IMG/VR virus record: IMGVR_UViG_3300037400_003633
Location: 1 to 64,000 of that record
Length of the DNA: 64,000 nucleotides
Direction: 5' to 3' (one strand)
DNA from: a virus
Lineage: Duplodnaviria; Caudoviricetes
Below, piece after piece: positions 1 to 64,000 of this stretch. The position numbers and the translations under genes were made by a program. The notes under the pieces were generated by a model. The model saw nothing but the letters and a program-made list of their open reading frames with translations. It had not been told where the DNA came from and did no database searches. Positions within the stretch are counted from its first letter, which is position 1, and every line of letters starts with the position of its first letter.

Positions 1-2
1 CC

Positions 3-263
3 CTATTACAAGAGCGCGGTTATTACTGGAATGAGGAATTACTGGCAATCATTGACAAAGAAACTGGTGAGATTATAAGAAAGGTTGTGGAGCCAAAGGT
101 TGAATACCATGGTGAAATCATTAGGCCAATTACTGAGAAACTAAAGAAAATTCTCAAAATGTTCTGTGTTGAAAGTAATAAGAAGAAATATTCATACCAG
201 AATGATTACCGTTATGGGAGATACTGGGATGAATGTGACGAGTATTATGGCTATTACGATTAA
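3..263 (+). CDS. hypothetical protein (5'-truncated by window)
   Basis: Open frame 3 from window start to TAA at 261-263. Confidence 0.6.
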   Translation, partial: LLQERGYYWNEELLAIIDKETGEIIRKVVEPKVEYHGEIIRPITEKLKKILKMFCVESNKKKYSYQNDYRYGRYWDECDEYYGYYD

Positions 264-265
264 TT

Positions 266-430
266 ATGAGTGAGTCAATAAGGCGTTATTTGGAGTGGAG
301 ATTTCGCGTTAACAACGTCAGCAAATACCAACAGTATCGTGACGAATGGATAAACAACGTCACACCACTCCAACTACTGTATTTTGAAAAAGAAATGAAG
401 CATCTAATGGATGCTGGGATTTATAAATAG
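266..430 (+). CDS. hypothetical protein (54 aa)
   Basis: ATG-TAG ORF read by hand, MSESIRRYLEWRF... Confidence 0.55.
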   Translation: MSESIRRYLEWRFRVNNVSKYQQYRDEWINNVTPLQLLYFEKEMKHLMDAGIYK

Positions 431-437
431 TGAAGGT

Positions 438-794
438 ATGCTTTCATCAAAAAGTTTAAACAGATGTATAGGCCTGCTGGCAGAGATTAACTCCGCAGGT
501 ACTACTAACGTCAGACAAATGGCGCTAGAGGTTGGGTATATTCTCAAGCAGGAACTGGATACTGTGATTAGTATTGAGCAGGCAGCTTCTAGTGGCAGAA
601 ACCCACACACACTAAACCCAAAATCTGTCATCCAGGATAATATACAGTTGTTCAATGAGAACCAAAAGCTTTTAAAGGAAAATATGGAACTTAGGACAAT
701 GCTAGATTCGCGTGTAAATTTCCTTTCTTCCAAGATGGATGAAATACGCCGTGATATAGCAGTAGTCAATAATAACATCATAAACATTAGATGA
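438..794 (+). CDS. hypothetical coiled-coil protein
   Basis: ORF 411..794; in-frame ATG 438 avoids overlap with upstream gene. Confidence 0.6.
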   Translation: MLSSKSLNRCIGLLAEINSAGTTNVRQMALEVGYILKQELDTVISIEQAASSGRNPHTLNPKSVIQDNIQLFNENQKLLKENMELRTMLDSRVNFLSSKMDEIRRDIAVVNNNIINIR

Positions 795-795
795 T

Positions 796-969
796 ATGGC
801 AACAAAGGGAGTTTTAACCTGTGCGGTAGATAAACTTGAACAAGCTAATCTGGTTCTCAGACAGAAGCTTTCTACCCTTCAAGGCAAGGATAAAGAAAAT
901 GTACTAAAAGAAATTGCCAGAAATGAGGCTATGATTCTGGATTATCAGTTCAGACTAAAAAACGAATAA
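796..969 (+). CDS. hypothetical protein (57 aa)
   Basis: ORF read by hand, fills gap in operon. Confidence 0.6.
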   Translation: MATKGVLTCAVDKLEQANLVLRQKLSTLQGKDKENVLKEIARNEAMILDYQFRLKNE

Positions 970-986
970 AATAGAAATGGAGCAAT

Positions 987-1841
987 ATGATGACAAAAGA
1001 AGAAAGAATTGAAATATTCAAGAATACCGTTAGGTTAGTAAAAGCTAAAGGTTATTCCCTAAGAGATACTACTGTGACGTTTGATGACATGGAGAATATG
1101 AAGAATAATACCAAATTCTATTCAAAGAAGGTTAATATTGAGCATAATCTACTGCCGAAGTATGATACCAAGGTAAGCGTTATGGATAATGATTGTCTTG
1201 ATGCAGCACAGTCACTTGTTAACCTTGGACTGAAGCCAGCAGTTCTTAATATGGCGTCTTTCCACACTCCTGGTGGTGGCGTAGAGAGAGGTTCTGCTGC
1301 ACAGGAAGAAAGCATTTTCAGACGCACAAATATCTTTATGTCATTGTATCAGTTCCACGAGGTAGGCACTAACTATAAAATAGAACAACGCGAGGAAAGA
1401 TATCCCCTGGAAATGCATTATGGCGGTATCTATACGCCTAATGTTACAGTGTTTAGGAAGTCAGAGAACGAGAACTGTCGTGTTATGTCCGACCCGTTTA
1501 AGATTGATGTTATCACCCTACCAGCAGTTAGAAAGCCATCCATTGATGAGAACGGAGACGTTGCAGACTGGGTTAAAGATATTCTTACTAATAAGATTAA
1601 GCAGATACTGGACATCGCTCTGGAGAATGGTAATGACTCTCTAGTGCTTAGCGCATTTGGTTGCGGGGCTTATGGAACCCCTCCTAAAATTGTAGCTAAG
1701 CTGTTCTATGATATCATATACAGCGATGAATATAAGAACCTATTCAAAGAGATTGTTTTTGCTATCATCAATTTGCCTTCTACCAACGGTGCTCATAACC
1801 CAGATGGTAATTTCAAACCATTTAAAGATATATTTGAGTGA
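987..1841 (+). CDS. TIGR02452-family microbial poly(ADP-ribose) glycohydrolase (macrodomain-like PARG)
   Basis: Motifs VLNMAS-x3-PGGG-x3-GSAAQEESIFRRT, GGIYTPNVTVFR, LVLSAFGCGAYGTPP. Confidence 0.9.
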   Translation: MMTKEERIEIFKNTVRLVKAKGYSLRDTTVTFDDMENMKNNTKFYSKKVNIEHNLLPKYDTKVSVMDNDCLDAAQSLVNLGLKPAVLNMASFHTPGGGVERGSAAQEESIFRRTNIFMSLYQFHEVGTNYKIEQREERYPLEMHYGGIYTPNVTVFRKSENENCRVMSDPFKIDVITLPAVRKPSIDENGDVADWVKDILTNKIKQILDIALENGNDSLVLSAFGCGAYGTPPKIVAKLFYDIIYSDEYKNLFKEIVFAIINLPSTNGAHNPDGNFKPFKDIFE

Positions 1842-2296
1842 TGTTAAAAGATTTAGAGATATTTGAAGATAAGAAACAGGCCTTAGTTCTATTCTATAAG
1901 TTCTTGAAATATTATGGGTTGTTCCATACCCTGTATGGCAAGAATACTAATAAACTAATCCGTTATGCTGGAATTAATCAGTTTGACATCTCTCACACTA
2001 GTAAATATGGAGGTCCTATGTTCTGTTTACAGGATTTGTTTTTAGATTTGGGCAATTTTATCGTTCCTGGGAATACTACAGGTGTAATTATAAAAAGGCT
2101 ACAATATTCTCAGCTATGGCGGTTTTTTATACTTGATAACATTGATACACTGAAATTTAAAAGCGAAACAGCAAAAAATAGTTTTGTAAGAAGTATAAGG
2201 ACTGCAATTGAAAATAATGGAACAAGGTCGAGCGAACTGGTAAAGTCGTTTTTCGAAAAATATGATATAATAATTAAAAAAAATAGTTTTTTATGA
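1838..2296 (+). CDS. hypothetical protein
   Basis: 152-aa ORF, 4-nt overlap coupling. Confidence 0.7.
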   Translation: MMLKDLEIFEDKKQALVLFYKFLKYYGLFHTLYGKNTNKLIRYAGINQFDISHTSKYGGPMFCLQDLFLDLGNFIVPGNTTGVIIKRLQYSQLWRFFILDNIDTLKFKSETAKNSFVRSIRTAIENNGTRSSELVKSFFEKYDIIIKKNSFL

Positions 2297-3345
2297 TTGA
2301 CAAAAAGTTTCTTCACGCACTGTTAAGTGCATCAAGCCCAAGTGGCTATGAGGGTAGTGCATCTAATGTATTTGCTGATTACATGGGTCAGTTCGCAACC
2401 ATCGTGAAACGTGACAATGTAGGAAATACAGTGTTTGTTATCGGTAATTCTGAGGCTAAGACTAAGGTCATGCTGTCAGCGCACATAGACGAGATTGCCA
2501 TGCAGGTTCAGAACATCGATGACAAGGGTTTCATTCACTTCATTGCTGATGGTGGCATCGACAAAAAAGTACTACCAGGCTCTCAAGTTCAGATTCTTAC
2601 TTCAAATGGTGTGGTAAATGGCGTTATTGGTAAAGCCCCAATACACATTGAACATCACTCAGATGATAAGAACAAGGCCATTGAAATTAAGGACATGAAG
2701 ATTGATATAGGTGCTGAATCCAAGGAAGAGGCAAAAGCTATCGTAGGTATAGGAGACCTTATCCTGGTTAAGTGCGAACCAATAGAAATGGGTGCTAACA
2801 GAATATCTGGTCGTGGTCTTGATGACAAGGCTGGAATATTCGTGATTGCTGAAGCAGCAGCCATGCTGTCAAGGGAAAACCTGTCAGACATTTGTGTATA
2901 TGTTGTGGCTTGTACACAAGAGGAAACATCAGCCAGTGGAGCTGTCATTTCAGCAGCAGGTATTGACCCAGACTATTCAATCGATTTTGATGTAACATTT
3001 GCTACTGATGACGAATATGTAAGTGCAAATGAATGGGGTGATATAAAGCTTGGTGGTGGTGGCGCTATTGCACATGGCGTTGACAACAACATCTATCTAA
3101 CAAAACTTATCAAGTCAATCTGTGTTGATAATAAGATTCCTTTCCAGGAGTTTTCAGTTCCTAGCGGATGCACTGACACAGTATATATCAAGCAGTCATC
3201 ATCAGACTGTATGACACAGCTTCTGTCAATTCCAAACAGGAATATGCACACACAGGCTGAGGTCTGCGATTACAGAGACCTTGAATCACTTATCACAATG
3301 ACTGTGAAGACGATTCTTGCTCTCAATAGTATTAACTCAGTATAA
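2293..3345 (+). CDS. M42-family metallopeptidase (TET-like aminopeptidase)
   Basis: VMLSAHIDEI, GGID, GRGLDDKAG, CTQEE, IDFDVT, SIPNRNMHT metal-ligand motifs. Confidence 0.9.
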   Translation: MIDKKFLHALLSASSPSGYEGSASNVFADYMGQFATIVKRDNVGNTVFVIGNSEAKTKVMLSAHIDEIAMQVQNIDDKGFIHFIADGGIDKKVLPGSQVQILTSNGVVNGVIGKAPIHIEHHSDDKNKAIEIKDMKIDIGAESKEEAKAIVGIGDLILVKCEPIEMGANRISGRGLDDKAGIFVIAEAAAMLSRENLSDICVYVVACTQEETSASGAVISAAGIDPDYSIDFDVTFATDDEYVSANEWGDIKLGGGGAIAHGVDNNIYLTKLIKSICVDNKIPFQEFSVPSGCTDTVYIKQSSSDCMTQLLSIPNRNMHTQAEVCDYRDLESLITMTVKTILALNSINSV

Positions 3346-3346
3346 T

Positions 3347-4042
3347 ATGGCGAGTCCAGAACAGGCAAGAAAATGGCGTGAGGCACACCGTGATTATCGC
3401 AAGGTATGGTACAAGAAGAATAAGGAAAAGGTACAGGAGGATGCCAAGCGAAAATACCACGAAACTGTCACCAAGAAGAGAATGGAGGAAGCTCTAGCCT
3501 CTTTGTCAGAAGATGAATGGAAGCCAATCCCAGGATTTGAAGACTATAGGGTGAACAGAGAAGGCGAGGTAAAGAACAAATTCGGTAAGACCTTAAAGCC
3601 AGGAAAATTATCAAATGGGTATATGCATGTGTCACTTTCCAACGATACGGTTAAAAGAAAACACATGTATGTACACCATATAGTTTGGGTTACATTCAAT
3701 GGTAAAGTCCCAGACGGATTAATCATATGCCACAAAGACACAAACAGAGGAAACAATGCACTTGATAACCTTACTGTGATGACACAGAAGGAGAACTTTA
3801 ACAAGCCACTTACAATTGAGCACTTCAAACGTAGTCAGGACATCTACCCAAGAACGAAGGGTGGTAGAGAAAAGAAAAAGGTATACCAATATGACACGGA
3901 AGGAAACCTTATAAAGACATGGGAAAGCATATTGGCAACTACAGAAGGTGGATTCTCACCATCGGGGGTGTCAAAATGCTGTAGTGGGAAGGTTGAACAG
4001 TATAGAGGCTATGTCTGGTCAACTAAAGAGGCTATAAACTAA
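3347..4042 (+). CDS. NUMOD4-HNH homing endonuclease with C-terminal NUMOD1-like module
   Basis: EWKPIPGFEDYRVNREG (NUMOD4), YVHHIVWVTF...ICHKDTNRGNNALDNL (HNH_3), VYQYDTEGNLIKTWES. Confidence 0.9.
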   Translation: MASPEQARKWREAHRDYRKVWYKKNKEKVQEDAKRKYHETVTKKRMEEALASLSEDEWKPIPGFEDYRVNREGEVKNKFGKTLKPGKLSNGYMHVSLSNDTVKRKHMYVHHIVWVTFNGKVPDGLIICHKDTNRGNNALDNLTVMTQKENFNKPLTIEHFKRSQDIYPRTKGGREKKKVYQYDTEGNLIKTWESILATTEGGFSPSGVSKCCSGKVEQYRGYVWSTKEAIN

Positions 4043-4065
4043 AACACTTATAAAACTTATCGATT

Positions 4066-4587
4066 ATGGAAATATTAAGAAAAGTAGAGGCTGCATTGCA
4101 GGAAACAATGAAATTAATGGCAGAAAACCAGCACAACGAAGGGGCTGGCATGCTTATGGCTGCAAACACAACAAAAGTAAATACTCTCAGGTTTATCAAA
4201 TCAGAGTTCATAAGAACTAATGAGAAAATCTACCATACAAATCTAGAGTATAAACTTACAGATGATGAGGAAACAAAGGTTCTACTCAAAATGGCTGAAG
4301 ACCATAGAACAAATATTGAAGCTTACGAAAAGGCTGGCAATGAAACCATGCGTAATAAAGAAACATCAGAACTCAAATATATAGAAGAGTTAACCCCATC
4401 ACAGCCAACTGAGGAGGAAATGACAGAATATATAAACACACTCATTGATGGCATTCTTTCCAAAATGGATTCTGACTACCAGCTTTCTATGAAGAGCATG
4501 GGAGCAATTATGCCCAAGGCAAAAGAGAAGTATCCAAACATAAATGGTAACCTTGTAAAACAGGTTCTAGCATCTAGAATGAAATAA
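4066..4587 (+). CDS. GatB/YqeY domain protein
   Basis: MK...NTLRFIKSEF...R..NIEAYEKAG...E..ELKYIEELTPSQ...MKSMGAIM YqeY pattern. Confidence 0.8.
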   Translation: MEILRKVEAALQETMKLMAENQHNEGAGMLMAANTTKVNTLRFIKSEFIRTNEKIYHTNLEYKLTDDEETKVLLKMAEDHRTNIEAYEKAGNETMRNKETSELKYIEELTPSQPTEEEMTEYINTLIDGILSKMDSDYQLSMKSMGAIMPKAKEKYPNINGNLVKQVLASRMK

Positions 4588-4602
4588 TAAAACTAAACAC
4601 AT

Positions 4603-4896
4603 ATGCTAATGAGCGAAAACGGTTCAAAAGTTATTGAGAAACAGCAAGAAGATACTCAAAAAATGCTAGCCGAACTCAAAAAGATAATTGAGGAAAAGAA
4701 TGAACTTGCAAAAGCTATAGAGCAAGAACCAAGGAAGGTGCTTGCCAAAACGTATATTGAGGGAACACCTTCCAACTTAAACAAAATCATTTCAACTATG
4801 ATTGGCTCTTATTCATTTGACTCAAAAGGTAACTCAATTCCTGACAGAATGATTGCAGTTACACTTATGGTAGAAGACATAACCCACAAAAAGTAG
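4603..4896 (+). CDS. hypothetical protein
   Basis: 97-aa ORF in co-oriented run. Confidence 0.65.
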   Translation: MLMSENGSKVIEKQQEDTQKMLAELKKIIEEKNELAKAIEQEPRKVLAKTYIEGTPSNLNKIISTMIGSYSFDSKGNSIPDRMIAVTLMVEDITHKK

Positions 4897-4900
4897 TACT

Positions 4901-5296
4901 ATGAGAGGATTTCAAAGGGAAAGAGGGCATTTCTACGTCATAGAAAAGTTCAATGAACCAGTAAAACTAAACGAAGAGTCACTTACCTCGCATTACAGTA
5001 ATGACAGGGGTAGTAGAAACGCAATTGTCTCTCTCAATGAGACAACGCCCATGTATAGCTTTGTGGTTGATACAGGACACCCCAATGGTAATGAAATACA
5101 TACCATAACAGAGAAAGCAGAGATTATAATTCAGAATGAAAGAACTGGTAAGATTGTAACTGTCCTATTCGCAAGACCAGCACAGATTACCAGATATTGG
5201 CACAATATGAATGAGTCGCTGCCAAATACCAGGGATTTCAATCTTGTGATGAGATTCGCAAAGAGTAACGTTGATAGAAACCTGAATAACCTTTAA
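4901..5296 (+). CDS. hypothetical phage protein
   Basis: 131-aa ORF; VDTGHPNGNEIH...LFARPAQITRY. Confidence 0.7.
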   Translation: MRGFQRERGHFYVIEKFNEPVKLNEESLTSHYSNDRGSRNAIVSLNETTPMYSFVVDTGHPNGNEIHTITEKAEIIIQNERTGKIVTVLFARPAQITRYWHNMNESLPNTRDFNLVMRFAKSNVDRNLNNL

Positions 5297-5315
5297 CTAT
5301 TATTAACTAATAATT

Positions 5316-5347
5316 CTTGGATAATTACAGGAAAATGTGTAACTTTG
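5316..5347 (+). promoter_or_regulatory. Bacteroidota sigmaA-type promoter
   Basis: CTTG-N20-TAACTTTG. Confidence 0.7.
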
Positions 5348-5366
5348 CGCCAAATTTGTAATTGTC

Positions 5367-5666
5367 ATGGATAAGGAAGGTTTCATCAAATATGCAGATG
5401 TGGTCAAACTACTGGAAGATAATGACTACTATGGGCTTACAGTCAAACGTATAGGAAAACACGGTACTAGACTGAAATATAAGTTTGTCAGCATAAAGTG
5501 GTATACCATTGATATTGAAGTGGAAACATTGAAACTTGATGGTGATAAAATCATAGTAGGAATTACCTTTGATGGAGAGGAGATAAATGGCTTCAATGCA
5601 TTTAAAGATAAGTTCAATGGCATTAGAAAGATGCATTCAGAAAAGAGAAAAGCTACTGGAAGATAA
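5367..5666 (+). CDS. hypothetical protein
   Basis: 99-aa ORF directly after promoter. Confidence 0.7.
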   Translation: MDKEGFIKYADVVKLLEDNDYYGLTVKRIGKHGTRLKYKFVSIKWYTIDIEVETLKLDGDKIIVGITFDGEEINGFNAFKDKFNGIRKMHSEKRKATGR

Positions 5667-5682
5667 TAAATAATTAACGAAT

Positions 5683-5856
5683 ATGAATCCATTAAAGATT
5701 ATTAAATATGTCAACACCGCAATTGCTGTGGGTGGGACTGTGGTAACAACATACCAGGCAATGATGAAGGTTGCCAAGTGGTATAACAAGAAATGTGGTG
5801 GTAATAAGAAAAAAGAAGAACCGCCTATCACAAGACCAATTATTAGAGGACAATAA
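5683..5856 (+). CDS. hypothetical small protein (57 aa, hydrophobic N-terminus)
   Basis: ORF read by hand, MNPLKIIKYVNTAIAVGG... Confidence 0.55.
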   Translation: MNPLKIIKYVNTAIAVGGTVVTTYQAMMKVAKWYNKKCGGNKKKEEPPITRPIIRGQ

Positions 5857-5875
5857 AAATAGTTTTTAGTGCTAA

Positions 5876-5960
5876 CAGACATTTGGTGAGAAGATATCTC
5901 AACATGGGTTTGTCTTATGGGACTTGGAAAAGAAACCATATGAGTTCATCGACTTAGCAT
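5876..5960 (+). pseudogene. possible fragment of SbcD/gp47-like nuclease C-terminus
   Basis: Start-less frame QTFGEKISQHGFVLWDLEKKPYEFIDL. Confidence 0.3.
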
Positions 5961-5995
5961 ATGTTGATATACATATTCCTGATGTGTTGTATATA

Positions 5996-6024
5996 AAATG
6001 GCGAGGATTTTCCTCGCCATTTTG
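5996..6024. terminator. bidirectional intrinsic terminator
   Basis: AAAATGGCGAGG-ATTTT-CCTCGCCATTTT between convergent units. Confidence 0.8.
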
Positions 6025-6111
6025 TTTATCATTAGTCTTGAAGTATACCCAATCTTTCAAATACCTAACGTAGAAAAAACATCCATCCCATATTTTATTT
6101 TAAATTTATTT

Positions 6112-7776
6112 TTATCCTCTTCCTTTGAAGTCCCAATAAATCTCGCAACTACAAGTTGTACCATCCACAGTAGCACTAATTACTACACCTATTCCTAATG
6201 CATTCTCTTCAGAACAACCCACTAGACCTCTTAAAAGAGTGCCAACCTTTGTTAGCGTTAATGTTATTGAATTAGCGCCCACACTTGGTACTATTTTAGC
6301 ATAGCTACTTGTATCTGGTTCAAGACCTTCATTCACAGTTCCTTTATTTTGAACAAAGGCGTTTACTATTTCAGCCCCATTCACATCACTATTACCGCTT
6401 GTTCCACCAGTAACATCACATGCTGGATTAATATCCATGTCACATCGTGCCACCCATTTATGGAGCGTACCCGCCCCACCACACGAAGAAGTGTCATCGA
6501 TGTAAGGTGCTGTGTAATTCATATCGTAAGAGCTAACTGTTATATCAGAAACTCTTGCTCCATTATATTCTGCATATACTTCAAATGTTGTGCTTCCTCC
6601 TGTATATACTGCTATATTGTTACTATCAAAAGTTAGACCAGCAGCTTTAAATTCAACTGATGCGCATGCTCCACCACCTTCTTGGGTAAAACATATACCA
6701 CTTGATGGCAATGGACAAGTGTCAAGAATATTGGTATAAGATTCGCCTTCGAATAATTGGCTTATTTCCAATGTACCATCTGTTGTGCATATTTGCCTCT
6801 CACTTGCTGATTTGTTTTGTTTTACAACACAGCAGATAATTCCATTATCACTTGAAGTACCATCACTTAATTCATAGTGTACTTGAACCCAAGAGTAAGT
6901 GCTGTCACAATAAACTGCCCCATTACTTGGCATTTTATGAACATCTGGATACTCGACTTGGTTTATAATAATACCAATCATTTCCATCTTTGTAACACTA
7001 CATGTAGGTGTAGGAGCAGATTGTGTCATGGTACAAGTACCGCAAGGATTACCGTTAACATATACTGTTATAGTTCCAGTTCTTTGACTTTGAGTTGCTG
7101 TAGCAGTAGCAGTTAGTCCACTACTTGTTACAGACGCTGTCAACCAGCTATCATCACTAGAAGCGAAAGTTACTTGGCGTCCGCAACCTTGTGTTGCAAC
7201 ATTTCCGAATGTTGCATTTCCTCCATCAGCCCCAATAGTTGCTGTTGATGAGAAACTAACTGCATTACAGTCACAAAGTACTCTTGATTGTTCAACTGTA
7301 ATAGTTAAGTTATTACAAGGACTTCCATTGTAAGAAATAGTTATGCTACCAGTTCTACCTGTAGTTGTATCCATATTTTCACTAACAGATATTGTCAAAG
7401 TGTCATGACTAGAGTTAAAATCAACGGTTATCCAATCGTAGCTGCCTCTTGAAGCTGTCAAGCCAGTTAAACTTCCAGTACAGTCTCCAGTCTTACTGAA
7501 CATTACTGTGCTAGAATCAGCCCCAGAACCAAACGATACTGACCTCTTACTTGCACTGAAGCCACTACACGTACAAGCAGTAGGGCTAGGTTGACACGTA
7601 GAACCAGAATATACAGTATATGTGCTAGTAGATGTGTTACCAGCATTATCAGTATATGTTACTGTATATTCTATATTTGCTGTTGTTGAATTTTGTGGGA
7701 AACGAAAACTTCCACCCCCTAAATCTTGAACAGTCCCACTATTTGGGTTTGTTGATGTTACATTCCAATTAGCCAT
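6112..7776 (-). CDS. Cys/Ser/Thr-rich BACON-domain protein, likely virion adhesin/decoration
   Basis: Two BACON-like units (DWITV...LTISVSEN...RTGSITISY...VEQ; SWLTA...RTGTITV...MTQ). Confidence 0.75.
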   Translation of the reverse strand: MANWNVTSTNPNSGTVQDLGGGSFRFPQNSTTANIEYTVTYTDNAGNTSTSTYTVYSGSTCQPSPTACTCSGFSASKRSVSFGSGADSSTVMFSKTGDCTGSLTGLTASRGSYDWITVDFNSSHDTLTISVSENMDTTTGRTGSITISYNGSPCNNLTITVEQSRVLCDCNAVSFSSTATIGADGGNATFGNVATQGCGRQVTFASSDDSWLTASVTSSGLTATATATQSQRTGTITVYVNGNPCGTCTMTQSAPTPTCSVTKMEMIGIIINQVEYPDVHKMPSNGAVYCDSTYSWVQVHYELSDGTSSDNGIICCVVKQNKSASERQICTTDGTLEISQLFEGESYTNILDTCPLPSSGICFTQEGGGACASVEFKAAGLTFDSNNIAVYTGGSTTFEVYAEYNGARVSDITVSSYDMNYTAPYIDDTSSCGGAGTLHKWVARCDMDINPACDVTGGTSGNSDVNGAEIVNAFVQNKGTVNEGLEPDTSSYAKIVPSVGANSITLTLTKVGTLLRGLVGCSEENALGIGVVISATVDGTTCSCEIYWDFKGRG

Positions 7777-7842
7777 ATAGAAATATTTATTTTAATTTTT
7801 TTATTTTTTTGATATAAATAGTTGTTAATTTATATTAATATA

Positions 7843-7874
7843 TTTGTTTATACCATTTTTTTTATATAACTTTG
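7843..7874 (+). promoter_or_regulatory. Bacteroidota sigmaA-type promoter
   Basis: TTTG-N20-TAACTTTG followed by CCACGCAAAACAATAA leader. Confidence 0.75.
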
Positions 7875-7895
7875 CCACGCAAAACAATAAATAGT

Positions 7896-8624
7896 ATGAA
7901 TAAGGTAGATTTTTTCGAATTGGCTAGGCTAAGAGCAGAATGGGAAGGACTGTTTGATGGAATCCTATCCTACATAGAGGAAAAGGGAGGACTAGTCATA
8001 GTCACAATACCAGTACTAGAATACATAAGGACATCACCTGGTGTACGTGAGAATATGAAACTCCACAGTATGAGGATAAGAACAGGCTTACTTATGGATA
8101 AGCACATTGTCCTGGAGTTTATGAAGGAAGATGGTAAACTACACGATGTCCTTGTATGCAGGGCTTTCGAGGCAAAGGCATTCGGGGAAATACGTTATAC
8201 AAGAAACACATTTGAACGTATATTATCAGCAATTAAATTAACAAATAACAATATAGAAACAATGGCAAAGACAGAGAAATTTAAGAAGGGTGCGTTCGTA
8301 AGTTCGCATAAGTTGAATGGTGAGAAATTACTTGGCATCTATGAGTATGCATACGACTGCTGCAATGAATGCTGTGTATCAGACAACAATGGCAAGTACT
8401 GCGTGAAATTAAGCTCCACCAAGCCAGCAACTGACGAGGAGAGTAAGATTATCCAGGAAACCATTGTAAAGCCCCGTAGAGAGGCTGAAAAGGCTAGGAA
8501 AAAGGCTCTGGAGGAGTCCAATACAGTACAAGAGGAGGAAGTCCTGACTGAAGAGGACATGGAAGAACCTTCTGCGGAAGAACTCGAAGAGGCTATGGAA
8601 GCTTCGGAGACAACAGAGGAGTAA
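7896..8624 (+). CDS. hypothetical protein with acidic C-terminal tail
   Basis: ORF 7872..8624; ATG 7896 after promoter. Confidence 0.7.
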   Translation: MNKVDFFELARLRAEWEGLFDGILSYIEEKGGLVIVTIPVLEYIRTSPGVRENMKLHSMRIRTGLLMDKHIVLEFMKEDGKLHDVLVCRAFEAKAFGEIRYTRNTFERILSAIKLTNNNIETMAKTEKFKKGAFVSSHKLNGEKLLGIYEYAYDCCNECCVSDNNGKYCVKLSSTKPATDEESKIIQETIVKPRREAEKARKKALEESNTVQEEEVLTEEDMEEPSAEELEEAMEASETTEE

Positions 8625-8649
8625 TGAAACATATTAAAAGTAGTTAAAT

Positions 8650-8694
8650 AATTGGAGTAACGCTTTGTTATTCCAATTTTTTTTTGTATCTTTG
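8650..8694 (+). promoter_or_regulatory. terminator-promoter cassette
   Basis: Hairpin AATTGGAGTAA/TTATTCCAATT with TTTG in loop, N19, TATCTTTG. Confidence 0.75.
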
Positions 8695-8711
8695 CACGTA
8701 GACTATATAAA

Positions 8712-9050
8712 ATGCATTTAACTATGGAATTTAAAGTAGGGAACGAAATAACATTTAATGGCTCTATGGATAAGTCAAAGGAGCTTATCTATTCTGGAAT
8801 CAGGTCAAAGGATGAAATAAATCCATATTTCCCCAATGACAGACATATACCCAGGATAATGATAACATATCCTCTTTCACACTATAGGGTACGTGAGATA
8901 AACCATCCATACTATCTGTGTGAGAAGATATGGGAAAGTGGTGACCCTGAGATTCCCACTGGAGGCATGGTTGTATACATCCACGAGGATGAAGCAATTG
9001 CATATAATCTAGTATGGGATGGTGTTGTGGTAAATAAAAGGAAAGAATAA
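8712..9050 (+). CDS. hypothetical protein
   Basis: 112-aa ORF after promoter. Confidence 0.65.
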   Translation: MHLTMEFKVGNEITFNGSMDKSKELIYSGIRSKDEINPYFPNDRHIPRIMITYPLSHYRVREINHPYYLCEKIWESGDPEIPTGGMVVYIHEDEAIAYNLVWDGVVVNKRKE

Positions 9051-9055
9051 TACAA

Positions 9056-9217
9056 ATGTATTTCATATTTTTCTGCATATACATCATAGTAATCATAATG
9101 TGCTTAGCTGCTGTATGGTTCTTTATCTATGATTCTCTTCCCTTCAGCAATGGAATAGAAATAGTGCAAGGGGTGTTATATGTAATATTTGTGTTTCTTT
9201 TATTATTGTGCAATTAA
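9056..9217 (+). CDS. small two-TM membrane protein
   Basis: 53-aa ORF read by hand, two hydrophobic stretches. Confidence 0.5.
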   Translation: MYFIFFCIYIIVIIMCLAAVWFFIYDSLPFSNGIEIVQGVLYVIFVFLLLLCN

Positions 9218-9229
9218 CAAATATAATAT

Positions 9230-9523
9230 ATGAAAAAATTAATATTATTTTTACTATTGGGACTGGTATTGTTTACCAGTTGCGCTGACAGCAAGAAATT
9301 CAAGAGAGCTGACGGTACTGAGTTTGTTGCTCATCCATATGGTTGGGCTGACAGAGAAGATTATTACATAGACGGTGTACAGTATGAGATATGTGCTGGA
9401 AATATTGTATGGTCTATACTTACCTGTGAGACAATTGCAGGACCTATCATTTTCACCGCATATGGTCTATATGAACCTGTGGGTTATAAAGACCCTGTAA
9501 CTAGCAATACTAGTGGGCAGTAA
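9230..9523 (+). CDS. phage lipoprotein
   Basis: Signal peptide with lipobox FTSC. Confidence 0.7.
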   Translation: MKKLILFLLLGLVLFTSCADSKKFKRADGTEFVAHPYGWADREDYYIDGVQYEICAGNIVWSILTCETIAGPIIFTAYGLYEPVGYKDPVTSNTSGQ

Positions 9524-9525
9524 CT

Positions 9526-9753
9526 ATGGAAGAGAAATATACATTTACATTCCAACTCACCAAGGAAGAGGTGAAGGAAATGGAGAAGGCATTGCATGGC
9601 AGACAAGACAAGAACTACGAGACACAGTTAAAGTGTAAGCAAGGTGGTATCACCATGCATCATCAGAGAGAAGAAGCCCTGAGAAACTTTATGATTATGC
9701 AGGGCCTAATTGAACAGTTTGAAAGACAAGAGTTAGATTATAGTCTGGTATGA
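9526..9753 (+). CDS. hypothetical protein
   Basis: 75-aa ORF in operon. Confidence 0.6.
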   Translation: MEEKYTFTFQLTKEEVKEMEKALHGRQDKNYETQLKCKQGGITMHHQREEALRNFMIMQGLIEQFERQELDYSLV

Positions 9754-10004
9754 TAAAGAAGTATCAATTAGACCTTACAGATGATGAGTTCATGCATATT
9801 ATGCTTGCATGTGATGCCTGGTCATCTGAACAGAAGGAAAAGGCTCGTAAAGCGCATGAGCAACAGTCTCCAAATGCTGATAAATGCGAGGACAGATTCT
9901 CCACATCAGAAATGGTAATGGAGAAACTTATGTTATCTGCTTGTGAGACCAATCCAGAATTGAATTTAAAACAGAAATGGCAGGAGATAATGTTTGATGT
10001 ATGA
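9750..10004 (+). CDS. hypothetical protein
   Basis: 84-aa ORF, coupled overlap. Confidence 0.6.
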   Translation: MIKKYQLDLTDDEFMHIMLACDAWSSEQKEKARKAHEQQSPNADKCEDRFSTSEMVMEKLMLSACETNPELNLKQKWQEIMFDV

Positions 10005-10168
10005 GTAGGAAAAGAGTATGGGAGACCATATCAGTTAGAACACAAGCTGATTTACAAAGAGCATTACGTTCACTTAGGCGTTGTAAGAAGACAATGTCCA
10101 AGGAAGAAATTGATGGTGAGGAATGGGCGCTAGAACTTGAATGGGCTAATAATAACGGATACTTATGA
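10001..10168 (+). CDS. hypothetical protein (55 aa)
   Basis: ORF read by hand, ATGA coupling. Confidence 0.5.
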   Translation: MSRKRVWETISVRTQADLQRALRSLRRCKKTMSKEEIDGEEWALELEWANNNGYL

Positions 10169-10220
10169 CCGAACAAGAACGTATTGCAGTCATCTTTCAT
10201 AAATGGGAGGATAATGAGAA

Positions 10221-10454
10221 ATGAAAAGAGAAATAGTTGAAAAGATTATTGACCTCACACTAGACCAAGTGAGGGAGAAGGGGCTTGACCTGCTTGATGA
10301 ATTACCACAAGACCAGGTTGGTATTGTATACGATGCCATTGAACGTGACCTTGAAGAGTTCGAGGACGAACTTCAGAATGACATTGATTATGACGATGCT
10401 GACGATGACTACAACCCAGAGCATTTCAATGATGATGTTGAATGGGATGGTTAA
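10221..10454 (+). CDS. acidic hypothetical protein
   Basis: 77-aa ORF, D/E-rich. Confidence 0.6.
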   Translation: MKREIVEKIIDLTLDQVREKGLDLLDELPQDQVGIVYDAIERDLEEFEDELQNDIDYDDADDDYNPEHFNDDVEWDG

Positions 10455-10462
10455 AAGATATT

Positions 10463-10511
10463 AAAAGATTGGAGTATTACTTTGATATCCCAATTTTTTT
10501 ATATAAATTTG
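10463..10511 (+). promoter_or_regulatory. terminator-promoter cassette
   Basis: Hairpin arms around TTTG (10481), N19, TAAATTTG. Confidence 0.7.
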
Positions 10512-10538
10512 CACACAGATAACAATATCAATAAAACT

Positions 10539-10949
10539 ATGACAACAATAAAAGTAAACGAATACAGCTTGAACTGTTTGTGTTTTAGAACATATGACAA
10601 TGAGTTGGGATTCCCTTCTGACTCTGTTCCTTGTATTTGTAGTATCAATGCAGGTCTAGACCAATATGTAGCGGAGTGGGTATGTGAGGCATTAGGTTAT
10701 CCACAAGCCCCTATTTTCTACCTCTCCTGCTTTGGAACAAACAGTAATTTGAGAGGAATGGGCTATGGTAGACAAATGCTCCAATATATCAAACAATACT
10801 TCAGGGGTTGTGTATTATATCTTGAGGTGAGTTCCATTGGAGAAATGTCAAACCAACAACTGAAAGCGTTCTACGAATCGGAAGGCTTCCATGAGATATG
10901 CCCTAAGGATGGCTATCCAATGTATTACACAATGGCAATAAAACTATGA
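10539..10949 (+). CDS. GNAT-family N-acetyltransferase
   Basis: Acetyl-CoA motif LRGMGYGRQML, LYLEV, LKAFYESEGF. Confidence 0.8.
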   Translation: MTTIKVNEYSLNCLCFRTYDNELGFPSDSVPCICSINAGLDQYVAEWVCEALGYPQAPIFYLSCFGTNSNLRGMGYGRQMLQYIKQYFRGCVLYLEVSSIGEMSNQQLKAFYESEGFHEICPKDGYPMYYTMAIKL

Positions 10950-11281
10950 ACAAAAAGAAAGTAATTAATTTATACGATGACATCTTCATAATAGATGGCA
11001 AGACAGTAGGCATTACGAAAGCCACAATACGCACTGGCTATCAGAAAAATGACAAGTATGTGAGGTTTCTCACCAATTGTTCACTTGGTAACGGAGTCAT
11101 GGCAGAGTTCGACCTGTCATTGGAAGATGCTGATACACTCATTAGCAACATTGAGGATGGAATTACAACCTATGTGGTTGCAGAATGCTACGGTGGTGTT
11201 GCTAGACTGGCTGACTATGGAGATATCCATTTTGGTATACGAGAGCATATAAACGATATGATTAATACTTCATTAGACTGA
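10946..11281 (+). CDS. hypothetical protein
   Basis: 111-aa ORF. Confidence 0.65.
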   Translation: MNKKKVINLYDDIFIIDGKTVGITKATIRTGYQKNDKYVRFLTNCSLGNGVMAEFDLSLEDADTLISNIEDGITTYVVAECYGGVARLADYGDIHFGIREHINDMINTSLD

Positions 11282-11285
11282 TAAT

Positions 11286-11801
11286 ATGGATAGACATACA
11301 CTAACTTTAACTATCATGTTGTCAGCAATGGCAATAACAATCCTCATATTGTTTGGTATTGTAATATATGAGAGCTATATGTTCAGTAGGGCTAAGAAAA
11401 AGCACCTCATGTTCAACCAACTCAAGAAGGGTGACTACGTCTGGAGAGTATGCGCAGACGAATTGAAGCCACTTCGTGTCAGAAAGGTATACTATGACTT
11501 CAAGTATGAATCAAATGAGATTGAATATATCGGCATTAGCCTAGAAGACACATACCATATCCTGAGGATTAATCCAGAACATGCTAAGAGCTTCATGTTT
11601 GAGGATGGCACAATTAAGTATTATACCATCTACGAGGAAGCTGATACAATCGCATCACTCACTAGAATCAAGAGAGAAAGGGAAATCAATAGGGTTACAT
11701 CAGTATCAGTTGATGAGTTCTCAAAGAAACTGAATAGCCATATTGAATCACTCAAGAAACTTGGAGAGGACACAATAAAGGAACTGGAGGTTAAAATATA
11801 A
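11286..11801 (+). CDS. membrane-anchored hypothetical protein (F-x2-LK-x-GD family)
   Basis: N-terminal TM helix then FNQLKKGDYVWRV. Confidence 0.65.
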   Translation: MDRHTLTLTIMLSAMAITILILFGIVIYESYMFSRAKKKHLMFNQLKKGDYVWRVCADELKPLRVRKVYYDFKYESNEIEYIGISLEDTYHILRINPEHAKSFMFEDGTIKYYTIYEEADTIASLTRIKREREINRVTSVSVDEFSKKLNSHIESLKKLGEDTIKELEVKI

Positions 11802-11821
11802 CTTATAAACTTTGTTAAACT

Positions 11822-11974
11822 ATGACACAAGAAGAAAAATCCCTATTACTCCAAAACCTCTGTGCGATGTTGCCTCATCGAGTTAAAGGTATAATTTCGT
11901 TTAAACATTTATCAGTTTTAGATGATAACAAATGTGCAATATTTGTAAGACCGTTTAAAGTAAAAGGAGGATAA
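11822..11974 (+). pseudogene. truncated paralog of 12988..13449
   Basis: MTQEEKSLLLQNLCAMLPHRVKG vs MTQKEKSLLLQDLSARLPYGVKI, then diverges and stops. Confidence 0.6.
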
Positions 11975-11975
11975 T

Positions 11976-12116
11976 ATGGATTATATAGTCGGATATTGTA
12001 AAGTGTTTAATGAACAAATTAATCATTATGATTGCAAACGTTGTAATTATAGTAATCCTTTACATTGTAAATATTTTAAATACAAATATACTATAGAAAA
12101 AGTCTTAGGAGAATAA
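11976..12116 (+). CDS. small Cys-rich hypothetical protein
   Basis: 46-aa ORF read by hand. Confidence 0.45.
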   Translation: MDYIVGYCKVFNEQINHYDCKRCNYSNPLHCKYFKYKYTIEKVLGE

Positions 12117-12170
12117 ATTAGTACTGTGATAAAGATATAAGAAGTTAACGAACTAAATAAAAAAAAAATT

Positions 12171-12983
12171 ATGAAGAAATTAGCATTAATGATGTTCGCT
12201 GCAATGTTCATAGCATCGTGCGGCAAGCAAGAGAGTGAAGTAACCACCGCTAACGGAAATGTGACAATCAGCTTTAATTCAGCGACAAGGGCTGCATCTG
12301 ATGCGCCATTCGAGCGACTTGACATACTGTTACTTAACGGTAATGGTGAGAAGGTCTACGAGACCAGCCAGACGAGCGAGCATTATTCATTCGGAGAGGT
12401 TACGCTGAGTCTTCCGCTTGGTGCATATCAACTTATAGCCGTTGGACATAACAGGCAGGCTACACTGAGCAAGAATGCGGTAACGTTCACGGGTGGCGTT
12501 GGCGATACGTTTTGCCACAACGGAATGATAAAGGTAGCGGAAGGCAGTAATACCTATACTCCGACACTTAAACGCAATGTAGCCATGTTCAGGCTGATAT
12601 TGAATGACGAGGTTCCGCAAAACGTGAAGAAGTTCTACTTCGAGGTGTCGGGTGGCTATATTGACTTCGACCCTACAACGAATCAGGGCATTACCAAGTA
12701 TGACCAGACCGAGGTGTTCAGCGTGAACTCAGCGAACATCTACGAGGTGTACACCTTCACGGGTGAGAGCGCAAGAGGTTCTGTGGACATCAACGTCTAC
12801 GCAATGGATGCTCACGGTAATGTAGTAGCCAAGAAGCAGTTTGGTAAGGTAGGCATCCAGCGAGCTTGTGTCACCCAGTATAGTGGTAACTTCTTTGCTA
12901 CCGATGACAACTCTGTGTTACCAGTATATATGGGTTTTGCGGTCAATAGCGAATGGGAAAATACGTCTAAGTATAGCTTTTAA
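12171..12983 (+). CDS. FimB/Mfa2-family fimbrial lipoprotein
   Basis: Lipobox IASC; VTISF...RLDILLLNGNG, LPLGAYQLIAVG, DTF, TLKRNVAMFRL, gap-filling C-terminal strand pattern; GC-richer than flanks. Confidence 0.8.
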   Translation: MKKLALMMFAAMFIASCGKQESEVTTANGNVTISFNSATRAASDAPFERLDILLLNGNGEKVYETSQTSEHYSFGEVTLSLPLGAYQLIAVGHNRQATLSKNAVTFTGGVGDTFCHNGMIKVAEGSNTYTPTLKRNVAMFRLILNDEVPQNVKKFYFEVSGGYIDFDPTTNQGITKYDQTEVFSVNSANIYEVYTFTGESARGSVDINVYAMDAHGNVVAKKQFGKVGIQRACVTQYSGNFFATDDNSVLPVYMGFAVNSEWENTSKYSF

Positions 12984-12987
12984 GGGT

Positions 12988-13449
12988 ATGACACAAAAAG
13001 AAAAATCTCTATTACTCCAAGACCTTAGTGCAAGGTTGCCATACGGGGTTAAAATTGATTATCCGTTGGTAATTGATAATCCGTTATTAGAAGATATTGT
13101 ATCGGGAATATTTTTAGATATTAGGAGCGTTGATATTGACCATGTGATTGCATATATGCCTGACAAGAAATATGAAATTGATTTGTCCAAAGTAAGACCC
13201 TACCTTCGTCCAATGTCAAGTATGACTGAGGAAGAGAAAGAACAACTCGCTATTATTAAGAGTGAAGATTTTCAACTTGTCAGACAATGGGTAAAAAATG
13301 AATCTTTTAAAGAGACAGGTGTTCCTTGTCCAGTTACTTGTGGAGAAATAGATTATTGTAATAAAAAACATTTTGATTATCGTGGACTAATTGAGAAAAG
13401 CCTTGCATTGGAAGCACCAGAAGGAATGTATGACTTAAACAATAAATAA
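12988..13449 (+). CDS. hypothetical Bacteroidota phage protein
   Basis: LLLQDLSARLPYGVK...VRPYLRPMSSMTEEEK...HFDYRGLIEKSLALEAPEGMY. Confidence 0.7.
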   Translation: MTQKEKSLLLQDLSARLPYGVKIDYPLVIDNPLLEDIVSGIFLDIRSVDIDHVIAYMPDKKYEIDLSKVRPYLRPMSSMTEEEKEQLAIIKSEDFQLVRQWVKNESFKETGVPCPVTCGEIDYCNKKHFDYRGLIEKSLALEAPEGMYDLNNK

Positions 13450-13545
13450 CTATGGCAACAATTAAATCAAATAACATCAAATGTAAATCAATTTGCACTG
13501 GATATAAATGGCTATGTGATAATTGTATTAAAAATTTGAATAACT

Positions 13546-13809
13546 ATGACAACAATTAAAAAGATTATCCTATTAGCACTTACAGTCTTGATAATGGTTG
13601 GGTGTATAGAAAAGAAAGAGAATGGAGAACCTATTGTAAGTGATTATTATAACCAACATTCAGTTGATAACCCTTATATTCAAGTTTTAGATTCTTGCGA
13701 GTATATTTGTTGGGATTATAAAATGGCTCACAAAGGCAACTGTCGCTTCTGTAAAGAGCGTAGGCAAAAGGAATTGGAAGAGTTGGTAATTAAATTAAAG
13801 GAGAAATAA
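13546..13809 (+). CDS. phage lipoprotein
   Basis: Lipobox MVGC; DSCEYI...HKGNCRFC. Confidence 0.7.
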   Translation: MTTIKKIILLALTVLIMVGCIEKKENGEPIVSDYYNQHSVDNPYIQVLDSCEYICWDYKMAHKGNCRFCKERRQKELEELVIKLKEK

Positions 13810-13811
13810 CT

Positions 13812-14195
13812 ATGGCAACAATTAAATCATACACAGACATTTCTCAGAGCAAAAAGTTGGCAGAAATATTGCCTCTTGAAAGTGCGGATATGATGTATCA
13901 TTCTGTTGAAAATGAATATGGAACTGGTGCATTTGTAGCAATATCCAAAGTTATAACAAATGGATTTAGAAATGATGATTTTTATATTGACGATATTCCA
14001 TGTTGGAGTCTTGTTGCATTACTTGATATTTTACCAAATGATTCTGATGTTGTTAAAGATAAAGCTGACACAGAAAACGAAAAATATATGTGTACTGTAG
14101 GAATAGCTGATGATATTATAAGTACGTTCGGAAATAATCCTGTTGATGCTTGCTACGAAATTATATTGAAGTTACACGAACTTAAAATGTTGTGA
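13812..14195 (+). CDS. hypothetical phage protein
   Basis: 127-aa ORF. Confidence 0.65.
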   Translation: MATIKSYTDISQSKKLAEILPLESADMMYHSVENEYGTGAFVAISKVITNGFRNDDFYIDDIPCWSLVALLDILPNDSDVVKDKADTENEKYMCTVGIADDIISTFGNNPVDACYEIILKLHELKML

Positions 14196-14419
14196 TTATG
14201 ACAGAAAAACAGACCAAAGAATACGAAAAGTTGTCCAAATTAAAAGAACAATATAAAAATTTTATTGCAAAAGACGGAGACGTTAGTATTACATATTATT
14301 CACATCTTATTCATGACAGCCTTTATGCTAGAGTTGATGATGATGAATTTAAAGATTTAGTTAAAACTTTAGCAAAGGAAAGACTTAAAATTATAAATAA
14401 ACAAATAGAGGAATTATGA
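14192..14419 (+). CDS. hypothetical protein
   Basis: 75-aa ORF. Confidence 0.6.
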   Translation: MIMTEKQTKEYEKLSKLKEQYKNFIAKDGDVSITYYSHLIHDSLYARVDDDEFKDLVKTLAKERLKIINKQIEEL

Positions 14420-14524
14420 AAGAACTATCAATAGAAGAAAAAGCAAAACATTTCTTTGAACTTGGGATTAAAGCACACTTATAATAAATGAACTGGAGGT
14501 TAAACTATAATTCATAATAGCCAT

Positions 14525-14833
14525 ATGAATAAAAGAAACTATAAGGTAGAAGGAAATATAATTTACCCAGATGAGAAAATGCTCACTTGGGGTCCTTTCT
14601 ACTACCATTCAATAGATAAGGGAAAAGAAAGAATGGAGACAATTCTTGAAGACATCACAAAATGGTGCAACCTACAAGACCCATCACTTAACATCACTCC
14701 AGAGAACCTGATAAGGACAAGGACTGAAGAACAAATTGTATTCAACATAAAAGCATGGAAAAACGAAACCACACTTCAGAATTGTAATGGTATCATAACA
14801 ACTGAAGAGATATTTTTTGAAGATGATGATTAA
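14525..14833 (+). CDS. hypothetical protein
   Basis: 102-aa ORF. Confidence 0.6.
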   Translation: MNKRNYKVEGNIIYPDEKMLTWGPFYYHSIDKGKERMETILEDITKWCNLQDPSLNITPENLIRTRTEEQIVFNIKAWKNETTLQNCNGIITTEEIFFEDDD

Positions 14834-14841
14834 ACTTTGTT

Positions 14842-14890
14842 AAAAGATGCAAGAGACACTTGGTTTCTTGCATTTTTTTATATATCTTTG
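14842..14890 (+). promoter_or_regulatory. terminator-promoter cassette
   Basis: AAAAGATGCAAGA/TCTTGCATTTTTT arms, CTTG in loop, N20, TATCTTTG. Confidence 0.7.
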
Positions 14891-14910
14891 CATAAAAGCA
14901 AATATAATAA

Positions 14911-15312
14911 ATGGCATTTAAACTATCAATGGTTGCATCCTCAGATGAAGGGGATAAGATATACTGCCTTTATAAAAATGGTTCTGATATACTGCTAAGA
15001 GGATATTATGATTTCAATAAGGACACATTCATAGTCACATCATTCCATTCCAGTAAACTGAAAGAAGATATGACTGTGGAATCTGTAATTGAAGGACTCA
15101 AGACAATGTTGCTACTTGAACATGATTGGGAATTCAAATATCATAAGAAAGTAATCAAACTGATAAAAGAAGGCATTATAAAAGCTAGAAAAAGGAAAAA
15201 TAGAAAGAAGAAAAATGGAGGCAAAGAAACACATGCCAATGAAACTTACGGAAGAGGAACTGGTTCTGATGAAGAAGTGCCTGAAGAAATTCAAACACTG
15301 CCAGACTATTAA
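14911..15312 (+). CDS. hypothetical protein
   Basis: 133-aa ORF after promoter. Confidence 0.6.
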   Translation: MAFKLSMVASSDEGDKIYCLYKNGSDILLRGYYDFNKDTFIVTSFHSSKLKEDMTVESVIEGLKTMLLLEHDWEFKYHKKVIKLIKEGIIKARKRKNRKKKNGGKETHANETYGRGTGSDEEVPEEIQTLPDY

Positions 15313-15628
15313 GAAGGTTCTAATGAGCGTCTATTATGGTAGCAGATTCTTCTATGGATTCATTGAATTCACTGAATATATGACAGAACTGTTAGCCATA
15401 GGCTCAGATAAAGAGGAAGACCTGGAACAATGGCTTGATAGAAGATATCGAGGTAATCAAACAGTCTTTGGCTTTAATTACGCCATAGTCAAACTTGGAG
15501 ACCTGAACAATATGGAAAGCCATATAACTGATTTCTTGCCATTTGTGAATACCCTAACGAAACTAGATTATGTCGATGTAAGAGAGGCAGCAAAAATACC
15601 AGAAGGGTTTTATAAGATTAGAAAATAA
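15215..15628 (+). CDS. hypothetical protein (HMPMKL family)
   Basis: N-terminus HMPMKL shared with 17438..17908. Confidence 0.65.
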   Translation: MEAKKHMPMKLTEEELVLMKKCLKKFKHCQTIKKVLMSVYYGSRFFYGFIEFTEYMTELLAIGSDKEEDLEQWLDRRYRGNQTVFGFNYAIVKLGDLNNMESHITDFLPFVNTLTKLDYVDVREAAKIPEGFYKIRK

Positions 15629-15648
15629 CAAATATAGCTATTAATATT

Positions 15649-15975
15649 ATGAATAGAAAACTGACAATTGAGAAGATTTACAATACCCTCATGCAACAGG
15701 GTAAGGTAACATCAAAGAGTGATGTCCTGGGTACTGACCCAATGGAAGACAAAGTGTTCACCAAGAAGCTCACAGTAGATAAGGAACTGGGAGAAGGAGC
15801 TTCTGCCATTGAGGTTAAGTTCATTGCCATCACAAGTGACAATAAAGAGTTCAATAATACATCATCCAATGATGTGCGTGTTAACATTAAGAACACAAGA
15901 AACCAATGGTGCAACCTCTTCATAGAGGAAACACCAGAAAACATCCTTGAACTAGTTGAAACCACAGTCTGCTAA
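15649..15975 (+). CDS. hypothetical protein
   Basis: 108-aa ORF. Confidence 0.65.
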   Translation: MNRKLTIEKIYNTLMQQGKVTSKSDVLGTDPMEDKVFTKKLTVDKELGEGASAIEVKFIAITSDNKEFNNTSSNDVRVNIKNTRNQWCNLFIEETPENILELVETTVC

Positions 15976-16196
15976 TGACAAGGAAACAGATAATAAGACT
16001 GGTGAAGAAATATCAACTAATGCCAGAACTCTATCTGTTCGACGAGTGGATTAGGCGATATTCAAGAGACTCTAAAGACGCAATATCCTATATGGAACGA
16101 TATACAAAAAATAGCAAAAGACCAATCAACTTCGTAATAGGAACATTGACGTTACTGAAAGATACAGTAGAATATTCAAAAAATGCAATACAATGA
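15975..16196 (+). CDS. hypothetical protein (MP-x-L family)
   Basis: IIRLVKKYQLMPELY. Confidence 0.6.
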   Translation: MTRKQIIRLVKKYQLMPELYLFDEWIRRYSRDSKDAISYMERYTKNSKRPINFVIGTLTLLKDTVEYSKNAIQ

Positions 16197-16636
16197 CAGA
16201 CCTGGAATTTGCAAGCTGTGACTTGGAAAGACTTAATGACATATACATCAATAGGAAAAAGTTCTATGAACTTAGTCCAGGAGACCCCGTATATCTCGTC
16301 ATAGTCGAAATAAGCCCCACAAAATACGATGGACGCTTCGTATTCAAGGCAAAGGAAAGATATACGAAATATCAATTGAACTTCTATGGTATGACACTGG
16401 TCAACCCATCAAGACCAAAGTCAAGACAGGCAAAGATATACCTAACACAAAACGGACAGGGAATCTTTGCCGATAAAAACGTATCGTCTTTCATAAGACA
16501 TAAGAGAATGTATAAAGGAGAAATAACTCTCCACATATACGGAACATCACTACAGGAATGCATATTCAAAGCAGAACAAACAGCAAACCTGCATAACCTG
16601 GATGATAAACTGTCCTGGGGACAAGCACCATTATAA
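16193..16636 (+). CDS. hypothetical protein (F-x2-L-x2-GD family)
   Basis: FYELSPGDPVYLV...YGTSLQEC. Confidence 0.65.
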   Translation: MTDLEFASCDLERLNDIYINRKKFYELSPGDPVYLVIVEISPTKYDGRFVFKAKERYTKYQLNFYGMTLVNPSRPKSRQAKIYLTQNGQGIFADKNVSSFIRHKRMYKGEITLHIYGTSLQECIFKAEQTANLHNLDDKLSWGQAPL

Positions 16637-16640
16637 TAGT

Positions 16641-16868
16641 ATGCTAACAGATAAGGAAGCCATAAAGATTGTAAAACAACTGGGAATGATGCCAGTGCTA
16701 TATAAAATGACCAAAATAACATATGGCATCAAATACCCATTATTTCACCTTGAGATACAAAAATACGGTGGTATTTACAAATGGATGATGTCAAGACTAA
16801 CAACATCTGAGGATGGACTTATAAAAACCCTAGACGAATGGGACAAAGTAACTAAAAGTGTAAAATAA
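16641..16868 (+). CDS. hypothetical protein (MP-x-L family)
   Basis: IKIVKQLGMMPVLY. Confidence 0.6.
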   Translation: MLTDKEAIKIVKQLGMMPVLYKMTKITYGIKYPLFHLEIQKYGGIYKWMMSRLTTSEDGLIKTLDEWDKVTKSVK

Positions 16869-16882
16869 TAATAACAAATATT

Positions 16883-17425
16883 ATGGATAGAGATATAGCA
16901 TTGATGAAATTCGCAGAAGCAATACAATTCATAGAGGAAACTATGAAGGTGGAGAAAATAACAGGAGTGGAACTAGAACCAGTTCCATTCGCAAACGATA
17001 ATATCTATATGACTGGATTCAGAATAGATACAGAAACACCAATGATTCACCTCAAGGTAATCAGGAAACTCAACCTGTTCAATACAACAAAACAACAAAA
17101 GGAATACTATATGATGAACCCTGATGCTGACTTCTGGATTGATACAGAAGCACTAGACGGATTCACACTGTCAGAAACAATCACAGCACTGAAAAGAAAA
17201 CTATATATGGCAACAGACCTCTGCATTGCCAACTTCTCATACTCCAACAGAAACGAAAGAGTAGAACAACACGTAGCCTATATATCAAGACGTGTGGCTT
17301 GCAAAGACATGCTAGCATTAAGGAAAAAATACTATGACATAAAATTCAAATTCATTAATAAGCCAAAAGAAAATAAAATATCAGACCTAGAGTTCGCTAC
17401 AGCAGCACTAACATACGAAGAATAA
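16883..17425 (+). CDS. hypothetical protein
   Basis: 180-aa ORF ending SDLEFATAALTYEE. Confidence 0.7.
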   Translation: MDRDIALMKFAEAIQFIEETMKVEKITGVELEPVPFANDNIYMTGFRIDTETPMIHLKVIRKLNLFNTTKQQKEYYMMNPDADFWIDTEALDGFTLSETITALKRKLYMATDLCIANFSYSNRNERVEQHVAYISRRVACKDMLALRKKYYDIKFKFINKPKENKISDLEFATAALTYEE

Positions 17426-17437
17426 ACAACTATACCA

Positions 17438-17908
17438 ATGACCAAAACAAAGGTACATATGCCAATGAAACTCTCAGATAGAGAGAAAAAACTAATCAAG
17501 GAACTTATGATGAGAGCAAAAAAAGAAGGAGGAACTACACTGCAATTTCTTGTCAAGAAATTCATCATAGCTATATATTGGCATCATAAAACAGCACTGT
17601 TCAAAGACTACTCTGGTACTGTAGGAGCAACAATACTCAGAGCATTCCCAAATGGTAGCAGATATACAATACAGGAAGCACTGAGAAGAGAAATATACTC
17701 AATACCATTCTGGATGTCAGACCTGTATGATGATAGACCAGACCTATACAATGGTATATCAACTAGAGTGATGCTGGACACAAATATTAGGTCAATGAAA
17801 ACATTCATGGCAGAACTCATTCAATCAATACACGAGAGAGAAACAAATGTGAAATTGGCTAAAATGGTGGGACTCTATGAAGACCCAGCAGAAGACCTGC
17901 CATTCTAA
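17438..17908 (+). CDS. hypothetical protein (HMPMKL family)
   Basis: 156-aa ORF. Confidence 0.7.
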   Translation: MTKTKVHMPMKLSDREKKLIKELMMRAKKEGGTTLQFLVKKFIIAIYWHHKTALFKDYSGTVGATILRAFPNGSRYTIQEALRREIYSIPFWMSDLYDDRPDLYNGISTRVMLDTNIRSMKTFMAELIQSIHERETNVKLAKMVGLYEDPAEDLPF

Positions 17909-17920
17909 ATAAAACAAACT

Positions 17921-18166
17921 ATGATTAAGGAAGATAAAGATAAAATAGAATACCAACTCAGACAGGTTAAAAACGTCAGCATACTAATAGGCATGATGAC
18001 AAAAGATGTCATGCAATACGTCAGGGAAACTAACTGCACACAAGATGAAGCTGTCGAAAAAAGAGAAAAAGCATATAACTTCCTATCCAAATATGGAATA
18101 GATTACCTCGAAACTGCCATAAAGACAATTAGGGAAATAACAAATAAACCATCCATATCACTATGA
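17921..18166 (+). CDS. hypothetical protein
   Basis: 81-aa ORF. Confidence 0.6.
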   Translation: MIKEDKDKIEYQLRQVKNVSILIGMMTKDVMQYVRETNCTQDEAVEKREKAYNFLSKYGIDYLETAIKTIREITNKPSISL

Positions 18167-18429
18167 ACCAACATGTAAAAGAACTGGTGCAACTCGCTAA
18201 AAAACACAATAAAATGCCAGTCCTGATAAAACAATTGCAATACGAAAATTCTACATTGATAGGAAAAGCATTTTCAGATACAGAAATAATAGAAATGTGG
18301 TATGATAATATACTAAAAAATGCATATCAAGAATTGACGTGGGATGATAGCTATACTTTCGAAGTAGAATTTCTAAAAACTTTAAACAAATGGCAATACA
18401 GACAGGAAAAAACAATACTACACCAATAG
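18163..18429 (+). CDS. hypothetical protein (MP-x-L family)
   Basis: LVQLAKKHNKMPVLIKQL...DTEIIEMWY. Confidence 0.65.
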   Translation: MNQHVKELVQLAKKHNKMPVLIKQLQYENSTLIGKAFSDTEIIEMWYDNILKNAYQELTWDDSYTFEVEFLKTLNKWQYRQEKTILHQ

Positions 18430-18686
18430 TCAAACTAATGGTGCAAATGGCAAAGAAAAATAAATCAATGCCAATACTAATGAAAATGCTACAAATAGAT
18501 AGAAAACTGTTCTATAAAAATTTAACCGATACAGAAATAATAGAAACGTGGTATGAAGTAATACATAACGACTGGAAAGCAACAAAAACATTCGATAATA
18601 CCACAATTAATGATATCTTTAAAGAATATATAAACGACTTTAAAAGATATATAGAACAATATGAAAATGACCTACCTGTCTGGTAA
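18390..18686 (+). CDS. hypothetical protein, tandem paralog of 18163..18429
   Basis: MVQMAKKNKSMPILMKML...DTEIIETWY; start uncertain. Confidence 0.65.
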   Translation: MAIQTGKNNTTPIVKLMVQMAKKNKSMPILMKMLQIDRKLFYKNLTDTEIIETWYEVIHNDWKATKTFDNTTINDIFKEYINDFKRYIEQYENDLPVW

Positions 18687-18689
18687 TCA

Positions 18690-19025
18690 GGAAGTCACGC
18701 ATAGTAAAAAAGTTTTACATGAATATTTTTGATACTTTTGCAACTTAAACTAATTGAAAATCAGATAGTTAGAAATGGTAGGAATTCTCTAATTTTTTTG
18801 GTACATTCTAGTGTATTTATAAAGCATTTATCAAAGAAAATGTATAGAATTTTTTTGAGAAAATTATGAAACGGATATAGGTAATATACTACAGAAAAAA
18901 GATATAAAACTTAAGGGAAAAACATTAGAAACATTGGGGAAAAAATATTATAAACTTAAGAAAAAAACTGTGTCTCGTGTAAATTGATTAAAAAATTTTA
19001 AAATTATTTAGCAAAATTTAACATA
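18690..19025. other. AT-rich intergenic region at a C-rich to G-rich strand-composition switch
   Basis: Noncoding; imperfect palindrome AACTAATTGA-AAA-TCAGATAGTT at 18748-18770; skew flips although flanking genes are both on +. Confidence 0.55.
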
Positions 19026-19026
19026 T

Positions 19027-19611
19027 ATGAAATTTAACTTTCAAAGTAAAACTGGAGGGTCATATCATTCGTATGAAGTTCTTATAGTTTATTATTATCA
19101 TGATGGTGAGAAGATTAGGTCATCTAATTTTGAATCCACTGAATTGTTTGAGGAGTTCATGAATGAGTGTCATCCTGGTATACCATTTGATGAAGTCTTG
19201 GCTAAGTTTGGTAAGGCTGTAGAGTTGGTATCGAAATTAGCCAATAATGGTATATGGGAGGAGAGGCATGCAATTAAAATGGTCAATTGTTATCTTGCTG
19301 GTGATTTGCTGGTATCCTGTATGAGTTGTGTTGGTATTCATGAGAAGATGGCAGAGTACTATGAGGGTAGGAAGAAGATAAACGAAGGCTATTTGCAGAC
19401 ATTCCTGGCGAATGGTTGGAGTTATAATGACAAGTCTACTACTTTTGTTACGTTCACATATTATTATGATGCTGCTAATAGTGAGAAGCCATACAAGATT
19501 CATGTATTCAAGAACAAGATAGCAGTTGAGCGTCCCAATGGCACTGTGTGTAGTGTTATTGTAGCTGATAGGTTTTGGGTTCATTATGGTGGAAAGAAAA
19601 AGCCAGAATAA
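19027..19611 (+). CDS. hypothetical protein
   Basis: 194-aa ORF. Confidence 0.7.
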   Translation: MKFNFQSKTGGSYHSYEVLIVYYYHDGEKIRSSNFESTELFEEFMNECHPGIPFDEVLAKFGKAVELVSKLANNGIWEERHAIKMVNCYLAGDLLVSCMSCVGIHEKMAEYYEGRKKINEGYLQTFLANGWSYNDKSTTFVTFTYYYDAANSEKPYKIHVFKNKIAVERPNGTVCSVIVADRFWVHYGGKKKPE

Positions 19612-19643
19612 TTTGCTTTTTAAAAAAAAAAATTATATCTTTG
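19612..19643 (+). promoter_or_regulatory. Bacteroidota sigmaA-type promoter
   Basis: TTTG-N20-TATCTTTG. Confidence 0.7.
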
Positions 19644-19672
19644 CACTAAATTATTATAAATAAGGTATATTA

Positions 19673-20482
19673 ATGTCTAATAAGGTTAGTTTAATTATCT
19701 CAGATAAGGAGCGTCCTAATCTTATTTCTTTGTTTAAATCCTATGTAAAGCGTAGGGTTAAGGAAGAAACAGAGAAATGGGAGAGGCGTTATCGTGAACA
19801 TCCATACAGAGGCTATAGCATATACGATGATGACTATGACGAGGATATGGCTAGGTTACGTCGTTTCTATGGAATGGATGCTTTAGTAGATGAGTACTGG
19901 GATGACGATGAAGATGATGACGATGAAGACGATATAGAGTTTTCTGAGTATGATTATGAGGTAGATGATGATGGCACTATTGTATTTCCCCCACAGTCTG
20001 GTAACAAAGGTTCTGAGGATGTAACATTGCGTCCAGGGCAATATAGAAGGAGTGCCCAGGATATGGATGACTACTGGAATAAGATGGCTAAGTTCAATAG
20101 TAATGGTAAGCATAAGCATGTCAAGCATCGTGGAAAGAGGGGGAATAAGCATAAGAGAGATATCAATGAGCCATACAATGCTAATTTTATTGATGATGCT
20201 GATGATATAATATCACAGAACACCATATATTTTTATCCAGACTATCATGACAAGTATGAGAGATTAGAGTTCAATTCTCTTGTTGAGTTTGATGAATACT
20301 GCAATGAGGAAGGTTTTGTAGTGCCTCCTTATGTTGGAGAGATATTGGCTTATTCTACTGTATCTCATTGTTGCTTAAGACCTGATGCAAAGGAACAGGG
20401 TATTCTTGAGGTAATGAGAGAGGATACTTATGGTGATATGTTCTACGAGGCTTGTGAAACTTCAGAATTAAGTGCGACATGA
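19673..20482 (+). CDS. acidic hypothetical protein
   Basis: 269-aa ORF with poly-D tract; paralog of next gene. Confidence 0.7.
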   Translation: MSNKVSLIISDKERPNLISLFKSYVKRRVKEETEKWERRYREHPYRGYSIYDDDYDEDMARLRRFYGMDALVDEYWDDDEDDDDEDDIEFSEYDYEVDDDGTIVFPPQSGNKGSEDVTLRPGQYRRSAQDMDDYWNKMAKFNSNGKHKHVKHRGKRGNKHKRDINEPYNANFIDDADDIISQNTIYFYPDYHDKYERLEFNSLVEFDEYCNEEGFVVPPYVGEILAYSTVSHCCLRPDAKEQGILEVMREDTYGDMFYEACETSELSAT

Positions 20483-21060
20483 GAAAGAGAAATTTAAGTT
20501 ATAAACTATATGACCTGTTTAGGGAATACATAAAGAGGAAGGAGAAGGAGAGTCATATTTACGTTAACACTCATACCTCTTATCATTATCCAGCTTATTC
20601 TGGTGCAGCAAGGGCAGCTAATTCCTGGATGCATAAGAATGACAATTACGAGGGCGTTATCTATTTCTATGAGTGGTCTGACACTAATAGAGAACCAATG
20701 CTGTTCTATAATATCAATGCATTCGATGCTTTCCTGAGGAGAAGTGATATATTTATGCCCCCATTCCAGAAGGATGTCATTCGCCAGCTTGATAGGGCAT
20801 ATGTTTCTTGTAAGAAGGGGACACATGATATTGTTATCAGGGGAAGTAGGGCAATGTTGGATGATGCGCTAAGTAGGGTTGATTCTGCTGGTGTTGATAT
20901 GAATACAGTTTCCAGCGCAATACCTAACAGACCTGTGCCAGCTCCAGGGCTAAGCTTTGTTAATCCAAATTATAATCCAGCTAATCTGAATTTGACGTGC
21001 AGACCAGATAGAATGCCACCAATGTATGCTGGGTGTCAGAATGAGTCTTGGTATACTTAA
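20479..21060 (+). CDS. hypothetical protein, paralog of 19673..20482
   Basis: LFREYIKRKEKE / IYFY...FD...PP shared. Confidence 0.7.
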   Translation: MRKRNLSYKLYDLFREYIKRKEKESHIYVNTHTSYHYPAYSGAARAANSWMHKNDNYEGVIYFYEWSDTNREPMLFYNINAFDAFLRRSDIFMPPFQKDVIRQLDRAYVSCKKGTHDIVIRGSRAMLDDALSRVDSAGVDMNTVSSAIPNRPVPAPGLSFVNPNYNPANLNLTCRPDRMPPMYAGCQNESWYT

Positions 21061-21079
21061 GTACTTTTTTAAGTACAAG
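21061..21079 (+). repeat. polar 18-bp motif, variant copy 1
   Basis: GTACTTTTTTAAGTACAAG. Confidence 0.7.
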
Positions 21080-21092
21080 CAACATATGGGAT

Positions 21093-21165
21093 GGGACTTT
21101 TTCGGAAGTCCTATTTTTTTATACCTATAAAAAAAAGAGGATGGTATTCATTTACCATCCTCTTT
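21093..21165. terminator. pair of convergent intrinsic terminators
   Basis: GGGACTTT-TTCG-GAAGTCCT+T run; AAAGAGGATGGTA/TACCATCCTCTTT. Confidence 0.7.
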
Positions 21166-21384
21166 AATTGGTTTTATGTCAGTGACATTTTCTTTACCGA
21201 ACTGCTTAATGAGTTTTTTAACGATGCCTGGTACATCACTCTCTTTGAGCTTCTTTGCACTATTGATGTTTGTGGTGGTCACAGCTTCCCCAAACATTGA
21301 GGTGCGTCTGAAGTATGTTTTCTTGTGCCCTTTGAGGGTAAACTCCAGGATAACGTTATTCATATTAGAAGTAGTAAGGTTCAA
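21148..21384 (-). CDS. hypothetical protein (tandem paralog 3)
   Basis: KTYFRRTSMFGEAVTTTNINSAK. Confidence 0.6.
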   Translation of the reverse strand: MNLTTSNMNNVILEFTLKGHKKTYFRRTSMFGEAVTTTNINSAKKLKESDVPGIVKKLIKQFGKENVTDIKPIKEDGK

Positions 21385-21610
21385 GCACTGGGACTAGCTC
21401 AGCAATCTGTTTAGGGTCACCATCAAGCCCTCCCTCCTCTACAGGAAGGTTGGCGTAGAATTCTAGCTGGGTCTTCTCAGCTTTGGCAAACCAATCGTTT
21501 GTGTAGCCTTTTGCCTCATCCTTATTATTGGTAAACTCAATCTTACCTGTAAGAGGGGTATAAGACTTCACATACTTCTCCTTATCATGAACTTTCAATA
21601 CACACGGCAT
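21365..21610 (-). CDS. hypothetical protein (tandem paralog 2)
   Basis: EKYVKSYTPLTGKIEFTNNKDEAK; ATG 21610. Confidence 0.65.
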   Translation of the reverse strand: MPCVLKVHDKEKYVKSYTPLTGKIEFTNNKDEAKGYTNDWFAKAEKTQLEFYANLPVEEGGLDGDPKQIAELVPVLEPYYF

Positions 21611-21629
21611 AAGCTTAATGTTAATGTTA

Positions 21630-21647
21630 GACTTATTTAAGTACAAG
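21630..21647 (+). repeat. polar 18-bp motif, variant copy 2
   Basis: GACTTATTTAAGTACAAG. Confidence 0.8.
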
Positions 21648-21667
21648 CAACATATGAAATGGTCGGA

Positions 21668-21895
21668 TTAGTATCCACCGCCATCCATTACTGCGTACTG
21701 TAGTTCTGGGTACTTCTCATGGTCCCACATGATAGGATTCTTGAGGGTCTTAACCTCTGAGTTACAATAGAAGCTCCCGTCACGGACATAAGCTTCAGCC
21801 TTGTTAGTTGTGAAGGTAACAGTACCTTCAATCTTGTCCAGGTCCTTAATCCACTTCTTAGGTTTGCCTGGTTCATCAATTCTGATAGTTGGCAT
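21668..21895 (-). CDS. hypothetical protein (tandem paralog 1)
   Basis: KKWIKDLDKIEGTVTFTTNKAEA. Confidence 0.65.
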   Translation of the reverse strand: MPTIRIDEPGKPKKWIKDLDKIEGTVTFTTNKAEAYVRDGSFYCNSEVKTLKNPIMWDHEKYPELQYAVMDGGGY

Positions 21896-21975
21896 TTCTT
21901 TTACTGTTTTAATTTACTAATGTTAATAATATCCCCTAGCATATACGGTCACCCGCACATGCCTCTCAATTTGGG

Positions 21976-22007
21976 CAAAGATATGTATTTTTTTCCAAAT
22001 AACCAAA
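21976..22007 (-). promoter_or_regulatory. Bacteroidota sigmaA-type promoter
   Basis: Minus strand TTTG-N20-TATCTTTG. Confidence 0.7.
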
Positions 22008-22150
22008 TATTTTAACCATATTTAATTAAATAACCATTCCCAGGTTCTGGCGACATCATTCCTGAGGCAGAACTGCTGGTCAGTAAACATCCAAACAACT
22101 AGGGCAACGAGCGCTATGATGAGTATCCACTTAATCAGATTGATATCTGA

Positions 22151-22168
22151 GACTTAAATAAGTACAAG
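22151..22168 (+). repeat. polar 18-bp motif, copy 3
   Basis: GACTTAAATAAGTACAAG. Confidence 0.85.
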
Positions 22169-22187
22169 CACAATATACAATGTCCCC

Positions 22188-22505
22188 CTAGAGCTTTCTA
22201 GCCGTCTCCTCAAGAATTCTCCTGGTCTTCTCCAGCTCCAGCTCTTCAGACATCCTGGAGTATAGCTCTAGGACATCCTGATATCTAACGTCGAATATCT
22301 GGGATACCTCTATCAGAGTATGTGGATGTGGAAGACCAACCTTCTCCTCCCAGGCGTACAATCTTGCACATAGCTCCAGATTCTTCAAGTCTTCCTGCTG
22401 CCTCTGTAGTATCATCCTGCTGAGCTTATCAGATAGTGACTCCTGACTCCTGAGGAAGTAGCTTAAGTGTATCCCAATTAGTGTTATTATAATGTATTGT
22501 ATCAT
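22188..22505 (-). CDS. hypothetical protein, N-terminal hydrophobic segment
   Basis: 105-aa ORF ending TAG. Confidence 0.6.
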   Translation of the reverse strand: MIQYIIITLIGIHLSYFLRSQESLSDKLSRMILQRQQEDLKNLELCARLYAWEEKVGLPHPHTLIEVSQIFDVRYQDVLELYSRMSEELELEKTRRILEETARKL

Positions 22506-22519
22506 ATGCTATATATTTG

Positions 22520-22537
22520 GACTTAAAAAAGTACAAG
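22520..22537 (+). repeat. polar 18-bp motif, variant copy 4
   Basis: GACTTAAAAAAGTACAAG. Confidence 0.8.
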
Positions 22538-22649
22538 ACCACCTTGTCAATTGTTTAAAACGTATGTATACGAGTAATGACGTGGGGACACGTGTACACG
22601 CCTCACGTCTGTTAGCTCCAGATTGCCCACATGCAATGTGGATGTCGCC

Positions 22650-22856
22650 TCACGAGTTCTGTTCGATGAGCGACTCTACATTAGCCTTCATCAGGCTGTC
22701 CATTTCGCTTAGGAACAATATCTCTCCTCCACTGTCCTCTATGTAGCCGTCTCCATTTCTGGATGTGGTGTCTATATGGACAACGTTAGGGTAGCTTGTC
22801 CCGTTTTTCCCCAATACATTGATTGGCTTGGGTAAATATAAATCTACTTTCTTCAT
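22650..22856 (-). CDS. hypothetical protein
   Basis: ATG 22856 just downstream of minus-strand promoter. Confidence 0.6.
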   Translation of the reverse strand: MKKVDLYLPKPINVLGKNGTSYPNVVHIDTTSRNGDGYIEDSGGEILFLSEMDSLMKANVESLIEQNS

Positions 22857-22864
22857 AGTGGTTG

Positions 22865-22896
22865 CAAAATTACATAAAAGATTTGATATAACCAAA
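22865..22896 (-). promoter_or_regulatory. Bacteroidota sigmaA-type promoter
   Basis: Minus strand TTTG-N20-TAATTTTG. Confidence 0.75.
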
Positions 22897-23091
22897 CTTT
22901 TACTGGATAATTTATCTAAAAAGTTTATATAGCCCTATATAACTTTTACACCTTATTATATATACGTGCGAGGCTATTTGTAAAGAAATTAGAAAATTTT
23001 CATTCCAGATGATATTTTTTCTCTAAAAAATTTGGTAGTTTCGATTTTTATACCTAATTTTGCAGCGTGAAACATTAAAACAACAAGAGTT

Positions 23092-23412
23092 ATGGATAGA
23101 GAAGAATTTTACAAAGAGGGAAGCAAGGTGCTGACCGATGATGAGTACAATGTAATTTCAGGTGCATTTGACGATGCCGAAGAAACCTGTAACGACATTA
23201 TGAGTAACCTACGTGAGGTTATCAATGGCGTTATGGCTAAGTTGTGGGAAAAACGCAGTTGCACTGAACTGACTACTGACAGGTTTACTATCATCAATCG
23301 TTTTGGTGACATTACAGTCATTGACAGGAGAGTTGATAGCACTGAGGAAACATCACTTGATGACATTAATAGCGTTGACAAGTTAATGGATATTGTAGCC
23401 AGTATTATCTAA
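23092..23412 (+). CDS. hypothetical early protein
   Basis: 106-aa ORF after promoter; terminator 23418-23440. Confidence 0.7.
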   Translation: MDREEFYKEGSKVLTDDEYNVISGAFDDAEETCNDIMSNLREVINGVMAKLWEKRSCTELTTDRFTIINRFGDITVIDRRVDSTEETSLDDINSVDKLMDIVASII

Positions 23413-23453
23413 CACAAAGGTGGGGTGAAATTCCCCACCACTATCAATGAATT

Positions 23454-23882
23454 ATGGAAAGAAGAAAATTTTTAGTGAATGGTCGTGAACTGGAAACATA
23501 CCAGTTAAGTAACGAAGAACTGGTTAAGTTGTGTGACAGTCCTGAGACCTCGCAGGAAGATAAACAATTCCTGTTGGAGAAGATTAAAGAGCGTTTCACC
23601 TATGACCTGTGCAAGAGAGGTGGAGAGACCAACGACGATGTATTTGCACGTTTCTTTGGCAACTTTGTCAATGGCAAATGCGAGAGTAAGCGTAAGGTTG
23701 CCGAATTGATGAGTAAGGAGCATAGATATTTGCAGAACGAAATGTTCAAGGTGTGTTTGGAATACATTAAGATTCTTGCAGAGAACTGTGAAAAGGGATG
23801 GTTTGACCCACGTAACCAGTATGCTGCAAAGACATCTAAAGAGATTATCGACCACTTTAAAGAGATTAATTACCCATATTAA
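23454..23882 (+). CDS. hypothetical early protein
   Basis: 142-aa ORF. Confidence 0.7.
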   Translation: MERRKFLVNGRELETYQLSNEELVKLCDSPETSQEDKQFLLEKIKERFTYDLCKRGGETNDDVFARFFGNFVNGKCESKRKVAELMSKEHRYLQNEMFKVCLEYIKILAENCEKGWFDPRNQYAAKTSKEIIDHFKEINYPY

Positions 23883-23903
23883 CAATAATAAATAAGAAGA
23901 ATT

Positions 23904-24131
23904 ATGCAAGGAATTACAATTGACCAGTTAGCTGCAATGTGCAAGAAGCAACAGGCACTGGGTAACGGAAAGAAAATGGTTCTGATGTCATCTGATGACG
24001 AGTGTAACGAATACCATCAGGCTTGGAATGGACTGGAAGACCCATCAATACTTGGGGAGGGAGTTATCGACGAATACCAGTTATCAGGCTGTATCTCTAA
24101 AAATTTGAGTGATTATGTGTTACTGACATAA
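23904..24131 (+). CDS. hypothetical early protein
   Basis: 75-aa ORF. Confidence 0.65.
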   Translation: MQGITIDQLAAMCKKQQALGNGKKMVLMSSDDECNEYHQAWNGLEDPSILGEGVIDEYQLSGCISKNLSDYVLLT

Positions 24132-24132
24132 G

Positions 24133-24207
24133 GTTTCTGTTTTTCTAATAGTCATTTAGATTGTAAGTGTTTCGAAATGGGCTGTCTGTGTTAGATAGCC
24201 CATTTTT
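24133..24207 (+). ncRNA. candidate 3'-UTR sRNA: anti-start-codon segment plus terminator
   Basis: 24153-24172 complementary to leader+ATG at 28375-28394; hairpin 24175-24205. Confidence 0.4.
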
Positions 24208-24341
24208 AGTGAATAAACGTTAAATATTGATATAACCCTGCAAGTTTTCTCAAAAAAGTTTGGTGGTTTCGATTTTTTTATGTAATTTTGCATCGTGAAA
24301 CCTGAGGATAGTCCGAGGGTACGCCTTAAAAAATTACAATT

Positions 24342-25433
24342 ATGGCAGCAAACATTGAGATTATTAACGGAGTTGCAAGTTTTGCAGAGAACAAGAAGAG
24401 TGGTCTGGCATGGCATGGTCTGGGTCAGCAGGTAGAGGGTGCTATGTTCGTCGATGAGGCTTTGAAAGCCTGTCACGCTGACTATGAGGTACAGTCACGT
24501 CCAGTGATGGTATTGACCCCTGAGATTCAGGAGCGCATGATGCGTGGTGAGATTATCACTGCCGACGAGTTGATTAACCTGACTATCCCCAACACTATGG
24601 CTACTGTACGTACCGACCTGAATCGTTCACTGGGTGTGGTATCTGACAAGTACGGTATCGTTCAGAATGCTGATGCTTTCCGCTTTGTGGATATGTTCTG
24701 TTCAGGTAAGTTCGCTGACAGACAGGACACTCCAGTTATCGAGACCTGTGGTGTACTGGGTCGTGGTGAGCGTGTATTCGTTACTGCTAAGTTCCCTGAG
24801 CCTGTTGTGCTGAACTCACGTCGTGATGACATTGTGGAAATGTACGTGGTATTCACCACCAGTCATGACGGTACTGGTTCAGTACGCTGCATGGTTACTC
24901 CGATTCGTGTGGTATGCAACAACACACTGAACCTTGCTATGCGTAACAACATTGGTCGCATTTGCTTCCGTCACAGCAGCAATGTAATGGATAGACTTGA
25001 CCTGTTGCAGCAGGAGAACGCTGAGTTTGCTTACAAAGCAATGAACGTGTACGAGGTTTACACCAATGGTCTGAAAGAGCAGTTTGACCACCTGCGTAAC
25101 ATCAAGGTCTCTGAAAAGGATTTGGATAACATCCTTGCTGAGGTTCTTCTCTCTCCTGAGGCTTTCAAGGCTTACAAGACCGACGGCATCAATTCCAGTG
25201 AGATTAAGACTCGTGGTCGTAACCTGTTCTTCAACGTCAAGCAGGCTATTGAGACTGGTATCGGTCAGGACAATCAGGAGACTGGCACTGCAATGTGGGC
25301 AATCAACGGTCTGACTACCTACTATCAGAATCAGGCTAATTTCAGCAACGACGAGATTAAGTTTGACTCTCTGATGCAGGGCAATGCCTACAACAAGATT
25401 CAGAAGGCTCAGGAGTTGCTAATGGCAGTCTAA
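24342..25433 (+). CDS. DUF932-domain protein (phage/plasmid-like, TIGR03299 type)
   Basis: AWHGLG, LGVVSDKYGIVQNADAF, IETCGVLGRGERVF, TSHDGTGS...TPIRVVCNNTL. Confidence 0.9.
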   Translation: MAANIEIINGVASFAENKKSGLAWHGLGQQVEGAMFVDEALKACHADYEVQSRPVMVLTPEIQERMMRGEIITADELINLTIPNTMATVRTDLNRSLGVVSDKYGIVQNADAFRFVDMFCSGKFADRQDTPVIETCGVLGRGERVFVTAKFPEPVVLNSRRDDIVEMYVVFTTSHDGTGSVRCMVTPIRVVCNNTLNLAMRNNIGRICFRHSSNVMDRLDLLQQENAEFAYKAMNVYEVYTNGLKEQFDHLRNIKVSEKDLDNILAEVLLSPEAFKAYKTDGINSSEIKTRGRNLFFNVKQAIETGIGQDNQETGTAMWAINGLTTYYQNQANFSNDEIKFDSLMQGNAYNKIQKAQELLMAV

Positions 25434-25442
25434 ACCACTACA

Positions 25443-25478
25443 GGAAAGCCCTACCTGACTTGGGTAGGGTTTTTCCTT
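25443..25478 (+). terminator. intrinsic terminator
   Basis: GGAAAGCCCTACC/GGTAGGGTTTTTCC. Confidence 0.75.
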
Positions 25479-25511
25479 TCACTCTAATAATAATATAACA
25501 CCATATAAACT

Positions 25512-25895
25512 ATGAGTAAGACAAAGAAGAAATATAAGGTCAGGATATATATTACTGACAATGTGCGTGGCAATATGGTTAATTCATTCCTGAGATTGGG
25601 CGTTTTACGCCTCCAGAACTCATTTGATGGTAAGAATGGTATATTAGCCATCTACGACGTTATTTGCCCAGCACAGGCGATTCTAGAGTTAAATACGCTG
25701 GGTATTAAGTATTTCCCACTGGATAACTATTCTGATTTTGTTATCGCCTGCCCTAACTGTGGCGAAAGAATTGATGATGATATGATACTTACTATATATG
25801 ATGAGAATCTGTTATCAGGTTATAACATTAATTGCCAGCGCCAGGACTGTGGTACACAAATGGCACAGGTAGTGTTCACGCCAGCAGATTTGTAA
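25512..25895 (+). CDS. hypothetical protein with C-terminal Zn-ribbon
   Basis: CPNCGE...CQRQDC. Confidence 0.65.
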   Translation: MSKTKKKYKVRIYITDNVRGNMVNSFLRLGVLRLQNSFDGKNGILAIYDVICPAQAILELNTLGIKYFPLDNYSDFVIACPNCGERIDDDMILTIYDENLLSGYNINCQRQDCGTQMAQVVFTPADL

Positions 25896-26014
25896 AGAAA
25901 CACGAAAAGTTTATATAAGGTGATAAGTTTTTCACGAAAAAATTTGGTAGATTAGATTTTTTTGTGTAATTTTGCACCGTCAAACATTTAATAACAACTT
26001 AAATAATTATAGTT

Positions 26015-26851
26015 ATGGAAAAATTTGTTTATGGTCACGAGTTGAAGAACATGGGTATTTCTTACTTAGGTAGTGTAGCCCAGTCCATGAAGATGCGTTT
26101 GTCTTACGAGAATGGCACAATGACGTATTGCCTTTATCTCGCACCTGCCGATATGTCAGGTTACAATGTATGTCCTAACAGTGAGCACTGCAAGCAGTTC
26201 TGCCTGAATGGTAGCGGTCAGAATAAGTGCGACCAGTTGAGCCGAGGTGTGGAGGGTAGCCTTATAAACCGTTCACGTATCAAGAAAACCCGTAAGTTCT
26301 ACGAGGACAGAGATACTTTCATGCGTATGCTTATTCATGAGTTGAGACGTTATCAAAAGGCTGCAAAGGAAAAGGGCATGGAATTTTCGGTACGTCTTAA
26401 TGGTACGTCTGATTTGTCACCAGTTCTTTTCAAAGACCCCGACACTGGTAAGAATATCTTGGAATTGTTCTCTGATGTTCAGTTCTACGACTATACCAAA
26501 GTCCCCTCACGTATCAAGTTGATGCAGCGTTATTCTAACTACGACCTTACGCTGTCTTACAATGGTTACAATTGGGATGACTGCGAAAAGTTCCTGAATG
26601 CAGGTGGCAAGGTTGCAGTTGTATTCTTTAGTGAGAAACTGCCTAAGAGTTTTCATGGCTATCCTATCACTGACGGTAACGGTTACGATATGCGTTATCT
26701 TGACCCTGCAAAGCATATCATTGGCTTGCACTATCATAAGACTGCCAATGACTACTATGTTGACGAAAAGGACGGTAGGAGAAAGTTTAGAGTGCCTGAA
26801 ACTCCCTTTGTAGTCAAGGTAAACAACGAATTTGTGGACTGGGTTTTCTAA
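26015..26851 (+). CDS. phage Gp88-like protein (radical-SAM-like Cys cluster)
   Basis: LYLAPA...VCPNSEHCKQFCL, VRLNGTSDL, QFYDYTK, YDLTLS, DGNGYDMRYLDP. Confidence 0.8.
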   Translation: MEKFVYGHELKNMGISYLGSVAQSMKMRLSYENGTMTYCLYLAPADMSGYNVCPNSEHCKQFCLNGSGQNKCDQLSRGVEGSLINRSRIKKTRKFYEDRDTFMRMLIHELRRYQKAAKEKGMEFSVRLNGTSDLSPVLFKDPDTGKNILELFSDVQFYDYTKVPSRIKLMQRYSNYDLTLSYNGYNWDDCEKFLNAGGKVAVVFFSEKLPKSFHGYPITDGNGYDMRYLDPAKHIIGLHYHKTANDYYVDEKDGRRKFRVPETPFVVKVNNEFVDWVF

Positions 26852-26938
26852 CCCTTTCCACAAAAAAGTTGAGAAAAAGTTTGGATATTCCAGTTTTTTT
26901 TCCTAACTTTGCAACGTCAAACAAAAACAATAAGAGTT

Positions 26939-27364
26939 ATGGATAAGAAGAATTTCTATGGCGACATTAAGACCTTGCACAAGCAGGTTGTTGCCGAGAT
27001 TAAGGCTTTAATGGTTGAGCATGGCAAGGCAGTTGTTGACCTTGCAGGTAGCCAAGCCCCTCACGCTTTTATCATTGGCGTTCCAGATTTTGACTGGGAT
27101 ATGGACTACATTGAGGCAGAAGTCCTGAGTGTTATCTTGGAGGATGATAAGATTAAGTTAGACATCAACTGGGGTATTGACAGCGAGGACTACCTTGAAG
27201 AAAATCCCAATGATAACGATGACATCAGTGATTTGTATTCAGTGGTTGAGGCTAACGACTTTGAGAAACTTGTTCCTTGCGCAGGAATCAGTAATGTGTA
27301 CGAATCTGTTTGGGAATATCTTACCTGCGGTTACAAAGGTGATAACGACGAAAATTTAAAGTGA
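26939..27364 (+). CDS. hypothetical early protein
   Basis: ATG after promoter leader. Confidence 0.7.
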   Translation: MDKKNFYGDIKTLHKQVVAEIKALMVEHGKAVVDLAGSQAPHAFIIGVPDFDWDMDYIEAEVLSVILEDDKIKLDINWGIDSEDYLEENPNDNDDISDLYSVVEANDFEKLVPCAGISNVYESVWEYLTCGYKGDNDENLK

Positions 27365-27365
27365 T

Positions 27366-27551
27366 ATGGCAAATTTCAATGTAAGTGTTGACATGACATT
27401 ATGTAAGATGGTGTCAGTCGAAGCGGAGAATGAACAGGAGGCTATGGATAAGGTAAACGAAATGATTGCCAACAATCCATACCAGTACACTAACAATTAC
27501 AGCCACTATGTGACCCACAGCGTGGTTGATGCAGAACCAGATAACGATTAA
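27366..27551 (+). CDS. small DpnD/PcfM-like protein
   Basis: VSVEAENEQEAMDKV. Confidence 0.5.
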   Translation: MANFNVSVDMTLCKMVSVEAENEQEAMDKVNEMIANNPYQYTNNYSHYVTHSVVDAEPDND

Positions 27552-27554
27552 TGT

Positions 27555-27941
27555 ATGAGACGTTTTAGTATATTCGCAATGGTAGTCCTGCTGTTGACGC
27601 TCTCTATAGCCTCTTATGGGCTGTCACAGGACGTTGAAAAGGTGAAGCCCTCACAACTGCAAGGGAAGTATATAACAGACGATTCTGAGGCGTTTTACAC
27701 GTTTACTGGTGACAGCCTCTATATCGATTGCGCTGGAAGTGGTTGCGGCATCCATGCCTATAGTCTAAGATACACCAGAAATGATTTCAGTGAGTGTGAC
27801 TTGGAAGAAACCGTAGTAGACTTAGACACAGGCAAGGAGTCCAAGGAGAGGCATCACTTTAAGTTCTTAAAGCATGGTGACAGGGTTTATGTTATAGTAG
27901 GTCACAGGACGGTAGACGTTATCGAGAAAGTTCTTCCATAA
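27555..27941 (+). CDS. exported hypothetical protein
   Basis: N-terminal signal peptide. Confidence 0.65.
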   Translation: MRRFSIFAMVVLLLTLSIASYGLSQDVEKVKPSQLQGKYITDDSEAFYTFTGDSLYIDCAGSGCGIHAYSLRYTRNDFSECDLEETVVDLDTGKESKERHHFKFLKHGDRVYVIVGHRTVDVIEKVLP

Positions 27942-28039
27942 CCATATTAAGTTTTTTTAAGAAATTAGAGTCACGAAAACTTGTGATTCTAATTTTTTTT
28001 TTATATCTTTGCACCGAATTAATTAAAACATTAAATTAA

Positions 28040-28357
28040 ATGGAACAGGACGAAAGTAAGATTTTTGAAAAGTTCTACGGCAAAAAGGTTTGTACGGAGA
28101 AACTAAATGTAGAGGGCTACAAGAAACCCATCCAGTTTGATATTTATGACGGTTATGCTGTTTGTCCAAGCTATAAGGGGCACAGGCTTGAAATGACCTA
28201 CCCACAGATGAAAGCGGTAAAGGACAGCAAGGAGTTTTCAGACGCTATTATGAACTACGTTAGTGGTATTACCAATGTAGATGAAATAACCGTCCTACAC
28301 GTCCTGATAGCCTTTGGTACGTTCTATAAGGATGGGGTGGAGATTCCAGCTAAATAA
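28040..28357 (+). CDS. hypothetical early protein
   Basis: 105-aa ORF after promoter. Confidence 0.65.
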   Translation: MEQDESKIFEKFYGKKVCTEKLNVEGYKKPIQFDIYDGYAVCPSYKGHRLEMTYPQMKAVKDSKEFSDAIMNYVSGITNVDEITVLHVLIAFGTFYKDGVEIPAK

Positions 28358-28391
28358 CGACAGAAACAATCTTAAAACACTTACAATTATT

Positions 28392-28565
28392 ATGGCAAGA
28401 AAATATACTATCCAACTTAATTATAACGCATCTATCATTGTAGATGTTACTGGTAACGATGAGGGTGAAGCATTGGAGAATGCAAGAAACATTGCTGAGG
28501 ATGCAGACATCAAGGAATTTACTATCGGAGCAGAGAGGGAAAGTCAGATACTCAGGCAGAGTTAG
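28392..28565 (+). CDS. small DpnD/PcfM-like protein
   Basis: VDVTGNDEGEALENA; paralog of 27366. Confidence 0.5.
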   Translation: MARKYTIQLNYNASIIVDVTGNDEGEALENARNIAEDADIKEFTIGAERESQILRQS

Positions 28566-28635
28566 TTTTTCATAGTTTTTTATTGTTTTATTGTTAGTTA
28601 TTCAGGGGGTGCATAAAAAGATGCACCCTTTTTTT
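28566..28635 (+). ncRNA. candidate 3'-UTR sRNA: anti-start-codon segment plus terminator
   Basis: Reverse complement reads AACAATAAAACAATAAAAAACTATGAAAAA; hairpin 28607-28628 + T run. Confidence 0.4.
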
Positions 28636-28714
28636 GTGTTTTTCCATGAAAAAATTTGGTAGATTCGATTTTTTTATGTAATTTTGCCATGTCAAACAAT
28701 AAACAATAAGAGTT

Positions 28715-29059
28715 ATGAAGAAAGAAACGTATTTTAAAAAGGCTGACGAACTTTACGACAGCATTATTCCTACACAGAAGGAAATTCGTAAGAAGTGTGA
28801 GACATTCATCAAGAAATCATTACAGGAACATAATGGTAAGATTGATTTCTCTGATTGCGATGGCTCTGTATCAGTAACCTACGATGGTGGCAACCATCCT
28901 GAATATGCCAGCAATGCTTTCTCTATGGTTGAGGGTATTAGCCTTGACAAAAATGGAAATATCATCTTACAGACAGAGGATTGCTCTGAATATGGTATTG
29001 AGAATATCAACTGGGAAGAAGTTTACTGGATTGCCTCATTCATCAAAGAAAATTTCTAA
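28715..29059 (+). CDS. hypothetical early protein
   Basis: 114-aa ORF after promoter. Confidence 0.7.
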   Translation: MKKETYFKKADELYDSIIPTQKEIRKKCETFIKKSLQEHNGKIDFSDCDGSVSVTYDGGNHPEYASNAFSMVEGISLDKNGNIILQTEDCSEYGIENINWEEVYWIASFIKENF

Positions 29060-29134
29060 AAAAGTTCAGGAAATTTTTGGTTATTCCAAATATTTTATCT
29101 AACTTTGCAGTGTAAACAACAAAACAATAGAGTT

Positions 29135-29638
29135 ATGAGTACAAACAGTTGCGTTATCATTAAGTTGAGACAAGAGGACATAGGGAAACCTATTAAGTTC
29201 GACAAGGCATTATTGCCTGACGGAGTGAAGATTGAAGATTGGGTGCTGAAAGACCCTAATACTGGTAATATTTGGCATGATGAGAGTACCAAGGAGAAGT
29301 CAAAGACCATTATTCCCACTGGTAAGTATATCGGTATCTATTGTCACTGGGATGGTCACAAAAGTAGTGTTGGTAATGCCCTTAAAACAAGGTTCTCTAA
29401 CTATATTCATGCGCTCAATCTACTTGCAGGTGGTTGGTGCAGTGCAATCAGCAAAGGCAGCATAAAGCACTATGCCAATAGAAAGGGTGAAAGATGGGGC
29501 ATTATTCAGCCTGTGTTTGGTGACACACCGCAGGAAATCATGAAGAATATAGACTTTCAGTATTGTTACCTGCTTGATGAAAAGGGTTGGCGTTGCTATG
29601 ACACTAATTACAAGGCAGTGAGATTCTTGAAGTATTAA
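29135..29638 (+). CDS. conserved hypothetical phage protein
   Basis: GIYCHWDG motif. Confidence 0.7.
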   Translation: MSTNSCVIIKLRQEDIGKPIKFDKALLPDGVKIEDWVLKDPNTGNIWHDESTKEKSKTIIPTGKYIGIYCHWDGHKSSVGNALKTRFSNYIHALNLLAGGWCSAISKGSIKHYANRKGERWGIIQPVFGDTPQEIMKNIDFQYCYLLDEKGWRCYDTNYKAVRFLKY

Positions 29639-29679
29639 TCGGGTTGGGGAGCAATCCCCACCCACAAAAATAGAATATT

Positions 29680-29901
29680 ATGGATAGATATACTACATCA
29701 ACAGGATATGAGGTTTCTGAACGAATGAACGGTCTCGATATATATGACGAAAATGGTGATTACATCTGTGAGTTGCACGGTAGAACTCTCGACGAATACA
29801 GAAACGAGGAAGAGGCTATCGACGAAGATGCACTTGAAGGTGACATCAAGAACCAACTGGAAGTAGAGGCGTTTATTGACTACCAGTCAGGTTACTGCTA
29901 A
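29680..29901 (+). CDS. acidic hypothetical protein
   Basis: 73-aa ORF. Confidence 0.6.
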   Translation: MDRYTTSTGYEVSERMNGLDIYDENGDYICELHGRTLDEYRNEEEAIDEDALEGDIKNQLEVEAFIDYQSGYC

Positions 29902-29986
29902 AAAATACTGGTAAAAACTTGTATATCTCGAAAATTTTATATATCTTTGCCTTGTGAGGTAATTATATATTAAAATCAAAGATATT

Positions 29987-30112
29987 ATGAGTGGAAACAA
30001 AAGACTAATGCGTAGTGTAGAACACCTGAGAGTGATTGCTACGCCAACGAGAGTGCGAGAGAATGAGGACGGCACAAAGGCCCAACTCTATCGAATAAAC
30101 CCGATGAGGTGA
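29987..30112 (+). CDS. small hypothetical peptide (41 aa)
   Basis: ORF read by hand after promoter 29918. Confidence 0.4.
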   Translation: MSGNKRLMRSVEHLRVIATPTRVRENEDGTKAQLYRINPMR

Positions 30113-30127
30113 CGCACTAAAATGCCT

Positions 30128-30258
30128 GGGGCTATATGACAGGACTGCCGACGTTACGTCTCCTGAAGCCCTTTAAACTACCCTAACGTGGATTGGGTGT
30201 CCACACTAATCAATTAAGGAAATGGAGCGACAAGAACGACCACCGCCCTGATGCAGGG
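30128..30258 (+). ncRNA. candidate structured ncRNA
   Basis: Nested stems GGGCT/AGCCC, CAGGA/TCCTG, GACGT/ACGTC, then GTGGAT/GTCCAC and CCCTG/CAGGG; GC-rich, noncoding. Confidence 0.4.
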
Positions 30259-30317
30259 ATATAGGTTTTAAATGAATATTATAATAAGTTTGCGACATAA
30301 TAAAAGATAAAAATGTC

Positions 30318-30391
30318 TGGATAGTAGCTCAGTTGGTTAGAGCACTATGGCATTTGCCTATGAGTCGCAGGTTCGAGTCCTGCCTGTCCAG
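30318..30391 (+). tRNA. tRNA-like element with non-canonical anticodon arm (undetermined/pseudo)
   Basis: Acceptor TGGATAG/CTGTCCA, D arm GCTC-AGTTGGTTA-GAGC, T arm GCAGG-TTCGAGT-CCTGC; anticodon arm does not give a 5-bp stem/7-nt loop. Confidence 0.7.
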
Positions 30392-30581
30392 CAATGCGTC
30401 GTGATGATGCCTGTTTTTCCATAATGAAATTGTTAGGTTGAGGGAAGCGTATCCAGATGGGTGCGCTTCCATTGTTTATGTTAAAAATACTATAAGGTTA
30501 TAAGTTTTTCTCGAAAAAATTTGGTAGATTCGATTTTTTTATCTAATTTTGCCACGTCAAACAATAAAAACAATAAGAGTT

Positions 30582-31004
30582 ATGGTAATAGGAATTTTAA
30601 AAGTGGAGAAAACCACAAAGGTAAAAAACAATCCGTTTTACGGAAACTACGAGGTTAAGGACACGTACACTCACAACATTGTGAATGAGAAGTATGTAGG
30701 TCTTGTATCGCCTGAGAATGGCATACACATTGTAGTGAAGTCTATTGACGGTGATAAACTGGACATCACCATTGGTAAGTATGCTTTCACTGGTGAGCGT
30801 GAAAAGGACTTTGACGAGGACATAGAGTTTTCCACATCATTTGGCTTCAGTGGTCACATCTATGAGGTCACAGTAGATGTTCGTGGTCAACTTATCTCTC
30901 TCGACGAATGGTACGGTTATGGTGATTTCGAGGACTGTAATGAGCCTGACAATCACTATAAGAAGAACAGTAAGGGTATTAAGTGGGAACTTGTAGATAT
31001 GTAA
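30582..31004 (+). CDS. hypothetical early protein
   Basis: ATG after promoter leader. Confidence 0.7.
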   Translation: MVIGILKVEKTTKVKNNPFYGNYEVKDTYTHNIVNEKYVGLVSPENGIHIVVKSIDGDKLDITIGKYAFTGEREKDFDEDIEFSTSFGFSGHIYEVTVDVRGQLISLDEWYGYGDFEDCNEPDNHYKKNSKGIKWELVDM

Positions 31005-31008
31005 GACT

Positions 31009-31230
31009 ATGGCACGAAGAATAGCAATTATCGACCACAATGAGCATGAGTTGCTTATTGAGGACATCAACGAACAGGAACTGAAAGAAAAGTATGGTGG
31101 TGATGAACAGGCGTATATTGATGATAACTACGACCTTGAAAACTACTCGTGGGATTGGATTACTGACACCCAGTATTTCCCTGAGGGTGACCCTGACCCA
31201 ATGGAAGTTGAGTTTACTGATTGGTTGTGA
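31009..31230 (+). CDS. acidic hypothetical protein
   Basis: 73-aa ORF. Confidence 0.65.
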   Translation: MARRIAIIDHNEHELLIEDINEQELKEKYGGDEQAYIDDNYDLENYSWDWITDTQYFPEGDPDPMEVEFTDWL

Positions 31231-31330
31231 CAATTGGGCAATAATAAATGTTAAAAGATTGGGATATTGCTTTGATATTCCAATCTTTTTATGTAATTTT
31301 GTCACGTCAAACAATAAAAAGATTATCATT

Positions 31331-31615
31331 ATGGAAACAATAGTAATCAAAGGTGTCAAATGTTTGCTTCCTTGCAAGGTGTTATCACTTGGTCTGGATA
31401 TGCAGTGCCATCATGTTATTACAAAAAGCACAATACTTTCTGTGAACGAGTCAGAAGATAAACTTATCATTGAGAATGATGGCATAAAGATTCGTTTACG
31501 CATGAATGACTTAAATGACTTTTATCCAGATACTACGGAGAACTATAATATTCTGAAATCGCAATGTGATGAAGAATATAGCCAGTGGCATAATAGAATT
31601 GTGAAAAATAATTAA
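31331..31615 (+). CDS. hypothetical early protein
   Basis: ATG after promoter 31271. Confidence 0.65.
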   Translation: METIVIKGVKCLLPCKVLSLGLDMQCHHVITKSTILSVNESEDKLIIENDGIKIRLRMNDLNDFYPDTTENYNILKSQCDEEYSQWHNRIVKNN

Positions 31616-31689
31616 AAATAAGGCAATTTCTTTGTTATTTCAAAAGTTTTCCTTAACTTTGCCCTGTCAAACAATAAAACATTAGTATT

Positions 31690-32349
31690 ATGGAAAAAAA
31701 TGGTATTAAATTAGAAGTTATTCCCCACTACGTTGATGAGATTCTTGTTGACGGTAGAAAGTCTCACAGGACACTTATTAGGAAGGCTAATGCAAGGCTT
31801 TCTGAGTATAGCATGGGTAGTAAGTATTCATTCAATGATGACGATGATTTTGACACTGAATGCCCTATCGAAATGGAGTTCTACGACGGTATAGCACTGG
31901 CTACTGATGGTTGCGGTCTATGCCTGACCTATCCAAAGTTGGAAGAAGTTGCCAAGTCTATTGTCCGTCAGGAAAAGATTCAGGAATACACTGGTATCTA
32001 TGACGGTACTATCAATCAGCATGACGTTGCCTTGACCTATGGCGTGTTGAAATTCGATGAAAAGCAGGACAAGGTTAGCACATCTATTAGTATGCAAGCC
32101 TTTGAGCATGAGGCACTGGTATTGATGTCAGGTGACATATTTCAACAGGTATATAATATGTCAGAAGTGTATGACTATAACCTTGCTGCCAGTCTTGTTC
32201 GTGACGCTGCCTTACGCTTTGAAAAGAAGTGGTGGGAAATGAAAGCGGACGATAAGGATGATATGCTTGACTACATCTTTGAAATGGAGAAGTTCGAGGA
32301 AGAAGAACTTGCACGTTTACGTGAGATTTACGATACTGAAAACGTTTAA
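31690..32349 (+). CDS. hypothetical early protein
   Basis: 219-aa ORF. Confidence 0.7.
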   Translation: MEKNGIKLEVIPHYVDEILVDGRKSHRTLIRKANARLSEYSMGSKYSFNDDDDFDTECPIEMEFYDGIALATDGCGLCLTYPKLEEVAKSIVRQEKIQEYTGIYDGTINQHDVALTYGVLKFDEKQDKVSTSISMQAFEHEALVLMSGDIFQQVYNMSEVYDYNLAASLVRDAALRFEKKWWEMKADDKDDMLDYIFEMEKFEEEELARLREIYDTENV

Positions 32350-32535
32350 AAATTGACTGTTATGTTCTATCTCTTTCTTATATTAAGTTTTGTGGTAATG
32401 GTTGTGGATGAGTATGTCCACAACCCCCAATTCAGGAAGAAAATAAAAAACATTAAAGAATAATCGCTGAAAAATTTGGATATTCCAAAAAAAATATGTA
32501 TCTTTGCACTGTCAAACAATTAAACAATAATAACA

Positions 32536-32841
32536 ATGGAAGAACTTTGGACAAATTTAAACTCTATGAGAGTTGCAACATTCGGGCTGTCAGAAAAACA
32601 GCACGACATGGTAGTTAAGATGCTACAGGAAGATAGAGAAACCAAGGGAGGCTATCGTCTGACTGAGCCTGACAGAGAAATGGTAAACGTGTGGATTGCT
32701 GATGCTCACAGCGAGGGTAGAGAGGACTATGCAGAGTTCCTGAGACTTGCACTGGCAGAAGATGCAGACCTATATACACTGGTTGATGAGAGCCTGATTG
32801 GTTGCTCGCAGGAGATTGGCGAAGTAGCTGTTTACAAATAA
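32536..32841 (+). CDS. hypothetical early protein
   Basis: 101-aa ORF. Confidence 0.65.
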   Translation: MEELWTNLNSMRVATFGLSEKQHDMVVKMLQEDRETKGGYRLTEPDREMVNVWIADAHSEGREDYAEFLRLALAEDADLYTLVDESLIGCSQEIGEVAVYK

Positions 32842-32855
32842 GAAAGGAGGGTAAT

Positions 32856-32993
32856 ATGGCATACATTAAGATTGGTTTTCCTGAAGTTCAGGAACTCATG
32901 GAAGAAGAAGATTTCATGGATAATGCAGTAGCGACCAATGAGCCAGGTGTTTACCTTGTAGATGAAGACTGGCTTGATGAGTTTGAAGAGTAA
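32856..32993 (+). CDS. small acidic hypothetical protein
   Basis: 45-aa ORF. Confidence 0.55.
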   Translation: MAYIKIGFPEVQELMEEEDFMDNAVATNEPGVYLVDEDWLDEFEE

Positions 32994-33030
32994 AAAACAA
33001 AGTAATAGTATATTTATATAACACAATATT

Positions 33031-33303
33031 ATGGCACAGAGAGTGAAGAGATTCAACAAGGCTTTTGGCAACTGCCTGTTTTGCAGCAGAGATAATGTTG
33101 CCAAGGTGATTGCAGAGCGCATCGAGGAATATGATGTATTTGCAGATAAGCCAACAGGGATAAAGATGGAGCGCATCGACGAAATGCACGACCGATTATC
33201 CTTAACATTCAGCAATGGTACACTGGATGGTATTGTGACATGGCGTAAAGCACTGGATGGGCATCAATATGTCTTATCAGGCTACGAAGTAACAGAGAGT
33301 TAA
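33031..33303 (+). CDS. hypothetical early protein
   Basis: 90-aa ORF. Confidence 0.65.
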   Translation: MAQRVKRFNKAFGNCLFCSRDNVAKVIAERIEEYDVFADKPTGIKMERIDEMHDRLSLTFSNGTLDGIVTWRKALDGHQYVLSGYEVTES

Positions 33304-33387
33304 TATCATATTGTAAGATTCGTGATTTGTGTTTTTCATGGTAGTGCCATTCCAGTCAGTGATGATAGGGGTGGCTTTTTTTTATAT

Positions 33388-33413
33388 GGCTCTGTGGTGG
33401 AACTGGCATACAC
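33388..33413 (+). pseudogene. 5' fragment of a type II (Leu-like) tRNA
   Basis: GGCTCTG-TG-GTG-GAACTGGCATA-CAC, acceptor 5' strand and D arm only. Confidence 0.55.
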
Positions 33414-33422
33414 AACAAATAA

Positions 33423-33524
33423 GGGGGAGTGTCGAAACTGGTAGCCGAGGGGGACTTAAAATCCCCTGCCCATTAGTATTACACGAAAGTAAGTAGCGTG
33501 AGGGTTCGAGTCCCTCCTCCCCTA
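33423..33524 (+). tRNA. tRNA-Leu(TAA) with 33-nt variable region
   Basis: Acceptor GGGGGAG/CTCCCCT, D arm TCG/CGA, anticodon stem GGGGA/TCCCC loop CTTAAAA, T arm GAGGG-TTCGAGT-CCCTC, discriminator A; 102 nt. Confidence 0.85.
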
Positions 33525-33610
33525 CACTTTTCATAAAAAACCTTAAAAAGTTTTGTAGTCTCATATATTTTATGTAATTTTGCAGTGTCAAACAATAAAA
33601 CATAAGAGAT

Positions 33611-33898
33611 ATGAAAAGGTACAAAGTTAGAATCACAGACAGAAACGGCTTCTACAAGGAGTTCGATGATGGCAGTATCATTGGTGGGCACTATGGTGAG
33701 CCTATCGTAGTTACTATGCTGCTTAATGAGAATGAATTTAAGGCTCTTACAATGTTTATGGGTCAGGTGAGCGAATTACGTCACGATGTGGCTGCATTTA
33801 ACCTATCCCAGTGTTGTGTGCTGACACCTTGGCATAAGAGGGTGATGTGCAAATACTTTAAGGCTTTCACAGAACAGGTAACAATAGAAATACTATAA
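33611..33898 (+). CDS. hypothetical early protein
   Basis: 95-aa ORF after promoter. Confidence 0.65.
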   Translation: MKRYKVRITDRNGFYKEFDDGSIIGGHYGEPIVVTMLLNENEFKALTMFMGQVSELRHDVAAFNLSQCCVLTPWHKRVMCKYFKAFTEQVTIEIL

Positions 33899-33902
33899 GG
33901 CT

Positions 33903-34334
33903 ATGGAAAAGACGAGAGAAGAAATGCTTGCCATTATCCGTAAAGTGATTGGCAATAAGAGATTTATATTCTCTGATGCATACGTTAAAAAGGCTGGCTA
34001 TCCAAAGGTTGGCAATGACAGGGAAATATGTGCTATAACACAGCAAAATGTTTTCTTCACGTCAAAGGTTCTTATCAGATACTTCTACGATGAGGAAACA
34101 GATAACTATCCTGCTAAGATTGATAAACTGCCAATTTGTAGGCGTTTCGACGGATTCACCAGAAGTAATCTGAAACTGGACGATTTGTCACTGGGAGACC
34201 TGAGAAGCCTATACAATGGGCTTACTTACTATCTGTGGTGGGAAAACGACGTAAGACTGCCTGAAATCAGGAAACAGTTCACAGAGTGTGAGGAAAAAGC
34301 AAAGATGTATGCTAAGTTAGAGAAATTGGTCTAA
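33903..34334 (+). CDS. hypothetical early protein
   Basis: 143-aa ORF. Confidence 0.7.
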   Translation: MEKTREEMLAIIRKVIGNKRFIFSDAYVKKAGYPKVGNDREICAITQQNVFFTSKVLIRYFYDEETDNYPAKIDKLPICRRFDGFTRSNLKLDDLSLGDLRSLYNGLTYYLWWENDVRLPEIRKQFTECEEKAKMYAKLEKLV

Positions 34335-34477
34335 GGAGTAAACCTTTTTAAATCAGGATGCTGGGGCGTTGGGGAGCGTTTCCAGCATCTTTTTTTTCGA
34401 AAAAAGTTGGGAAAAAGTTTGGTTATTCCAAATATTTTATGTAAATTTGCAGCAGATTAAACAAAAACATAAGAGAT

Positions 34478-34840
34478 ATGAAGTATACAAAGATTTTCGA
34501 TGCCTACAAGAAAAAGACTGACTTGCTGATGAACTATCAGTTGTGTCGTGCATACTTTGGCGACAATTGCAGTATTCTGCGAATCGTTGAGAAGATTCTG
34601 CTTGAACGTTTTAGCGATGTTCCTTTCAAGGAAAAGACCATTGGTAGGGTTCTATCAAATTTGGTTGGTAAGACTAATCCAGTAGTTGAGATTCCAAAGT
34701 GGGAAATCAAAATGACCGCCAGTGAGATTCTTGCTGCCTACGTTGAAAAGCGATTCGATAAGATGGTCAGGGAGCAGTTGAACGGTAAGCCAAACTACCC
34801 GCTAACGTTCAGAGACATTGTCGAGAGAAATTTGGAGTAA
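34478..34840 (+). CDS. hypothetical early protein
   Basis: 120-aa ORF after promoter. Confidence 0.7.
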   Translation: MKYTKIFDAYKKKTDLLMNYQLCRAYFGDNCSILRIVEKILLERFSDVPFKEKTIGRVLSNLVGKTNPVVEIPKWEIKMTASEILAAYVEKRFDKMVREQLNGKPNYPLTFRDIVERNLE

Positions 34841-34993
34841 ACGTTACTTTTTTTAAATCACAATATTTTTGAAGCCATGACTGGTTGTCTGTGAAGATAG
34901 CCAGTTATTTTTTTCGAAAAAAGTTCAGAAAAAGTTTGGTTAATCCAAATATTTTCCCTAACTTTGCCACGTGAAACTTAAACAATAATAGTT

Positions 34994-35269
34994 ATGGCAA
35001 GAAAAATTTACGTATTAGGCTACGAAACAGCCGACGATGGCAGAGGCACAATCTGTGCAGTGCCTGACAAAAACAATCTCACTGACGAACAGAAGAAGGA
35101 GATTAGAAAGAGTATCGAGAATTCATTCAGTGAGGAATTCGAGAATGAGGCTGATGCAGATGAGTTAGTAGACTTTGAGAAAACTCTTAGTACTCTCCTG
35201 AAAGGTGAGGACAGCAGTTGGGTTAACTACTACTGGTTTGCGTGGATTGAAATAGATTTGATTGACTGA
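34994..35269 (+). CDS. acidic hypothetical early protein
   Basis: 91-aa ORF after promoter. Confidence 0.65.
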   Translation: MARKIYVLGYETADDGRGTICAVPDKNNLTDEQKKEIRKSIENSFSEEFENEADADELVDFEKTLSTLLKGEDSSWVNYYWFAWIEIDLID

Positions 35270-35345
35270 TTCTTCCATATCTTAAAGTTTAGTTGTTGAC
35301 AGGAGGACTGGGTAATGCATAACACCTAGTCTTCCATCTTTTTTA
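35270..35345 (+). ncRNA. candidate 3'-UTR sRNA: anti-start-codon segment plus terminator
   Basis: Reverse complement of 35272-35300 reads GTCAACAACTAAACTTTAAGATATGGAAG; hairpin 35302-35335. Confidence 0.4.
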
Positions 35346-35423
35346 TTAAAAAATGCAAAAAAGTTTTGTAGTCTGAAATATTTTATCTAATTTTGCGGTG
35401 TCAAACAATAAAACATAAAAGAT

Positions 35424-35657
35424 ATGACTTACAGCATGATTATTCAAAAAAACCTGTACGACCCTGAATATATCAATGGGTTACAGACTTGGCAGCAGGT
35501 GACAGAGAAACTGCGTAGTGGGCTTCCAACATGTACGAAATCTGTACACATCTACAAGTTTTCGAGTAACAACAAGACAATAGGTAGTTGCATTGTTACA
35601 ATGGCTAACATTGTCAAGGTTGCTAACACTTTGAGAGATAAACAAGCATTATATTAA
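35424..35657 (+). CDS. hypothetical early protein
   Basis: 77-aa ORF. Confidence 0.6.
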   Translation: MTYSMIIQKNLYDPEYINGLQTWQQVTEKLRSGLPTCTKSVHIYKFSSNNKTIGSCIVTMANIVKVANTLRDKQALY

Positions 35658-35678
35658 CAACTTAAAATTTCAAAGATT

Positions 35679-36308
35679 ATGGGACAGTATTACAGACCAG
35701 TAGTTTTAAAGAAGAACTACAAGACAGCTAACAATCCAGTTGAGGCTTCGTTATCGCCTTACGACTATTGCAACGGTGCAAAGTTGATGGAACACTCCTA
35801 CGTTGCTAATAGATACGTTCGTTCTGTTGAGTTTATTCTTGCTAACCAGTTCAAGGGTCATCGCTTTGCATGGGTTGGTGACTATGCAAGTGACGTAAAC
35901 CTGATTAAGACCACAAAGCACCCTGACGGTATAGATTTATACAAGGCAGCTAATAACTGGATGGACGAAAATGCAAATGCGTACAGGGCATTGCGTGGCA
36001 CTATTCCAGTAATGTGTGCAGAGTATGAGGATTTTGACCCTTACTTGCACATACCATACTACAAGTATCTCGTGAACTATACCAAGAAAGAGTATTGCAC
36101 CATTCCAAAGTACAACCCTGCAAAGGATGAATGTGTTGTAAATCCGCTTCCATTGCTGACAGCAGACGGTAACGGTCAGGGTGGTGGAGATTACTATGTA
36201 GAGGATGCACGTGTAGGCTCGTGGGCTTACGACAGCATAGGACTTACCAACGACAGCAACGAGATTAAGGGCTTCAAGAGAATAAGCGGTAAGTTCAAGA
36301 GAGAATAA
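35679..36308 (+). CDS. conserved hypothetical phage protein
   Basis: MGQYY, GAKLMEHSY, WVGDYA, PLPLLTADGNGQGGGDY, VGSWA. Confidence 0.75.
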   Translation: MGQYYRPVVLKKNYKTANNPVEASLSPYDYCNGAKLMEHSYVANRYVRSVEFILANQFKGHRFAWVGDYASDVNLIKTTKHPDGIDLYKAANNWMDENANAYRALRGTIPVMCAEYEDFDPYLHIPYYKYLVNYTKKEYCTIPKYNPAKDECVVNPLPLLTADGNGQGGGDYYVEDARVGSWAYDSIGLTNDSNEIKGFKRISGKFKRE

Positions 36309-36408
36309 GGCTGTAAGTATCTTAATATATATTAAAAGATTGGGGTATTATTTGGATATTCCAATCTTTTTATGTAATTTTGCCATGTCAAACAAAACAT
36401 TTAAGATT

Positions 36409-36600
36409 ATGGAACAAGTTGCATTATTTAACAAGAATTGGTTCGATGAAAATACCATTAGCCAAATGTCAAGGGAAGAGGCTATAAGCACTGCAATGCA
36501 GTATAATGGTATTGCTTGCATCAGGAACAAGAAAGAAGTTGAGGCTGACAAGCTACGACACCCTGAGAAGTATTCAGCTATTATCATTAAAAACTTATAA
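36409..36600 (+). CDS. hypothetical early protein
   Basis: ATG after promoter 36351. Confidence 0.6.
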   Translation: MEQVALFNKNWFDENTISQMSREEAISTAMQYNGIACIRNKKEVEADKLRHPEKYSAIIIKNL

Positions 36601-36612
36601 AGGTATTGTAGT

Positions 36613-36855
36613 ATGGGATTATTCTTCAATGAAGACAGAAAGACCTATTGCGGAACTTATAAGGGGTTCAGAGTATATGGTTTCGGCTGTATGATAGGCA
36701 ACAACTGGTATGGGGATTATTACATTACTATTCCTCGTGGAGAATCAAAACGACAGATGAAAGTAAAAGACAGCGTATGTCGCTCTATTGAAGCACTAAA
36801 GCAGTATGTGGATAGTCATCTGACAGAACTACAACAGCAGGCTGGACTTAAATAA
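36613..36855 (+). CDS. hypothetical early protein
   Basis: 80-aa ORF. Confidence 0.6.
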   Translation: MGLFFNEDRKTYCGTYKGFRVYGFGCMIGNNWYGDYYITIPRGESKRQMKVKDSVCRSIEALKQYVDSHLTELQQQAGLK

Positions 36856-36862
36856 GTACAAG
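36845..36862 (+). repeat. polar 18-bp motif, copy 5
   Basis: GACTTAAATAAGTACAAG overlapping stop codon. Confidence 0.85.
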
Positions 36863-36894
36863 GTCGTATGTATAAAAAATAAACACATAGAAAT

Positions 36895-37140
36895 ATGAGA
36901 ATACAGGTATTACACGCCAGCGTGAATCCACAGTACTATGATACAAAGGAGCTGGCAAAGATGGATTATAACTCAGCATTGAATTTCTTCGAGAACGACG
37001 GAATCAACGCCTGTAGGGTAGAACATCATGATATTGATGCTACAGAGTACAGTGAGCATCTGTTTGCGCCTGATGGTATTCAGGGAGGTGATGACAGCGA
37101 TACAAATCTTGTCTGGCTAAAGGTTACGCCATTTATGTAA
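36895..37140 (+). CDS. hypothetical early protein
   Basis: 81-aa ORF. Confidence 0.6.
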   Translation: MRIQVLHASVNPQYYDTKELAKMDYNSALNFFENDGINACRVEHHDIDATEYSEHLFAPDGIQGGDDSDTNLVWLKVTPFM

Positions 37141-37169
37141 TATATTATATTAATTAAATCAATAGCGTT

Positions 37170-37472
37170 ATGAATAAACATTTGATTAAAATGCGAGACA
37201 TTCCTCATGCATCAAACTGCATCAAGGCAATCCTGAAACTTGAAGAGGCTGAAAACAAGTATATCCGAGAGCAAATTACGTTGAAGTGGGGAGATAGGAC
37301 TCAGGATGAGGCTGTAGCTGAGCTGGGTCAACGTCTGAACAGAGGTCGTGCTCGTGTCCGAGGCTATCAGGTGGCACTACATGAGTTGAAGCGTTCCCTG
37401 AAGCATCATAACCAGTGCTATGATTGGTCTGTTTCACATCAGGAGGCTGTGGCAGTTACCACAGAGGCGTAA
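37170..37472 (+). CDS. hypothetical early protein
   Basis: 100-aa ORF. Confidence 0.65.
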   Translation: MNKHLIKMRDIPHASNCIKAILKLEEAENKYIREQITLKWGDRTQDEAVAELGQRLNRGRARVRGYQVALHELKRSLKHHNQCYDWSVSHQEAVAVTTEA

Positions 37473-37567
37473 AACGTTAAAGATTCTAAAAAATTGAGGC
37501 TATCTCTTGGTAGTCTCATTTTTTTTATGTAATTTTGCGTCGAGTTAAACAATTAAACAGAAGGATT

Positions 37568-37861
37568 ATGAAGTTAAAACATTTTGCGGGCTACGGCTCA
37601 GTTGAAGTGAAAAAGCAGTCCAAGACTACTTTCACTAACGAATGGGGAGAGAAAAAGACAAAACTCGTCCTGACAGTAAAGGGCAACCATGAACGTGGAC
37701 TTGTGCGTGATGACATCTACGACGTTAAGCACTGGCTGTTTGACAGATTCGAGAAGAATTTCAATGGCGATTACTACAACATCACTATGAGCGTTCATGA
37801 TGACTACATCAGTGAGAATGGTATCGACGTTGAGGTGGCTACATATACTTTTATCTACTAA
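37568..37861 (+). CDS. hypothetical early protein
   Basis: ATG after promoter 37506. Confidence 0.65.
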   Translation: MKLKHFAGYGSVEVKKQSKTTFTNEWGEKKTKLVLTVKGNHERGLVRDDIYDVKHWLFDRFEKNFNGDYYNITMSVHDDYISENGIDVEVATYTFIY

Positions 37862-37875
37862 TTGAAAAACGTGAT

Positions 37876-38082
37876 ATGAGTAACAGGGCACGAATAAAGG
37901 TTAGGGCTAAAAAACAGGCGAGGCGTATTGCTAAGCCTGTACAGCCTGAAAAGCCTCACACGAGTTTCAATATATTTACTCAAGATGGCAAAAGCCTTAC
38001 AGATGTAAAGTCGCCACGACCAATGTATCTTGCAGAGGCACAGGCATATTTTAAAGCCTTATGTATAGGAGCAAATGATTAA
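37876..38082 (+). CDS. basic hypothetical protein
   Basis: 68-aa ORF. Confidence 0.55.
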   Translation: MSNRARIKVRAKKQARRIAKPVQPEKPHTSFNIFTQDGKSLTDVKSPRPMYLAEAQAYFKALCIGAND

Positions 38083-38103
38083 AAACATCAAAAGAATTGA
38101 AAT

Positions 38104-38604
38104 ATGAACGTTAACGAAATTTATCAAGAGATTAATGCCAAGCACCCAAACTTGGTTGAAAACCTACTCGACAGGAGCAGTAGGGAGAGTGAGTCAGAGC
38201 GTCAGACTATCTACGGAGACCTGATGGACTGGCTGAGGGACTATTACACCATCATTCCACTGTATGACAGAAGCACAGTGGCAAATATGCTTATCGGGCA
38301 GTACGTCATCAAGCATCCCTATTGCTTACAGAAAATATATATTGTTAAACAGGAAAGCAATGTGGATGGTGAACTACTATTTAACGCCACACCTTGCAGG
38401 ACACTGGAGGCAGCACAAAAGGTCATGTCAGACGAAATTCGTACCATCATGACAGAGAGCCATCATTTTGGGTGGTGCAAAAACCTTAGCACTCTGGAAA
38501 AGGAATACGAGGTTGAAAAGGATGATACATCATTCTATCTCAATGACCCCAGTGATGACTACTACGAGGACATTAAAATTGAAGAAAAAATAATCTTGTC
38601 ATAA
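38104..38604 (+). CDS. hypothetical early protein
   Basis: 166-aa ORF. Confidence 0.7.
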   Translation: MNVNEIYQEINAKHPNLVENLLDRSSRESESERQTIYGDLMDWLRDYYTIIPLYDRSTVANMLIGQYVIKHPYCLQKIYIVKQESNVDGELLFNATPCRTLEAAQKVMSDEIRTIMTESHHFGWCKNLSTLEKEYEVEKDDTSFYLNDPSDDYYEDIKIEEKIILS

Positions 38605-38682
38605 AAAAAGTTGGGGAAATATTTGGTTATTCCAGATATTTTCCCTAACTTTGCATCGTCAAACAATTAAAACAATAAGATT

Positions 38683-38910
38683 ATGGCAAGTCAGATAACT
38701 AAAAGGATTAAGATTGGCACAAAGGTGACAGCACGTCTATTTGGCGGTAGAATGGTCACTGGAGTTGTTGATAGCATCGAGAAGTGCAAGATTGGTGAGA
38801 AGTATGGTACACCAGTATCGAGTGCCCCATTTGGTGCAGGTAACTACACATTTGGACTGGATTGTGGTAATTGGTGTTATGGAGACCAAATAAGGACAAT
38901 TGTTAATTAA
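38683..38910 (+). CDS. hypothetical early protein
   Basis: 75-aa ORF after promoter. Confidence 0.65.
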   Translation: MASQITKRIKIGTKVTARLFGGRMVTGVVDSIEKCKIGEKYGTPVSSAPFGAGNYTFGLDCGNWCYGDQIRTIVN

Positions 38911-38920
38911 AAGTATAACT

Positions 38921-39121
38921 ATGGGTAAGCAGAGAATGAAAGTGTATAAGGATAAGGAGTTCAGAGACCTCCTTACATCAAATGGGTATCGGTTGAACAG
39001 AAGTTCTGGAGACCACCACATTTACGTCAATGCGACTGGAAGACATGTCTCAGTTAAGTTCCCAGTGAACCCATGTATTGCGAGAAGACTAATAAAGGAA
39101 TATAACTTAATAACAACTTAA
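38921..39121 (+). CDS. hicA: HicA-like mRNA interferase (orphan)
   Basis: LLTSNGYRLNRSSGDHHIYVNATGRHVSV, HicA G-x-H pattern, 66 aa; no HicB-like neighbour. Confidence 0.65.
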   Translation: MGKQRMKVYKDKEFRDLLTSNGYRLNRSSGDHHIYVNATGRHVSVKFPVNPCIARRLIKEYNLITT

Positions 39122-39123
39122 AT

Positions 39124-39363
39124 ATGGATAAGGCAAAGTTAACCCAGTTACGGGCACAAGTGAACAGGCTGTTCAGAGGCAGACCAGAGGGAAGTGTAAT
39201 ACAGTTAATGCTGGACGGTAAGGAATATAGTCATTATGAGATTCCTGAGAATCATTACGTCACTAGAGACAGCAAACCACCTATAGACTGGTTGAATGAG
39301 GCTGTATGCTTCGCAGAACTAAGAGGCATTAAAGGAAATTTCAGCCTCAGGATAAAACCCTGA
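39124..39363 (+). CDS. hypothetical early protein
   Basis: 79-aa ORF. Confidence 0.6.
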   Translation: MDKAKLTQLRAQVNRLFRGRPEGSVIQLMLDGKEYSHYEIPENHYVTRDSKPPIDWLNEAVCFAELRGIKGNFSLRIKP

Positions 39364-39373
39364 GAAGACCATA

Positions 39374-39482
39374 AGGGAGAAAGAGCATGTTGGCGTTGCC
39401 AGTGGTGTTCCCACTAAAGAACCCAGCAAGATTCAGGTAGCTCCTGATGCGCTGGAAAGTAGGTTCGAATCCTTGCTCCCTT
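39374..39482 (+). ncRNA. tRNA-like structured RNA (non-canonical cloverleaf)
   Basis: AGGGAG/CTCCCT closing stem, hairpins TGGC/GCCA, AGTGG/CCACT, CCAGC..TCAGG/CCTGA..GCTGG and T-loop AGG-TTCGAAT-CCT. Confidence 0.6.
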
Positions 39483-39640
39483 TCAAGCGATTTCAATTCT
39501 TCTGATTTATTCATTTTGCATTTACCCAGTGGCTGTCGGGAGACACCTGCTGGGCTTTTTTATTAAAAATCATTAAAAAGTTTTGTAGTCTGAAATAAAA
39601 TACCTAACTTTGCCACGTCAAACGATAAAACATTAGGATT

Positions 39641-39868
39641 ATGGATATGACAATTGAAGAAGTAAGGAACAGCCTCATTGATGGTTTGGAGGATTGCTAT
39701 ACTCCAACTCAGATTGAGTTAATAGACCTTCGTTTAGAAGAGATTGCAAAGGAAGAACACCTTACACTTGAAGACCTTGATTACTATTGCACAGCAAATT
39801 CAAGTGAGATGTTTACTTGTATTTTTAACTATAAGGAGTTTGATAAGAAGAACTTTGAAGTAGATTAG
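39641..39868 (+). CDS. acidic hypothetical early protein
   Basis: 75-aa ORF after promoter. Confidence 0.65.
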   Translation: MDMTIEEVRNSLIDGLEDCYTPTQIELIDLRLEEIAKEEHLTLEDLDYYCTANSSEMFTCIFNYKEFDKKNFEVD

Positions 39869-39885
39869 ACTTAAATAAGTACAAA
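39868..39885 (+). repeat. polar 18-bp motif, copy 6
   Basis: GACTTAAATAAGTACAAA at stop codon. Confidence 0.85.
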
Positions 39886-39905
39886 GTCGTATGATTTAAA
39901 AAGAA

Positions 39906-40343
39906 ATGTATATGGAAGCGTATATAGACAAGTATAACAAGGCACTGGGTGAGTTCAGGAACGCAAAGCACGCAATGATGAATGAGATTGTCACTATGAT
40001 AAAGACAATCGCCTGCAAACCCATACACATAGGTAACACGTATTATTATTACGTTAATCATAATGGCGTGGATGTACCTGCGTATTGCAATGAGAATGAC
40101 TATAATGAGAGCAATCCTGAGTTCCTGCCAGTATATGATGAGGAGGAAACCTATGACTTTGGTTGGGTAAGATTCGAGGAATGCTGTCGATTATTCGAGG
40201 TCATCAGGAGAGTGTTAATGAATAGCGATACTACAAAAGAAATGGCTGAACGTTATAAACAATATACGCAAGGTTGGGCATATATACCACCTCAAGACCT
40301 TGGCAAATACGAGAAAGCGTTTAAGCAGTTTTATAATAAATAA
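39906..40343 (+). CDS. hypothetical early protein
   Basis: 145-aa ORF. Confidence 0.65.
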   Translation: MYMEAYIDKYNKALGEFRNAKHAMMNEIVTMIKTIACKPIHIGNTYYYYVNHNGVDVPAYCNENDYNESNPEFLPVYDEEETYDFGWVRFEECCRLFEVIRRVLMNSDTTKEMAERYKQYTQGWAYIPPQDLGKYEKAFKQFYNK

Positions 40344-40357
40344 TCAATATAAGATAT

Positions 40358-40567
40358 ATGGATGTAAGGATTAAATTCGACGCTGACCTGATTATTTCAG
40401 GTGAGACAATGCAAGAAGTCAGGAGTAAGTTCGAGAGCATGCAACTGTTCTCACAGGAGGCAAAGGATTCTGGCGTAGAGTTCAGCGAGATACAACTGGT
40501 TGAGGATTCTGAGACCTACGACGATTTGAGGCACGAGTATGACCACTGTTATGACAGGAACGAGTGA
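40358..40567 (+). CDS. acidic hypothetical protein
   Basis: 69-aa ORF. Confidence 0.6.
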   Translation: MDVRIKFDADLIISGETMQEVRSKFESMQLFSQEAKDSGVEFSEIQLVEDSETYDDLRHEYDHCYDRNE

Positions 40568-40659
40568 TTGTTAATAAACAATAAAAAACTGGGCAGTTTC
40601 TTTTCTGTTCCAGTTTTTTTCTGTAATTTTGCCACGTCAAACTTAAATAACAAACAGAT

Positions 40660-41082
40660 ATGGAAGCAAATGTAACAGGATTTATCAGGAAATGGAACGG
40701 TAGAACATTACAGGATGACGGCAGTAGTGTTTCGAAAGAGTTTCATTCATTTCAGGTGGCGTTCATTAACGCCATGCGTAAGATTGCCACTGCGTTAGGT
40801 GGTGAAGTTGTAGGACAGTCCTATGGTCACTACGATATGAGTGGATTCATCAGGAGAGGCGACAAGTATGTGTATTTCAGTTACAGTAATGGCTGTTGTC
40901 GTGGTGGAAGAACATTCGTAAACCTGAAAGGACAGTGGGATGACTGGCATTCGCCATTACTTATCAGAACAGCAGCAGACAGCAAGGATTTTCGTGGAGG
41001 CTGTAATCATTTTACATCATTCGAGAAGTGTCAAGAACTGATAGACAGCCTACTAAATACAGAACATCGTAGAGTATGGTAA
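40660..41082 (+). CDS. conserved hypothetical Bacteroidota phage protein
   Basis: GHYDMSGFI...YVYFS...LIRTA...DFRGGCNHF. Confidence 0.7.
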   Translation: MEANVTGFIRKWNGRTLQDDGSSVSKEFHSFQVAFINAMRKIATALGGEVVGQSYGHYDMSGFIRRGDKYVYFSYSNGCCRGGRTFVNLKGQWDDWHSPLLIRTAADSKDFRGGCNHFTSFEKCQELIDSLLNTEHRRVW

Positions 41083-41210
41083 TAACATTAAAATAATAAA
41101 AGCTATGAGAAAAGTATTGTATTAAAAATCATTAAAAGATGAGACTATCTCTTGGTAGTCTCAATTTTTTTATGTAATTTTGCAGCGTCAAACAACAAAC
41201 AATTAAGGTT

Positions 41211-41936
41211 ATGGATAAGAACAAAGAGAGTTTAATCAAGGCGATTGCCAAGGCTATCAAGGAGAGTGCTAAGGGAATCAATGGCAATGTTTATTGCTAT
41301 GCCAACGTTCCCATTGAACTGCGGAATTGGGGTGCAGGATGGGGCAACAAGTGGAAGTGGTCATCTTCCGAGATTAAGGTGGGTAACGAAACCTACAAGT
41401 TCACTGACAAGGAAGTAACTGACCAAGAAATGATTAGCATTGCAAAGCAGGCTTTGGAGTTAAGTGGCTGCAAGGGCAAGGTTCTCTATGATGAATGTGG
41501 CGATGGCTATTGGATTTCCAAGACCTATAGTTTCAATGGCATCAAGGTATATGGTGAACCCTGCAATGAGTTCAAGGAACTGAATAAGATGCTTGCCAAG
41601 TATGGTAATAAGACAATAGGTGAGCAGGATGTGTTCCACGTCAATGTGTGTGGCAAACGTTCATCTTGGAGTGATAGCGGTCACGAAAGTTATCTATGCT
41701 ATATGCCTAAGGTTTGTGCCAATATCATTGACTATATTAGGCACAATAGACTAAGAGGTTGGAAAGTGTGCATCAGCATGGAAGAGTATTTCAGTCATGG
41801 TGACGAAATGGACTATCGCTGCGCACAACACCAAGAAAGCGAATGGTACGGATGCAGGGGTGTGATGTTGGTGACTGACATCAAGAACACCAAGGGTGAA
41901 CCAAAACTGCATAAGACCTTTATGGATTTCAGTTGA
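41211..41936 (+). CDS. hypothetical early protein
   Basis: 241-aa ORF after promoter. Confidence 0.75.
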   Translation: MDKNKESLIKAIAKAIKESAKGINGNVYCYANVPIELRNWGAGWGNKWKWSSSEIKVGNETYKFTDKEVTDQEMISIAKQALELSGCKGKVLYDECGDGYWISKTYSFNGIKVYGEPCNEFKELNKMLAKYGNKTIGEQDVFHVNVCGKRSSWSDSGHESYLCYMPKVCANIIDYIRHNRLRGWKVCISMEEYFSHGDEMDYRCAQHQESEWYGCRGVMLVTDIKNTKGEPKLHKTFMDFS

Positions 41937-42014
41937 GTTTTCTTTCTAAACCATAATGATAATTTTAAATGATGTTAAAGTTTGGGGTAGTCTTTTGGCT
42001 ATCCCGACTTTTTT
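41937..42014 (+). ncRNA. candidate 3'-UTR sRNA antisense to sigma-factor start
   Basis: 41951-41973 pairs 14+7 nt with 47254-47276 including AUG; followed by hairpin 41978-42012. Confidence 0.45.
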
Positions 42015-42044
42015 GTGTAATTTTGCTACCGAATTAAAACATTA

Positions 42045-42338
42045 ATGGTTATGGATAAGAAAAATACGTTTTACATTGTGGTTGTGTTCTATGACGGACT
42101 TGGCTACACATTGCAGGAGGATGAAAAGGTACACCTATTCTTCCACTACGGGATAAAAGGCTACAAAAAGTTAGCCTACGCTATCAAGAAAGCAAATAGA
42201 CTGGCTTATACCTACGTCAATGAAAAGACCTGCATATTCAAGGTAGAAGAAGATGAGAGAGTTTCCTGTGACCAATATCGTGACTGGTGCAAGGATAAGA
42301 ATAGACTGGTTTATGAAAATAAAGGATTTAAGTTATGA
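42045..42338 (+). CDS. hypothetical early protein
   Basis: 97-aa ORF. Confidence 0.65.
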   Translation: MVMDKKNTFYIVVVFYDGLGYTLQEDEKVHLFFHYGIKGYKKLAYAIKKANRLAYTYVNEKTCIFKVEEDERVSCDQYRDWCKDKNRLVYENKGFKL

Positions 42339-42592
42339 TAGCAATTAATGATTTCAAGTTAGTGGCTGATTTTAATGACTGGTCACAAACTCACGACCCA
42401 GACAAACTCTATTGTATTACAAAGGAGAATGGAGAGGAATTGTTTGATGTGTACGAAGATGATTTCATTACTATGATTGACCTTGGTATCGTCAATAGCG
42501 AGGGATTTTATTACCTGCTTGGTAATCCTACTGATGACCAAATTAGGGAGTATGCAAAGATGTATGGTATTCACTGGACTGATTTAGACTAA
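42335..42592 (+). CDS. hypothetical early protein
   Basis: 85-aa ORF. Confidence 0.6.
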   Translation: MIAINDFKLVADFNDWSQTHDPDKLYCITKENGEELFDVYEDDFITMIDLGIVNSEGFYYLLGNPTDDQIREYAKMYGIHWTDLD

Positions 42593-42596
42593 GATT

Positions 42597-42824
42597 ATGA
42601 AAAGGAGAAAGATAGTAAGGCGAAAGAACATCTATGATGTTGACTGGTGGAGAGGTGACTGGTGTTATCGTACAACCACTGGCTGCGACTGGGAAGCAGT
42701 ACTGGAGTGCAAACGTGCTGCGAAGTTAATGGGTGAGAAAATAACCTATGAGAAGACTGGAGTAAAGGAAGATGTGTACTATACTGGAGGACGAGGTGGT
42801 TCACCAATATTTATGGCACGTTAA
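42597..42824 (+). CDS. hypothetical early protein
   Basis: 75-aa ORF. Confidence 0.6.
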   Translation: MKRRKIVRRKNIYDVDWWRGDWCYRTTTGCDWEAVLECKRAAKLMGEKITYEKTGVKEDVYYTGGRGGSPIFMAR

Positions 42825-42853
42825 AATATTAACAATTAAAATGCAAATGAATT

Positions 42854-43150
42854 ATGGAAATTAGAAGAATGAAACGAGAGCAAATTAGAAGGAAACTGTC
42901 AGCACTATTGATGCACACTGACGAGCAGCATCCAATGGAATGTCGGTATGTGGTAGGAGACGCTTATTCTTGTGGTTTAAGCACGCTGGAAATGCCTACT
43001 ATCACCAGTATGTTTCAAGAGCCATCAGAGGGCATTATTTGGTTTCAGTTTGAAGGTGAACAAGAGCCAAGAGAGTTTGACGATATGGTTAGGTCAGACC
43101 TTAATGAACTACTGGAAGGATTAAAAGAAGATATGTTATTAACAATTTAA
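42854..43150 (+). CDS. hypothetical early protein
   Basis: 98-aa ORF. Confidence 0.65.
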   Translation: MEIRRMKREQIRRKLSALLMHTDEQHPMECRYVVGDAYSCGLSTLEMPTITSMFQEPSEGIIWFQFEGEQEPREFDDMVRSDLNELLEGLKEDMLLTI

Positions 43151-43162
43151 TGCAAATGAATT

Positions 43163-43564
43163 ATGATTGAAGGAAGTATTGGACTGGGAGATTTCCTTAG
43201 AGGAGAAAACTCTATCAGTTGTGAGATTGGTTGTGTTACTGGTATGCGACAAAGCACTGGTTCACGGAAGGGTATGATTTACAAGATTGGTATTAACTGG
43301 TTCTTCGCTGACGAGATTAGCCACGACTGGTGGGGAGAACTACAACACAAGGTAGGTGTAGGCAAACGATACAACTACAAAAAGCCTATTAAGGTTATAT
43401 ACAAGAAAAGAACCTATAAGGCTATAAGAGTTGAGTTTGAGGAAAACTACCACGTTATACTGGAAGATAAGGACGGTGCATTAGTCTATGAACACATTTA
43501 TTCCTTACCAACAAAGACATTAGAACGGCTGGTTAACCAATATGATAAAGAACAAATTAAATAA
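43163..43564 (+). CDS. hypothetical early protein
   Basis: 133-aa ORF. Confidence 0.65.
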   Translation: MIEGSIGLGDFLRGENSISCEIGCVTGMRQSTGSRKGMIYKIGINWFFADEISHDWWGELQHKVGVGKRYNYKKPIKVIYKKRTYKAIRVEFEENYHVILEDKDGALVYEHIYSLPTKTLERLVNQYDKEQIK

Positions 43565-43571
43565 AATAACT

Positions 43572-43922
43572 ATGAATAAAAAAGAATTGAAAGCACATCT
43601 TATCATTATGATAGGTGAGTTAAAAGGGGAGATTGATAACGAGTCAGGTTGCTTTGATGAGATTGCAACATCAGCACTAAAGAACGTATTAGGCTGCAAT
43701 GAACTGGTTGATACTGATAGCAATGACATACTGGTACAACTGGATAAAAGTATTGAGGACGATGGGCTACTGGTTGATGCAGTATTTTTGTCCAGTAATA
43801 ACAAGGTGTTATTTAGCGTTACTGATGCAGAAGATGAAATGATTGATAGTGCTGAACTTGCTGACATATCAAGAGAGAACATCATAAAATTATTAGATGA
43901 AATATATAAAATGTGTGAATAA
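43572..43922 (+). CDS. acidic hypothetical early protein
   Basis: ATG 43572. Confidence 0.65.
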   Translation: MNKKELKAHLIIMIGELKGEIDNESGCFDEIATSALKNVLGCNELVDTDSNDILVQLDKSIEDDGLLVDAVFLSSNNKVLFSVTDAEDEMIDSAELADISRENIIKLLDEIYKMCE

Positions 43923-44004
43923 AACAAAAATAATTGGGATATTATTTGGGTATTACATTTTTTCTTTGTAACTTTGCAACGTCAAACAATTAAAATTAGA
44001 AGAT

Positions 44005-44259
44005 ATGATTAACGCAGAACAAGCAAAGCAGTACACTAAGAAGTTCGAACCAAGTAAGGAGTTGGTAGAACAAGTAGAAAAACAAATCAAGAGAGGTGAG
44101 CGTCACATTCACGTCTACACTACTCGCTATTGTCGTGATTATGCAGAGGACTTTGCAAAGTATTGCAGGGAGCAGGGTTTCACCAATGCACGTATTGAGG
44201 ACATCTACAACCGCAGAACGGGTGAAAGAGGTGGCAATTATCTTGCTATTGACCTTTAA
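44005..44259 (+). CDS. hypothetical early protein
   Basis: 84-aa ORF after promoter. Confidence 0.65.
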   Translation: MINAEQAKQYTKKFEPSKELVEQVEKQIKRGERHIHVYTTRYCRDYAEDFAKYCREQGFTNARIEDIYNRRTGERGGNYLAIDL

Positions 44260-44327
44260 GACTACAATGCCCACTATCAAGGTGGTGGTGGGCATTTAAC
44301 AACTAACAATTAAACATTAGAAGAATT

Positions 44328-44837
44328 ATGGTAAACAAAGACAAAGTAAGGCAGATTTTCAGTATTGAACTATTGGAGGACAATGCCCAATATTTCAATC
44401 ATTATACTGATATGATTAAGTGCGGTCATCCCTGGAACGTTGTGTGCGAGTTAAGAAAGGTCAGCGAAAACGCAGAGTCAGACCTTGACCCTTACACCTA
44501 TGAGCAGATACTGGAGAGTGCCAAACAATTTAATGAGCGTATCGTATTCGACAATGGTGAATACTTGCTGACTGCCAATGACGCTATCATAGTCCTTTAC
44601 CAGTATGGTGATGTGGACGTATACGACTGGACTGGAGATAAACTGGAAATAAACGATGAAGTTATATGGCTCGACCCCGATGATGATGCAAGAGATTTAC
44701 GCAGGGTGTGGACTATCTATGATATAGTTAACGAAGAACTGGTTAAGATTGCTGACGATGCATCAGAAGCAGAGGTTGCACCAAATGAACTGGTTAAAGC
44801 CAGTAACGTGCTACACGTTGACATCATAATCAAATAG
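44328..44837 (+). CDS. hypothetical early protein
   Basis: 169-aa ORF ending TAG. Confidence 0.7.
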   Translation: MVNKDKVRQIFSIELLEDNAQYFNHYTDMIKCGHPWNVVCELRKVSENAESDLDPYTYEQILESAKQFNERIVFDNGEYLLTANDAIIVLYQYGDVDVYDWTGDKLEINDEVIWLDPDDDARDLRRVWTIYDIVNEELVKIADDASEAEVAPNELVKASNVLHVDIIIK

Positions 44838-44854
44838 ACTTAAATAAGTACAAA
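44837..44854 (+). repeat. polar 18-bp motif, copy 7
   Basis: GACTTAAATAAGTACAAA. Confidence 0.85.
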
Positions 44855-44907
44855 GTACTATATGAACTAGAGCTTTGTCATACTATCAATATTTTAAATG
44901 AATAAGT

Positions 44908-44945
44908 AAACCAGTATTAGTCGTGAGATTGGTACTGGTTTTATT
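44908..44945 (+). terminator. intrinsic terminator ending the early array
   Basis: AAACCAGTATTAGTC-GTGA-GATTGGTACTGGTTT + T run. Confidence 0.8.
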
Positions 44946-44953
44946 ATATACTG

Positions 44954-44971
44954 GACTTAAATAAGTACAAA
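44954..44971 (+). repeat. polar 18-bp motif, copy 8
   Basis: GACTTAAATAAGTACAAA. Confidence 0.85.
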
Positions 44972-45035
44972 TACTCTATATTCTTACACATTAAATAACT
45001 GGATAGATTTTATTTCACCTTATATAATATGTGCG

Positions 45036-45507
45036 CCAGTATAATATATGACAATATATGTTGTGCGTGTATGTTTCACGTGAAACGTATAGAATTTATT
45101 CATGTAAATCCATACGCCTATATACGTGTATATGCACCAGTATAGCACATTACACCAGTATAGACCAGCACATGTACTACAACCTATACCAGTTGATTCA
45201 CGTATCTGCACCAGTTGGCATACGCCAGTACAGTGAGCATAACAGACCAGTTTCTCCTGACAGACAAGCCACGATAATCAGGCTATCAGGAATCACATTG
45301 AGGACTGTACGCCAGTGTGTATATACGCACAGGTTATTTATATACCCCTTTATATTTCCCCAGACTGATTTACCCGCTGTAAAGATTTTTTACCACTGTA
45401 AATTGCATATAACTATATAGGGCTACTGGTTGTAAAGATTTATTATTTTCCCAGTATCTTTTGTTTGGCTACCAGTTGCCAGTTGTACCAGTCACCAGTA
45501 ATCCAGT
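45036..45507 (+). repeat. cluster of 14 co-oriented CCAGT pentamers
   Basis: At 45036, 45137, 45155, 45189, 45211, 45225, 45247, 45312, 45451, 45472, 45479, 45488, 45495, 45503. Confidence 0.75.
45072..45087. promoter_or_regulatory. parS: parS-like centromere site
   Basis: TGTTTCACGTGAAACG, 15/16 to consensus TGTTTCACGTGAAACA, in noncoding DNA. Confidence 0.6.
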
Positions 45508-45560
45508 AAAAACACTGGTTTGTGAACAGATGTTAATAAATTAAAACAAATTGGAAAATA

Positions 45561-45592
45561 TTTGCAGGAATCAATAAAAGTCGCTACATTTG
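45561..45592 (+). promoter_or_regulatory. Bacteroidota sigmaA-type promoter
   Basis: TTTG-N20-TACATTTG. Confidence 0.7.
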
Positions 45593-45624
45593 CACCCAGT
45601 TATTTATCATTTAAAATTAAAAGT

Positions 45625-47130
45625 ATGGCAAACATGAATTTTTCTCAGTTTCAAATCGCTATCTTTAACGAAGTTAAGAATGGCACTGGTAATCTTGCAA
45701 TCAATGCGGTTGCAGGTAGTGGTAAGACCACAACAATCGTTGAATGCTGCAAGTTGCTGCATCTAAACAAGTATGATGTTAAATTCTTGGCTTTCAACAA
45801 GTCTATTGTAGAAGAGTTGTCAGTTAAGATTGGCAATTATGCTGATGTTTCCACCCTGCATTCCTTTGGCTTTAATGTTATTAAGAAAATAAATAAAAGA
45901 GCCAAGGTTAACAACCGCAAGTATTCCAACGTCATTCGTGATATGGTTGATAGCAACAACAAAAACTTTGTCGCTATCGTTAACAATGCCAGTAAGTTGT
46001 TTAACCTTTGTCGTGTTAACCTTATCAAGGCTGATAACATAACCGCTATCAATGCCATTTGTGACGAACACTCTATCGTTGTACTGGATAACGAAATCAG
46101 TATCGTTAACTCCCTGCTAAAGGATTGCTATATACTGGATAACGATAATCCCGAAGTTGATTTCACCGATATGCTTGTCCTGCCTTTGGCATATCGTCGC
46201 CATATTCCTGCCTACAAGTTTGTCTTTATTGACGAATGCCAAGACCTTAACGCTGCACAACGTGAGTTGATGCTTGCTGCTGCTGCAAAAGGTCGTTTTA
46301 TTGCGGTTGGTGATAGAAACCAAGCAATCAATGGTTTTGCAGGTGCTGACTGCAATTCTTTCGATAAGATTGCAACCCTGCCAAATACCAAGGAGTTGCC
46401 ATTGTCAGTTAACTATCGTTGTGGCAAATCTATGATTGCACTGGCACAACAAATCGTGCCACAAATACAAGCCCACGACAAGGCAATAGAGGGAGTTGTT
46501 GCTCATACCAATGAGATTACCTTAGACCTTTTCAAGGCTAATGATATGGTGCTTTGTCGCTCCACTGCTCCACTGGTTGCAATGTGTCTTAAACTGATAC
46601 AAGCAGGTGTAACCGCTATCGTTAAGGGTCGTGACATTGCTGATGGGTTAATTAACACCATTGAGAAGTCCAAGGCTAAGACCATTAAAGGGTTTGAATC
46701 TTGGGTAGAGATTGAAAAGGCAAAGGTCGTTAAGGACATCTGCAAGAAAGATAACATTACACCTGCCGAAGCAGAGGAAACTGGACGTTATATAGCCTTT
46801 ATGGATAGAATGAACTGCATTCTTACCATTGGTGAAAACGTTAACAAACTGGATGACGTTAAGGCTTACATTCAGCAGATTTTCAGTGATGATAAGATTA
46901 ACAATGCCGTAACACTTTCAACGGCTCACAAGTCCAAAGGACTGGAATCGGATAGAGTTGTTATCCTGCTCCCCGAAAAGTTACCACTGACTTGGAAACA
47001 CCAGTTAGAATGGCAATATCAGCAAGAGTTAAACTTGAAGTACGTTGCACTGACACGAGCCAAAAAAGAACTGGTTTTCGCTGACACCAGTTTGGCTGAC
47101 CTGCTGAAAGTCAAGTTCAACAACAAGTAA
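45625..47130 (+). CDS. superfamily I (UvrD/Rep-like) DNA helicase
   Basis: Walker A AVAGSGKTT, FIDECQD, VGDRNQAINGFAGA, LSVNYRC, LSTAHKSKGLE, YVALTRAK. Confidence 0.9.
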   Translation: MANMNFSQFQIAIFNEVKNGTGNLAINAVAGSGKTTTIVECCKLLHLNKYDVKFLAFNKSIVEELSVKIGNYADVSTLHSFGFNVIKKINKRAKVNNRKYSNVIRDMVDSNNKNFVAIVNNASKLFNLCRVNLIKADNITAINAICDEHSIVVLDNEISIVNSLLKDCYILDNDNPEVDFTDMLVLPLAYRRHIPAYKFVFIDECQDLNAAQRELMLAAAAKGRFIAVGDRNQAINGFAGADCNSFDKIATLPNTKELPLSVNYRCGKSMIALAQQIVPQIQAHDKAIEGVVAHTNEITLDLFKANDMVLCRSTAPLVAMCLKLIQAGVTAIVKGRDIADGLINTIEKSKAKTIKGFESWVEIEKAKVVKDICKKDNITPAEAEETGRYIAFMDRMNCILTIGENVNKLDDVKAYIQQIFSDDKINNAVTLSTAHKSKGLESDRVVILLPEKLPLTWKHQLEWQYQQELNLKYVALTRAKKELVFADTSLADLLKVKFNNK

Positions 47131-47136
47131 CCACCA

Positions 47137-47165
47137 AGGGCAACACACAAAGTTGCCCTTTTTTA
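47137..47165 (+). terminator. intrinsic terminator
   Basis: AAGGGCAAC-ACACAAA-GTTGCCCTT + T run. Confidence 0.75.
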
Positions 47166-47201
47166 GTGCTTAAAACTTTTTTCTTAAAAAAGCTTAAAAT
47201 A

Positions 47202-47233
47202 TTTGGTAGTATCAAAATAATACCTTATTTTTG
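47202..47233 (+). promoter_or_regulatory. Bacteroidota sigmaA-type promoter
   Basis: TTTG-N20-TATTTTTG. Confidence 0.65.
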
Positions 47234-47273
47234 TACCCGAAATAAGTTTATTAATCATTTAAAATTAAGCATT

Positions 47274-48023
47274 ATGAAACATCAATTAAGTTCAATCGTG
47301 TTCGGTAAGGGAGTTGCTAACAATGTAGAGCGCACAAGTGACGTTGCTGCTTATTTGGCTATGATTGCCAACTTTAAGCCACTGACCATTGAAGAAGAAA
47401 TCGAACTTGCCTATCGCATCCAAAATGGTGACAAGGCAGCAAAGGACACTCTGGTTAATCACAATCTTCGTGCTGTTGTTTCTATCGCTAAGAGTTATTC
47501 CTATTGTGGCGGTTGTCTTTCCCTGCTTGACCTTATCAATGAGGGAAACCAAGGACTTATCGAAGCAGCCGACCTTTATGACCCAACAATCGGCACTAAG
47601 TTTATGAGTTTTGCCGTTTCTTTCGTCCGCAAGTACATACTTGATGCACTGACCCACAAATCAAGAATGGTAGCCGACTACCATAAGGACACGCCAAACC
47701 GACATTCATCACTTGATGCACCAACCAATGACGATGCAGACACCACATTAGGCGACATCCTTTGCACATCAGTTGATGCAGAAGTTAGTCTTAACGACTC
47801 CCTTTCTACCGACTTGCTCCGAGTGCTTAACTCAATCCTGCAACCCAAGGAAGTAACAATCATTTGCACTATCTACGGAATAGGCACAACCCAAATGAGT
47901 AGAAAGACCATTGCAGAGAAAATGAATAAGACCGATGAACGCATCCGACAAATCATTGAGGGCGCAATAATCAAAGTACGAAAGAACGACCAAGCAATGA
48001 CCCTGCTAATGAAATATATCTAA
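47274..48023 (+). CDS. RNA polymerase sigma-70 family factor (RpoD/SigA-derived, region 3 shortened)
   Basis: Region 1.2 YL..I...PLTIEEEIELA, region 2 NLRAVVSIAK, DLINEGNQGLIEAA..YDP..GTKFMSFA, region 4 ERIRQI. Confidence 0.9.
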   Translation: MKHQLSSIVFGKGVANNVERTSDVAAYLAMIANFKPLTIEEEIELAYRIQNGDKAAKDTLVNHNLRAVVSIAKSYSYCGGCLSLLDLINEGNQGLIEAADLYDPTIGTKFMSFAVSFVRKYILDALTHKSRMVADYHKDTPNRHSSLDAPTNDDADTTLGDILCTSVDAEVSLNDSLSTDLLRVLNSILQPKEVTIICTIYGIGTTQMSRKTIAEKMNKTDERIRQIIEGAIIKVRKNDQAMTLLMKYI

Positions 48024-48041
48024 GCACAACAAACCATAATC

Positions 48042-48075
48042 AAGCCTGCTACAAACCAAGTGGCAGGCTTTTTTT
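48042..48075 (+). terminator. intrinsic terminator
   Basis: AAGCCTGC/GCAGGCTT arms + T run. Confidence 0.75.
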
Positions 48076-48078
48076 ATT

Positions 48079-48096
48079 GACTTAAATAAGTACAAG
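48079..48096 (+). repeat. polar 18-bp motif, copy 9
   Basis: GACTTAAATAAGTACAAG. Confidence 0.85.
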
Positions 48097-48268
48097 CCAC
48101 CATATTTCTATCCTGCAATATATAATAACATGCAAAATATGCACGGAAATAGCGTTTATTTCGCTCACAATCGCTTTGTACTATCTTTGTGGTTAACTAC
48201 CAAGGTAAACCACCAAAAACGCAATACGAGCCATTTATGAACGTTTTTAGCCAGTAACCAGTACAACA

Positions 48269-48444
48269 AACCAGTCAAGACACCTGATGCCTGACAATCA
48301 GGACACCAGTATAAACCAGTTAACAAAACTAACCAGTCAAGACACCTGATGCCTGACAATCAGGACACCAGTATAAACCAGTTAACAAAACTAACCAGTC
48401 AAGACACCTGATGCCTGACAATCAGGACACCAGTATAAACCAGT
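48269..48444 (+). repeat. 62-bp tandem repeat, about 2.8 identical copies
   Basis: Units start 48269, 48331, 48393; each has three CCAGT and a CCTGA-CAA-TCAGG hairpin. Confidence 0.95.
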
Positions 48445-48580
48445 AACCAGTTGAACCAATAGCCAAATAGATTCGATTCTAAGACGTTTTAAGTGGTTTG
48501 GTGATAACTTATCAATCAAACACACTAACAAACCAATGTGAGGGAAACAAAGGGCAAATTTCAGCCTTTAATAATATATC

Positions 48581-48612
48581 TATTATATTGTTACTTCGTA
48601 ACAACATAGTAG
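48581..48612. repeat. 32-bp palindrome-centred element, copy 1
   Basis: TATTATATTGTTAC-TTC-GTAACAACATAGTAG. Confidence 0.85.
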
Positions 48613-48916
48613 ATATGTTATAAAGCCAAATTAGCCAAGGAAGGCACAAAAAATACAGTTGTAAAGATTTTTTTATCAACCAAAACGCATATAACTATAT
48701 AGAGGATTGAGCTGTAAAGAGTTTTTACTTTTCATTTATCACTGTATTGATTTGGCTTGCAGGACACAAACCAAACAAGCATTTTTTACGCATTACTGAA
48801 AACCTGTAAAATAGCCCATTTTGTAAACTCAGAGATTACAATTTTGCCTTATTATATATTTTCAATGACTGAAAATAAAGAAAAATGCACTTTTTGCGAA
48901 AAAAAATCGTTTTTTT

Positions 48917-48948
48917 CTTGCAGGAATGAAAAATAATGCCTACCTTTG
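48917..48948 (+). promoter_or_regulatory. Bacteroidota sigmaA-type promoter
   Basis: CTTG-N20-TACCTTTG. Confidence 0.7.
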
Positions 48949-49057
48949 CATCGTCAATCAGACAAAAAGAGTTCTTTGAGTAGTTGACACAACAAGGTTT
49001 TAGTTAACGTAGCCTATCTGATAGGCTGCAAATATTCACTTTTAATTCATATACGAT

Positions 49058-49621
49058 ATGAAAACTACAAGCATTATCGCAAGTGAGTTCGTTAACGTGA
49101 TGGACAACATCACGAGTTGCCAATTTTGCTCTTTGTCCTATACAACGGACATCGACCACATCAACAAAAAGTTGGCAGGTGGCAGGAGCAACACCTACTA
49201 CGGCAGGGTTTCGTCATTGACTGACATTAGCGGTTTGCAGTTCAACGCAAATTACGAAAAGGCAGTCAACAATCGCTTGCCAAAGGGTGACGGAGAGGGT
49301 GAAAAGTTCGTGGCTGAAAGCCTACCTTGGGGAACGTGGTTAGTGCCTAACAAGTCTATCACACACAAGGGCGCAACATATCTTCGCCTATATCAGACTA
49401 AGGCAACCAAAAAAGAGGTTACTTTCATTCTTGATGGAGCAGTCGTAACAGACCCTGCAATCATTAAGGACATCAAGGCAGCGTTTAGACCTGCAAAGGA
49501 GAGCAACCGCCAAGCAGAGGCAGGTATTGAGGCTGACAACCAAGTTAAACCCTTCACGCTCAATGTAGCCGACATCCACCACATTGCAATCAACGGGCAA
49601 AAGTTGGTCATCATCCACTAA
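49058..49621 (+). CDS. conserved hypothetical phage protein
   Basis: 187-aa ORF with own promoter and terminator (49635-49668); YEKAVNNRL...LPWGTW...THKGATYLRLY. Confidence 0.75.
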   Translation: MKTTSIIASEFVNVMDNITSCQFCSLSYTTDIDHINKKLAGGRSNTYYGRVSSLTDISGLQFNANYEKAVNNRLPKGDGEGEKFVAESLPWGTWLVPNKSITHKGATYLRLYQTKATKKEVTFILDGAVVTDPAIIKDIKAAFRPAKESNRQAEAGIEADNQVKPFTLNVADIHHIAINGQKLVIIH

Positions 49622-49937
49622 CCCAACTCACTGAAAAGGCGCATCCAAAAGGGTGCGCTTTTTTTTTGTCCTTTGGCTTGCTGGCATCACCAGGACACCA
49701 GCGACCTGGCAACACACAAATACAAACATACATTAACACAATATCAATACTTTCAATTTAAGGCTATTTTTAAGCCCGTAGGACGCATTTTATGGCATAG
49801 GTGGATAACTTATACCTTTGGCTACCTAAAACACGCTTAGAAACGCTAAAATTAAACCCTAATAAACTGACTACCAATAAGATAGAATAAAAATTTTTTA
49901 CAAGATAATATTATTGTCGAAATACTTAATAGATAAC

Positions 49938-49969
49938 TATTATATTGTTACGAAGTAACAACATAGTAG
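49938..49969. repeat. 32-bp palindrome-centred element, copy 2 (central triplet inverted)
   Basis: TATTATATTGTTAC-GAA-GTAACAACATAGTAG. Confidence 0.85.
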
Positions 49970-50024
49970 TTATGTATTAAATTATAATAGTGTAGGTAAA
50001 AAGTATTGACAGGTGGTGGGGACA

Positions 50025-50058
50025 CCCCCCCCCTATGTGACCCCCGTCCCCGTCCCCC
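50025..50058 (-). other. G-quadruplex-forming motif at skew switch
   Basis: Minus strand G5-AC-G4-AC-G5-TCACATA-G9 in an otherwise AT-rich region. Confidence 0.7.
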
Positions 50059-50238
50059 ACTTTTTGAACACATATGGTGGCAACAGTTCTTTAAATAAAA
50101 TTTTGGGAAAAAAATTGGCAAAATTTTAAAAATAGTTATTGAAAACTATTGTTTTTCATTGAAACAATATTATATTTTATTACAGTAAAATATTTATTAG
50201 TATATCAATTACCACAGAATAAAAAATTCCAGAAAAAC

Positions 50239-52107
50239 ATGAAAGAATATAAAATTTATATTTATGAGTTTCTAAATCAATATTGTTACATTGGTTTGAC
50301 CAACAATCCTTCAAGGCGTGATGGTGAGCATCGCATAAAGGGTAGTGTGTTTCAGCATTCTCAAATTTTTGAAGAAGAGATTCCAGAAATGAAAATATTA
50401 GAGGAGGGTCTTGATGAATATGAGGCTCAGAAGAGTGAAGAGAACTGGTGTAAATATTATGTTGATAATGGATGGACATTGATAAACAAAGCCAAGATGG
50501 GTTTGTTTGTTTCTTCATTGGGCGGCAAAGTTATTGAATCATCTAGATGTATTTCTTCAAGCACTTCAAACGATTTAGAAATAAATTACAAAGTTTGTTT
50601 GGAAGAGGCTAAGAAATATGATTATTTATCAGATTTTCGAAAATTCTCGAACAAGTATTATACAATGTCTCGTAAATATGGGTGGGATTACGAATGGTTA
50701 GAAAAGACTAAACCAATTAATCATGGCACGAAAGAATTATCTTTTGGTGAAATACAGGAGATTGCATCAAGATACGGGACGAGAAGTGAATTTAGTTTAA
50801 ATAATCACACTTTATATATGAAATGTTTATCTGATGGTAGTATAGATGAATTATTTCCTAGAGAAAATAAAACAAGGATTAAAGATTCTGGTTTATACAG
50901 TGATGAAGAATTAATGGCGGTTATGTTATCATATAGAACAAAGACTGAATTTTTTAAAGCTAAGAGTAAGTTGTATAATCTCTGTCGTTTACGTGGTTTA
51001 TTAGATAAATTTCCCAAAAGGACTAACATTTCTACTGATTGTGGTTCATTGGAAAAAATTGGCATCAAAGATTTCTTTCTTAATAATAAAAACATAGTGA
51101 CTAGTTCCAAATATGGTAAAAAATACATTTTTAACAAAGATGATATGTCTTTATATCATGAATATAAGACAATGGTAGCCAAAGTAAGAAAAAAATATGA
51201 TAAGTATGGTATTTTATGTTATAAAATTGATACGAGTTACGTATGCATTTTTGATATTATTAATGAATTTATTTATGGTGGTAAATACAATATTTACAAA
51301 TTTATTGATGGTGATTTTTCCAGTATTAACTTAGAGAACATTGATAAAGGCATTATTGATTTGGATAAATTTTCAAAAATGTCTGAATTGGATACTTTTT
51401 TGATAAATGAGCACGGGGAGATTTATTCTACCAGGCATAAAATGATAATGCCGTGTAACATTTTAAATGGTGTTCCATATTTCTGTGGGTTTAAGATAGA
51501 TAGACTTGTAATCAAATATTTTCACCCAAATTACAGTAATTTAAAGAAATTTGATATAATACACAAAGATGGCAATTTATCAAATAATGATATTACCAAT
51601 TTAGATATTCAGTTATCGGATAGTGGTAGAGGTGTATATAAAAAAAATTTTTTAATTGTCAAAAACATTGGTGAGACAAATGAGATTTATATTAAAGACT
51701 TTAAGAACGACAAAGAATATTTTTTAGGGCTGATAAAAAATGAAAAAGTGATTGATGCTATTAGAAGTGAAATTATTGAATATATTTCTAAATTTACAGA
51801 AATTAGTGATTGGGTTGGTTCATACCAAGGATTAGAATTTAAGAAGTGGCAAGAAAAGGATAAAAAAATAAATATGATATCTATTAGGGTAAATAGTAAT
51901 GGATGTTATTACTCAGAAGTTCATAAATTATGGAAAAGTAAAATTTATTATAAAGAAAAGGAATATAGTTTAGGCTATTTTCACACATTTGAAGCTGGAA
52001 AGGTTTTATATGAAGAGGCTGTTATGTATATCAAGTATAACAGATTTGAGAAGTGGTATAGTAATATAGAATCTCACAGAGAGAGGGTAAAATCTTATTT
52101 TGAATGA
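50239..52107 (+). CDS. GIY-YIG-like homing endonuclease with internal helical repeats and degenerate HNH/AP2-like C-terminus
   Basis: IYIYEF..YCYIGLTNNPSRRDGEH; three KY..x.EF..x.Y repeats; HKDGNLSNN.ITNL; YSLGYFHTFE. Confidence 0.65.
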   Translation: MKEYKIYIYEFLNQYCYIGLTNNPSRRDGEHRIKGSVFQHSQIFEEEIPEMKILEEGLDEYEAQKSEENWCKYYVDNGWTLINKAKMGLFVSSLGGKVIESSRCISSSTSNDLEINYKVCLEEAKKYDYLSDFRKFSNKYYTMSRKYGWDYEWLEKTKPINHGTKELSFGEIQEIASRYGTRSEFSLNNHTLYMKCLSDGSIDELFPRENKTRIKDSGLYSDEELMAVMLSYRTKTEFFKAKSKLYNLCRLRGLLDKFPKRTNISTDCGSLEKIGIKDFFLNNKNIVTSSKYGKKYIFNKDDMSLYHEYKTMVAKVRKKYDKYGILCYKIDTSYVCIFDIINEFIYGGKYNIYKFIDGDFSSINLENIDKGIIDLDKFSKMSELDTFLINEHGEIYSTRHKMIMPCNILNGVPYFCGFKIDRLVIKYFHPNYSNLKKFDIIHKDGNLSNNDITNLDIQLSDSGRGVYKKNFLIVKNIGETNEIYIKDFKNDKEYFLGLIKNEKVIDAIRSEIIEYISKFTEISDWVGSYQGLEFKKWQEKDKKINMISIRVNSNGCYYSEVHKLWKSKIYYKEKEYSLGYFHTFEAGKVLYEEAVMYIKYNRFEKWYSNIESHRERVKSYFE

Positions 52108-52153
52108 AATTTCTGTAGATGGGTTATTATTTATATACATAATATATTATGGT

Positions 52154-52987
52154 ATGATATTAAACATTAGAGAAAACAATACCAGGAAGGTATATATCAG
52201 TGAAAGTCAGTGTCGTCTGTTGAGGAGGTGTTCCCTTATGTTGAGAGATAATATTGATAAAATAATAAGTGAGAGTATATCCAGTGTTGTAGAGGGTTTG
52301 AATCTTGACCCATTGTATGGTGATGTTAGTCTTGATGCCAGTCATCAGGATTACGTTGACACCAATGATGCTTGGAGTCCTCATCCTTTTTACAGCAGGG
52401 TTGGTGGTTACAAGGTGATATCCATATTCAGGAACAAGTGGAATCACAATCCACTCATATGGGCATTGAAGGGCAAGAAGTGGCGTTTCAAGAATCCTAG
52501 GGAGGATGTTATGTTTCTCTTGAGGCGTTTTGTTGCTGTTACCAAGGAATTGAATGAGAGGTTTGATGTGATTATCACCACTCCTTCATCCAGTGAGTTG
52601 AACAACAGGGTATTGGGTATTATTGAGAGGTTGATACCTCACAAGTATTCTTTCAAGGAGTTTTTCAGGAAGAGGGAGGCTTCTGAGGTGTATAACGCAT
52701 TGCCTGAGAATGTTAAGATTAATTTGCGCCCATATTTTGAGGAAATGATGAGGAATGGTAATTTATTCTCGTACAAATATATTCCAATTGGATATAGGGG
52801 GTTAATTGGTCAGACTATCAAGGTATCTGATATTTCTCTTGGGAATAAGATAAACGGCATGAGGGTATTAATATTGGATGACACAGTTACTACTGGCAAG
52901 ACTATCACTGATTCTGCGAAAGCGTTATTGGATACGTTTGTACCAAAGAGTGTGACGTTTCTAACGTTAATGGCCCCAGAGAAATAA
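52154..52987 (+). CDS. phosphoribosyltransferase-fold protein
   Basis: PRPP-binding VLILDDTVTTGKT, IITTPSSS, VTFLTL. Confidence 0.7.
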   Translation: MILNIRENNTRKVYISESQCRLLRRCSLMLRDNIDKIISESISSVVEGLNLDPLYGDVSLDASHQDYVDTNDAWSPHPFYSRVGGYKVISIFRNKWNHNPLIWALKGKKWRFKNPREDVMFLLRRFVAVTKELNERFDVIITTPSSSELNNRVLGIIERLIPHKYSFKEFFRKREASEVYNALPENVKINLRPYFEEMMRNGNLFSYKYIPIGYRGLIGQTIKVSDISLGNKINGMRVLILDDTVTTGKTITDSAKALLDTFVPKSVTFLTLMAPEK

Positions 52988-53014
52988 AGAAGAAAAAAAA
53001 AAAGAAGAAAGCAT

Positions 53015-53254
53015 ATGATATCTGAATCAAAGTTGAACAGCATTGTGGAGTGTGTTATAAATGAGGTATTGAATAACACAATTCAGCTTCAGTATATTAA
53101 TGGTATATATTATCCTATTGATTTCATAAGTAAGAAGATATTGGAACGTGAATTGAGTAGGGATAGGATAATTGAGAGGGATTTCGACATTGTATCTCCA
53201 GTATTGGTAAAGAGGGGATACAAGATGGCTATATCTGGATATGAAAATGGGTGA
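53015..53254 (+). CDS. hypothetical protein (ISESKL N-terminus)
   Basis: 79-aa ORF. Confidence 0.6.
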   Translation: MISESKLNSIVECVINEVLNNTIQLQYINGIYYPIDFISKKILERELSRDRIIERDFDIVSPVLVKRGYKMAISGYENG

Positions 53255-53289
53255 ATTTTGGTTAATTCCCCCATTTATTTTTTACATTA

Positions 53290-53297
53290 TATAAATA
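53290..53297 (+). promoter_or_regulatory. possible T4-like late promoter
   Basis: TATAAATA 20 nt upstream of ATG 53318; motif is common in AT-rich DNA. Confidence 0.3.
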
Positions 53298-53317
53298 CTT
53301 ATATATAAATTTTGACT

Positions 53318-56300
53318 ATGATTTATATTAAATTATTTGAAACTCATAATGAGTATGAGTCTTATGTTGAAAGTGGGTTAACAAGACCAAATCTATCAGT
53401 ATGTAAAGACATACCAAAAGAGGTACATTATAATCCACGAAGGTGTGAAGAAACGACTTCATATGAAATAATTGGAGAGCCATCATACCCATCGACTGTT
53501 TTAGCTACTGCGACATCTTTTGTAATCAGTTTTGAGTATAAAAGGACTGACATCAATTACAGATGCATTAAATCTGTGACTCAAGGCAGTGATTCTGTTG
53601 AAGTCATTATAACGGAAAATCCTTCAACTGAAGAAAGGGTTGTCAGTGGAAATTGTAATTATCATGGTTTATCAATACCATATAGTGTTACTCAAGAAGG
53701 GTTATCTTATTCAGAAAGTTATTTGACATTTGATGTATTAACTTCAGGAACTATAAATTGGGTATCACAAAGTGGCGTAACTAAGACCATTTCATACAGT
53801 AAAGATTATGGTGAAACTTGGGTTGAAATAACGTCATCAGCAGATGGGTCTGCCATTAATGTGAATGCTGGTGACAAATTATTGATTAAGGGTAACAATG
53901 ACCAATATTCTATCGCTAAAGATGCTGGTTCTCGTTTTAGCGGGGATACTGCAAGATATGACGTATATGGTAATATAATGTCTCTTATTGGTGGTGATAA
54001 TTTTAAGAGTCTCAAGTCATTCAACGGAAAAACATGGGTATTTCATAACTTATTCAACGGTTCTGGTATAAAGTCAGCAGAGAATTTAATATTGCCAGTA
54101 ACTGAATTGACTGAATGTTGTTATCGTGCTATGTTTGCTGGTCTTTCAAATAATACTGGTGATAAGATATTAACTAAAGCTCCAAAAATTATTCCAGCAA
54201 CTACAATGGCAGTAAGTGCATGTTGCTACATGTTCCAAAATACGCTTATAACAGTTGCACCTGAACTTCCATGTAATGTATTGGCAGATTATTGTTATTA
54301 CAGGATGTTTTTCACTTCAAGTATAAATTACTTGAAATGTTTAGCAACAGATATTTCTGCGACTCAGTGTACATATGAATGGTGTAGAACAGTACCAAAA
54401 ACAGGTACATTCATTAAGCATCCATCAATGAATGATTGGGCAATAAACGATAAAAGTGGAATCCCACCAACTGATTGGACTGTAATAGACGATGTTTATG
54501 AAAAGTCAAACAGAAGCCTTAACACCTGGACATATGACAATAATGAAATTGAAGTGCCGTATTCCATCAATGCAGTAGACGGTCATTCAGCAAGTTATGC
54601 AAAGGGTACATTTGATTTTGAAACAAGTGTTAACCTTGATGAGTCTCAGCCAACTTATTTATGGTTTCAGCATGCAGACCAAACAGCAGACATCTATGTG
54701 GATGATACGAAGGTAGAAACCCACTGGGGAGGATACAATGCATTTTTTACTGACATATCAAATCATGTTCATAGTGGTACTAACGAAATAAGAGTTTCAT
54801 TGTGTAATACAACAAGAAATACACTTGCTCCAGCATCTGGTGATTTCAATTTCAATGCTACGTTGGGTAAGGTTAAACTATTAACAAGTCCTGTATTACC
54901 ATCAATGAATTATGGCTATGATGGATTCCACATCACATCAACTGTATCTTCAGCGTCTGCGACAATCAATGTTAAGACAAGCATACCAACAGGTGCAACT
55001 GTTGTGTGTAGTATCAGTGGCACTAACTGTAATTACAGTGAAACTAGTGCAAGCACTGGTTCTGAAATGATATTCACGACAACTATTGCAAATCCTCATC
55101 TTTGGAATGGTACAATTGACCCATATTTGTATATTGTAAAACTTGATGTATATTATAATGATGAATTATATCATAGTTACACAAGACCTTATGGATTGAG
55201 ATTCTATGAATATGTAATAAATGATACTGTAAAATATGGTACGGTATCTAATCCTTACACAGGTTTCTTGCTTAATGGACAGCCATATCTATTGAGAGGT
55301 GTTTGTATGCATGATGACGTTGAAGGAAGGGCAAATGCATTGTTGGATAGTGACTACGTACAAGAGTTCAATATAATTCAAGAACTTGGATGTAATTTCT
55401 TACGTCTTGCTCACTATCCTCATCCAAAGGAGGTATATGACAAGTGTGACGAATTAGGTATAGTTGTACAGACTGAAGTACCTTGTGTTGATAAACTACA
55501 AATGTCATTACCATCTGATTACTATGAGCACTTGAACGTACAATATGCAGATATGGTTAATCAGCATTATAACCACCCATGTATTATGTTCTGGGGACTA
55601 GGCAATGAGGCTAAAATTACTGATAGTGACGAAGGTAGGGAGTTTGCCAAAACCAAGCTTGAAGGTTATACAGCATTAATAAAAAATCTTGATTCAGAAC
55701 GTTTGGTTGGTATTGTTGCACACGCCCTTATTGACCCAAGTTCATATTTCGGAAATCCAGATATTGATTGGTTCGGATGCAACCATTATGTTGGATGGTA
55801 TCAAAGTAGAACATCAAGAAATCCTTCATCTGTTATAAACCGTTGCCTATCAAGTACAACTACAGAGTTAGGAAAAGCATTTGCATTATCAGAATATGGA
55901 GCTGGTGGCACACAAAATTGTCATTCTGAAACACCAAGTGATACAACTGATAAAGCATCAGCTGGAGCTAGACATGATATAGAATATCAAATGTGGATAC
56001 ATGAAGGACATATTGCTGCAATTAGAAATTATCCACAACTTATATTTACATCATTATGGCAATTATTCGATATTGCAGTGTCTTCCAGGGATGAAGGATA
56101 TACTATATGTATAGACGGAGAAAATACATATATTGACGACAATTTGAGATACATAAATGACAAAGGTATTGTGGAAAGAGACCACACAACCAAAAAAGAT
56201 ACATTCTATTTGTATAAGGCTGAGTGGAATACTGTTGATACATTTGTACACATTTGCGGAAAAAGTTTCTCAAAGACAACAAATAGGGTAATAAAATGTT

Positions 56301-57556
56301 ATACAAATGAAAGTGGTACGTTTACGCTGAAAGTAAACAATAACGTAGTAGCCACAGCAACATCATCAAATCATATTGTAACGTTTGCAGCACAGAATTT
56401 CAATAATGGTGATGTAATAGTAGTTGAAGGAAATACTACATCTGACACATTTACATTTATTTGTTCTCCAACAAGTACATATGAAATAGTAGGAACTCCT
56501 TCATACCCAAGTACAATTGAAGGTGATGATGTATCATTTGATATAACAGTTAATTACAGAAGGAGTGATACGGATTCAGCTTGTACAGAAACTGTAACAA
56601 CTGGAACTGATATAATAACTGTTGAATGTGGTGAAAACCCAAGTACTACTGATAGTAGGGCTATAAGTGGTACTGTTGATTATCACGGTAACACCATTGA
56701 ATATGATGTGACACAAGATGTTGGTGGCTTCAAGTTTAGAGGGGTATATGATGATAGTTCAATAAATAAAGTAGCCTGTGACAATAACCCAACATTAACA
56801 TCAGGAGAAACAAAGCCTAACGGATACACAGCATCTGCAATGACATCGGCAGAAATAGGAAATTGTGTAACAACAATAGGAGCTGATACGTTCAGAGATT
56901 GTAGCGGATTAACAAGTGTAACAATACCAACAAGCGTTACAAGCATCGGAGATAATGCTATAAGAAGTTGCACATCATTAAAATCTGTAACAATTCCAGG
57001 AAGTGTAACAAGTATAGGTTCAGCTGCATTCCGTTTCTCTACAGGGCTTACAAGCATAAGCATACCTGACAGTGTAACAAGTATCGGTAACGAAGCTTTC
57101 AGCTACTGTTATAGCCTTAAAAACACAACAATAGGTAGCGGTATAACAACTATCAGTGAAAGTGCATTCTATAATTGTAGAAAACTTGCAAGTATAACAA
57201 TTCCAAGCAATGTTACAAGTATCAGTGATAATGCGTTCAGAGATTGTAGCGTATTAACAAGTGTAACAATACCAACAAGTGTTACAAGCATCGGAGATAG
57301 GGCATTCTATAATTGTAAAGCACTTACAAGTATTACAATCCCTGATAGTGTTACAAGTATTGGTGGTAGTGCTTTCAATACTTGCAGTGCTCTCACAAGC
57401 GTGACAGTTAATGCTGTAACACCTCCAACACTTGGAACTTCAGTATTCAACACAACCAATGACTGCCCAATATATGTTCCGAGTGGTAGTGTAAGTGCAT
57501 ATAAGTCAGCAACCAATTGGAGCAATTATGCAAGTAGAATACAAGCAATACCTTAA
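53318..57556 (+). CDS. chimeric putative virion protein: LRR-like region + GH2 glycoside hydrolase + BspA-type LRR_5
   Basis: GH2 motifs LRGVCMHDD, NFLRLAHYPH, NHPCIMFWGLGNE, LSEYGAGG; C-terminal repeats LTSVTIP.SVTSIG..AF..C; APELP..LA..CY..MF repeats. Confidence 0.85.
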   Translation: MIYIKLFETHNEYESYVESGLTRPNLSVCKDIPKEVHYNPRRCEETTSYEIIGEPSYPSTVLATATSFVISFEYKRTDINYRCIKSVTQGSDSVEVIITENPSTEERVVSGNCNYHGLSIPYSVTQEGLSYSESYLTFDVLTSGTINWVSQSGVTKTISYSKDYGETWVEITSSADGSAINVNAGDKLLIKGNNDQYSIAKDAGSRFSGDTARYDVYGNIMSLIGGDNFKSLKSFNGKTWVFHNLFNGSGIKSAENLILPVTELTECCYRAMFAGLSNNTGDKILTKAPKIIPATTMAVSACCYMFQNTLITVAPELPCNVLADYCYYRMFFTSSINYLKCLATDISATQCTYEWCRTVPKTGTFIKHPSMNDWAINDKSGIPPTDWTVIDDVYEKSNRSLNTWTYDNNEIEVPYSINAVDGHSASYAKGTFDFETSVNLDESQPTYLWFQHADQTADIYVDDTKVETHWGGYNAFFTDISNHVHSGTNEIRVSLCNTTRNTLAPASGDFNFNATLGKVKLLTSPVLPSMNYGYDGFHITSTVSSASATINVKTSIPTGATVVCSISGTNCNYSETSASTGSEMIFTTTIANPHLWNGTIDPYLYIVKLDVYYNDELYHSYTRPYGLRFYEYVINDTVKYGTVSNPYTGFLLNGQPYLLRGVCMHDDVEGRANALLDSDYVQEFNIIQELGCNFLRLAHYPHPKEVYDKCDELGIVVQTEVPCVDKLQMSLPSDYYEHLNVQYADMVNQHYNHPCIMFWGLGNEAKITDSDEGREFAKTKLEGYTALIKNLDSERLVGIVAHALIDPSSYFGNPDIDWFGCNHYVGWYQSRTSRNPSSVINRCLSSTTTELGKAFALSEYGAGGTQNCHSETPSDTTDKASAGARHDIEYQMWIHEGHIAAIRNYPQLIFTSLWQLFDIAVSSRDEGYTICIDGENTYIDDNLRYINDKGIVERDHTTKKDTFYLYKAEWNTVDTFVHICGKSFSKTTNRVIKCYTNESGTFTLKVNNNVVATATSSNHIVTFAAQNFNNGDVIVVEGNTTSDTFTFICSPTSTYEIVGTPSYPSTIEGDDVSFDITVNYRRSDTDSACTETVTTGTDIITVECGENPSTTDSRAISGTVDYHGNTIEYDVTQDVGGFKFRGVYDDSSINKVACDNNPTLTSGETKPNGYTASAMTSAEIGNCVTTIGADTFRDCSGLTSVTIPTSVTSIGDNAIRSCTSLKSVTIPGSVTSIGSAAFRFSTGLTSISIPDSVTSIGNEAFSYCYSLKNTTIGSGITTISESAFYNCRKLASITIPSNVTSISDNAFRDCSVLTSVTIPTSVTSIGDRAFYNCKALTSITIPDSVTSIGGSAFNTCSALTSVTVNAVTPPTLGTSVFNTTNDCPIYVPSGSVSAYKSATNWSNYASRIQAIP

Positions 57557-57572
57557 GTAATGTATTGTTAAA

Positions 57573-57607
57573 AAAGAAAGGAGACTGGTCATAGGTCTCC
57601 TTTTCTT
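57573..57607. terminator. bidirectional intrinsic terminator
   Basis: AAAAGAAAGGAGAC/GTCTCCTTTTCTT between convergent genes. Confidence 0.75.
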
Positions 57608-57626
57608 ATTTTGTTAGTGAAAAATA

Positions 57627-58631
57627 TTAAAGATGCTTAATTTTGTTTATTTTCTCTTGTTCTTTCTTTATTTTCTCTTTTAATGTATCAATGGCTAGTT
57701 TCTTTGCTTCTTGTTTGCTGAGGCAGAGAACAAAGTCTGTATAGAGTGGTTCTTTTCCCTCGCTATGCAGTGATACTGTTGGGAACATAATTTGTTTTGC
57801 GGTTGTGCTCTTTATCTGTGAGTGTTGTATATAGAAGCATTTACCGCCACCACAAGAGACTGCACAGTATGCCTTTGACAGTCCTGTGTTATCAAAGTAG
57901 CCTGGATTGGGTATTGTTGCGAAGTTTCCTGACTTAGAGTTTACCACGTAGACTGGCACTGTCAGTTTCTTTATTGGTTTTTCTCCCACAGCAAACTTAT
58001 GAAGGTCTCCGAATGTGAGCTTTCCTCTTTCCTTATAGACAGGCATATCGTTTGGTATGATTTCCGTCATATATTTCTTGATATGTTTCTCAAGCTCTTG
58101 TTTAGTGAGTTCTCCGAAGTCATCTGGCATATCGAATCCATAGTCATAAGTGTATGTACTGTTACACTCAACACGTCTTGGGTTTTTCCAGTTTGGTTTC
58201 TTGATAAGTTCTCCAACACTGACGTTTATCTTATTTGGTCTGTAGTCTTGAGGTGTTGTCTGGTTGGAGATATAGAGTGATATATTATTTCTCTTGAGGT
58301 AGACGTGCATGAGGTCTCCTGGTTTTCCTTCCTTCTTGTATACTTTAAATCCACATGACTCAAGGAACTTGATATTGTTATCAAGTGCTGTGTCTAGATA
58401 TATTGGAAGGTACTGGATAGTTGTCCTGAGTTTTGTCATTTCCTCGTCTGTGAGGTTATAGTAATGGTCTCGTGTGAACAGTCTATTATATACATCCAAT
58501 GGACTTTCTCCCCATCTTGACTTAAATGGGTTATCATAGACGTAGCCATTATTCCCTTGTAGTGGCTGTCCGTATGGTAGGCTTTCCACCCACTCATTTG
58601 CATTATTAAAATATGGTACGTTATTTTTCAT
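57627..58631 (-). CDS. hypothetical protein
   Basis: 334-aa ORF. Confidence 0.75.
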   Translation of the reverse strand: MKNNVPYFNNANEWVESLPYGQPLQGNNGYVYDNPFKSRWGESPLDVYNRLFTRDHYYNLTDEEMTKLRTTIQYLPIYLDTALDNNIKFLESCGFKVYKKEGKPGDLMHVYLKRNNISLYISNQTTPQDYRPNKINVSVGELIKKPNWKNPRRVECNSTYTYDYGFDMPDDFGELTKQELEKHIKKYMTEIIPNDMPVYKERGKLTFGDLHKFAVGEKPIKKLTVPVYVVNSKSGNFATIPNPGYFDNTGLSKAYCAVSCGGGKCFYIQHSQIKSTTAKQIMFPTVSLHSEGKEPLYTDFVLCLSKQEAKKLAIDTLKEKIKKEQEKINKIKHL

Positions 58632-58719
58632 TTGGAAAATATAGTTTTATATCTGACGTTGTGTTCTTTTTTATTCTCTCGTAGAGGTCAATTCTACAGA
58701 CTCTGCATGTGCCATATGT

Positions 58720-59118
58720 TTATAATTTCAATAGTTTCTTTTTTACTTCCAATATTTTACTTATACGGTCTTCTAATACTCTGATGTCGTGTTGGATTTC
58801 ACTTGTTTCTCCAGTAAGGAATTGATTGGCTAGCTTGATAGTTTCTCCTTTCGTTGTACCGATGAAAGTGAATACTCCCCATACAAACTGGTTCATAAGC
58901 ACATTATCACTAAGTCTTTGTTGGTCACGCTTATGTGCGCTTGCGCCACTATCCTCATCAAACATTAAGTGACCATTCTCAAGGTCTAGTACGGTATCAC
59001 ATGTCCAAGTAGTACTGTCAACATAGTCTCTAGTGACTTTTGTCCATTCAGCTTTTTCTACTTTTTCACCGTTAACTTGTAGGAAAAAGACTTTAGTACC
59101 TTTTTTGATATTAAGCAT
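58720..59118 (-). CDS. hypothetical protein (F-x2-LK-x-GD-like family)
   Basis: LNIKKGTKVFFLQV...IGTTKGETI. Confidence 0.65.
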   Translation of the reverse strand: MLNIKKGTKVFFLQVNGEKVEKAEWTKVTRDYVDSTTWTCDTVLDLENGHLMFDEDSGASAHKRDQQRLSDNVLMNQFVWGVFTFIGTTKGETIKLANQFLTGETSEIQHDIRVLEDRISKILEVKKKLLKL

Positions 59119-59145
59119 ATTTTATCGTTTTATTGTTTCTGGTGG

Positions 59146-59194
59146 CAAATTTAGATAAAAAAAATGAGATAGCAAAAAAACTACCTCATTTTTT
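59146..59194 (-). promoter_or_regulatory. terminator-promoter cassette
   Basis: Minus strand hairpin AAAATGAG/CTCATTTT with TTTG in loop, N19, TAAATTTG. Confidence 0.7.
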
Positions 59195-59216
59195 AACGTA
59201 ATTTAAATGATAGCCC

Positions 59217-59555
59217 TTATCTTCTACTAGTCTGGTCATAGTACTTATTATTTTTTCTCATTTCTTGTTTTATTTTCTCATTTTGGCTTGGTGGTCTGGT
59301 AGTCCAGAATATATAGTCTGTTTCAGGCATGGACATAAGTTCTCTATATGGGATGTATTTATTCTTCCCACATTTTTCGCAGTAATAGAAAGCCCCAGTG
59401 TTGCTTCCATTCTCCCCATCATAGAGCCACTTATGTTTGCATTCATTTTGGTTAATGAATGTGTTTTTATTTTCTGGCTGTGATGAAGCTGCTATTACCA
59501 TTATTATCACACCAAAAAGGCAACATGCCAGCACACCTATTATTTCATTCTCCAT
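59217..59555 (-). CDS. membrane-anchored hypothetical protein with Zn-finger-like motif
   Basis: TM segment then CKHKW...CEKCG. Confidence 0.6.
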   Translation of the reverse strand: MENEIIGVLACCLFGVIIMVIAASSQPENKNTFINQNECKHKWLYDGENGSNTGAFYYCEKCGKNKYIPYRELMSMPETDYIFWTTRPPSQNEKIKQEMRKNNKYYDQTSRR

Positions 59556-60012
59556 GTTTTTTAATATAGATATATCGTGGGTATCTTCCAAGCACAAATA
59601 ATGTAACTGGACAAATCCACATATTTGTTATATTGATTGTTCCATCTTCGTCTTTGTCAACTTTTGTATAATTTCTGCCCCATAATATTTTGTCTTTCAG
59701 TGAGTATTTTGATACATTTTCTGCCACATATGTATCATATTTCTTTGCCTCTTCTTCACTGATTGGCTTCTTTGATGCGATTATGTCAACGGTTACTTTA
59801 CTTTTTCCCAGAGCATAATGAGTACAAAGGTTATCAGCCCCTGCAACCATTTCCAGGTTTCCTTCTTCAAATCCCCAGTTCTTGAAGTCATAGAACCACC
59901 TTCTCCTATGAACAAGTCCATCGAATTTGGAATAGAATGACAGGGTGTAATGTTTTCTGCGAAATATTACGTTTTTTATTAATTTAAGTATTGTTGTTAT
60001 TTTCTTTATCAT
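59545..60012 (-). CDS. conserved hypothetical protein (DUF6717-like)
   Basis: NLEMVAGADNLC...MWICPVTLFVLGRYPRYIY; family name from memory. Confidence 0.55.
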   Translation of the reverse strand: MIKKITTILKLIKNVIFRRKHYTLSFYSKFDGLVHRRRWFYDFKNWGFEEGNLEMVAGADNLCTHYALGKSKVTVDIIASKKPISEEEAKKYDTYVAENVSKYSLKDKILWGRNYTKVDKDEDGTINITNMWICPVTLFVLGRYPRYIYIKKHGE

Positions 60013-60025
60013 AGTTCAAATATCT

Positions 60026-60472
60026 TTAGCAAAGTGCCATTGAAGCGAACTCTTCGGTAAGCTCTTCTTCTTTTGTGTCAATGAGTTCAAGTGCAGAGCC
60101 AGCAAGAAGAAGCCCTGTTTCCGATTCACTTACTCTTTTCCTGATAATATCCAAGACTTTGAGTTTTTCATACACAAGCCTTTGTGCTTCTTCAACACAC
60201 GTTTCTTTTGAAGTAGAGTAAATATCAAATGACAGGTTTATCTCATCTTCTGGTTTTGTATTTCTGACGTGATATGATGAATCAGTATTGGTATATATTG
60301 CATCCCCACCCTGGAATCTTATCATAATCCTGCTCATATCGGCAGTCCTTATTATACCAGTAACAGTTTTCTCTTGCATACAATGGTTTTTTATCTCCTG
60401 TATATCAGAGTCTATCATGCTTATACAATATAACTTATCACCTTCTTTTAAATTTATGAAATTCTTTCCCAT
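60026..60472 (-). CDS. tandem paralog (F-x2-LK-x-GD family)
   Basis: FINLKEGDKLYCI...ELTEEFASMALC. Confidence 0.7.
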   Translation of the reverse strand: MGKNFINLKEGDKLYCISMIDSDIQEIKNHCMQEKTVTGIIRTADMSRIMIRFQGGDAIYTNTDSSYHVRNTKPEDEINLSFDIYSTSKETCVEEAQRLVYEKLKVLDIIRKRVSESETGLLLAGSALELIDTKEEELTEEFASMALC

Positions 60473-60484
60473 TATGTTTATTTT

Positions 60485-60955
60485 TTATGCCAGTGCCATT
60501 TCAGCAAATTCCTCAGTTAGTTCCTCGTGTTCATCTTTCATGAATTCGAGGTGTGAATCAAGTTTATCAAATACGTTTACGCTTGCTATTATGTAGTCTT
60601 CCAACTGAATAATTTTCTTGTTATATTCAATATTTCTTTTCTTTAGGTATTCTCTAGTTGCTTCAATACATCTTCTCTCTGATGTGGCGTATATATTGGC
60701 AATAACTGGAGAAATGCCTGTTGAATTATTAGTTGGTTCTGCGACGAATGTATCATCACTTCTACTAACAGTTATCATTGAGAAGTCACTAAGTGTTAAT
60801 GCCACAAGTTCTTCATCAAAGCAATCATCAAATGCTGACCTCACTGTTCGTTCCCTGACAAATTCACCATTTCTGTCATACAATAATGTAGAAGAACCTA
60901 TCTTTATCAGATATATTTTATCGTCTTTTTTTAGACTATTGAATGTTTTTTCCAT
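60485..60955 (-). CDS. tandem paralog (F-x2-LK-x-GD family)
   Basis: FNSLKKDDKIYLI...ELTEEFAEMALA. Confidence 0.7.
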   Translation of the reverse strand: MEKTFNSLKKDDKIYLIKIGSSTLLYDRNGEFVRERTVRSAFDDCFDEELVALTLSDFSMITVSRSDDTFVAEPTNNSTGISPVIANIYATSERRCIEATREYLKKRNIEYNKKIIQLEDYIIASVNVFDKLDSHLEFMKDEHEELTEEFAEMALA

Positions 60956-60960
60956 AAGCT

Positions 60961-61425
60961 TTACAGTGGCATTTCGGCAAACTCTTCCATAGTATCAGGC
61001 ATATCTGCGTCTTTTAGTGACTCATTTATTTTCGAAACCATGTTGTTATTTGATATAATCTGCTCTTGCATTCTATCTATAATTCTCCTCTGTATGACGG
61101 AAGATGAATCTATGATGTTTTTTGCCCTTTCCAAACAGGCTCTCTTTGTTGTTGCATAAATCTTAGAATTGATTCTACCTTGACCAGTTGAATCGTATGA
61201 TTCTATTGTTACATGTGATTGCAATGAGGAATTGGGGTAGAACACTCCACCATTGTTTTCAAGTGTAACACACATAGAGTTGCCATAATCGCCAGAACTG
61301 TTTGTCCTTCCTCTAACTTTCTCGATACTTATAAATGAATTATCAAGATTCGATTTAAATTTCGAGTCTTTTATTGAGATAGTGTATATTTTATCTCCAG
61401 CGTGTATGTCACTAAAATTTTTCAT
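60961..61425 (-). CDS. tandem paralog (F-x2-LK-x-GD family)
   Basis: FSDIHAGDKIYTI...TMEEFAEMPL. Confidence 0.7.
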   Translation of the reverse strand: MKNFSDIHAGDKIYTISIKDSKFKSNLDNSFISIEKVRGRTNSSGDYGNSMCVTLENNGGVFYPNSSLQSHVTIESYDSTGQGRINSKIYATTKRACLERAKNIIDSSSVIQRRIIDRMQEQIISNNNMVSKINESLKDADMPDTMEEFAEMPL

Positions 61426-61426
61426 A

Positions 61427-61915
61427 TTACAAAGCCATTTCAGCAAATTCAACTTCAGACATAGCATTCTCTTTTGAATCATCGTATGCTAATTCATACA
61501 ATGGTTCTATTTTACCAGCACTAATAATACCTTGATTAATGAGAATCAATGTTTCTCTCCTTAATTCAGAGAGTTGCTGTTGTTTACTCTTCAACCTGGT
61601 TAGCGCTGCTTCAAGAACTTTTTTCCTGGATGGTGAATAGAACTCAGTAAACACACCTATTGGTGAGTCAACATTCGCCTGAGGCTTTTTATCTACGGAT
61701 ATTGAAATGGCATTCATATTGACCTCAGCATGTGTTCTATCGTCGAATGTGAGCCTCAACGTATAGAAATTATTCCACTGTTGCCTTTTCTCAACTTTCA
61801 GCAGCTCAATAAAGCCACCATTTTCATCCTCGACAAGCTTAGAATTGGCAATTCTTATCCTATAGACCTTGTCACCTTCCTTAATGTTTCTAAACGTTTT
61901 CTCAATTTTATCCAT
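61427..61915 (-). CDS. tandem paralog (F-x2-LK-x-GD family)
   Basis: FRNIKEGDKVYRI...SEVEFAEMAL. Confidence 0.7.
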   Translation of the reverse strand: MDKIEKTFRNIKEGDKVYRIRIANSKLVEDENGGFIELLKVEKRQQWNNFYTLRLTFDDRTHAEVNMNAISISVDKKPQANVDSPIGVFTEFYSPSRKKVLEAALTRLKSKQQQLSELRRETLILINQGIISAGKIEPLYELAYDDSKENAMSEVEFAEMAL

Positions 61916-62699
61916 ATACTAATTCTGCTTTTTTCCAGTTTCTAGTCCAATGTTCATCAGTCTGTACATGGTTTGCTCTTACATACTTACAGACATGATT
62001 AGGGAAGTCTTCACCACTGAATCCGCTTGTTGCTCTCATTACGATTCCTTCTTTAGTAGTCCCATATGCTGAAGGCTTCTTCATTTCCTTTAATATAAGG
62101 TCTCTTATTTGCTCCTCAGTCTGCGCAACGCCTCTCCACAGTACTGGCACTGCTGGTATTTCCATTACCTTCGAAATGAACATTACATCATCCCACTCCC
62201 ACCACTCGTCTACTATGTCGCTATATGCAGCGAACAAATGGAAATAGCTTTTTAGAGCATCATAATGTATTGAGTGCTCTCCATATAGATTTTCACCGAA
62301 GATATAGAGTCCGTTGTCTATAAGCCCTTTAACCTTCCAGTATAATCCATCATTACCCCAAAGGTTAATTGACCAAGGAGAGCGTGTTTCTGCTGCATGC
62401 GAACGTGCAAACACCCCATTATTTGTCATGCAGGTGTTCTCCCCATCAAGTTTCTCAGTGAGGATTATTTCCTTTCCTCGATAGTATTCAAACCACCCAT
62501 CTTTGAGCTTCTTATCATCTTTTGTGGCCCCAGGTGAGAATGGCATGTGATATGTCCTTGGATATTTCATAAGCTTTCTATCCATGATATGATGGGCATC
62601 AACTGCATCCTCATTACATCCTGGAACACAGCATTTTCCATCAGTTCTCGCAAACACCTGTTTCTTGAACTCTTCTCTCGTTAATAGCTTTCTCCACAT
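61908..62699 (-). CDS. RNA ligase family protein preceded in frame by a 43-aa HNH-like stub
   Basis: KYPRTYHMPFSPG, motif I TEKLDGENT, FGENL, EGIV, KYVR; internal ATG at 62570; stub CCVPGC..AVDAHHI. Confidence 0.8.
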   Translation of the reverse strand: MWRKLLTREEFKKQVFARTDGKCCVPGCNEDAVDAHHIMDRKLMKYPRTYHMPFSPGATKDDKKLKDGWFEYYRGKEIILTEKLDGENTCMTNNGVFARSHAAETRSPWSINLWGNDGLYWKVKGLIDNGLYIFGENLYGEHSIHYDALKSYFHLFAAYSDIVDEWWEWDDVMFISKVMEIPAVPVLWRGVAQTEEQIRDLILKEMKKPSAYGTTKEGIVMRATSGFSGEDFPNHVCKYVRANHVQTDEHWTRNWKKAELVYG

Positions 62700-62859
62700 T
62701 TTTATTCCACTTCTCTAGTGCTTTTGTTTCATCACTATTGAGGCACATTATTATTTCGTGCTTCAATTTCTCAATCTCGATATCAGTTTTCAATGTTTCT
62801 ATTCTAACACCAAGAATGAGTATGATGAATAGCTGTAGCAGTATTATCTTATTCTTCAC
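62641..62859 (-). CDS. small membrane-anchored hypothetical protein
   Basis: 72-aa ORF, hydrophobic N-terminus. Confidence 0.5.
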   Translation of the reverse strand: MKNKIILLQLFIILILGVRIETLKTDIEIEKLKHEIIMCLNSDETKALEKWNKNVEKAINERRVQETGVCEN

Positions 62860-62860
62860 G

Positions 62861-63934
62861 TTAGAATCCTATTTTAGATGCTTTTTTACCACCAACAACT
62901 ACTGTCTTATCCTTTTTATATATTGAAGCAAGAGTCATTGGTGCTGTTGCATCTGGTATAAGTACCTTTGTTTTCTCCAATGAAAGTTCGTCGAAGCAAT
63001 ACTTTAGAGACAATCTACCCTCTCTCAATAATGCCTCATCAATTTTACTCTCAGAGCAATTGAACGAACAAATGAACTTACATTTTATAGTTTCTCCCAA
63101 GATACCGTCTGTAAGATTAAGAAGAGTCCCCATAAATGGATTTCCTTGCTCTCTTCGTGACAGAATTTTCTCACAGTCTTCCAGTACAACTACAGAGTTA
63201 CGATAATTCAACAGGAATGCAATGAACTTTGATGAATCCATATCAAGCAGCAGGTTTGAATCGATATATAGGAATTTATTTTCGCTAACGGACATCAGGT
63301 GCTTGATAAGAGAAGTCTTTCCAGTTCCAGGCTTTCCGTTGAATAAGATAAGCTCATTTGACTTTGAGTTCAATATTTCAACAATGTCATTGTATGGTAT
63401 ATCGTCATTGTAGTTCTTCTTCAAATCAATGTCAATTTTATCAAACTCAAGTTCTTCAGTATCAAGTCCAGAGAAATTTGTTCTAACCCACAAGTATTTT
63501 GTTTTACCAGGTGCTTCTGTCTCAATTTCAACAACATTTTCCATGAATGTTTCAGTCAAGTCAAATGCGTCTTTCTCTGTTTTAGCCATAGCGCACACCC
63601 CAGTAATTGCGGTTATTTGTGAATCACATATTTTTTTTCCGTATGTCTCAATGATAAGCATACCATTAGTGCCTAGGAACAAACCCATTTTTGGGGTAGG
63701 ATAAGCCACGACCCCAAGTTTATAGCAGGTATCAATAAGCGAAAAATTTTTCGTTAACCCCTTAGTTTTCAATTTCAATGGTGAATATTTTTCCGAGAAA
63801 TCTGTGAAGAACACCTTATCAGTGTCTTTCTCCATTCTCATATTGAACACCCTCTCAGGAGTTCCACCATACAAGTGTGAAAATAGCCATCTTGTATTAA
63901 CGTCTACAGCTCCCATGCCTGGGTTTATAATCAC
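62861..63934 (-). CDS. AAA+ ATPase
   Basis: Walker A GKPGTGKT, Walker B VVVLEDCE, LLNLTDG, SRH IDEALLREGRL. Confidence 0.9.
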   Translation of the reverse strand: MIINPGMGAVDVNTRWLFSHLYGGTPERVFNMRMEKDTDKVFFTDFSEKYSPLKLKTKGLTKNFSLIDTCYKLGVVAYPTPKMGLFLGTNGMLIIETYGKKICDSQITAITGVCAMAKTEKDAFDLTETFMENVVEIETEAPGKTKYLWVRTNFSGLDTEELEFDKIDIDLKKNYNDDIPYNDIVEILNSKSNELILFNGKPGTGKTSLIKHLMSVSENKFLYIDSNLLLDMDSSKFIAFLLNYRNSVVVLEDCEKILSRREQGNPFMGTLLNLTDGILGETIKCKFICSFNCSESKIDEALLREGRLSLKYCFDELSLEKTKVLIPDATAPMTLASIYKKDKTVVVGGKKASKIGF

Positions 63935-64000
63935 TAGTTTATCCCCATATTCGAGAAAGACCTTTTTAAATTTCTCTATTTTTTCCTTGTCTTGTTCTAC

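Follow-up and report, generated by a model that had tools for sequence, protein, structure and literature searches.

Two T-rich spacers in the early region of a jumbo phage of Bacteroidota, at 41937-41982 and 44866-44907, and probably also those at 35270 and 28566, are best read from sequence comparison as functional antisense segments that would control translation, a reading to which we assign a probability of about 0.55. The window, the whole 64,000-nt stretch that was analysed, is the early region of this uncultured, lytic-looking phage from bovine rumen. Between 22.9 and 48 kb it forms an array of same-strand cassettes, each with a promoter, a conserved A/C-rich leader of the form GTCAAACAATAAAAC...TTATG, one or more genes, a spacer and a terminator; at least 25 of the promoters are canonical Bacteroidota promoters (TTTG-N19-21-TAnnTTTG). 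The region is highly mosaic, with adjacent genes 27-100% identical between relatives, and gene order near sigma and helicase varies among them. The 17-mer GACTTAAATAAGTACAA, present in six exact + strand copies against 0.59 expected, possibly serves as a promoter of phage type or marks the edge of a module; it lies immediately 5′ of a tRNA-like RNA in related phage L093, and metatranscriptome contig joints coincide with its copies. The two best-supported elements and their predicted targets are as follows.

41937-41982, + strand: U-rich 3′ spacer after a 241-aa gene (41211-41936); core 41951-41973
41982-42014, + strand: terminator hairpin and U-run capping the 41937 element, with the next promoter's -33 TTTG box in the loop
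44837-44853, + strand: exact copy of GACTTAAATAAGTACAA, directly 5′ of the 44866 element
44866-44907, + strand: spacer before the 44908 hairpin; core 44874-44909
44908-44941, + strand: 15-bp terminator hairpin capping the 44866 element
45593-45636, + strand: start region of a UvrD-like helicase, predicted target, with 5′UTR from just past the -7 box and AUG at 45625
47242-47285, + strand: start region of the sigma factor (Sigma70 r1.2/r2/r4), predicted target, with AUG at 47274 and leader motif ATCATTTAAAATTA

Over the core 41951-41973, 21 of 23 positions are reverse-complementary to the sigma start region, with pairing of 14 + 7 bp against 47254-47276. There are exactly three copies of the 14-mer ATCATTTAAAATTA, one in each of the helicase and sigma leaders and an inverted one at 41960-41973; the predicted duplex of the 41937 element has a ΔG of -20.6 kcal/mol with sigma and -18.8 kcal/mol with helicase. 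In reverse complement, the core 44874-44909 reads as the helicase 5′UTR, AUG and first codons, and the 44866 element, on the same strand as helicase and 716 nt 5′ of its start, pairs with it at -22.0 kcal/mol, covering the AUG. Identity scoring gave z values of 4.6 for the 41937 element and 4.4 for the 44866 element (3.6 in further scoring). Strong pairing with sigma or helicase is confined to 2 of 11 elements, at -19 to -22 kcal/mol vs. -5 to -12 kcal/mol for the other nine.

Seed-target covariation in relatives, put forward in the earlier note as a check, was positive for both targets. For helicase, nine phages whose helicases are 59-78% identical and whose leaders differ were compared in an own-vs-other test that searched each phage's own upstream 10 kb. 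The own-genome antisense match of the helicase start region ranked first in six of the nine, and the summed own-genome match was reached by 0 of 20,000 permutations (p < 1e-4). Energies agreed (own -21.0 vs. cross -15.0 ± 3.3 kcal/mol, p ~1e-4), and the duplex spans the AUG in 8/9 phages. For sigma, tested in six phages, the corresponding energies were -20.2 and -15.0 kcal/mol (exact permutation p = 0.0014), and whole-region scoring gave p = 0.014. Four control ortholog families showed p = 0.17-0.84 by energy and 0.05-0.75 by whole-region scoring; reverse-only and complement-only helicase controls gave p > 0.96, and an internal helicase 44-mer p = 0.09. Complementarity extends from 5-13 nt past the -7 box to about +9, so that the transcribed leader is covered and the promoter is not. 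The helicase matches fall in T-rich pre-terminator elements upstream in the same genome, at sites that vary by phage: behind gene X, behind a tRNA-like RNA or ~700 nt 5′ of helicase. In L011, an element at 473-493 homologous to that at 41937 matches the phage's own helicase start region, and at the position equivalent to that of the 44866 element, both L175 (at 9237-9265) and L011 (before stem 3398) carry an element matching the helicase leader of the same phage; L093 and L174 gave no convincing helicase match. Antisense control as proposed for sigma and helicase is thus backed by own-genome covariation with four null control families, but this backing does not extend to the other loci.

Two further spacers mirror the leader common to early genes rather than one specific start.

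35270-35335, + strand: generic early leader with its AUG in inverted copy (35270-35301), then a terminator hairpin (35302-35335)
28566-28631, + strand: 67%-T spacer mirroring the early-leader core AACAATAAAACAATAA plus AUG, identity z 2.6; terminator at 28604-28631

The 35270 unit scored z 4.7 by identity (p ≤ 0.01) and z -3.8 by RNAduplex against shuffles; a homologous unit stands in another context in L009, before stem 3384. Four starts, at 33611 (z 6.0), 44328, 35424 and 32536, find their best antisense match in the 28566 spacer. Metatranscriptome contigs terminate at 35305 and 35329, and one spans 28071-28596.

The earlier note had described a network of about ten such elements, and at this breadth the proposal did not hold. 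When the best RNAduplex energy of ten loci against 141 start regions was compared with dinucleotide shuffles, only 35270, 44838 and 28566 exceeded the shuffles, 41937 was intermediate (z -1.4), and 6 of the 10 were no better than shuffled sequence, an outcome that the earlier note had itself named as counting against its proposal. A second score, the identity of the spacer reverse complement to start regions relative to dinucleotide shuffles, gave a collective Stouffer z of 5.7 for antisense, compared with 1.6 for the sense and -0.5 for the internal-coding control; in relatives, the values were 8.4 for antisense and 0.3 for sense. The excess comes from 35270, 41937, 44838, 34335 and 28566, weakly from 30393 and 39486; identity scoring found no extra complementarity at 24133, 27942, 33301, 34841 and 36309. 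The best antisense match is intergenic for 63% of all start regions, and leaders and spacers are low-complexity and A/T-rich. All six complementarities quoted previously are present as described, but one target, the ATG at 28392, lies in frame within ORF 28332-28565 and is not a documented start. What is left of the network is two members with specific, covariation-backed targets, two mirrors of the generic leader, and three to six AT-rich loci at chance level. The marginal and chance-level loci are listed below.

30393-30470, + strand: trailer immediately after tRNA-Lys (30318-30392), with TTTTTCCATAATG and terminator 30443-30470; identity z 2.3, p 0.05
39486-39554, + strand: trailer immediately after a conserved tRNA-like RNA (about 39375-39485), with terminator; identity z 2.2, marginal
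32350-32426, + strand: T-rich spacer without CAT, hairpin without U-run; identity z 1.7, marginal
24132-24202, + strand: T-rich CAT spacer and terminator; RNAduplex z 0.1, identity z -0.1, chance level
27942-27998, + strand: 17-nt CAT/T-run spacer and 18-bp hairpin; identity z 0.0, chance level
33304-33380, + strand: T-rich spacer with two CATs and hairpin, tRNA gene downstream; RNAduplex z 0.6, identity z -0.8, chance level

The pairing proposed between 30411 and the starts at 31331 and 31690 exists but is marginal relative to shuffles, and the spacer of the minus-strand locus at 59199 is short and not T-rich. The other T-rich spacers could belong to the family as weaker members, or be no more than AT-rich pre-terminator or promoter-upstream sequence.

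As a class, T-rich, CAT-bearing spacers before terminators are real. Among 17 stop-to-terminator spacers of at least 15 nt, 11 are T-rich (38-67% T vs. 27.7% background), and eight of these contain CAT, a weak excess within the window (p = 0.03-0.06, uncorrected). In eight related phages, 15 of 16 T-rich pre-terminator windows carry CAT; the 23 CATs, most of them in the form CATA, the mirror of TATG, exceed the 13.6 ± 2.5 of dinucleotide shuffles (p = 0.0003). Most clade terminators (73/92) instead follow a short A-rich spacer of conserved form. Predicted folds of all ten units bear out the U-rich seed and terminator hairpin architecture suggested earlier: a single-stranded 5′ part precedes a terminal hairpin, and the pairing part is U/G-rich, single-stranded and directly before that hairpin.

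These features suggest a mechanism in which antisense segments would be carried at the 3′ ends of early phage transcripts, just before the intrinsic terminator. The U/G-rich segment would pair with the entire short 5′UTR, the AUG and the first 2-3 codons of a target mRNA; as Bacteroidota initiate on unstructured A-rich leaders lacking a Shine-Dalgarno (SD) sequence, a duplex of 20-35 bp that spans the AUG should keep ribosomes from initiating. The UvrD-like helicase and the sigma factor, whose leaders have a motif in common within each phage, would be the specific targets, and 35270 and 28566 would act on ~20 early mRNAs with one common leader. The acting form could be the full mRNA or a ~60-90 nt piece freed by processing, and for the two units behind a tRNA or tRNA-like gene, tRNA 3′ processing would make the 5′ end. 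We infer a stable RNA species, pairing in vivo and repression as the sign of the effect. Rumen metatranscriptome contigs contain the spacers and end at or in the terminators, a weak hint at expression, as these are assembled contigs that possibly include DNA.

Several other origins for these sequences were weighed. They could be decayed inverted leader fragments from cassette shuffling, kept alike by gene conversion and without RNA function, with AT-rich composition mimicking a family. The mosaic early region, contig joints at repeated motifs, non-syntenic element positions and the chance-level scores of most loci fit such a neutral by-product, as does the concerted evolution of leaders within each genome (sense own-vs-cross p = 0.0005-0.04), given that gene conversion could in principle maintain an inverted copy. 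We nevertheless hold it unlikely: the inverted fragments never include the adjoining, highly conserved -7 box, the match being limited to the transcribed leader; control families with strong sense concerted evolution give no antisense effect; the copies are imperfect over ~30 nt and gapped, and hence a poor substrate for gene conversion; every copy is on the transcribed strand directly before a terminator; and the excess of CAT in CATA context recurs in relatives. At most listed loci, the T-rich tract might instead belong to a fused terminator-promoter module, as an A/T-rich upstream element or in tuning termination or RNA decay, and because leaders are A-rich, resemblance to an anti-leader would be chance. 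The terminator loop carries the next promoter's -33 box, so that relative to this promoter the spacer lies at roughly -45 to -90, and both the conserved A-rich spacers of the clade terminators and the five loci without excess complementarity are in keeping with such a module. It leaves the CAT enrichment and the own-genome specificity of helicase and sigma unexplained, however, and the 44866-44941 unit has no host-type promoter directly 3′ of it; we consider this account decidedly unlikely.

Incidental RNA complementarity is also conceivable if the leader motif and its inverted copies were operator or looping sites of a phage DNA-binding regulator, or recombination repeats. The 14-mer is direct in two leaders and inverted ~20 nt 5′ of the next promoter's -33 box, its TTTAAA core is palindromic, the sigma/helicase gene order differs among relatives, and operators would likewise covary with their protein across phages. 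Yet gapped matches of 30-37 nt that extend over the AUG and first codons are atypical of an operator; the sequences are entirely different between close relatives, the inverted arrangement was not seen among the contigs examined (coverage was poor), and the terminator after each element fits an RNA and is irrelevant to a DNA site, making this possibility very unlikely. That small minus-strand genes really begin at the reverse complements, which resemble a leader plus ATG, is scarcely credible. ORFs starting at the CATs measure 2-37 aa (mostly 2-11 aa) and enter the antisense of the upstream gene, and the sole longer one, of 55 aa, is antisense to the tRNA-like RNA; no minus-strand TTTG/TAnnTTTG promoter adjoins any element, its expected position being taken by the terminator hairpin. 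The earlier observation that the elements lack an opposite-strand gene or promoter was therefore upheld.

The antisense reading has parallels, and the earlier statement that no such array had been described was too strong: P1/P7 c4, Bacteroides FopS/GibS and the icaR 3′UTR are on record. In Staphylococcus aureus icaR mRNA, a 3′UTR motif pairs with the ribosome-binding region and blocks initiation (PMC3868564). That pairing is within the same mRNA, whereas the best partners here are starts of other genes kilobases downstream, not the cassette's own leader. The 3′ external transcribed spacer RNA 3′ETS-leuZ of E. coli is a tRNA trailer ending in the operon terminator, and it serves as a sponge for sRNAs rather than acting on start regions. 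Units 30393-30470 and 39486-39554 match this layout, but both are only marginally complementary to any start region.

FopS and GibS of Bacteroides thetaiotaomicron are multicopy seed-plus-terminator sRNAs with many paralogs, one of them 3′UTR-derived, that base-pair at translation initiation regions and act as translational repressors in a Bacteroidota host with SD-less initiation (PMC11697453). FopS is chromosomal, with its own sigma-ABfr promoters and one conserved seed, whereas the phage elements mostly lack a promoter of their own, lie in 3′UTRs or tRNA trailers and differ in their seeds; no Rfam match was found for them. The c4 antisense RNA of phages P1 and P7 (immI) provides a case in which related phages carry matched variants of regulator and target (PMC12197685). 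Like the elements here, c4 (to which the CI RNA of P4 is related) is phage-encoded, on the same strand and upstream of its target; its sequence complements the ribosome-binding region of a phage gene further downstream, whose translation c4 blocks. It is cut from its precursor by RNase P, and two units here follow a tRNA or tRNA-like gene. Neither sequence nor Rfam comparison linked the elements to c4 RNA; c4 pairs by loops of a folded RNA and the phage elements by an unstructured 5′ stretch before the terminator. The setting also differs, with a Bacteroidota host of SD-less initiation, a lytic-looking jumbo phage rather than an immunity-system phage, several elements per genome, and helicase and sigma factor as targets. 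Judged by sequence, the elements most likely control the translation of sigma and helicase as same-strand antisense RNAs, in the manner of P1/P7 c4 or Bacteroides FopS.

The window is the first 64 kb of an IMG/VR record that is 86.6 kb long, with an estimated completeness of 29% (CheckV), and many metagenomes of the bovine gut and rumen contain near-identical DNA. Relatives of its UvrD-like helicase (59–78% identity) lie on contigs of up to 428 kb, placing the phage in a jumbo phage clade. A pattern scan found more than 25 + strand promoters of the form TTTG-N17-23-TAnnTTTG, each followed by a conserved leader (GTCAAACAATAAAAC...TTATG), and this promoter grammar indicates that the host is a member of the Bacteroidota; BACON and BspA-type LRR domains are present in window proteins. 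Almost every gene between 22.9 and 48 kb lies on the + strand, in cassettes ordered as promoter, leader, one to several genes, spacer, and intrinsic terminator. At many sites in 23031–47233, terminator and promoter are fused, with the –33 TTTG box in the terminator loop and the U-run forming the promoter spacer.

Eight related phage loci (L009, L010, L011, L092, L093, L174, L175, and L176), obtained via helicase homologs, have promoters and leaders like those of the window in strongly shuffled cassettes. A megablast search with 21 kb against a phage collection gave no match, and a single-protein scan of IMG/VR found no relatives of the phage sigma factor. The helicase relatives in IMG/VR and JGI were too distant (≤57% identity over the full length, and one 72% fragment that was too short) and uninformative, because their short leaders overlap the promoter and the antisense matches are minus-strand promoter boxes.

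All stretches of the window running from a stop codon or a tRNA end to a terminator were taken as spacers, named here by start coordinate. The T-rich, CAT-containing spacers described in the earlier note, whose reverse complement reads like a leader plus ATG, do exist: 11 of the 17 spacers of at least 15 nt are T-rich (38–67% T vs. a background of 27.7%), and eight of these 11 contain CAT. In the window alone the CAT enrichment is weak (p = 0.03–0.06 against mono- and dinucleotide shuffles, uncorrected). Among the 16 T-rich windows of the relatives, a sample independent of the discovery set, 15 contain CAT, with 23 CATs in total vs. 13.6 ± 2.5 in dinucleotide shuffles (p = 0.0003), mostly as CATA, which mirrors the TATG context typical of starts. 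The excess is replicated in the relatives, so the resemblance to an inverted start is a feature of the clade. Of the 92 + strand terminators in the early regions of the window and its eight relatives, 19 follow a T-rich tract, and the rest follow an A-rich spacer that is short, conserved, and of the type GTTAAAAGATATTAAAG. In 10 of 10 units the predicted fold is a strong terminal hairpin preceded by an unstructured 5′ part (fold z –2.2 to –5.5); the hairpin at 32350 has no U-run. Short-word BLAST of whole units against the relatives returned few matches, so at the sequence level the units do not form a conserved repeat family, and a search of the elements and a tRNA-like RNA against Rfam 15, at gathering and E-value thresholds, gave tRNA matches only and no C4 family.

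All six complementarities between spacers and start regions quoted in the earlier note were recovered exactly; one target ATG, at 28392, lies in frame inside the ORF 28332–28565 and is not a known start. Hybridization energies (RNAduplex, best of 141 start regions) were compared with those of dinucleotide-shuffled spacers, a comparison on which the earlier note had staked its proposal. Six of the ten loci failed to exceed the shuffles, and only 35270 (z = –3.8), 44838 (z = –3.2), and 28566 (z = –1.9) stood out. True inverted copies are detected more sensitively by identity-based local alignment of the reverse-complemented spacers with all start regions, and here the antisense score of 16 spacers exceeded that of shuffles (Stouffer z = 5.7), with no excess in the sense comparison (z = 1.6) or in antisense comparison with internal coding windows (z = –0.5). 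Individual scores were clearest for 35270 (z = 4.7), 41937 (z = 4.6), and 44838 (z = 4.4), with a less strong excess for 34335 (z = 3.3), a spacer absent from the original list, and for 28566 (z = 2.6), followed by 30393 (z = 2.3) and 39486 (z = 2.2). Spacers 34841 and 36309 were at chance in this alignment, as were 24133, 27942, and 33301, three loci of the earlier note, whose observation is confirmed in part.

The best partners of the spacers are the starts of other genes: sigma for 41937, helicase for 44838, the start at 36408 for 35270, and the start at 33611 for 28566. Pairing with a spacer's own leader was rejected on this ground. An intergenic location of the best antisense match was dropped as an argument, the background being already 63%. 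The reverse complement of 35270–35301 is a recognizable copy of the early leader, a conserved A/C-rich 5′UTR common to about 20 early mRNAs, from the first transcribed bases through the ATG, and 28566, which mirrors the core of the same leader, is the top antisense partner for at least four of the early starts.

Strong pairing with the sigma and helicase start regions was confined to two of the 11 window elements: 41937 (–20.6 kcal/mol with sigma and –18.8 kcal/mol with helicase) and 44838, with the segment 44866–44907 (–22.0 kcal/mol with helicase), the other nine giving –5 to –11 kcal/mol with both targets. There are just three occurrences of the 14-mer ATCATTTAAAATTA, one in each of the helicase and sigma leaders and an inverted one at 41960–41973, and within each phage sigma and helicase have a leader motif in common. 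The elements lie on the same strand as their targets and upstream of them, by 0.7–8 kb for helicase and, for sigma of the window, by 5.3 kb.

The helicase 5′UTRs differ among the nine phages, and each helicase start region (–32 to +12), reverse-complemented, was compared with the upstream 10 kb of every phage. The phage's own genome gave the best antisense match in six of nine cases and the second best in one; the diagonal sum was reached by none of 20,000 permutations (p below 1e-4), and the result persisted with the whole early region scanned and the target region masked. In pre-terminator windows, own pairs averaged –21.0 kcal/mol vs. –15.0 ± 3.3 kcal/mol for cross pairs (p about 1e-4), with the AUG inside the predicted duplex in eight of the nine phages. 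Reverse-only and complement-only controls gave p > 0.96, and an internal helicase 44-mer gave p = 0.09. For the sigma start, compared in six phages, the corresponding energies were –20.2 vs. –15.0 kcal/mol (exact p = 0.0014), and an unbiased scan gave p = 0.014. Four control ortholog families (241-aa, 97-aa, and 219-aa proteins and a family designated gene X) showed no antisense effect (p = 0.17–0.84 by energy, 0.05–0.75 by whole-region score). Seed-target covariation, which the earlier note had proposed as a check, is thus found for helicase and sigma and not in the controls; this evidence concerns the sigma and helicase elements, the early leader being conserved across the clade.

We propose that 41937–41982 and 44866–44907 are functional same-strand antisense segments, at the 3′ ends of early transcripts or released from them, that would block initiation on the sigma and helicase mRNAs by pairing with their 5′UTR and AUG. 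Such a block should be effective because the host picks its start sites on unstructured A-rich leaders. We put the probability of a real RNA-level function, for at least these two dedicated elements, at about 0.55. Elements 35270 and 28566 may act likewise on the shared early leader. Judged from sequence comparison, support for putative antisense control is strong for sigma and helicase and moderate for the two generic early-leader mirrors; of the silencing network of about ten members suggested in the earlier note, about half of the loci are unsupported, as is its targeting of host mRNAs.

It is doubtful that the U/G-rich pre-terminator tails as a class (at about 20% of clade terminators) form a phage-wide post-transcriptional timing system. 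In such a system, an antisense module would stand at the end of each early transcript; generic modules would silence the early mRNAs with the common leader, roughly 20 in number, and dedicated modules would gate translation of sigma and the replication helicase, setting the early-to-middle switch. Some modules might silence host mRNAs as well, since host leaders have the same A-rich grammar.

Other readings would leave the complementarity without a role in translation. The elements could be neutral inverted leader fragments whose similarity is maintained by gene conversion, which we consider unlikely; the leaders of the control families have clear sense similarity within a genome and nonetheless no antisense effect. 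The complementarity starts 5–13 nt past the –7 box and stops near +9, and so covers the transcribed 5′UTR, not the promoter. A DNA-level site for a regulator or recombinase is very unlikely in our estimate. A promoter-upstream or terminator-tuning function, with leader resemblance arising by chance, is quite unlikely as an overall account and likely the truth for several of the weaker loci.

Minus-strand mini-genes, which the earlier note had named among the cases against its own reading, are hardly conceivable. A promoter scan found no minus-strand promoter near any element, in agreement with the original description of loci free of an opposite-strand gene or promoter, and the minus-strand ORFs opened by the CATs are 2–37 aa long, the single 55-aa exception being antisense to the tRNA-like RNA; the mini-gene reading was dismissed for these reasons. 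A leader HMM run on the minus strand gave only weak, composition-driven matches (E 6.5–48 genome-wide), which were set aside as evidence.

Contigs 90–99% identical to the early cassettes are present in three rumen or sheep-gut metatranscriptome runs, and some extend across the spacers of 28566 and 35270, breaking off at or within the terminators, at positions 28596, 35305, and 35329. These are assembled contigs, carrying no strand, end, abundance, or size information and possibly including DNA, and are at most compatible with the antisense-RNA model.

Unit 30393 directly follows tRNA-Lys and unit 39486 directly follows the tRNA-like RNA, a layout that would allow release by tRNA 3′ processing; c4-type phage antisense RNAs are likewise freed from a precursor by enzymes of tRNA processing. 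Features of this kind, and gene X, are located as follows.

Window about 39375–39485 (+ strand), L009 3050–3175, and L093 1825–1940: conserved tRNA-like RNA of about 115 nt.
L009 3180–3420: tandem array of three units behind the tRNA-like RNA, each a T-rich CAT tract plus a U-run hairpin.
Window 33423–33524 (+ strand): second tRNA gene, 102 nt, 47.3 bits against Rfam tRNA at the E-value threshold.
L009 5829–6560, L010 6206–6889, L092 1362–2075, L011 581–1267, and L093 3456–4160: gene X, a conserved 230-aa family.

The tRNA-like RNA, recognized by neither ARAGORN nor Rfam, has a GGGAGA segment on its 5′ side, AAAGACCC internally, and on its 3′ side the T-loop GGTTCGAAyCC with GCTCCC behind it; T-rich CAT units come after this RNA in all three phages. 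Unit 2 of the L009 array is the best antisense match of the L009 helicase start region, and unit 3 is homologous to the window 35270 element. The 102-nt tRNA gene, missed by ARAGORN and by the gathering-threshold scan, presumably contains an insertion or intron. Gene X has no recorded Pfam match, and no homolog was found in the 86.6-kb record; two phages have it beside sigma. A T-rich CAT tail comes after it in every case, and in four of the five phages this tail is predicted to pair with the sigma and helicase starts.

Further sites in the window are of other kinds.

22151, 36845, 39868, 44837, 44954, and 48079 (+ strand): six exact same-orientation copies of the 17-mer GACTTAAATAAGTACAA.
About 48230–48480 (+ strand): ~75-nt unit rich in CCAGT/ACCAG, present in about three tandem copies that each contain a hairpin (CCTGATGCCTGACAATCAGG).
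29945–30317 (+ strand): host-type promoter with –7 box TATATCTTTGCC, then about 350 nt of non-coding sequence.
About 50000–50060 (+ strand): run of C- and G-tracts of the type GGTGGTGGGGACACCCCCCCCC...

At up to three mismatches the 17-mer occurs 10 times in the window vs. 0.59 expected by chance; in L093 the motif precedes the tRNA-like RNA. Its copies in the window are the exact points at which contigs of other rumen samples join or diverge (joints 36864>39864, 39883>44832, and 29662>39865), so module boundaries are marked by this motif, which may double as a phage-specific promoter. The ~75-nt repeats are candidate iterons or a candidate origin, in the 1 kb of non-coding sequence behind the sigma gene. 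The ~350 nt behind the host-type promoter are G+C-richer, strongly structured, and run into tRNA-Lys, and related metatranscriptome contigs cover 29945–30317 with many indels. The C- and G-tracts lie upstream of a GIY-YIG/HNH gene, in a non-coding region of otherwise 28–35% G+C.

Large Bacteroidota phages dominate gut and rumen viromes. To our knowledge, very little is known about the timing of their gene expression, and almost nothing about RNA-based control in phages of hosts without Shine-Dalgarno pairing. If our reading is true, a covarying antisense element directed at a phage's own sigma and helicase would be a compact translational switch for the early-to-middle transition and would show a regulatory capacity of phage mRNA 3′ ends. 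The cross-phage mismatches (own –21 vs. cross –15 kcal/mol) would serve as natural specificity controls for Bacteroides reporters.

Three known systems resemble the window elements, none with a sequence or Rfam relation to them. The icaR 3′UTR is a bacterial 3′UTR able to block its own start region (PMC3868564), whereas the best partners of the window elements are other genes. Closest in form are FopS/GibS of Bacteroides thetaiotaomicron, RNAs of about 65–70 nt with a single-stranded 5′ seed and a terminator, which comprise fourteen paralogs, one of them 3′UTR-derived, and repress translation at start regions (PMC11697453); the window units likewise have an unstructured 5′ part and a terminal hairpin. 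In logic, c4, an antisense RNA of phages P1 and P7, comes closest: it is encoded on the same strand upstream of its target and is aimed at the ribosome-binding region, and regulator and target differ between related phages in a matched way (PMC12197685). The window elements too are upstream, on the same strand, and complementary to a start region including the AUG, and the own-versus-cross tests point to matched element-target changes between related phages.

Follow-up and report, generated by a model that had tools for sequence, protein, structure and literature searches.

A host-type parS site upstream of a phage helicase gene as a putative loading site for host ParB

Bacillus phage phi29 holds five parS sites that are used with the host partition protein Spo0J, and its relative Nf does likewise, as stated in PMC2731898 (citing Meijer et al., 2005); the same text has phi29 using Spo0J–parS to enter the prespore. 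It is the only virulent phage with experimental support for using a host partition protein through an orphan parS, the purpose being tied to sporulation, and our literature search found no paper on phage orphan parS outside phi29. The chromosomal parS consensus is TGTTNCACGTGNAACA (Livny et al., 2007, cited by PMC10197239). Other phages with a centromere on an extrachromosomal genome, such as the plasmid prophages P1 and N15 and some mycobacteriophages, have their own ParA and ParB with a private parS. ParB-family clamps are also loaded at palindromes near promoters, as in the KorB–OB pair of the IncP plasmid RK2, and ParB-dependent repression near parS is described for Pseudomonas aeruginosa in a preprint (bioRxiv 10.1101/151340).

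The locus described here lies in a window of 64 kb, the first part of an 86,559-base IMG/VR record (G000; CheckV completeness 29%). It resembles phi29 in combining a non-integrating phage without parA or parB, a host-type parS and few sites (five in phi29, 1–3 here). It differs in that phi29, a podovirus of 19 kb with protein-primed replication, infects a spore former and has its sites serve spore entrapment, whereas the present phage is a tailed jumbo phage of ~300 kb; also, the jumbo-phage sites stand beside or inside helicase and sigma genes, and the use of host ParB is here a prediction. With the chromosomal ParB(Spo0J)–ParA(Soj) system the locus shares the 16-bp palindrome and its tolerated variants as found on Bacteroidales chromosomes near gidA, but here a phage carries the site, at a distance from parAB operons, and neither protein was found among its genes. 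It likewise resembles the centromeres of P1, N15 and the mycobacteriophages, although partition genes like theirs were not found in the records searched. RK2 KorB and P. aeruginosa ParB are encoded by the replicon or chromosome on which they act, whereas regulation by a host protein is hypothetical here. The principle of an orphan host parS is already known from phi29. New in comparison are the jumbo tailed phage, the likely host among the non-sporulating Bacteroidales and the placement at helicase and sigma genes, hence presumably the purpose.

The phage, the site and its surroundings

Matches to Pfam and PHROG depict a replication and early region with two helicases, homing endonucleases, a nucleotidyltransferase and a Lon-like protease. 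Relatives of the helicase number thousands in metagenomes, some of them on contigs of 300–430 kb. A large terminase is encoded by the nearest IMG/VR relative (G001) and by a 380-kb relative (G005), and two relatives, G003 (295,155 bases) and G005 (379,916 bases), are classed as complete with direct terminal repeats. From the terminase in relatives and the size of the complete ones, the window's record is concluded to be a fragment of a tailed jumbo phage of ~300 kb. A blastn search of the region against INPHARED phages gave no match.

The palindrome TGTTTCACGTGAAACG agrees with the parS consensus at 15 of 16 positions, as originally predicted, with its sole mismatch to TGTTTCACGTGAAACA at outer base 16, and it lies in noncoding DNA 553 bp upstream of the UvrD-like helicase gene (Table 1). 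When the whole record was scanned, this was the only parS match with at most one mismatch. The earlier chance estimate of about 1e-3 per 64 kb was borne out by recalculation from base composition, which gave 1.2e-3. Such a single 15/16 site is rare, yet not decisive across a scan of many windows.

Table 1. Features at and around the parS site (positions in the 64-kb window)
Feature	Position	Strand	Remarks
Noncoding gap, 787 bp	44838..45624	+	Separates the helicase gene from the final gene (44328-44837) of the long plus-strand array
Two GACTTAAATAAGTACAAA copies	44837-44854, 44954-44971	+	Flank a terminator-like hairpin, arms 44902-44916 / 44933-44947
parS site	45072-45087		
CCAGT/ACCAGT word cluster and two TGTAAAGA boxes	45130..45520	+	13 CCAGT in 45000-45500
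Bacteroidota-type promoter of the helicase gene, TTTG-N20-TAcaTTTG	45561..45592	+	~490 bp downstream of parS
UvrD/PcrA-like SF1 helicase, 501 aa	45625..47130	+	Marker gene for finding relatives
Phage sigma-70-family factor, regions 1.2, 2 and 4	47166..48023	+	Orthologue in the 52–57% clade contains parS or precedes it
Paralogous noncoding gap without parS	48024..49057	+	Motif as in the parS gap, three tandem 62-bp repeats with ACCAGT words, TGTAAAGA boxes and a TAccTTTG promoter

The gap that holds the site, at which the long plus-strand array of small genes ends, is real, though larger than the 0.7 kb given for it in the original prediction. Its elements follow one another as two GACTTAAATAAGTACAAA copies with a hairpin, parS, the CCAGT cluster with two TGTAAAGA boxes, and the Bacteroidota-type promoter, so that the site does stand, as had been noted, between the polar-motif copies upstream and the CCAGT words on its downstream side. 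The cluster and its TGTAAAGA boxes are candidate regulator sites or origin-like iterons. In most relatives examined, the helicase likewise follows a gap of about this size, and alignment found the architecture kept but not the sequence; the GACTTAAATAAGTACAAA motif and the hairpin are conserved in that alignment. The palindrome was also considered as a terminator, which the absence of a T-run after it rules out, and an Rfam scan of 44–50 kb returned only sub-threshold chance matches, leaving the gap without a known RNA family. The half site reported earlier at 34968 is a 10-bp CACGTGAAAC immediately 3' of a TAacTTTG promoter box, in a promoter leader, and is not a parS.

The second gap holds a CCAGT cluster paralogous to that of the parS gap (48250–48450). 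Here three tandem 62-bp repeats (48265–48450) each have three ACCAGT words and a CCTGA..TCAGG hairpin, of which a degenerate copy is present in the parS gap at ~45256–45292. These repeats are possibly iterons or regulator sites.

Partition and lysogeny genes were sought in the window's own record (G000, 29% complete), in G001 and in the complete G003 and G005. In all four, the ParB_N domain (PF02195) was not found, a full-length Bacteroidales ParB homologue gave no match at E <= 10, ParA-type AAA_31 stayed below the curated cut-off, with a single weak match in G001, and searches for a tyrosine integrase were negative. The lack of parA and parB first noted for the window thus extends, by profile and homologue searches alike, to the whole 86.5-kb record and to these relatives. 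A self-contained ParABS cassette, with parA and parB next to the centromere, was absent from the records searched. None of parA, parB and integrase, which a phi29-type phage would lack, turned up in G000 (at 29% completeness) or in the complete G003 and G005, and the latter two, of 295 and 380 kb, hold 2–3 parS sites each. Since neither ParB nor ParA turned up in 86.5 kb and in the complete relatives, the site would work only with host proteins.

Conservation of the site among relatives

The original prediction was made to depend on conservation in relatives, and a scan of these found parS kept in 11 other lineages (helicase 52–78% identical), as canonical or one-off sites near the helicase/sigma module. 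In the closer lineages, the site lies in the same gap, 404–569 bp upstream of the helicase. The closest relatives, G001 and G002 (helicase 77%; loci L002/L003), have a perfect 16/16 parS 486 bp upstream of the helicase start, L288 (71%) has a perfect one at -404, L129 and L269 (68%) both have TGTTCCACGTGAAACA at -569 despite differing flanks, and L289 (61%) has CGTTTCACGTGAAACA at -487. L268 (66%) holds three near-sites; two of them have a mismatch within the central CACGTG, and the third is CGTTTCACGTGAAACA, just after a sigma gene. In the 52–57% clade the position has shifted: in L131, G003 and G004, a pair of sites ~500 bp apart has one member inside the sigma gene and one just past the sigma terminator. 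Of the two sites of L291, one is within the helicase gene (10608) and the other follows a sigma gene, and the fragment G155 has one site. In the more remote G005 (helicase 35%), three sites lie 15–27 kb from the helicase, the two inspected being intergenic. The variant at the outer base of the window's site is also seen in G004, L289, L291 and L268, and that position therefore seems tolerated.

In a site-anchored comparison between lineages, the 16-mer is 93% identical, against 33% for the flanks of +-40 bp, as little as random sequence of this composition would give. The clade loci contain seven exact TGTTNCACGTGNAACA in 166 kb against 6.8e-4 expected, and no site occurs in 34 records whose helicase relatives are all distant (<=43% identity, ~2 Mb in total). 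Relatives with exact matches are L002/L003, L288, L129, L269, L131, G003, G004, G155 and L291. To judge from these alignments, the 16-mer is kept in the clade by selection and not by neutral descent. A chance match without function could be argued from numbers alone, as 1.2e-3 per window implies hundreds of 15/16 matches over ~250,000 windows; against this, the 16-mer is at the same place in five lineages with randomised flanks, and six further lineages have sites close by. We regard chance as extremely improbable, conservation having effectively refuted it, and take the site to be beyond chance because it is conserved in relatives.

The site is not universal in the clade. No site was found within +-10 kb in L267, L130, L270 and L290, although L267 has a possible decayed parS remnant at the homologous place. 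Together with L268, which has near-sites only, these four lineages indicate that parS is dispensable or mobile in the clade.

The placement of the sites bears on a further reading, in which host ParB acts as a regulator, its clamps spreading from parS to silence the helicase and sigma promoters, much like KorB on RK2 or chromosomal ParB at promoters close to parS in Pseudomonas, and so tying replication and middle transcription to the state of the host. In the lineages with sites, these are within ~0.4–4 kb of the helicase and sigma genes or inside them, and the helicase promoter of the window is as near as Table 1 gives; a precedent is that phi29 sites for the host protein Spo0A suppress the lytic cycle (PMC2731898). 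Less compatible are the second site of G001 and G002, 11 kb off beside a tRNA gene, and the sites of G005 at 15–27 kb from its helicase. On balance, we consider regulation as the main function unlikely.

Several smaller observations concern the sites in relatives. The in-gene parS of sigma encodes ..FDVSRGT.. in region 2 (L212 [G003:127562-130577, minus strand, ~2030-2015], L131:12219 and G004:3696), and a sigma paralogue of L268 has the similar motif FDTTRGN in wholly different codons; a search of the window's own sigma gene for an in-gene parS found none, the best match having 5 mismatches. The second perfect parS of G001 and G002, located 11,118 bp upstream of the first, has a terminator hairpin on one side and a tRNA-Leu(UAA) gene on the other; in L005 it occupies 1501–1516 (G002:3880), two bases before the tRNA (L005:1518-1608). 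Also, parS is near mid-genome in both complete relatives, at 129062/129566 of 295,155 in G003 (44%) and at 183604–195084 of 379,916 in G005 (48–51%), which is just a hint from two cases whose ends may be assembly artefacts. The GC skew of G003 tracks gene orientation and gave no origin signal.

The likely host and loading of its ParB

The promoters and the relatives of one protein point to a rumen Bacteroidales as the most likely host. The Bacteroidota promoter consensus TTTG-N17-21-TAnnTTTG has 32 matches in the window against 2.5 expected, an excess from which it follows that host RNA polymerase may read much of this region. Such promoters precede most genes of the plus-strand array (for example at 8664, 23031, 34935, 45561 and 47202). 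The protein, of 1414 aa (53312–57556), is a GH2 glycosidase fused to BspA-type leucine-rich repeats; its GH2 part is 60–69% identical to proteins from rumen MAGs, mostly of Bacteroidales/Bacteroidia with few from Kiritimatiellae and Verrucomicrobia, and its gene is probably host-derived.

Exact TGTTNCACGTGNAACA occurs in 85 of 121 sampled Bacteroidales genomes, against 0 for the reversed control pattern. Mostly there are one or two exact sites per genome, often as pairs with ~1.9 kb between them; the sites of the single pair that was examined (L259, G010:C16:232583-235598) flank gidA/mnmG, a classical origin-proximal gene, and adjoin ybeY, with the parA–parB operon on another contig. Candidate-host genomes of this order encode a ParA–ParB operon with a full ParB of N, HTH and C domains. 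The variants TGTTCCACGTGGAACA and TGTTTCACGTGAAACA occur on host chromosomes and phages alike, positions 5 and 12 varying in both (T/C and A/G).

These findings lead us to propose that the parS site loads the chromosomal ParB of the host cell, a reading to which we give a probability of roughly 0.7 on comparative evidence. It is preferred because the phage parS is host-like and varies in the host pattern, is under selection in lineages, is accompanied by no ParB found in the phage and is matched by a ParB in the likely host. Against it, it is not evident why a lytic-looking jumbo phage would need partition, the parS of the window departs from the consensus at one base, the host is itself inferred, and a ParB may lie elsewhere in this phage, whose record is about 29% complete. 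The original prediction went further in having the phage borrow host ParABS together with SMC. Its ParB part is taken as the best reading, given the conserved site, the parAB genes not found in the phages and a host order with the same parS and a ParA–ParB pair, but recruitment of SMC by ParB is unsupported in this host group: SMC_hinge (PF06470) had no match in three candidate hosts (G008, G010, G011) or in the Bacteroides thetaiotaomicron control, which is a weak negative as the Caulobacter control also gave none, and a Hi-C study agrees in that known condensin was not found in two Bacteroidetes (PMC10197239).

In the proposed mechanism, host ParB, a CTP-dependent DNA clamp, would bind the phage genome at the 16-mer loading site and could spread over the adjacent 1–2 kb, covering the helicase promoter. 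Host ParA would then position or partition the non-integrated phage genome with the host origin region during delayed lysis, that is, in a carrier or pseudolysogenic state, and replicating phage DNA might also draw ParB away from the one or two sites that the host itself has. As gains to the phage, partition, titration and silencing may all apply, as they are non-exclusive, and we would tentatively rank them in that order. Bacteroidales do not form spores, and any segregation role would therefore concern dividing cells.

Alternatively, ParB might be bound for titration or take-over, with dozens of phage copies depleting it and disturbing origin segregation, replication control or division in the host. 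The low site number of Bacteroidales genomes fits this, as a replicating phage with 1–3 sites would soon outnumber them, and so does the failure to find an integrase or a partition ATPase in the phage records searched. Many copies would be expected of a decoy, though, and most lineages hold only one or two; the constant position next to the helicase/sigma module hints at a local role. Titration as the prime function thus appears rather unlikely.

parS on other viruses and wider meaning

Exact TGTTTCACGTGAAACA is present in at least 119 IMG/VR viral stretches (L008–L126), compared with 2 for ACAAAGTGCACTTTGT, the reversed palindrome of equal composition that served as control. Among the 119 listed parS loci, a ParB homologue is nearby in 1 and a ParA homologue in 0, and 19 of 22 whole parS-bearing records had no ParB_N match at E <= 0.01. 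This excess weighs against the idea that the palindrome is an operator or origin element of a phage DNA-binding protein unrelated to ParB, its identity with parS being coincidental. The CCAGT and TGTAAAGA repeats in the gap do suggest phage-specific binding proteins, and many small phage ORFs are without assigned function. A private protein would leave unexplained, though, a parS match over 16 positions (15/16 in the window) with variants at positions 5 and 12 as in host sites, and the viral excess over the control points to a shared host factor rather than to many private ones. We hold a private protein to be very unlikely.

Loading of host ParB, combined with silencing, could make parS a switch, in which ParB–CTP clamps silence the replication and middle-transcription module while ParA carries a quiescent 300-kb genome to both daughters. 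This is a speculative extension that we consider doubtful. If true, a lytic-looking phage would gain a heritable carrier state without an integrase, a repressor or partition genes, and, given the spread of exact parS among viral stretches relative to the control, the switch could represent a general cross-phylum alternative to lysogeny.

More broadly, the jumbo-phage sites and the viral parS excess suggest that centromere mimicry is a widespread strategy beyond spore entrapment. Its most plausible wider function would be the persistence of non-integrated genomes in dividing cells, which bears on how lytic-looking gut and rumen phages stably coexist with their hosts.

One of the parS-bearing viral stretches, L013 (IMGVR_UViG_3300045988_035191; 12.3 kb), has four perfect parS at 6545, 6579, 9223 and 9574. 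A Phi29 major capsid protein, a connector and a Gp16 ATPase identify it as a podovirus of the phi29 type, an uncultured parallel to the published phi29 case.
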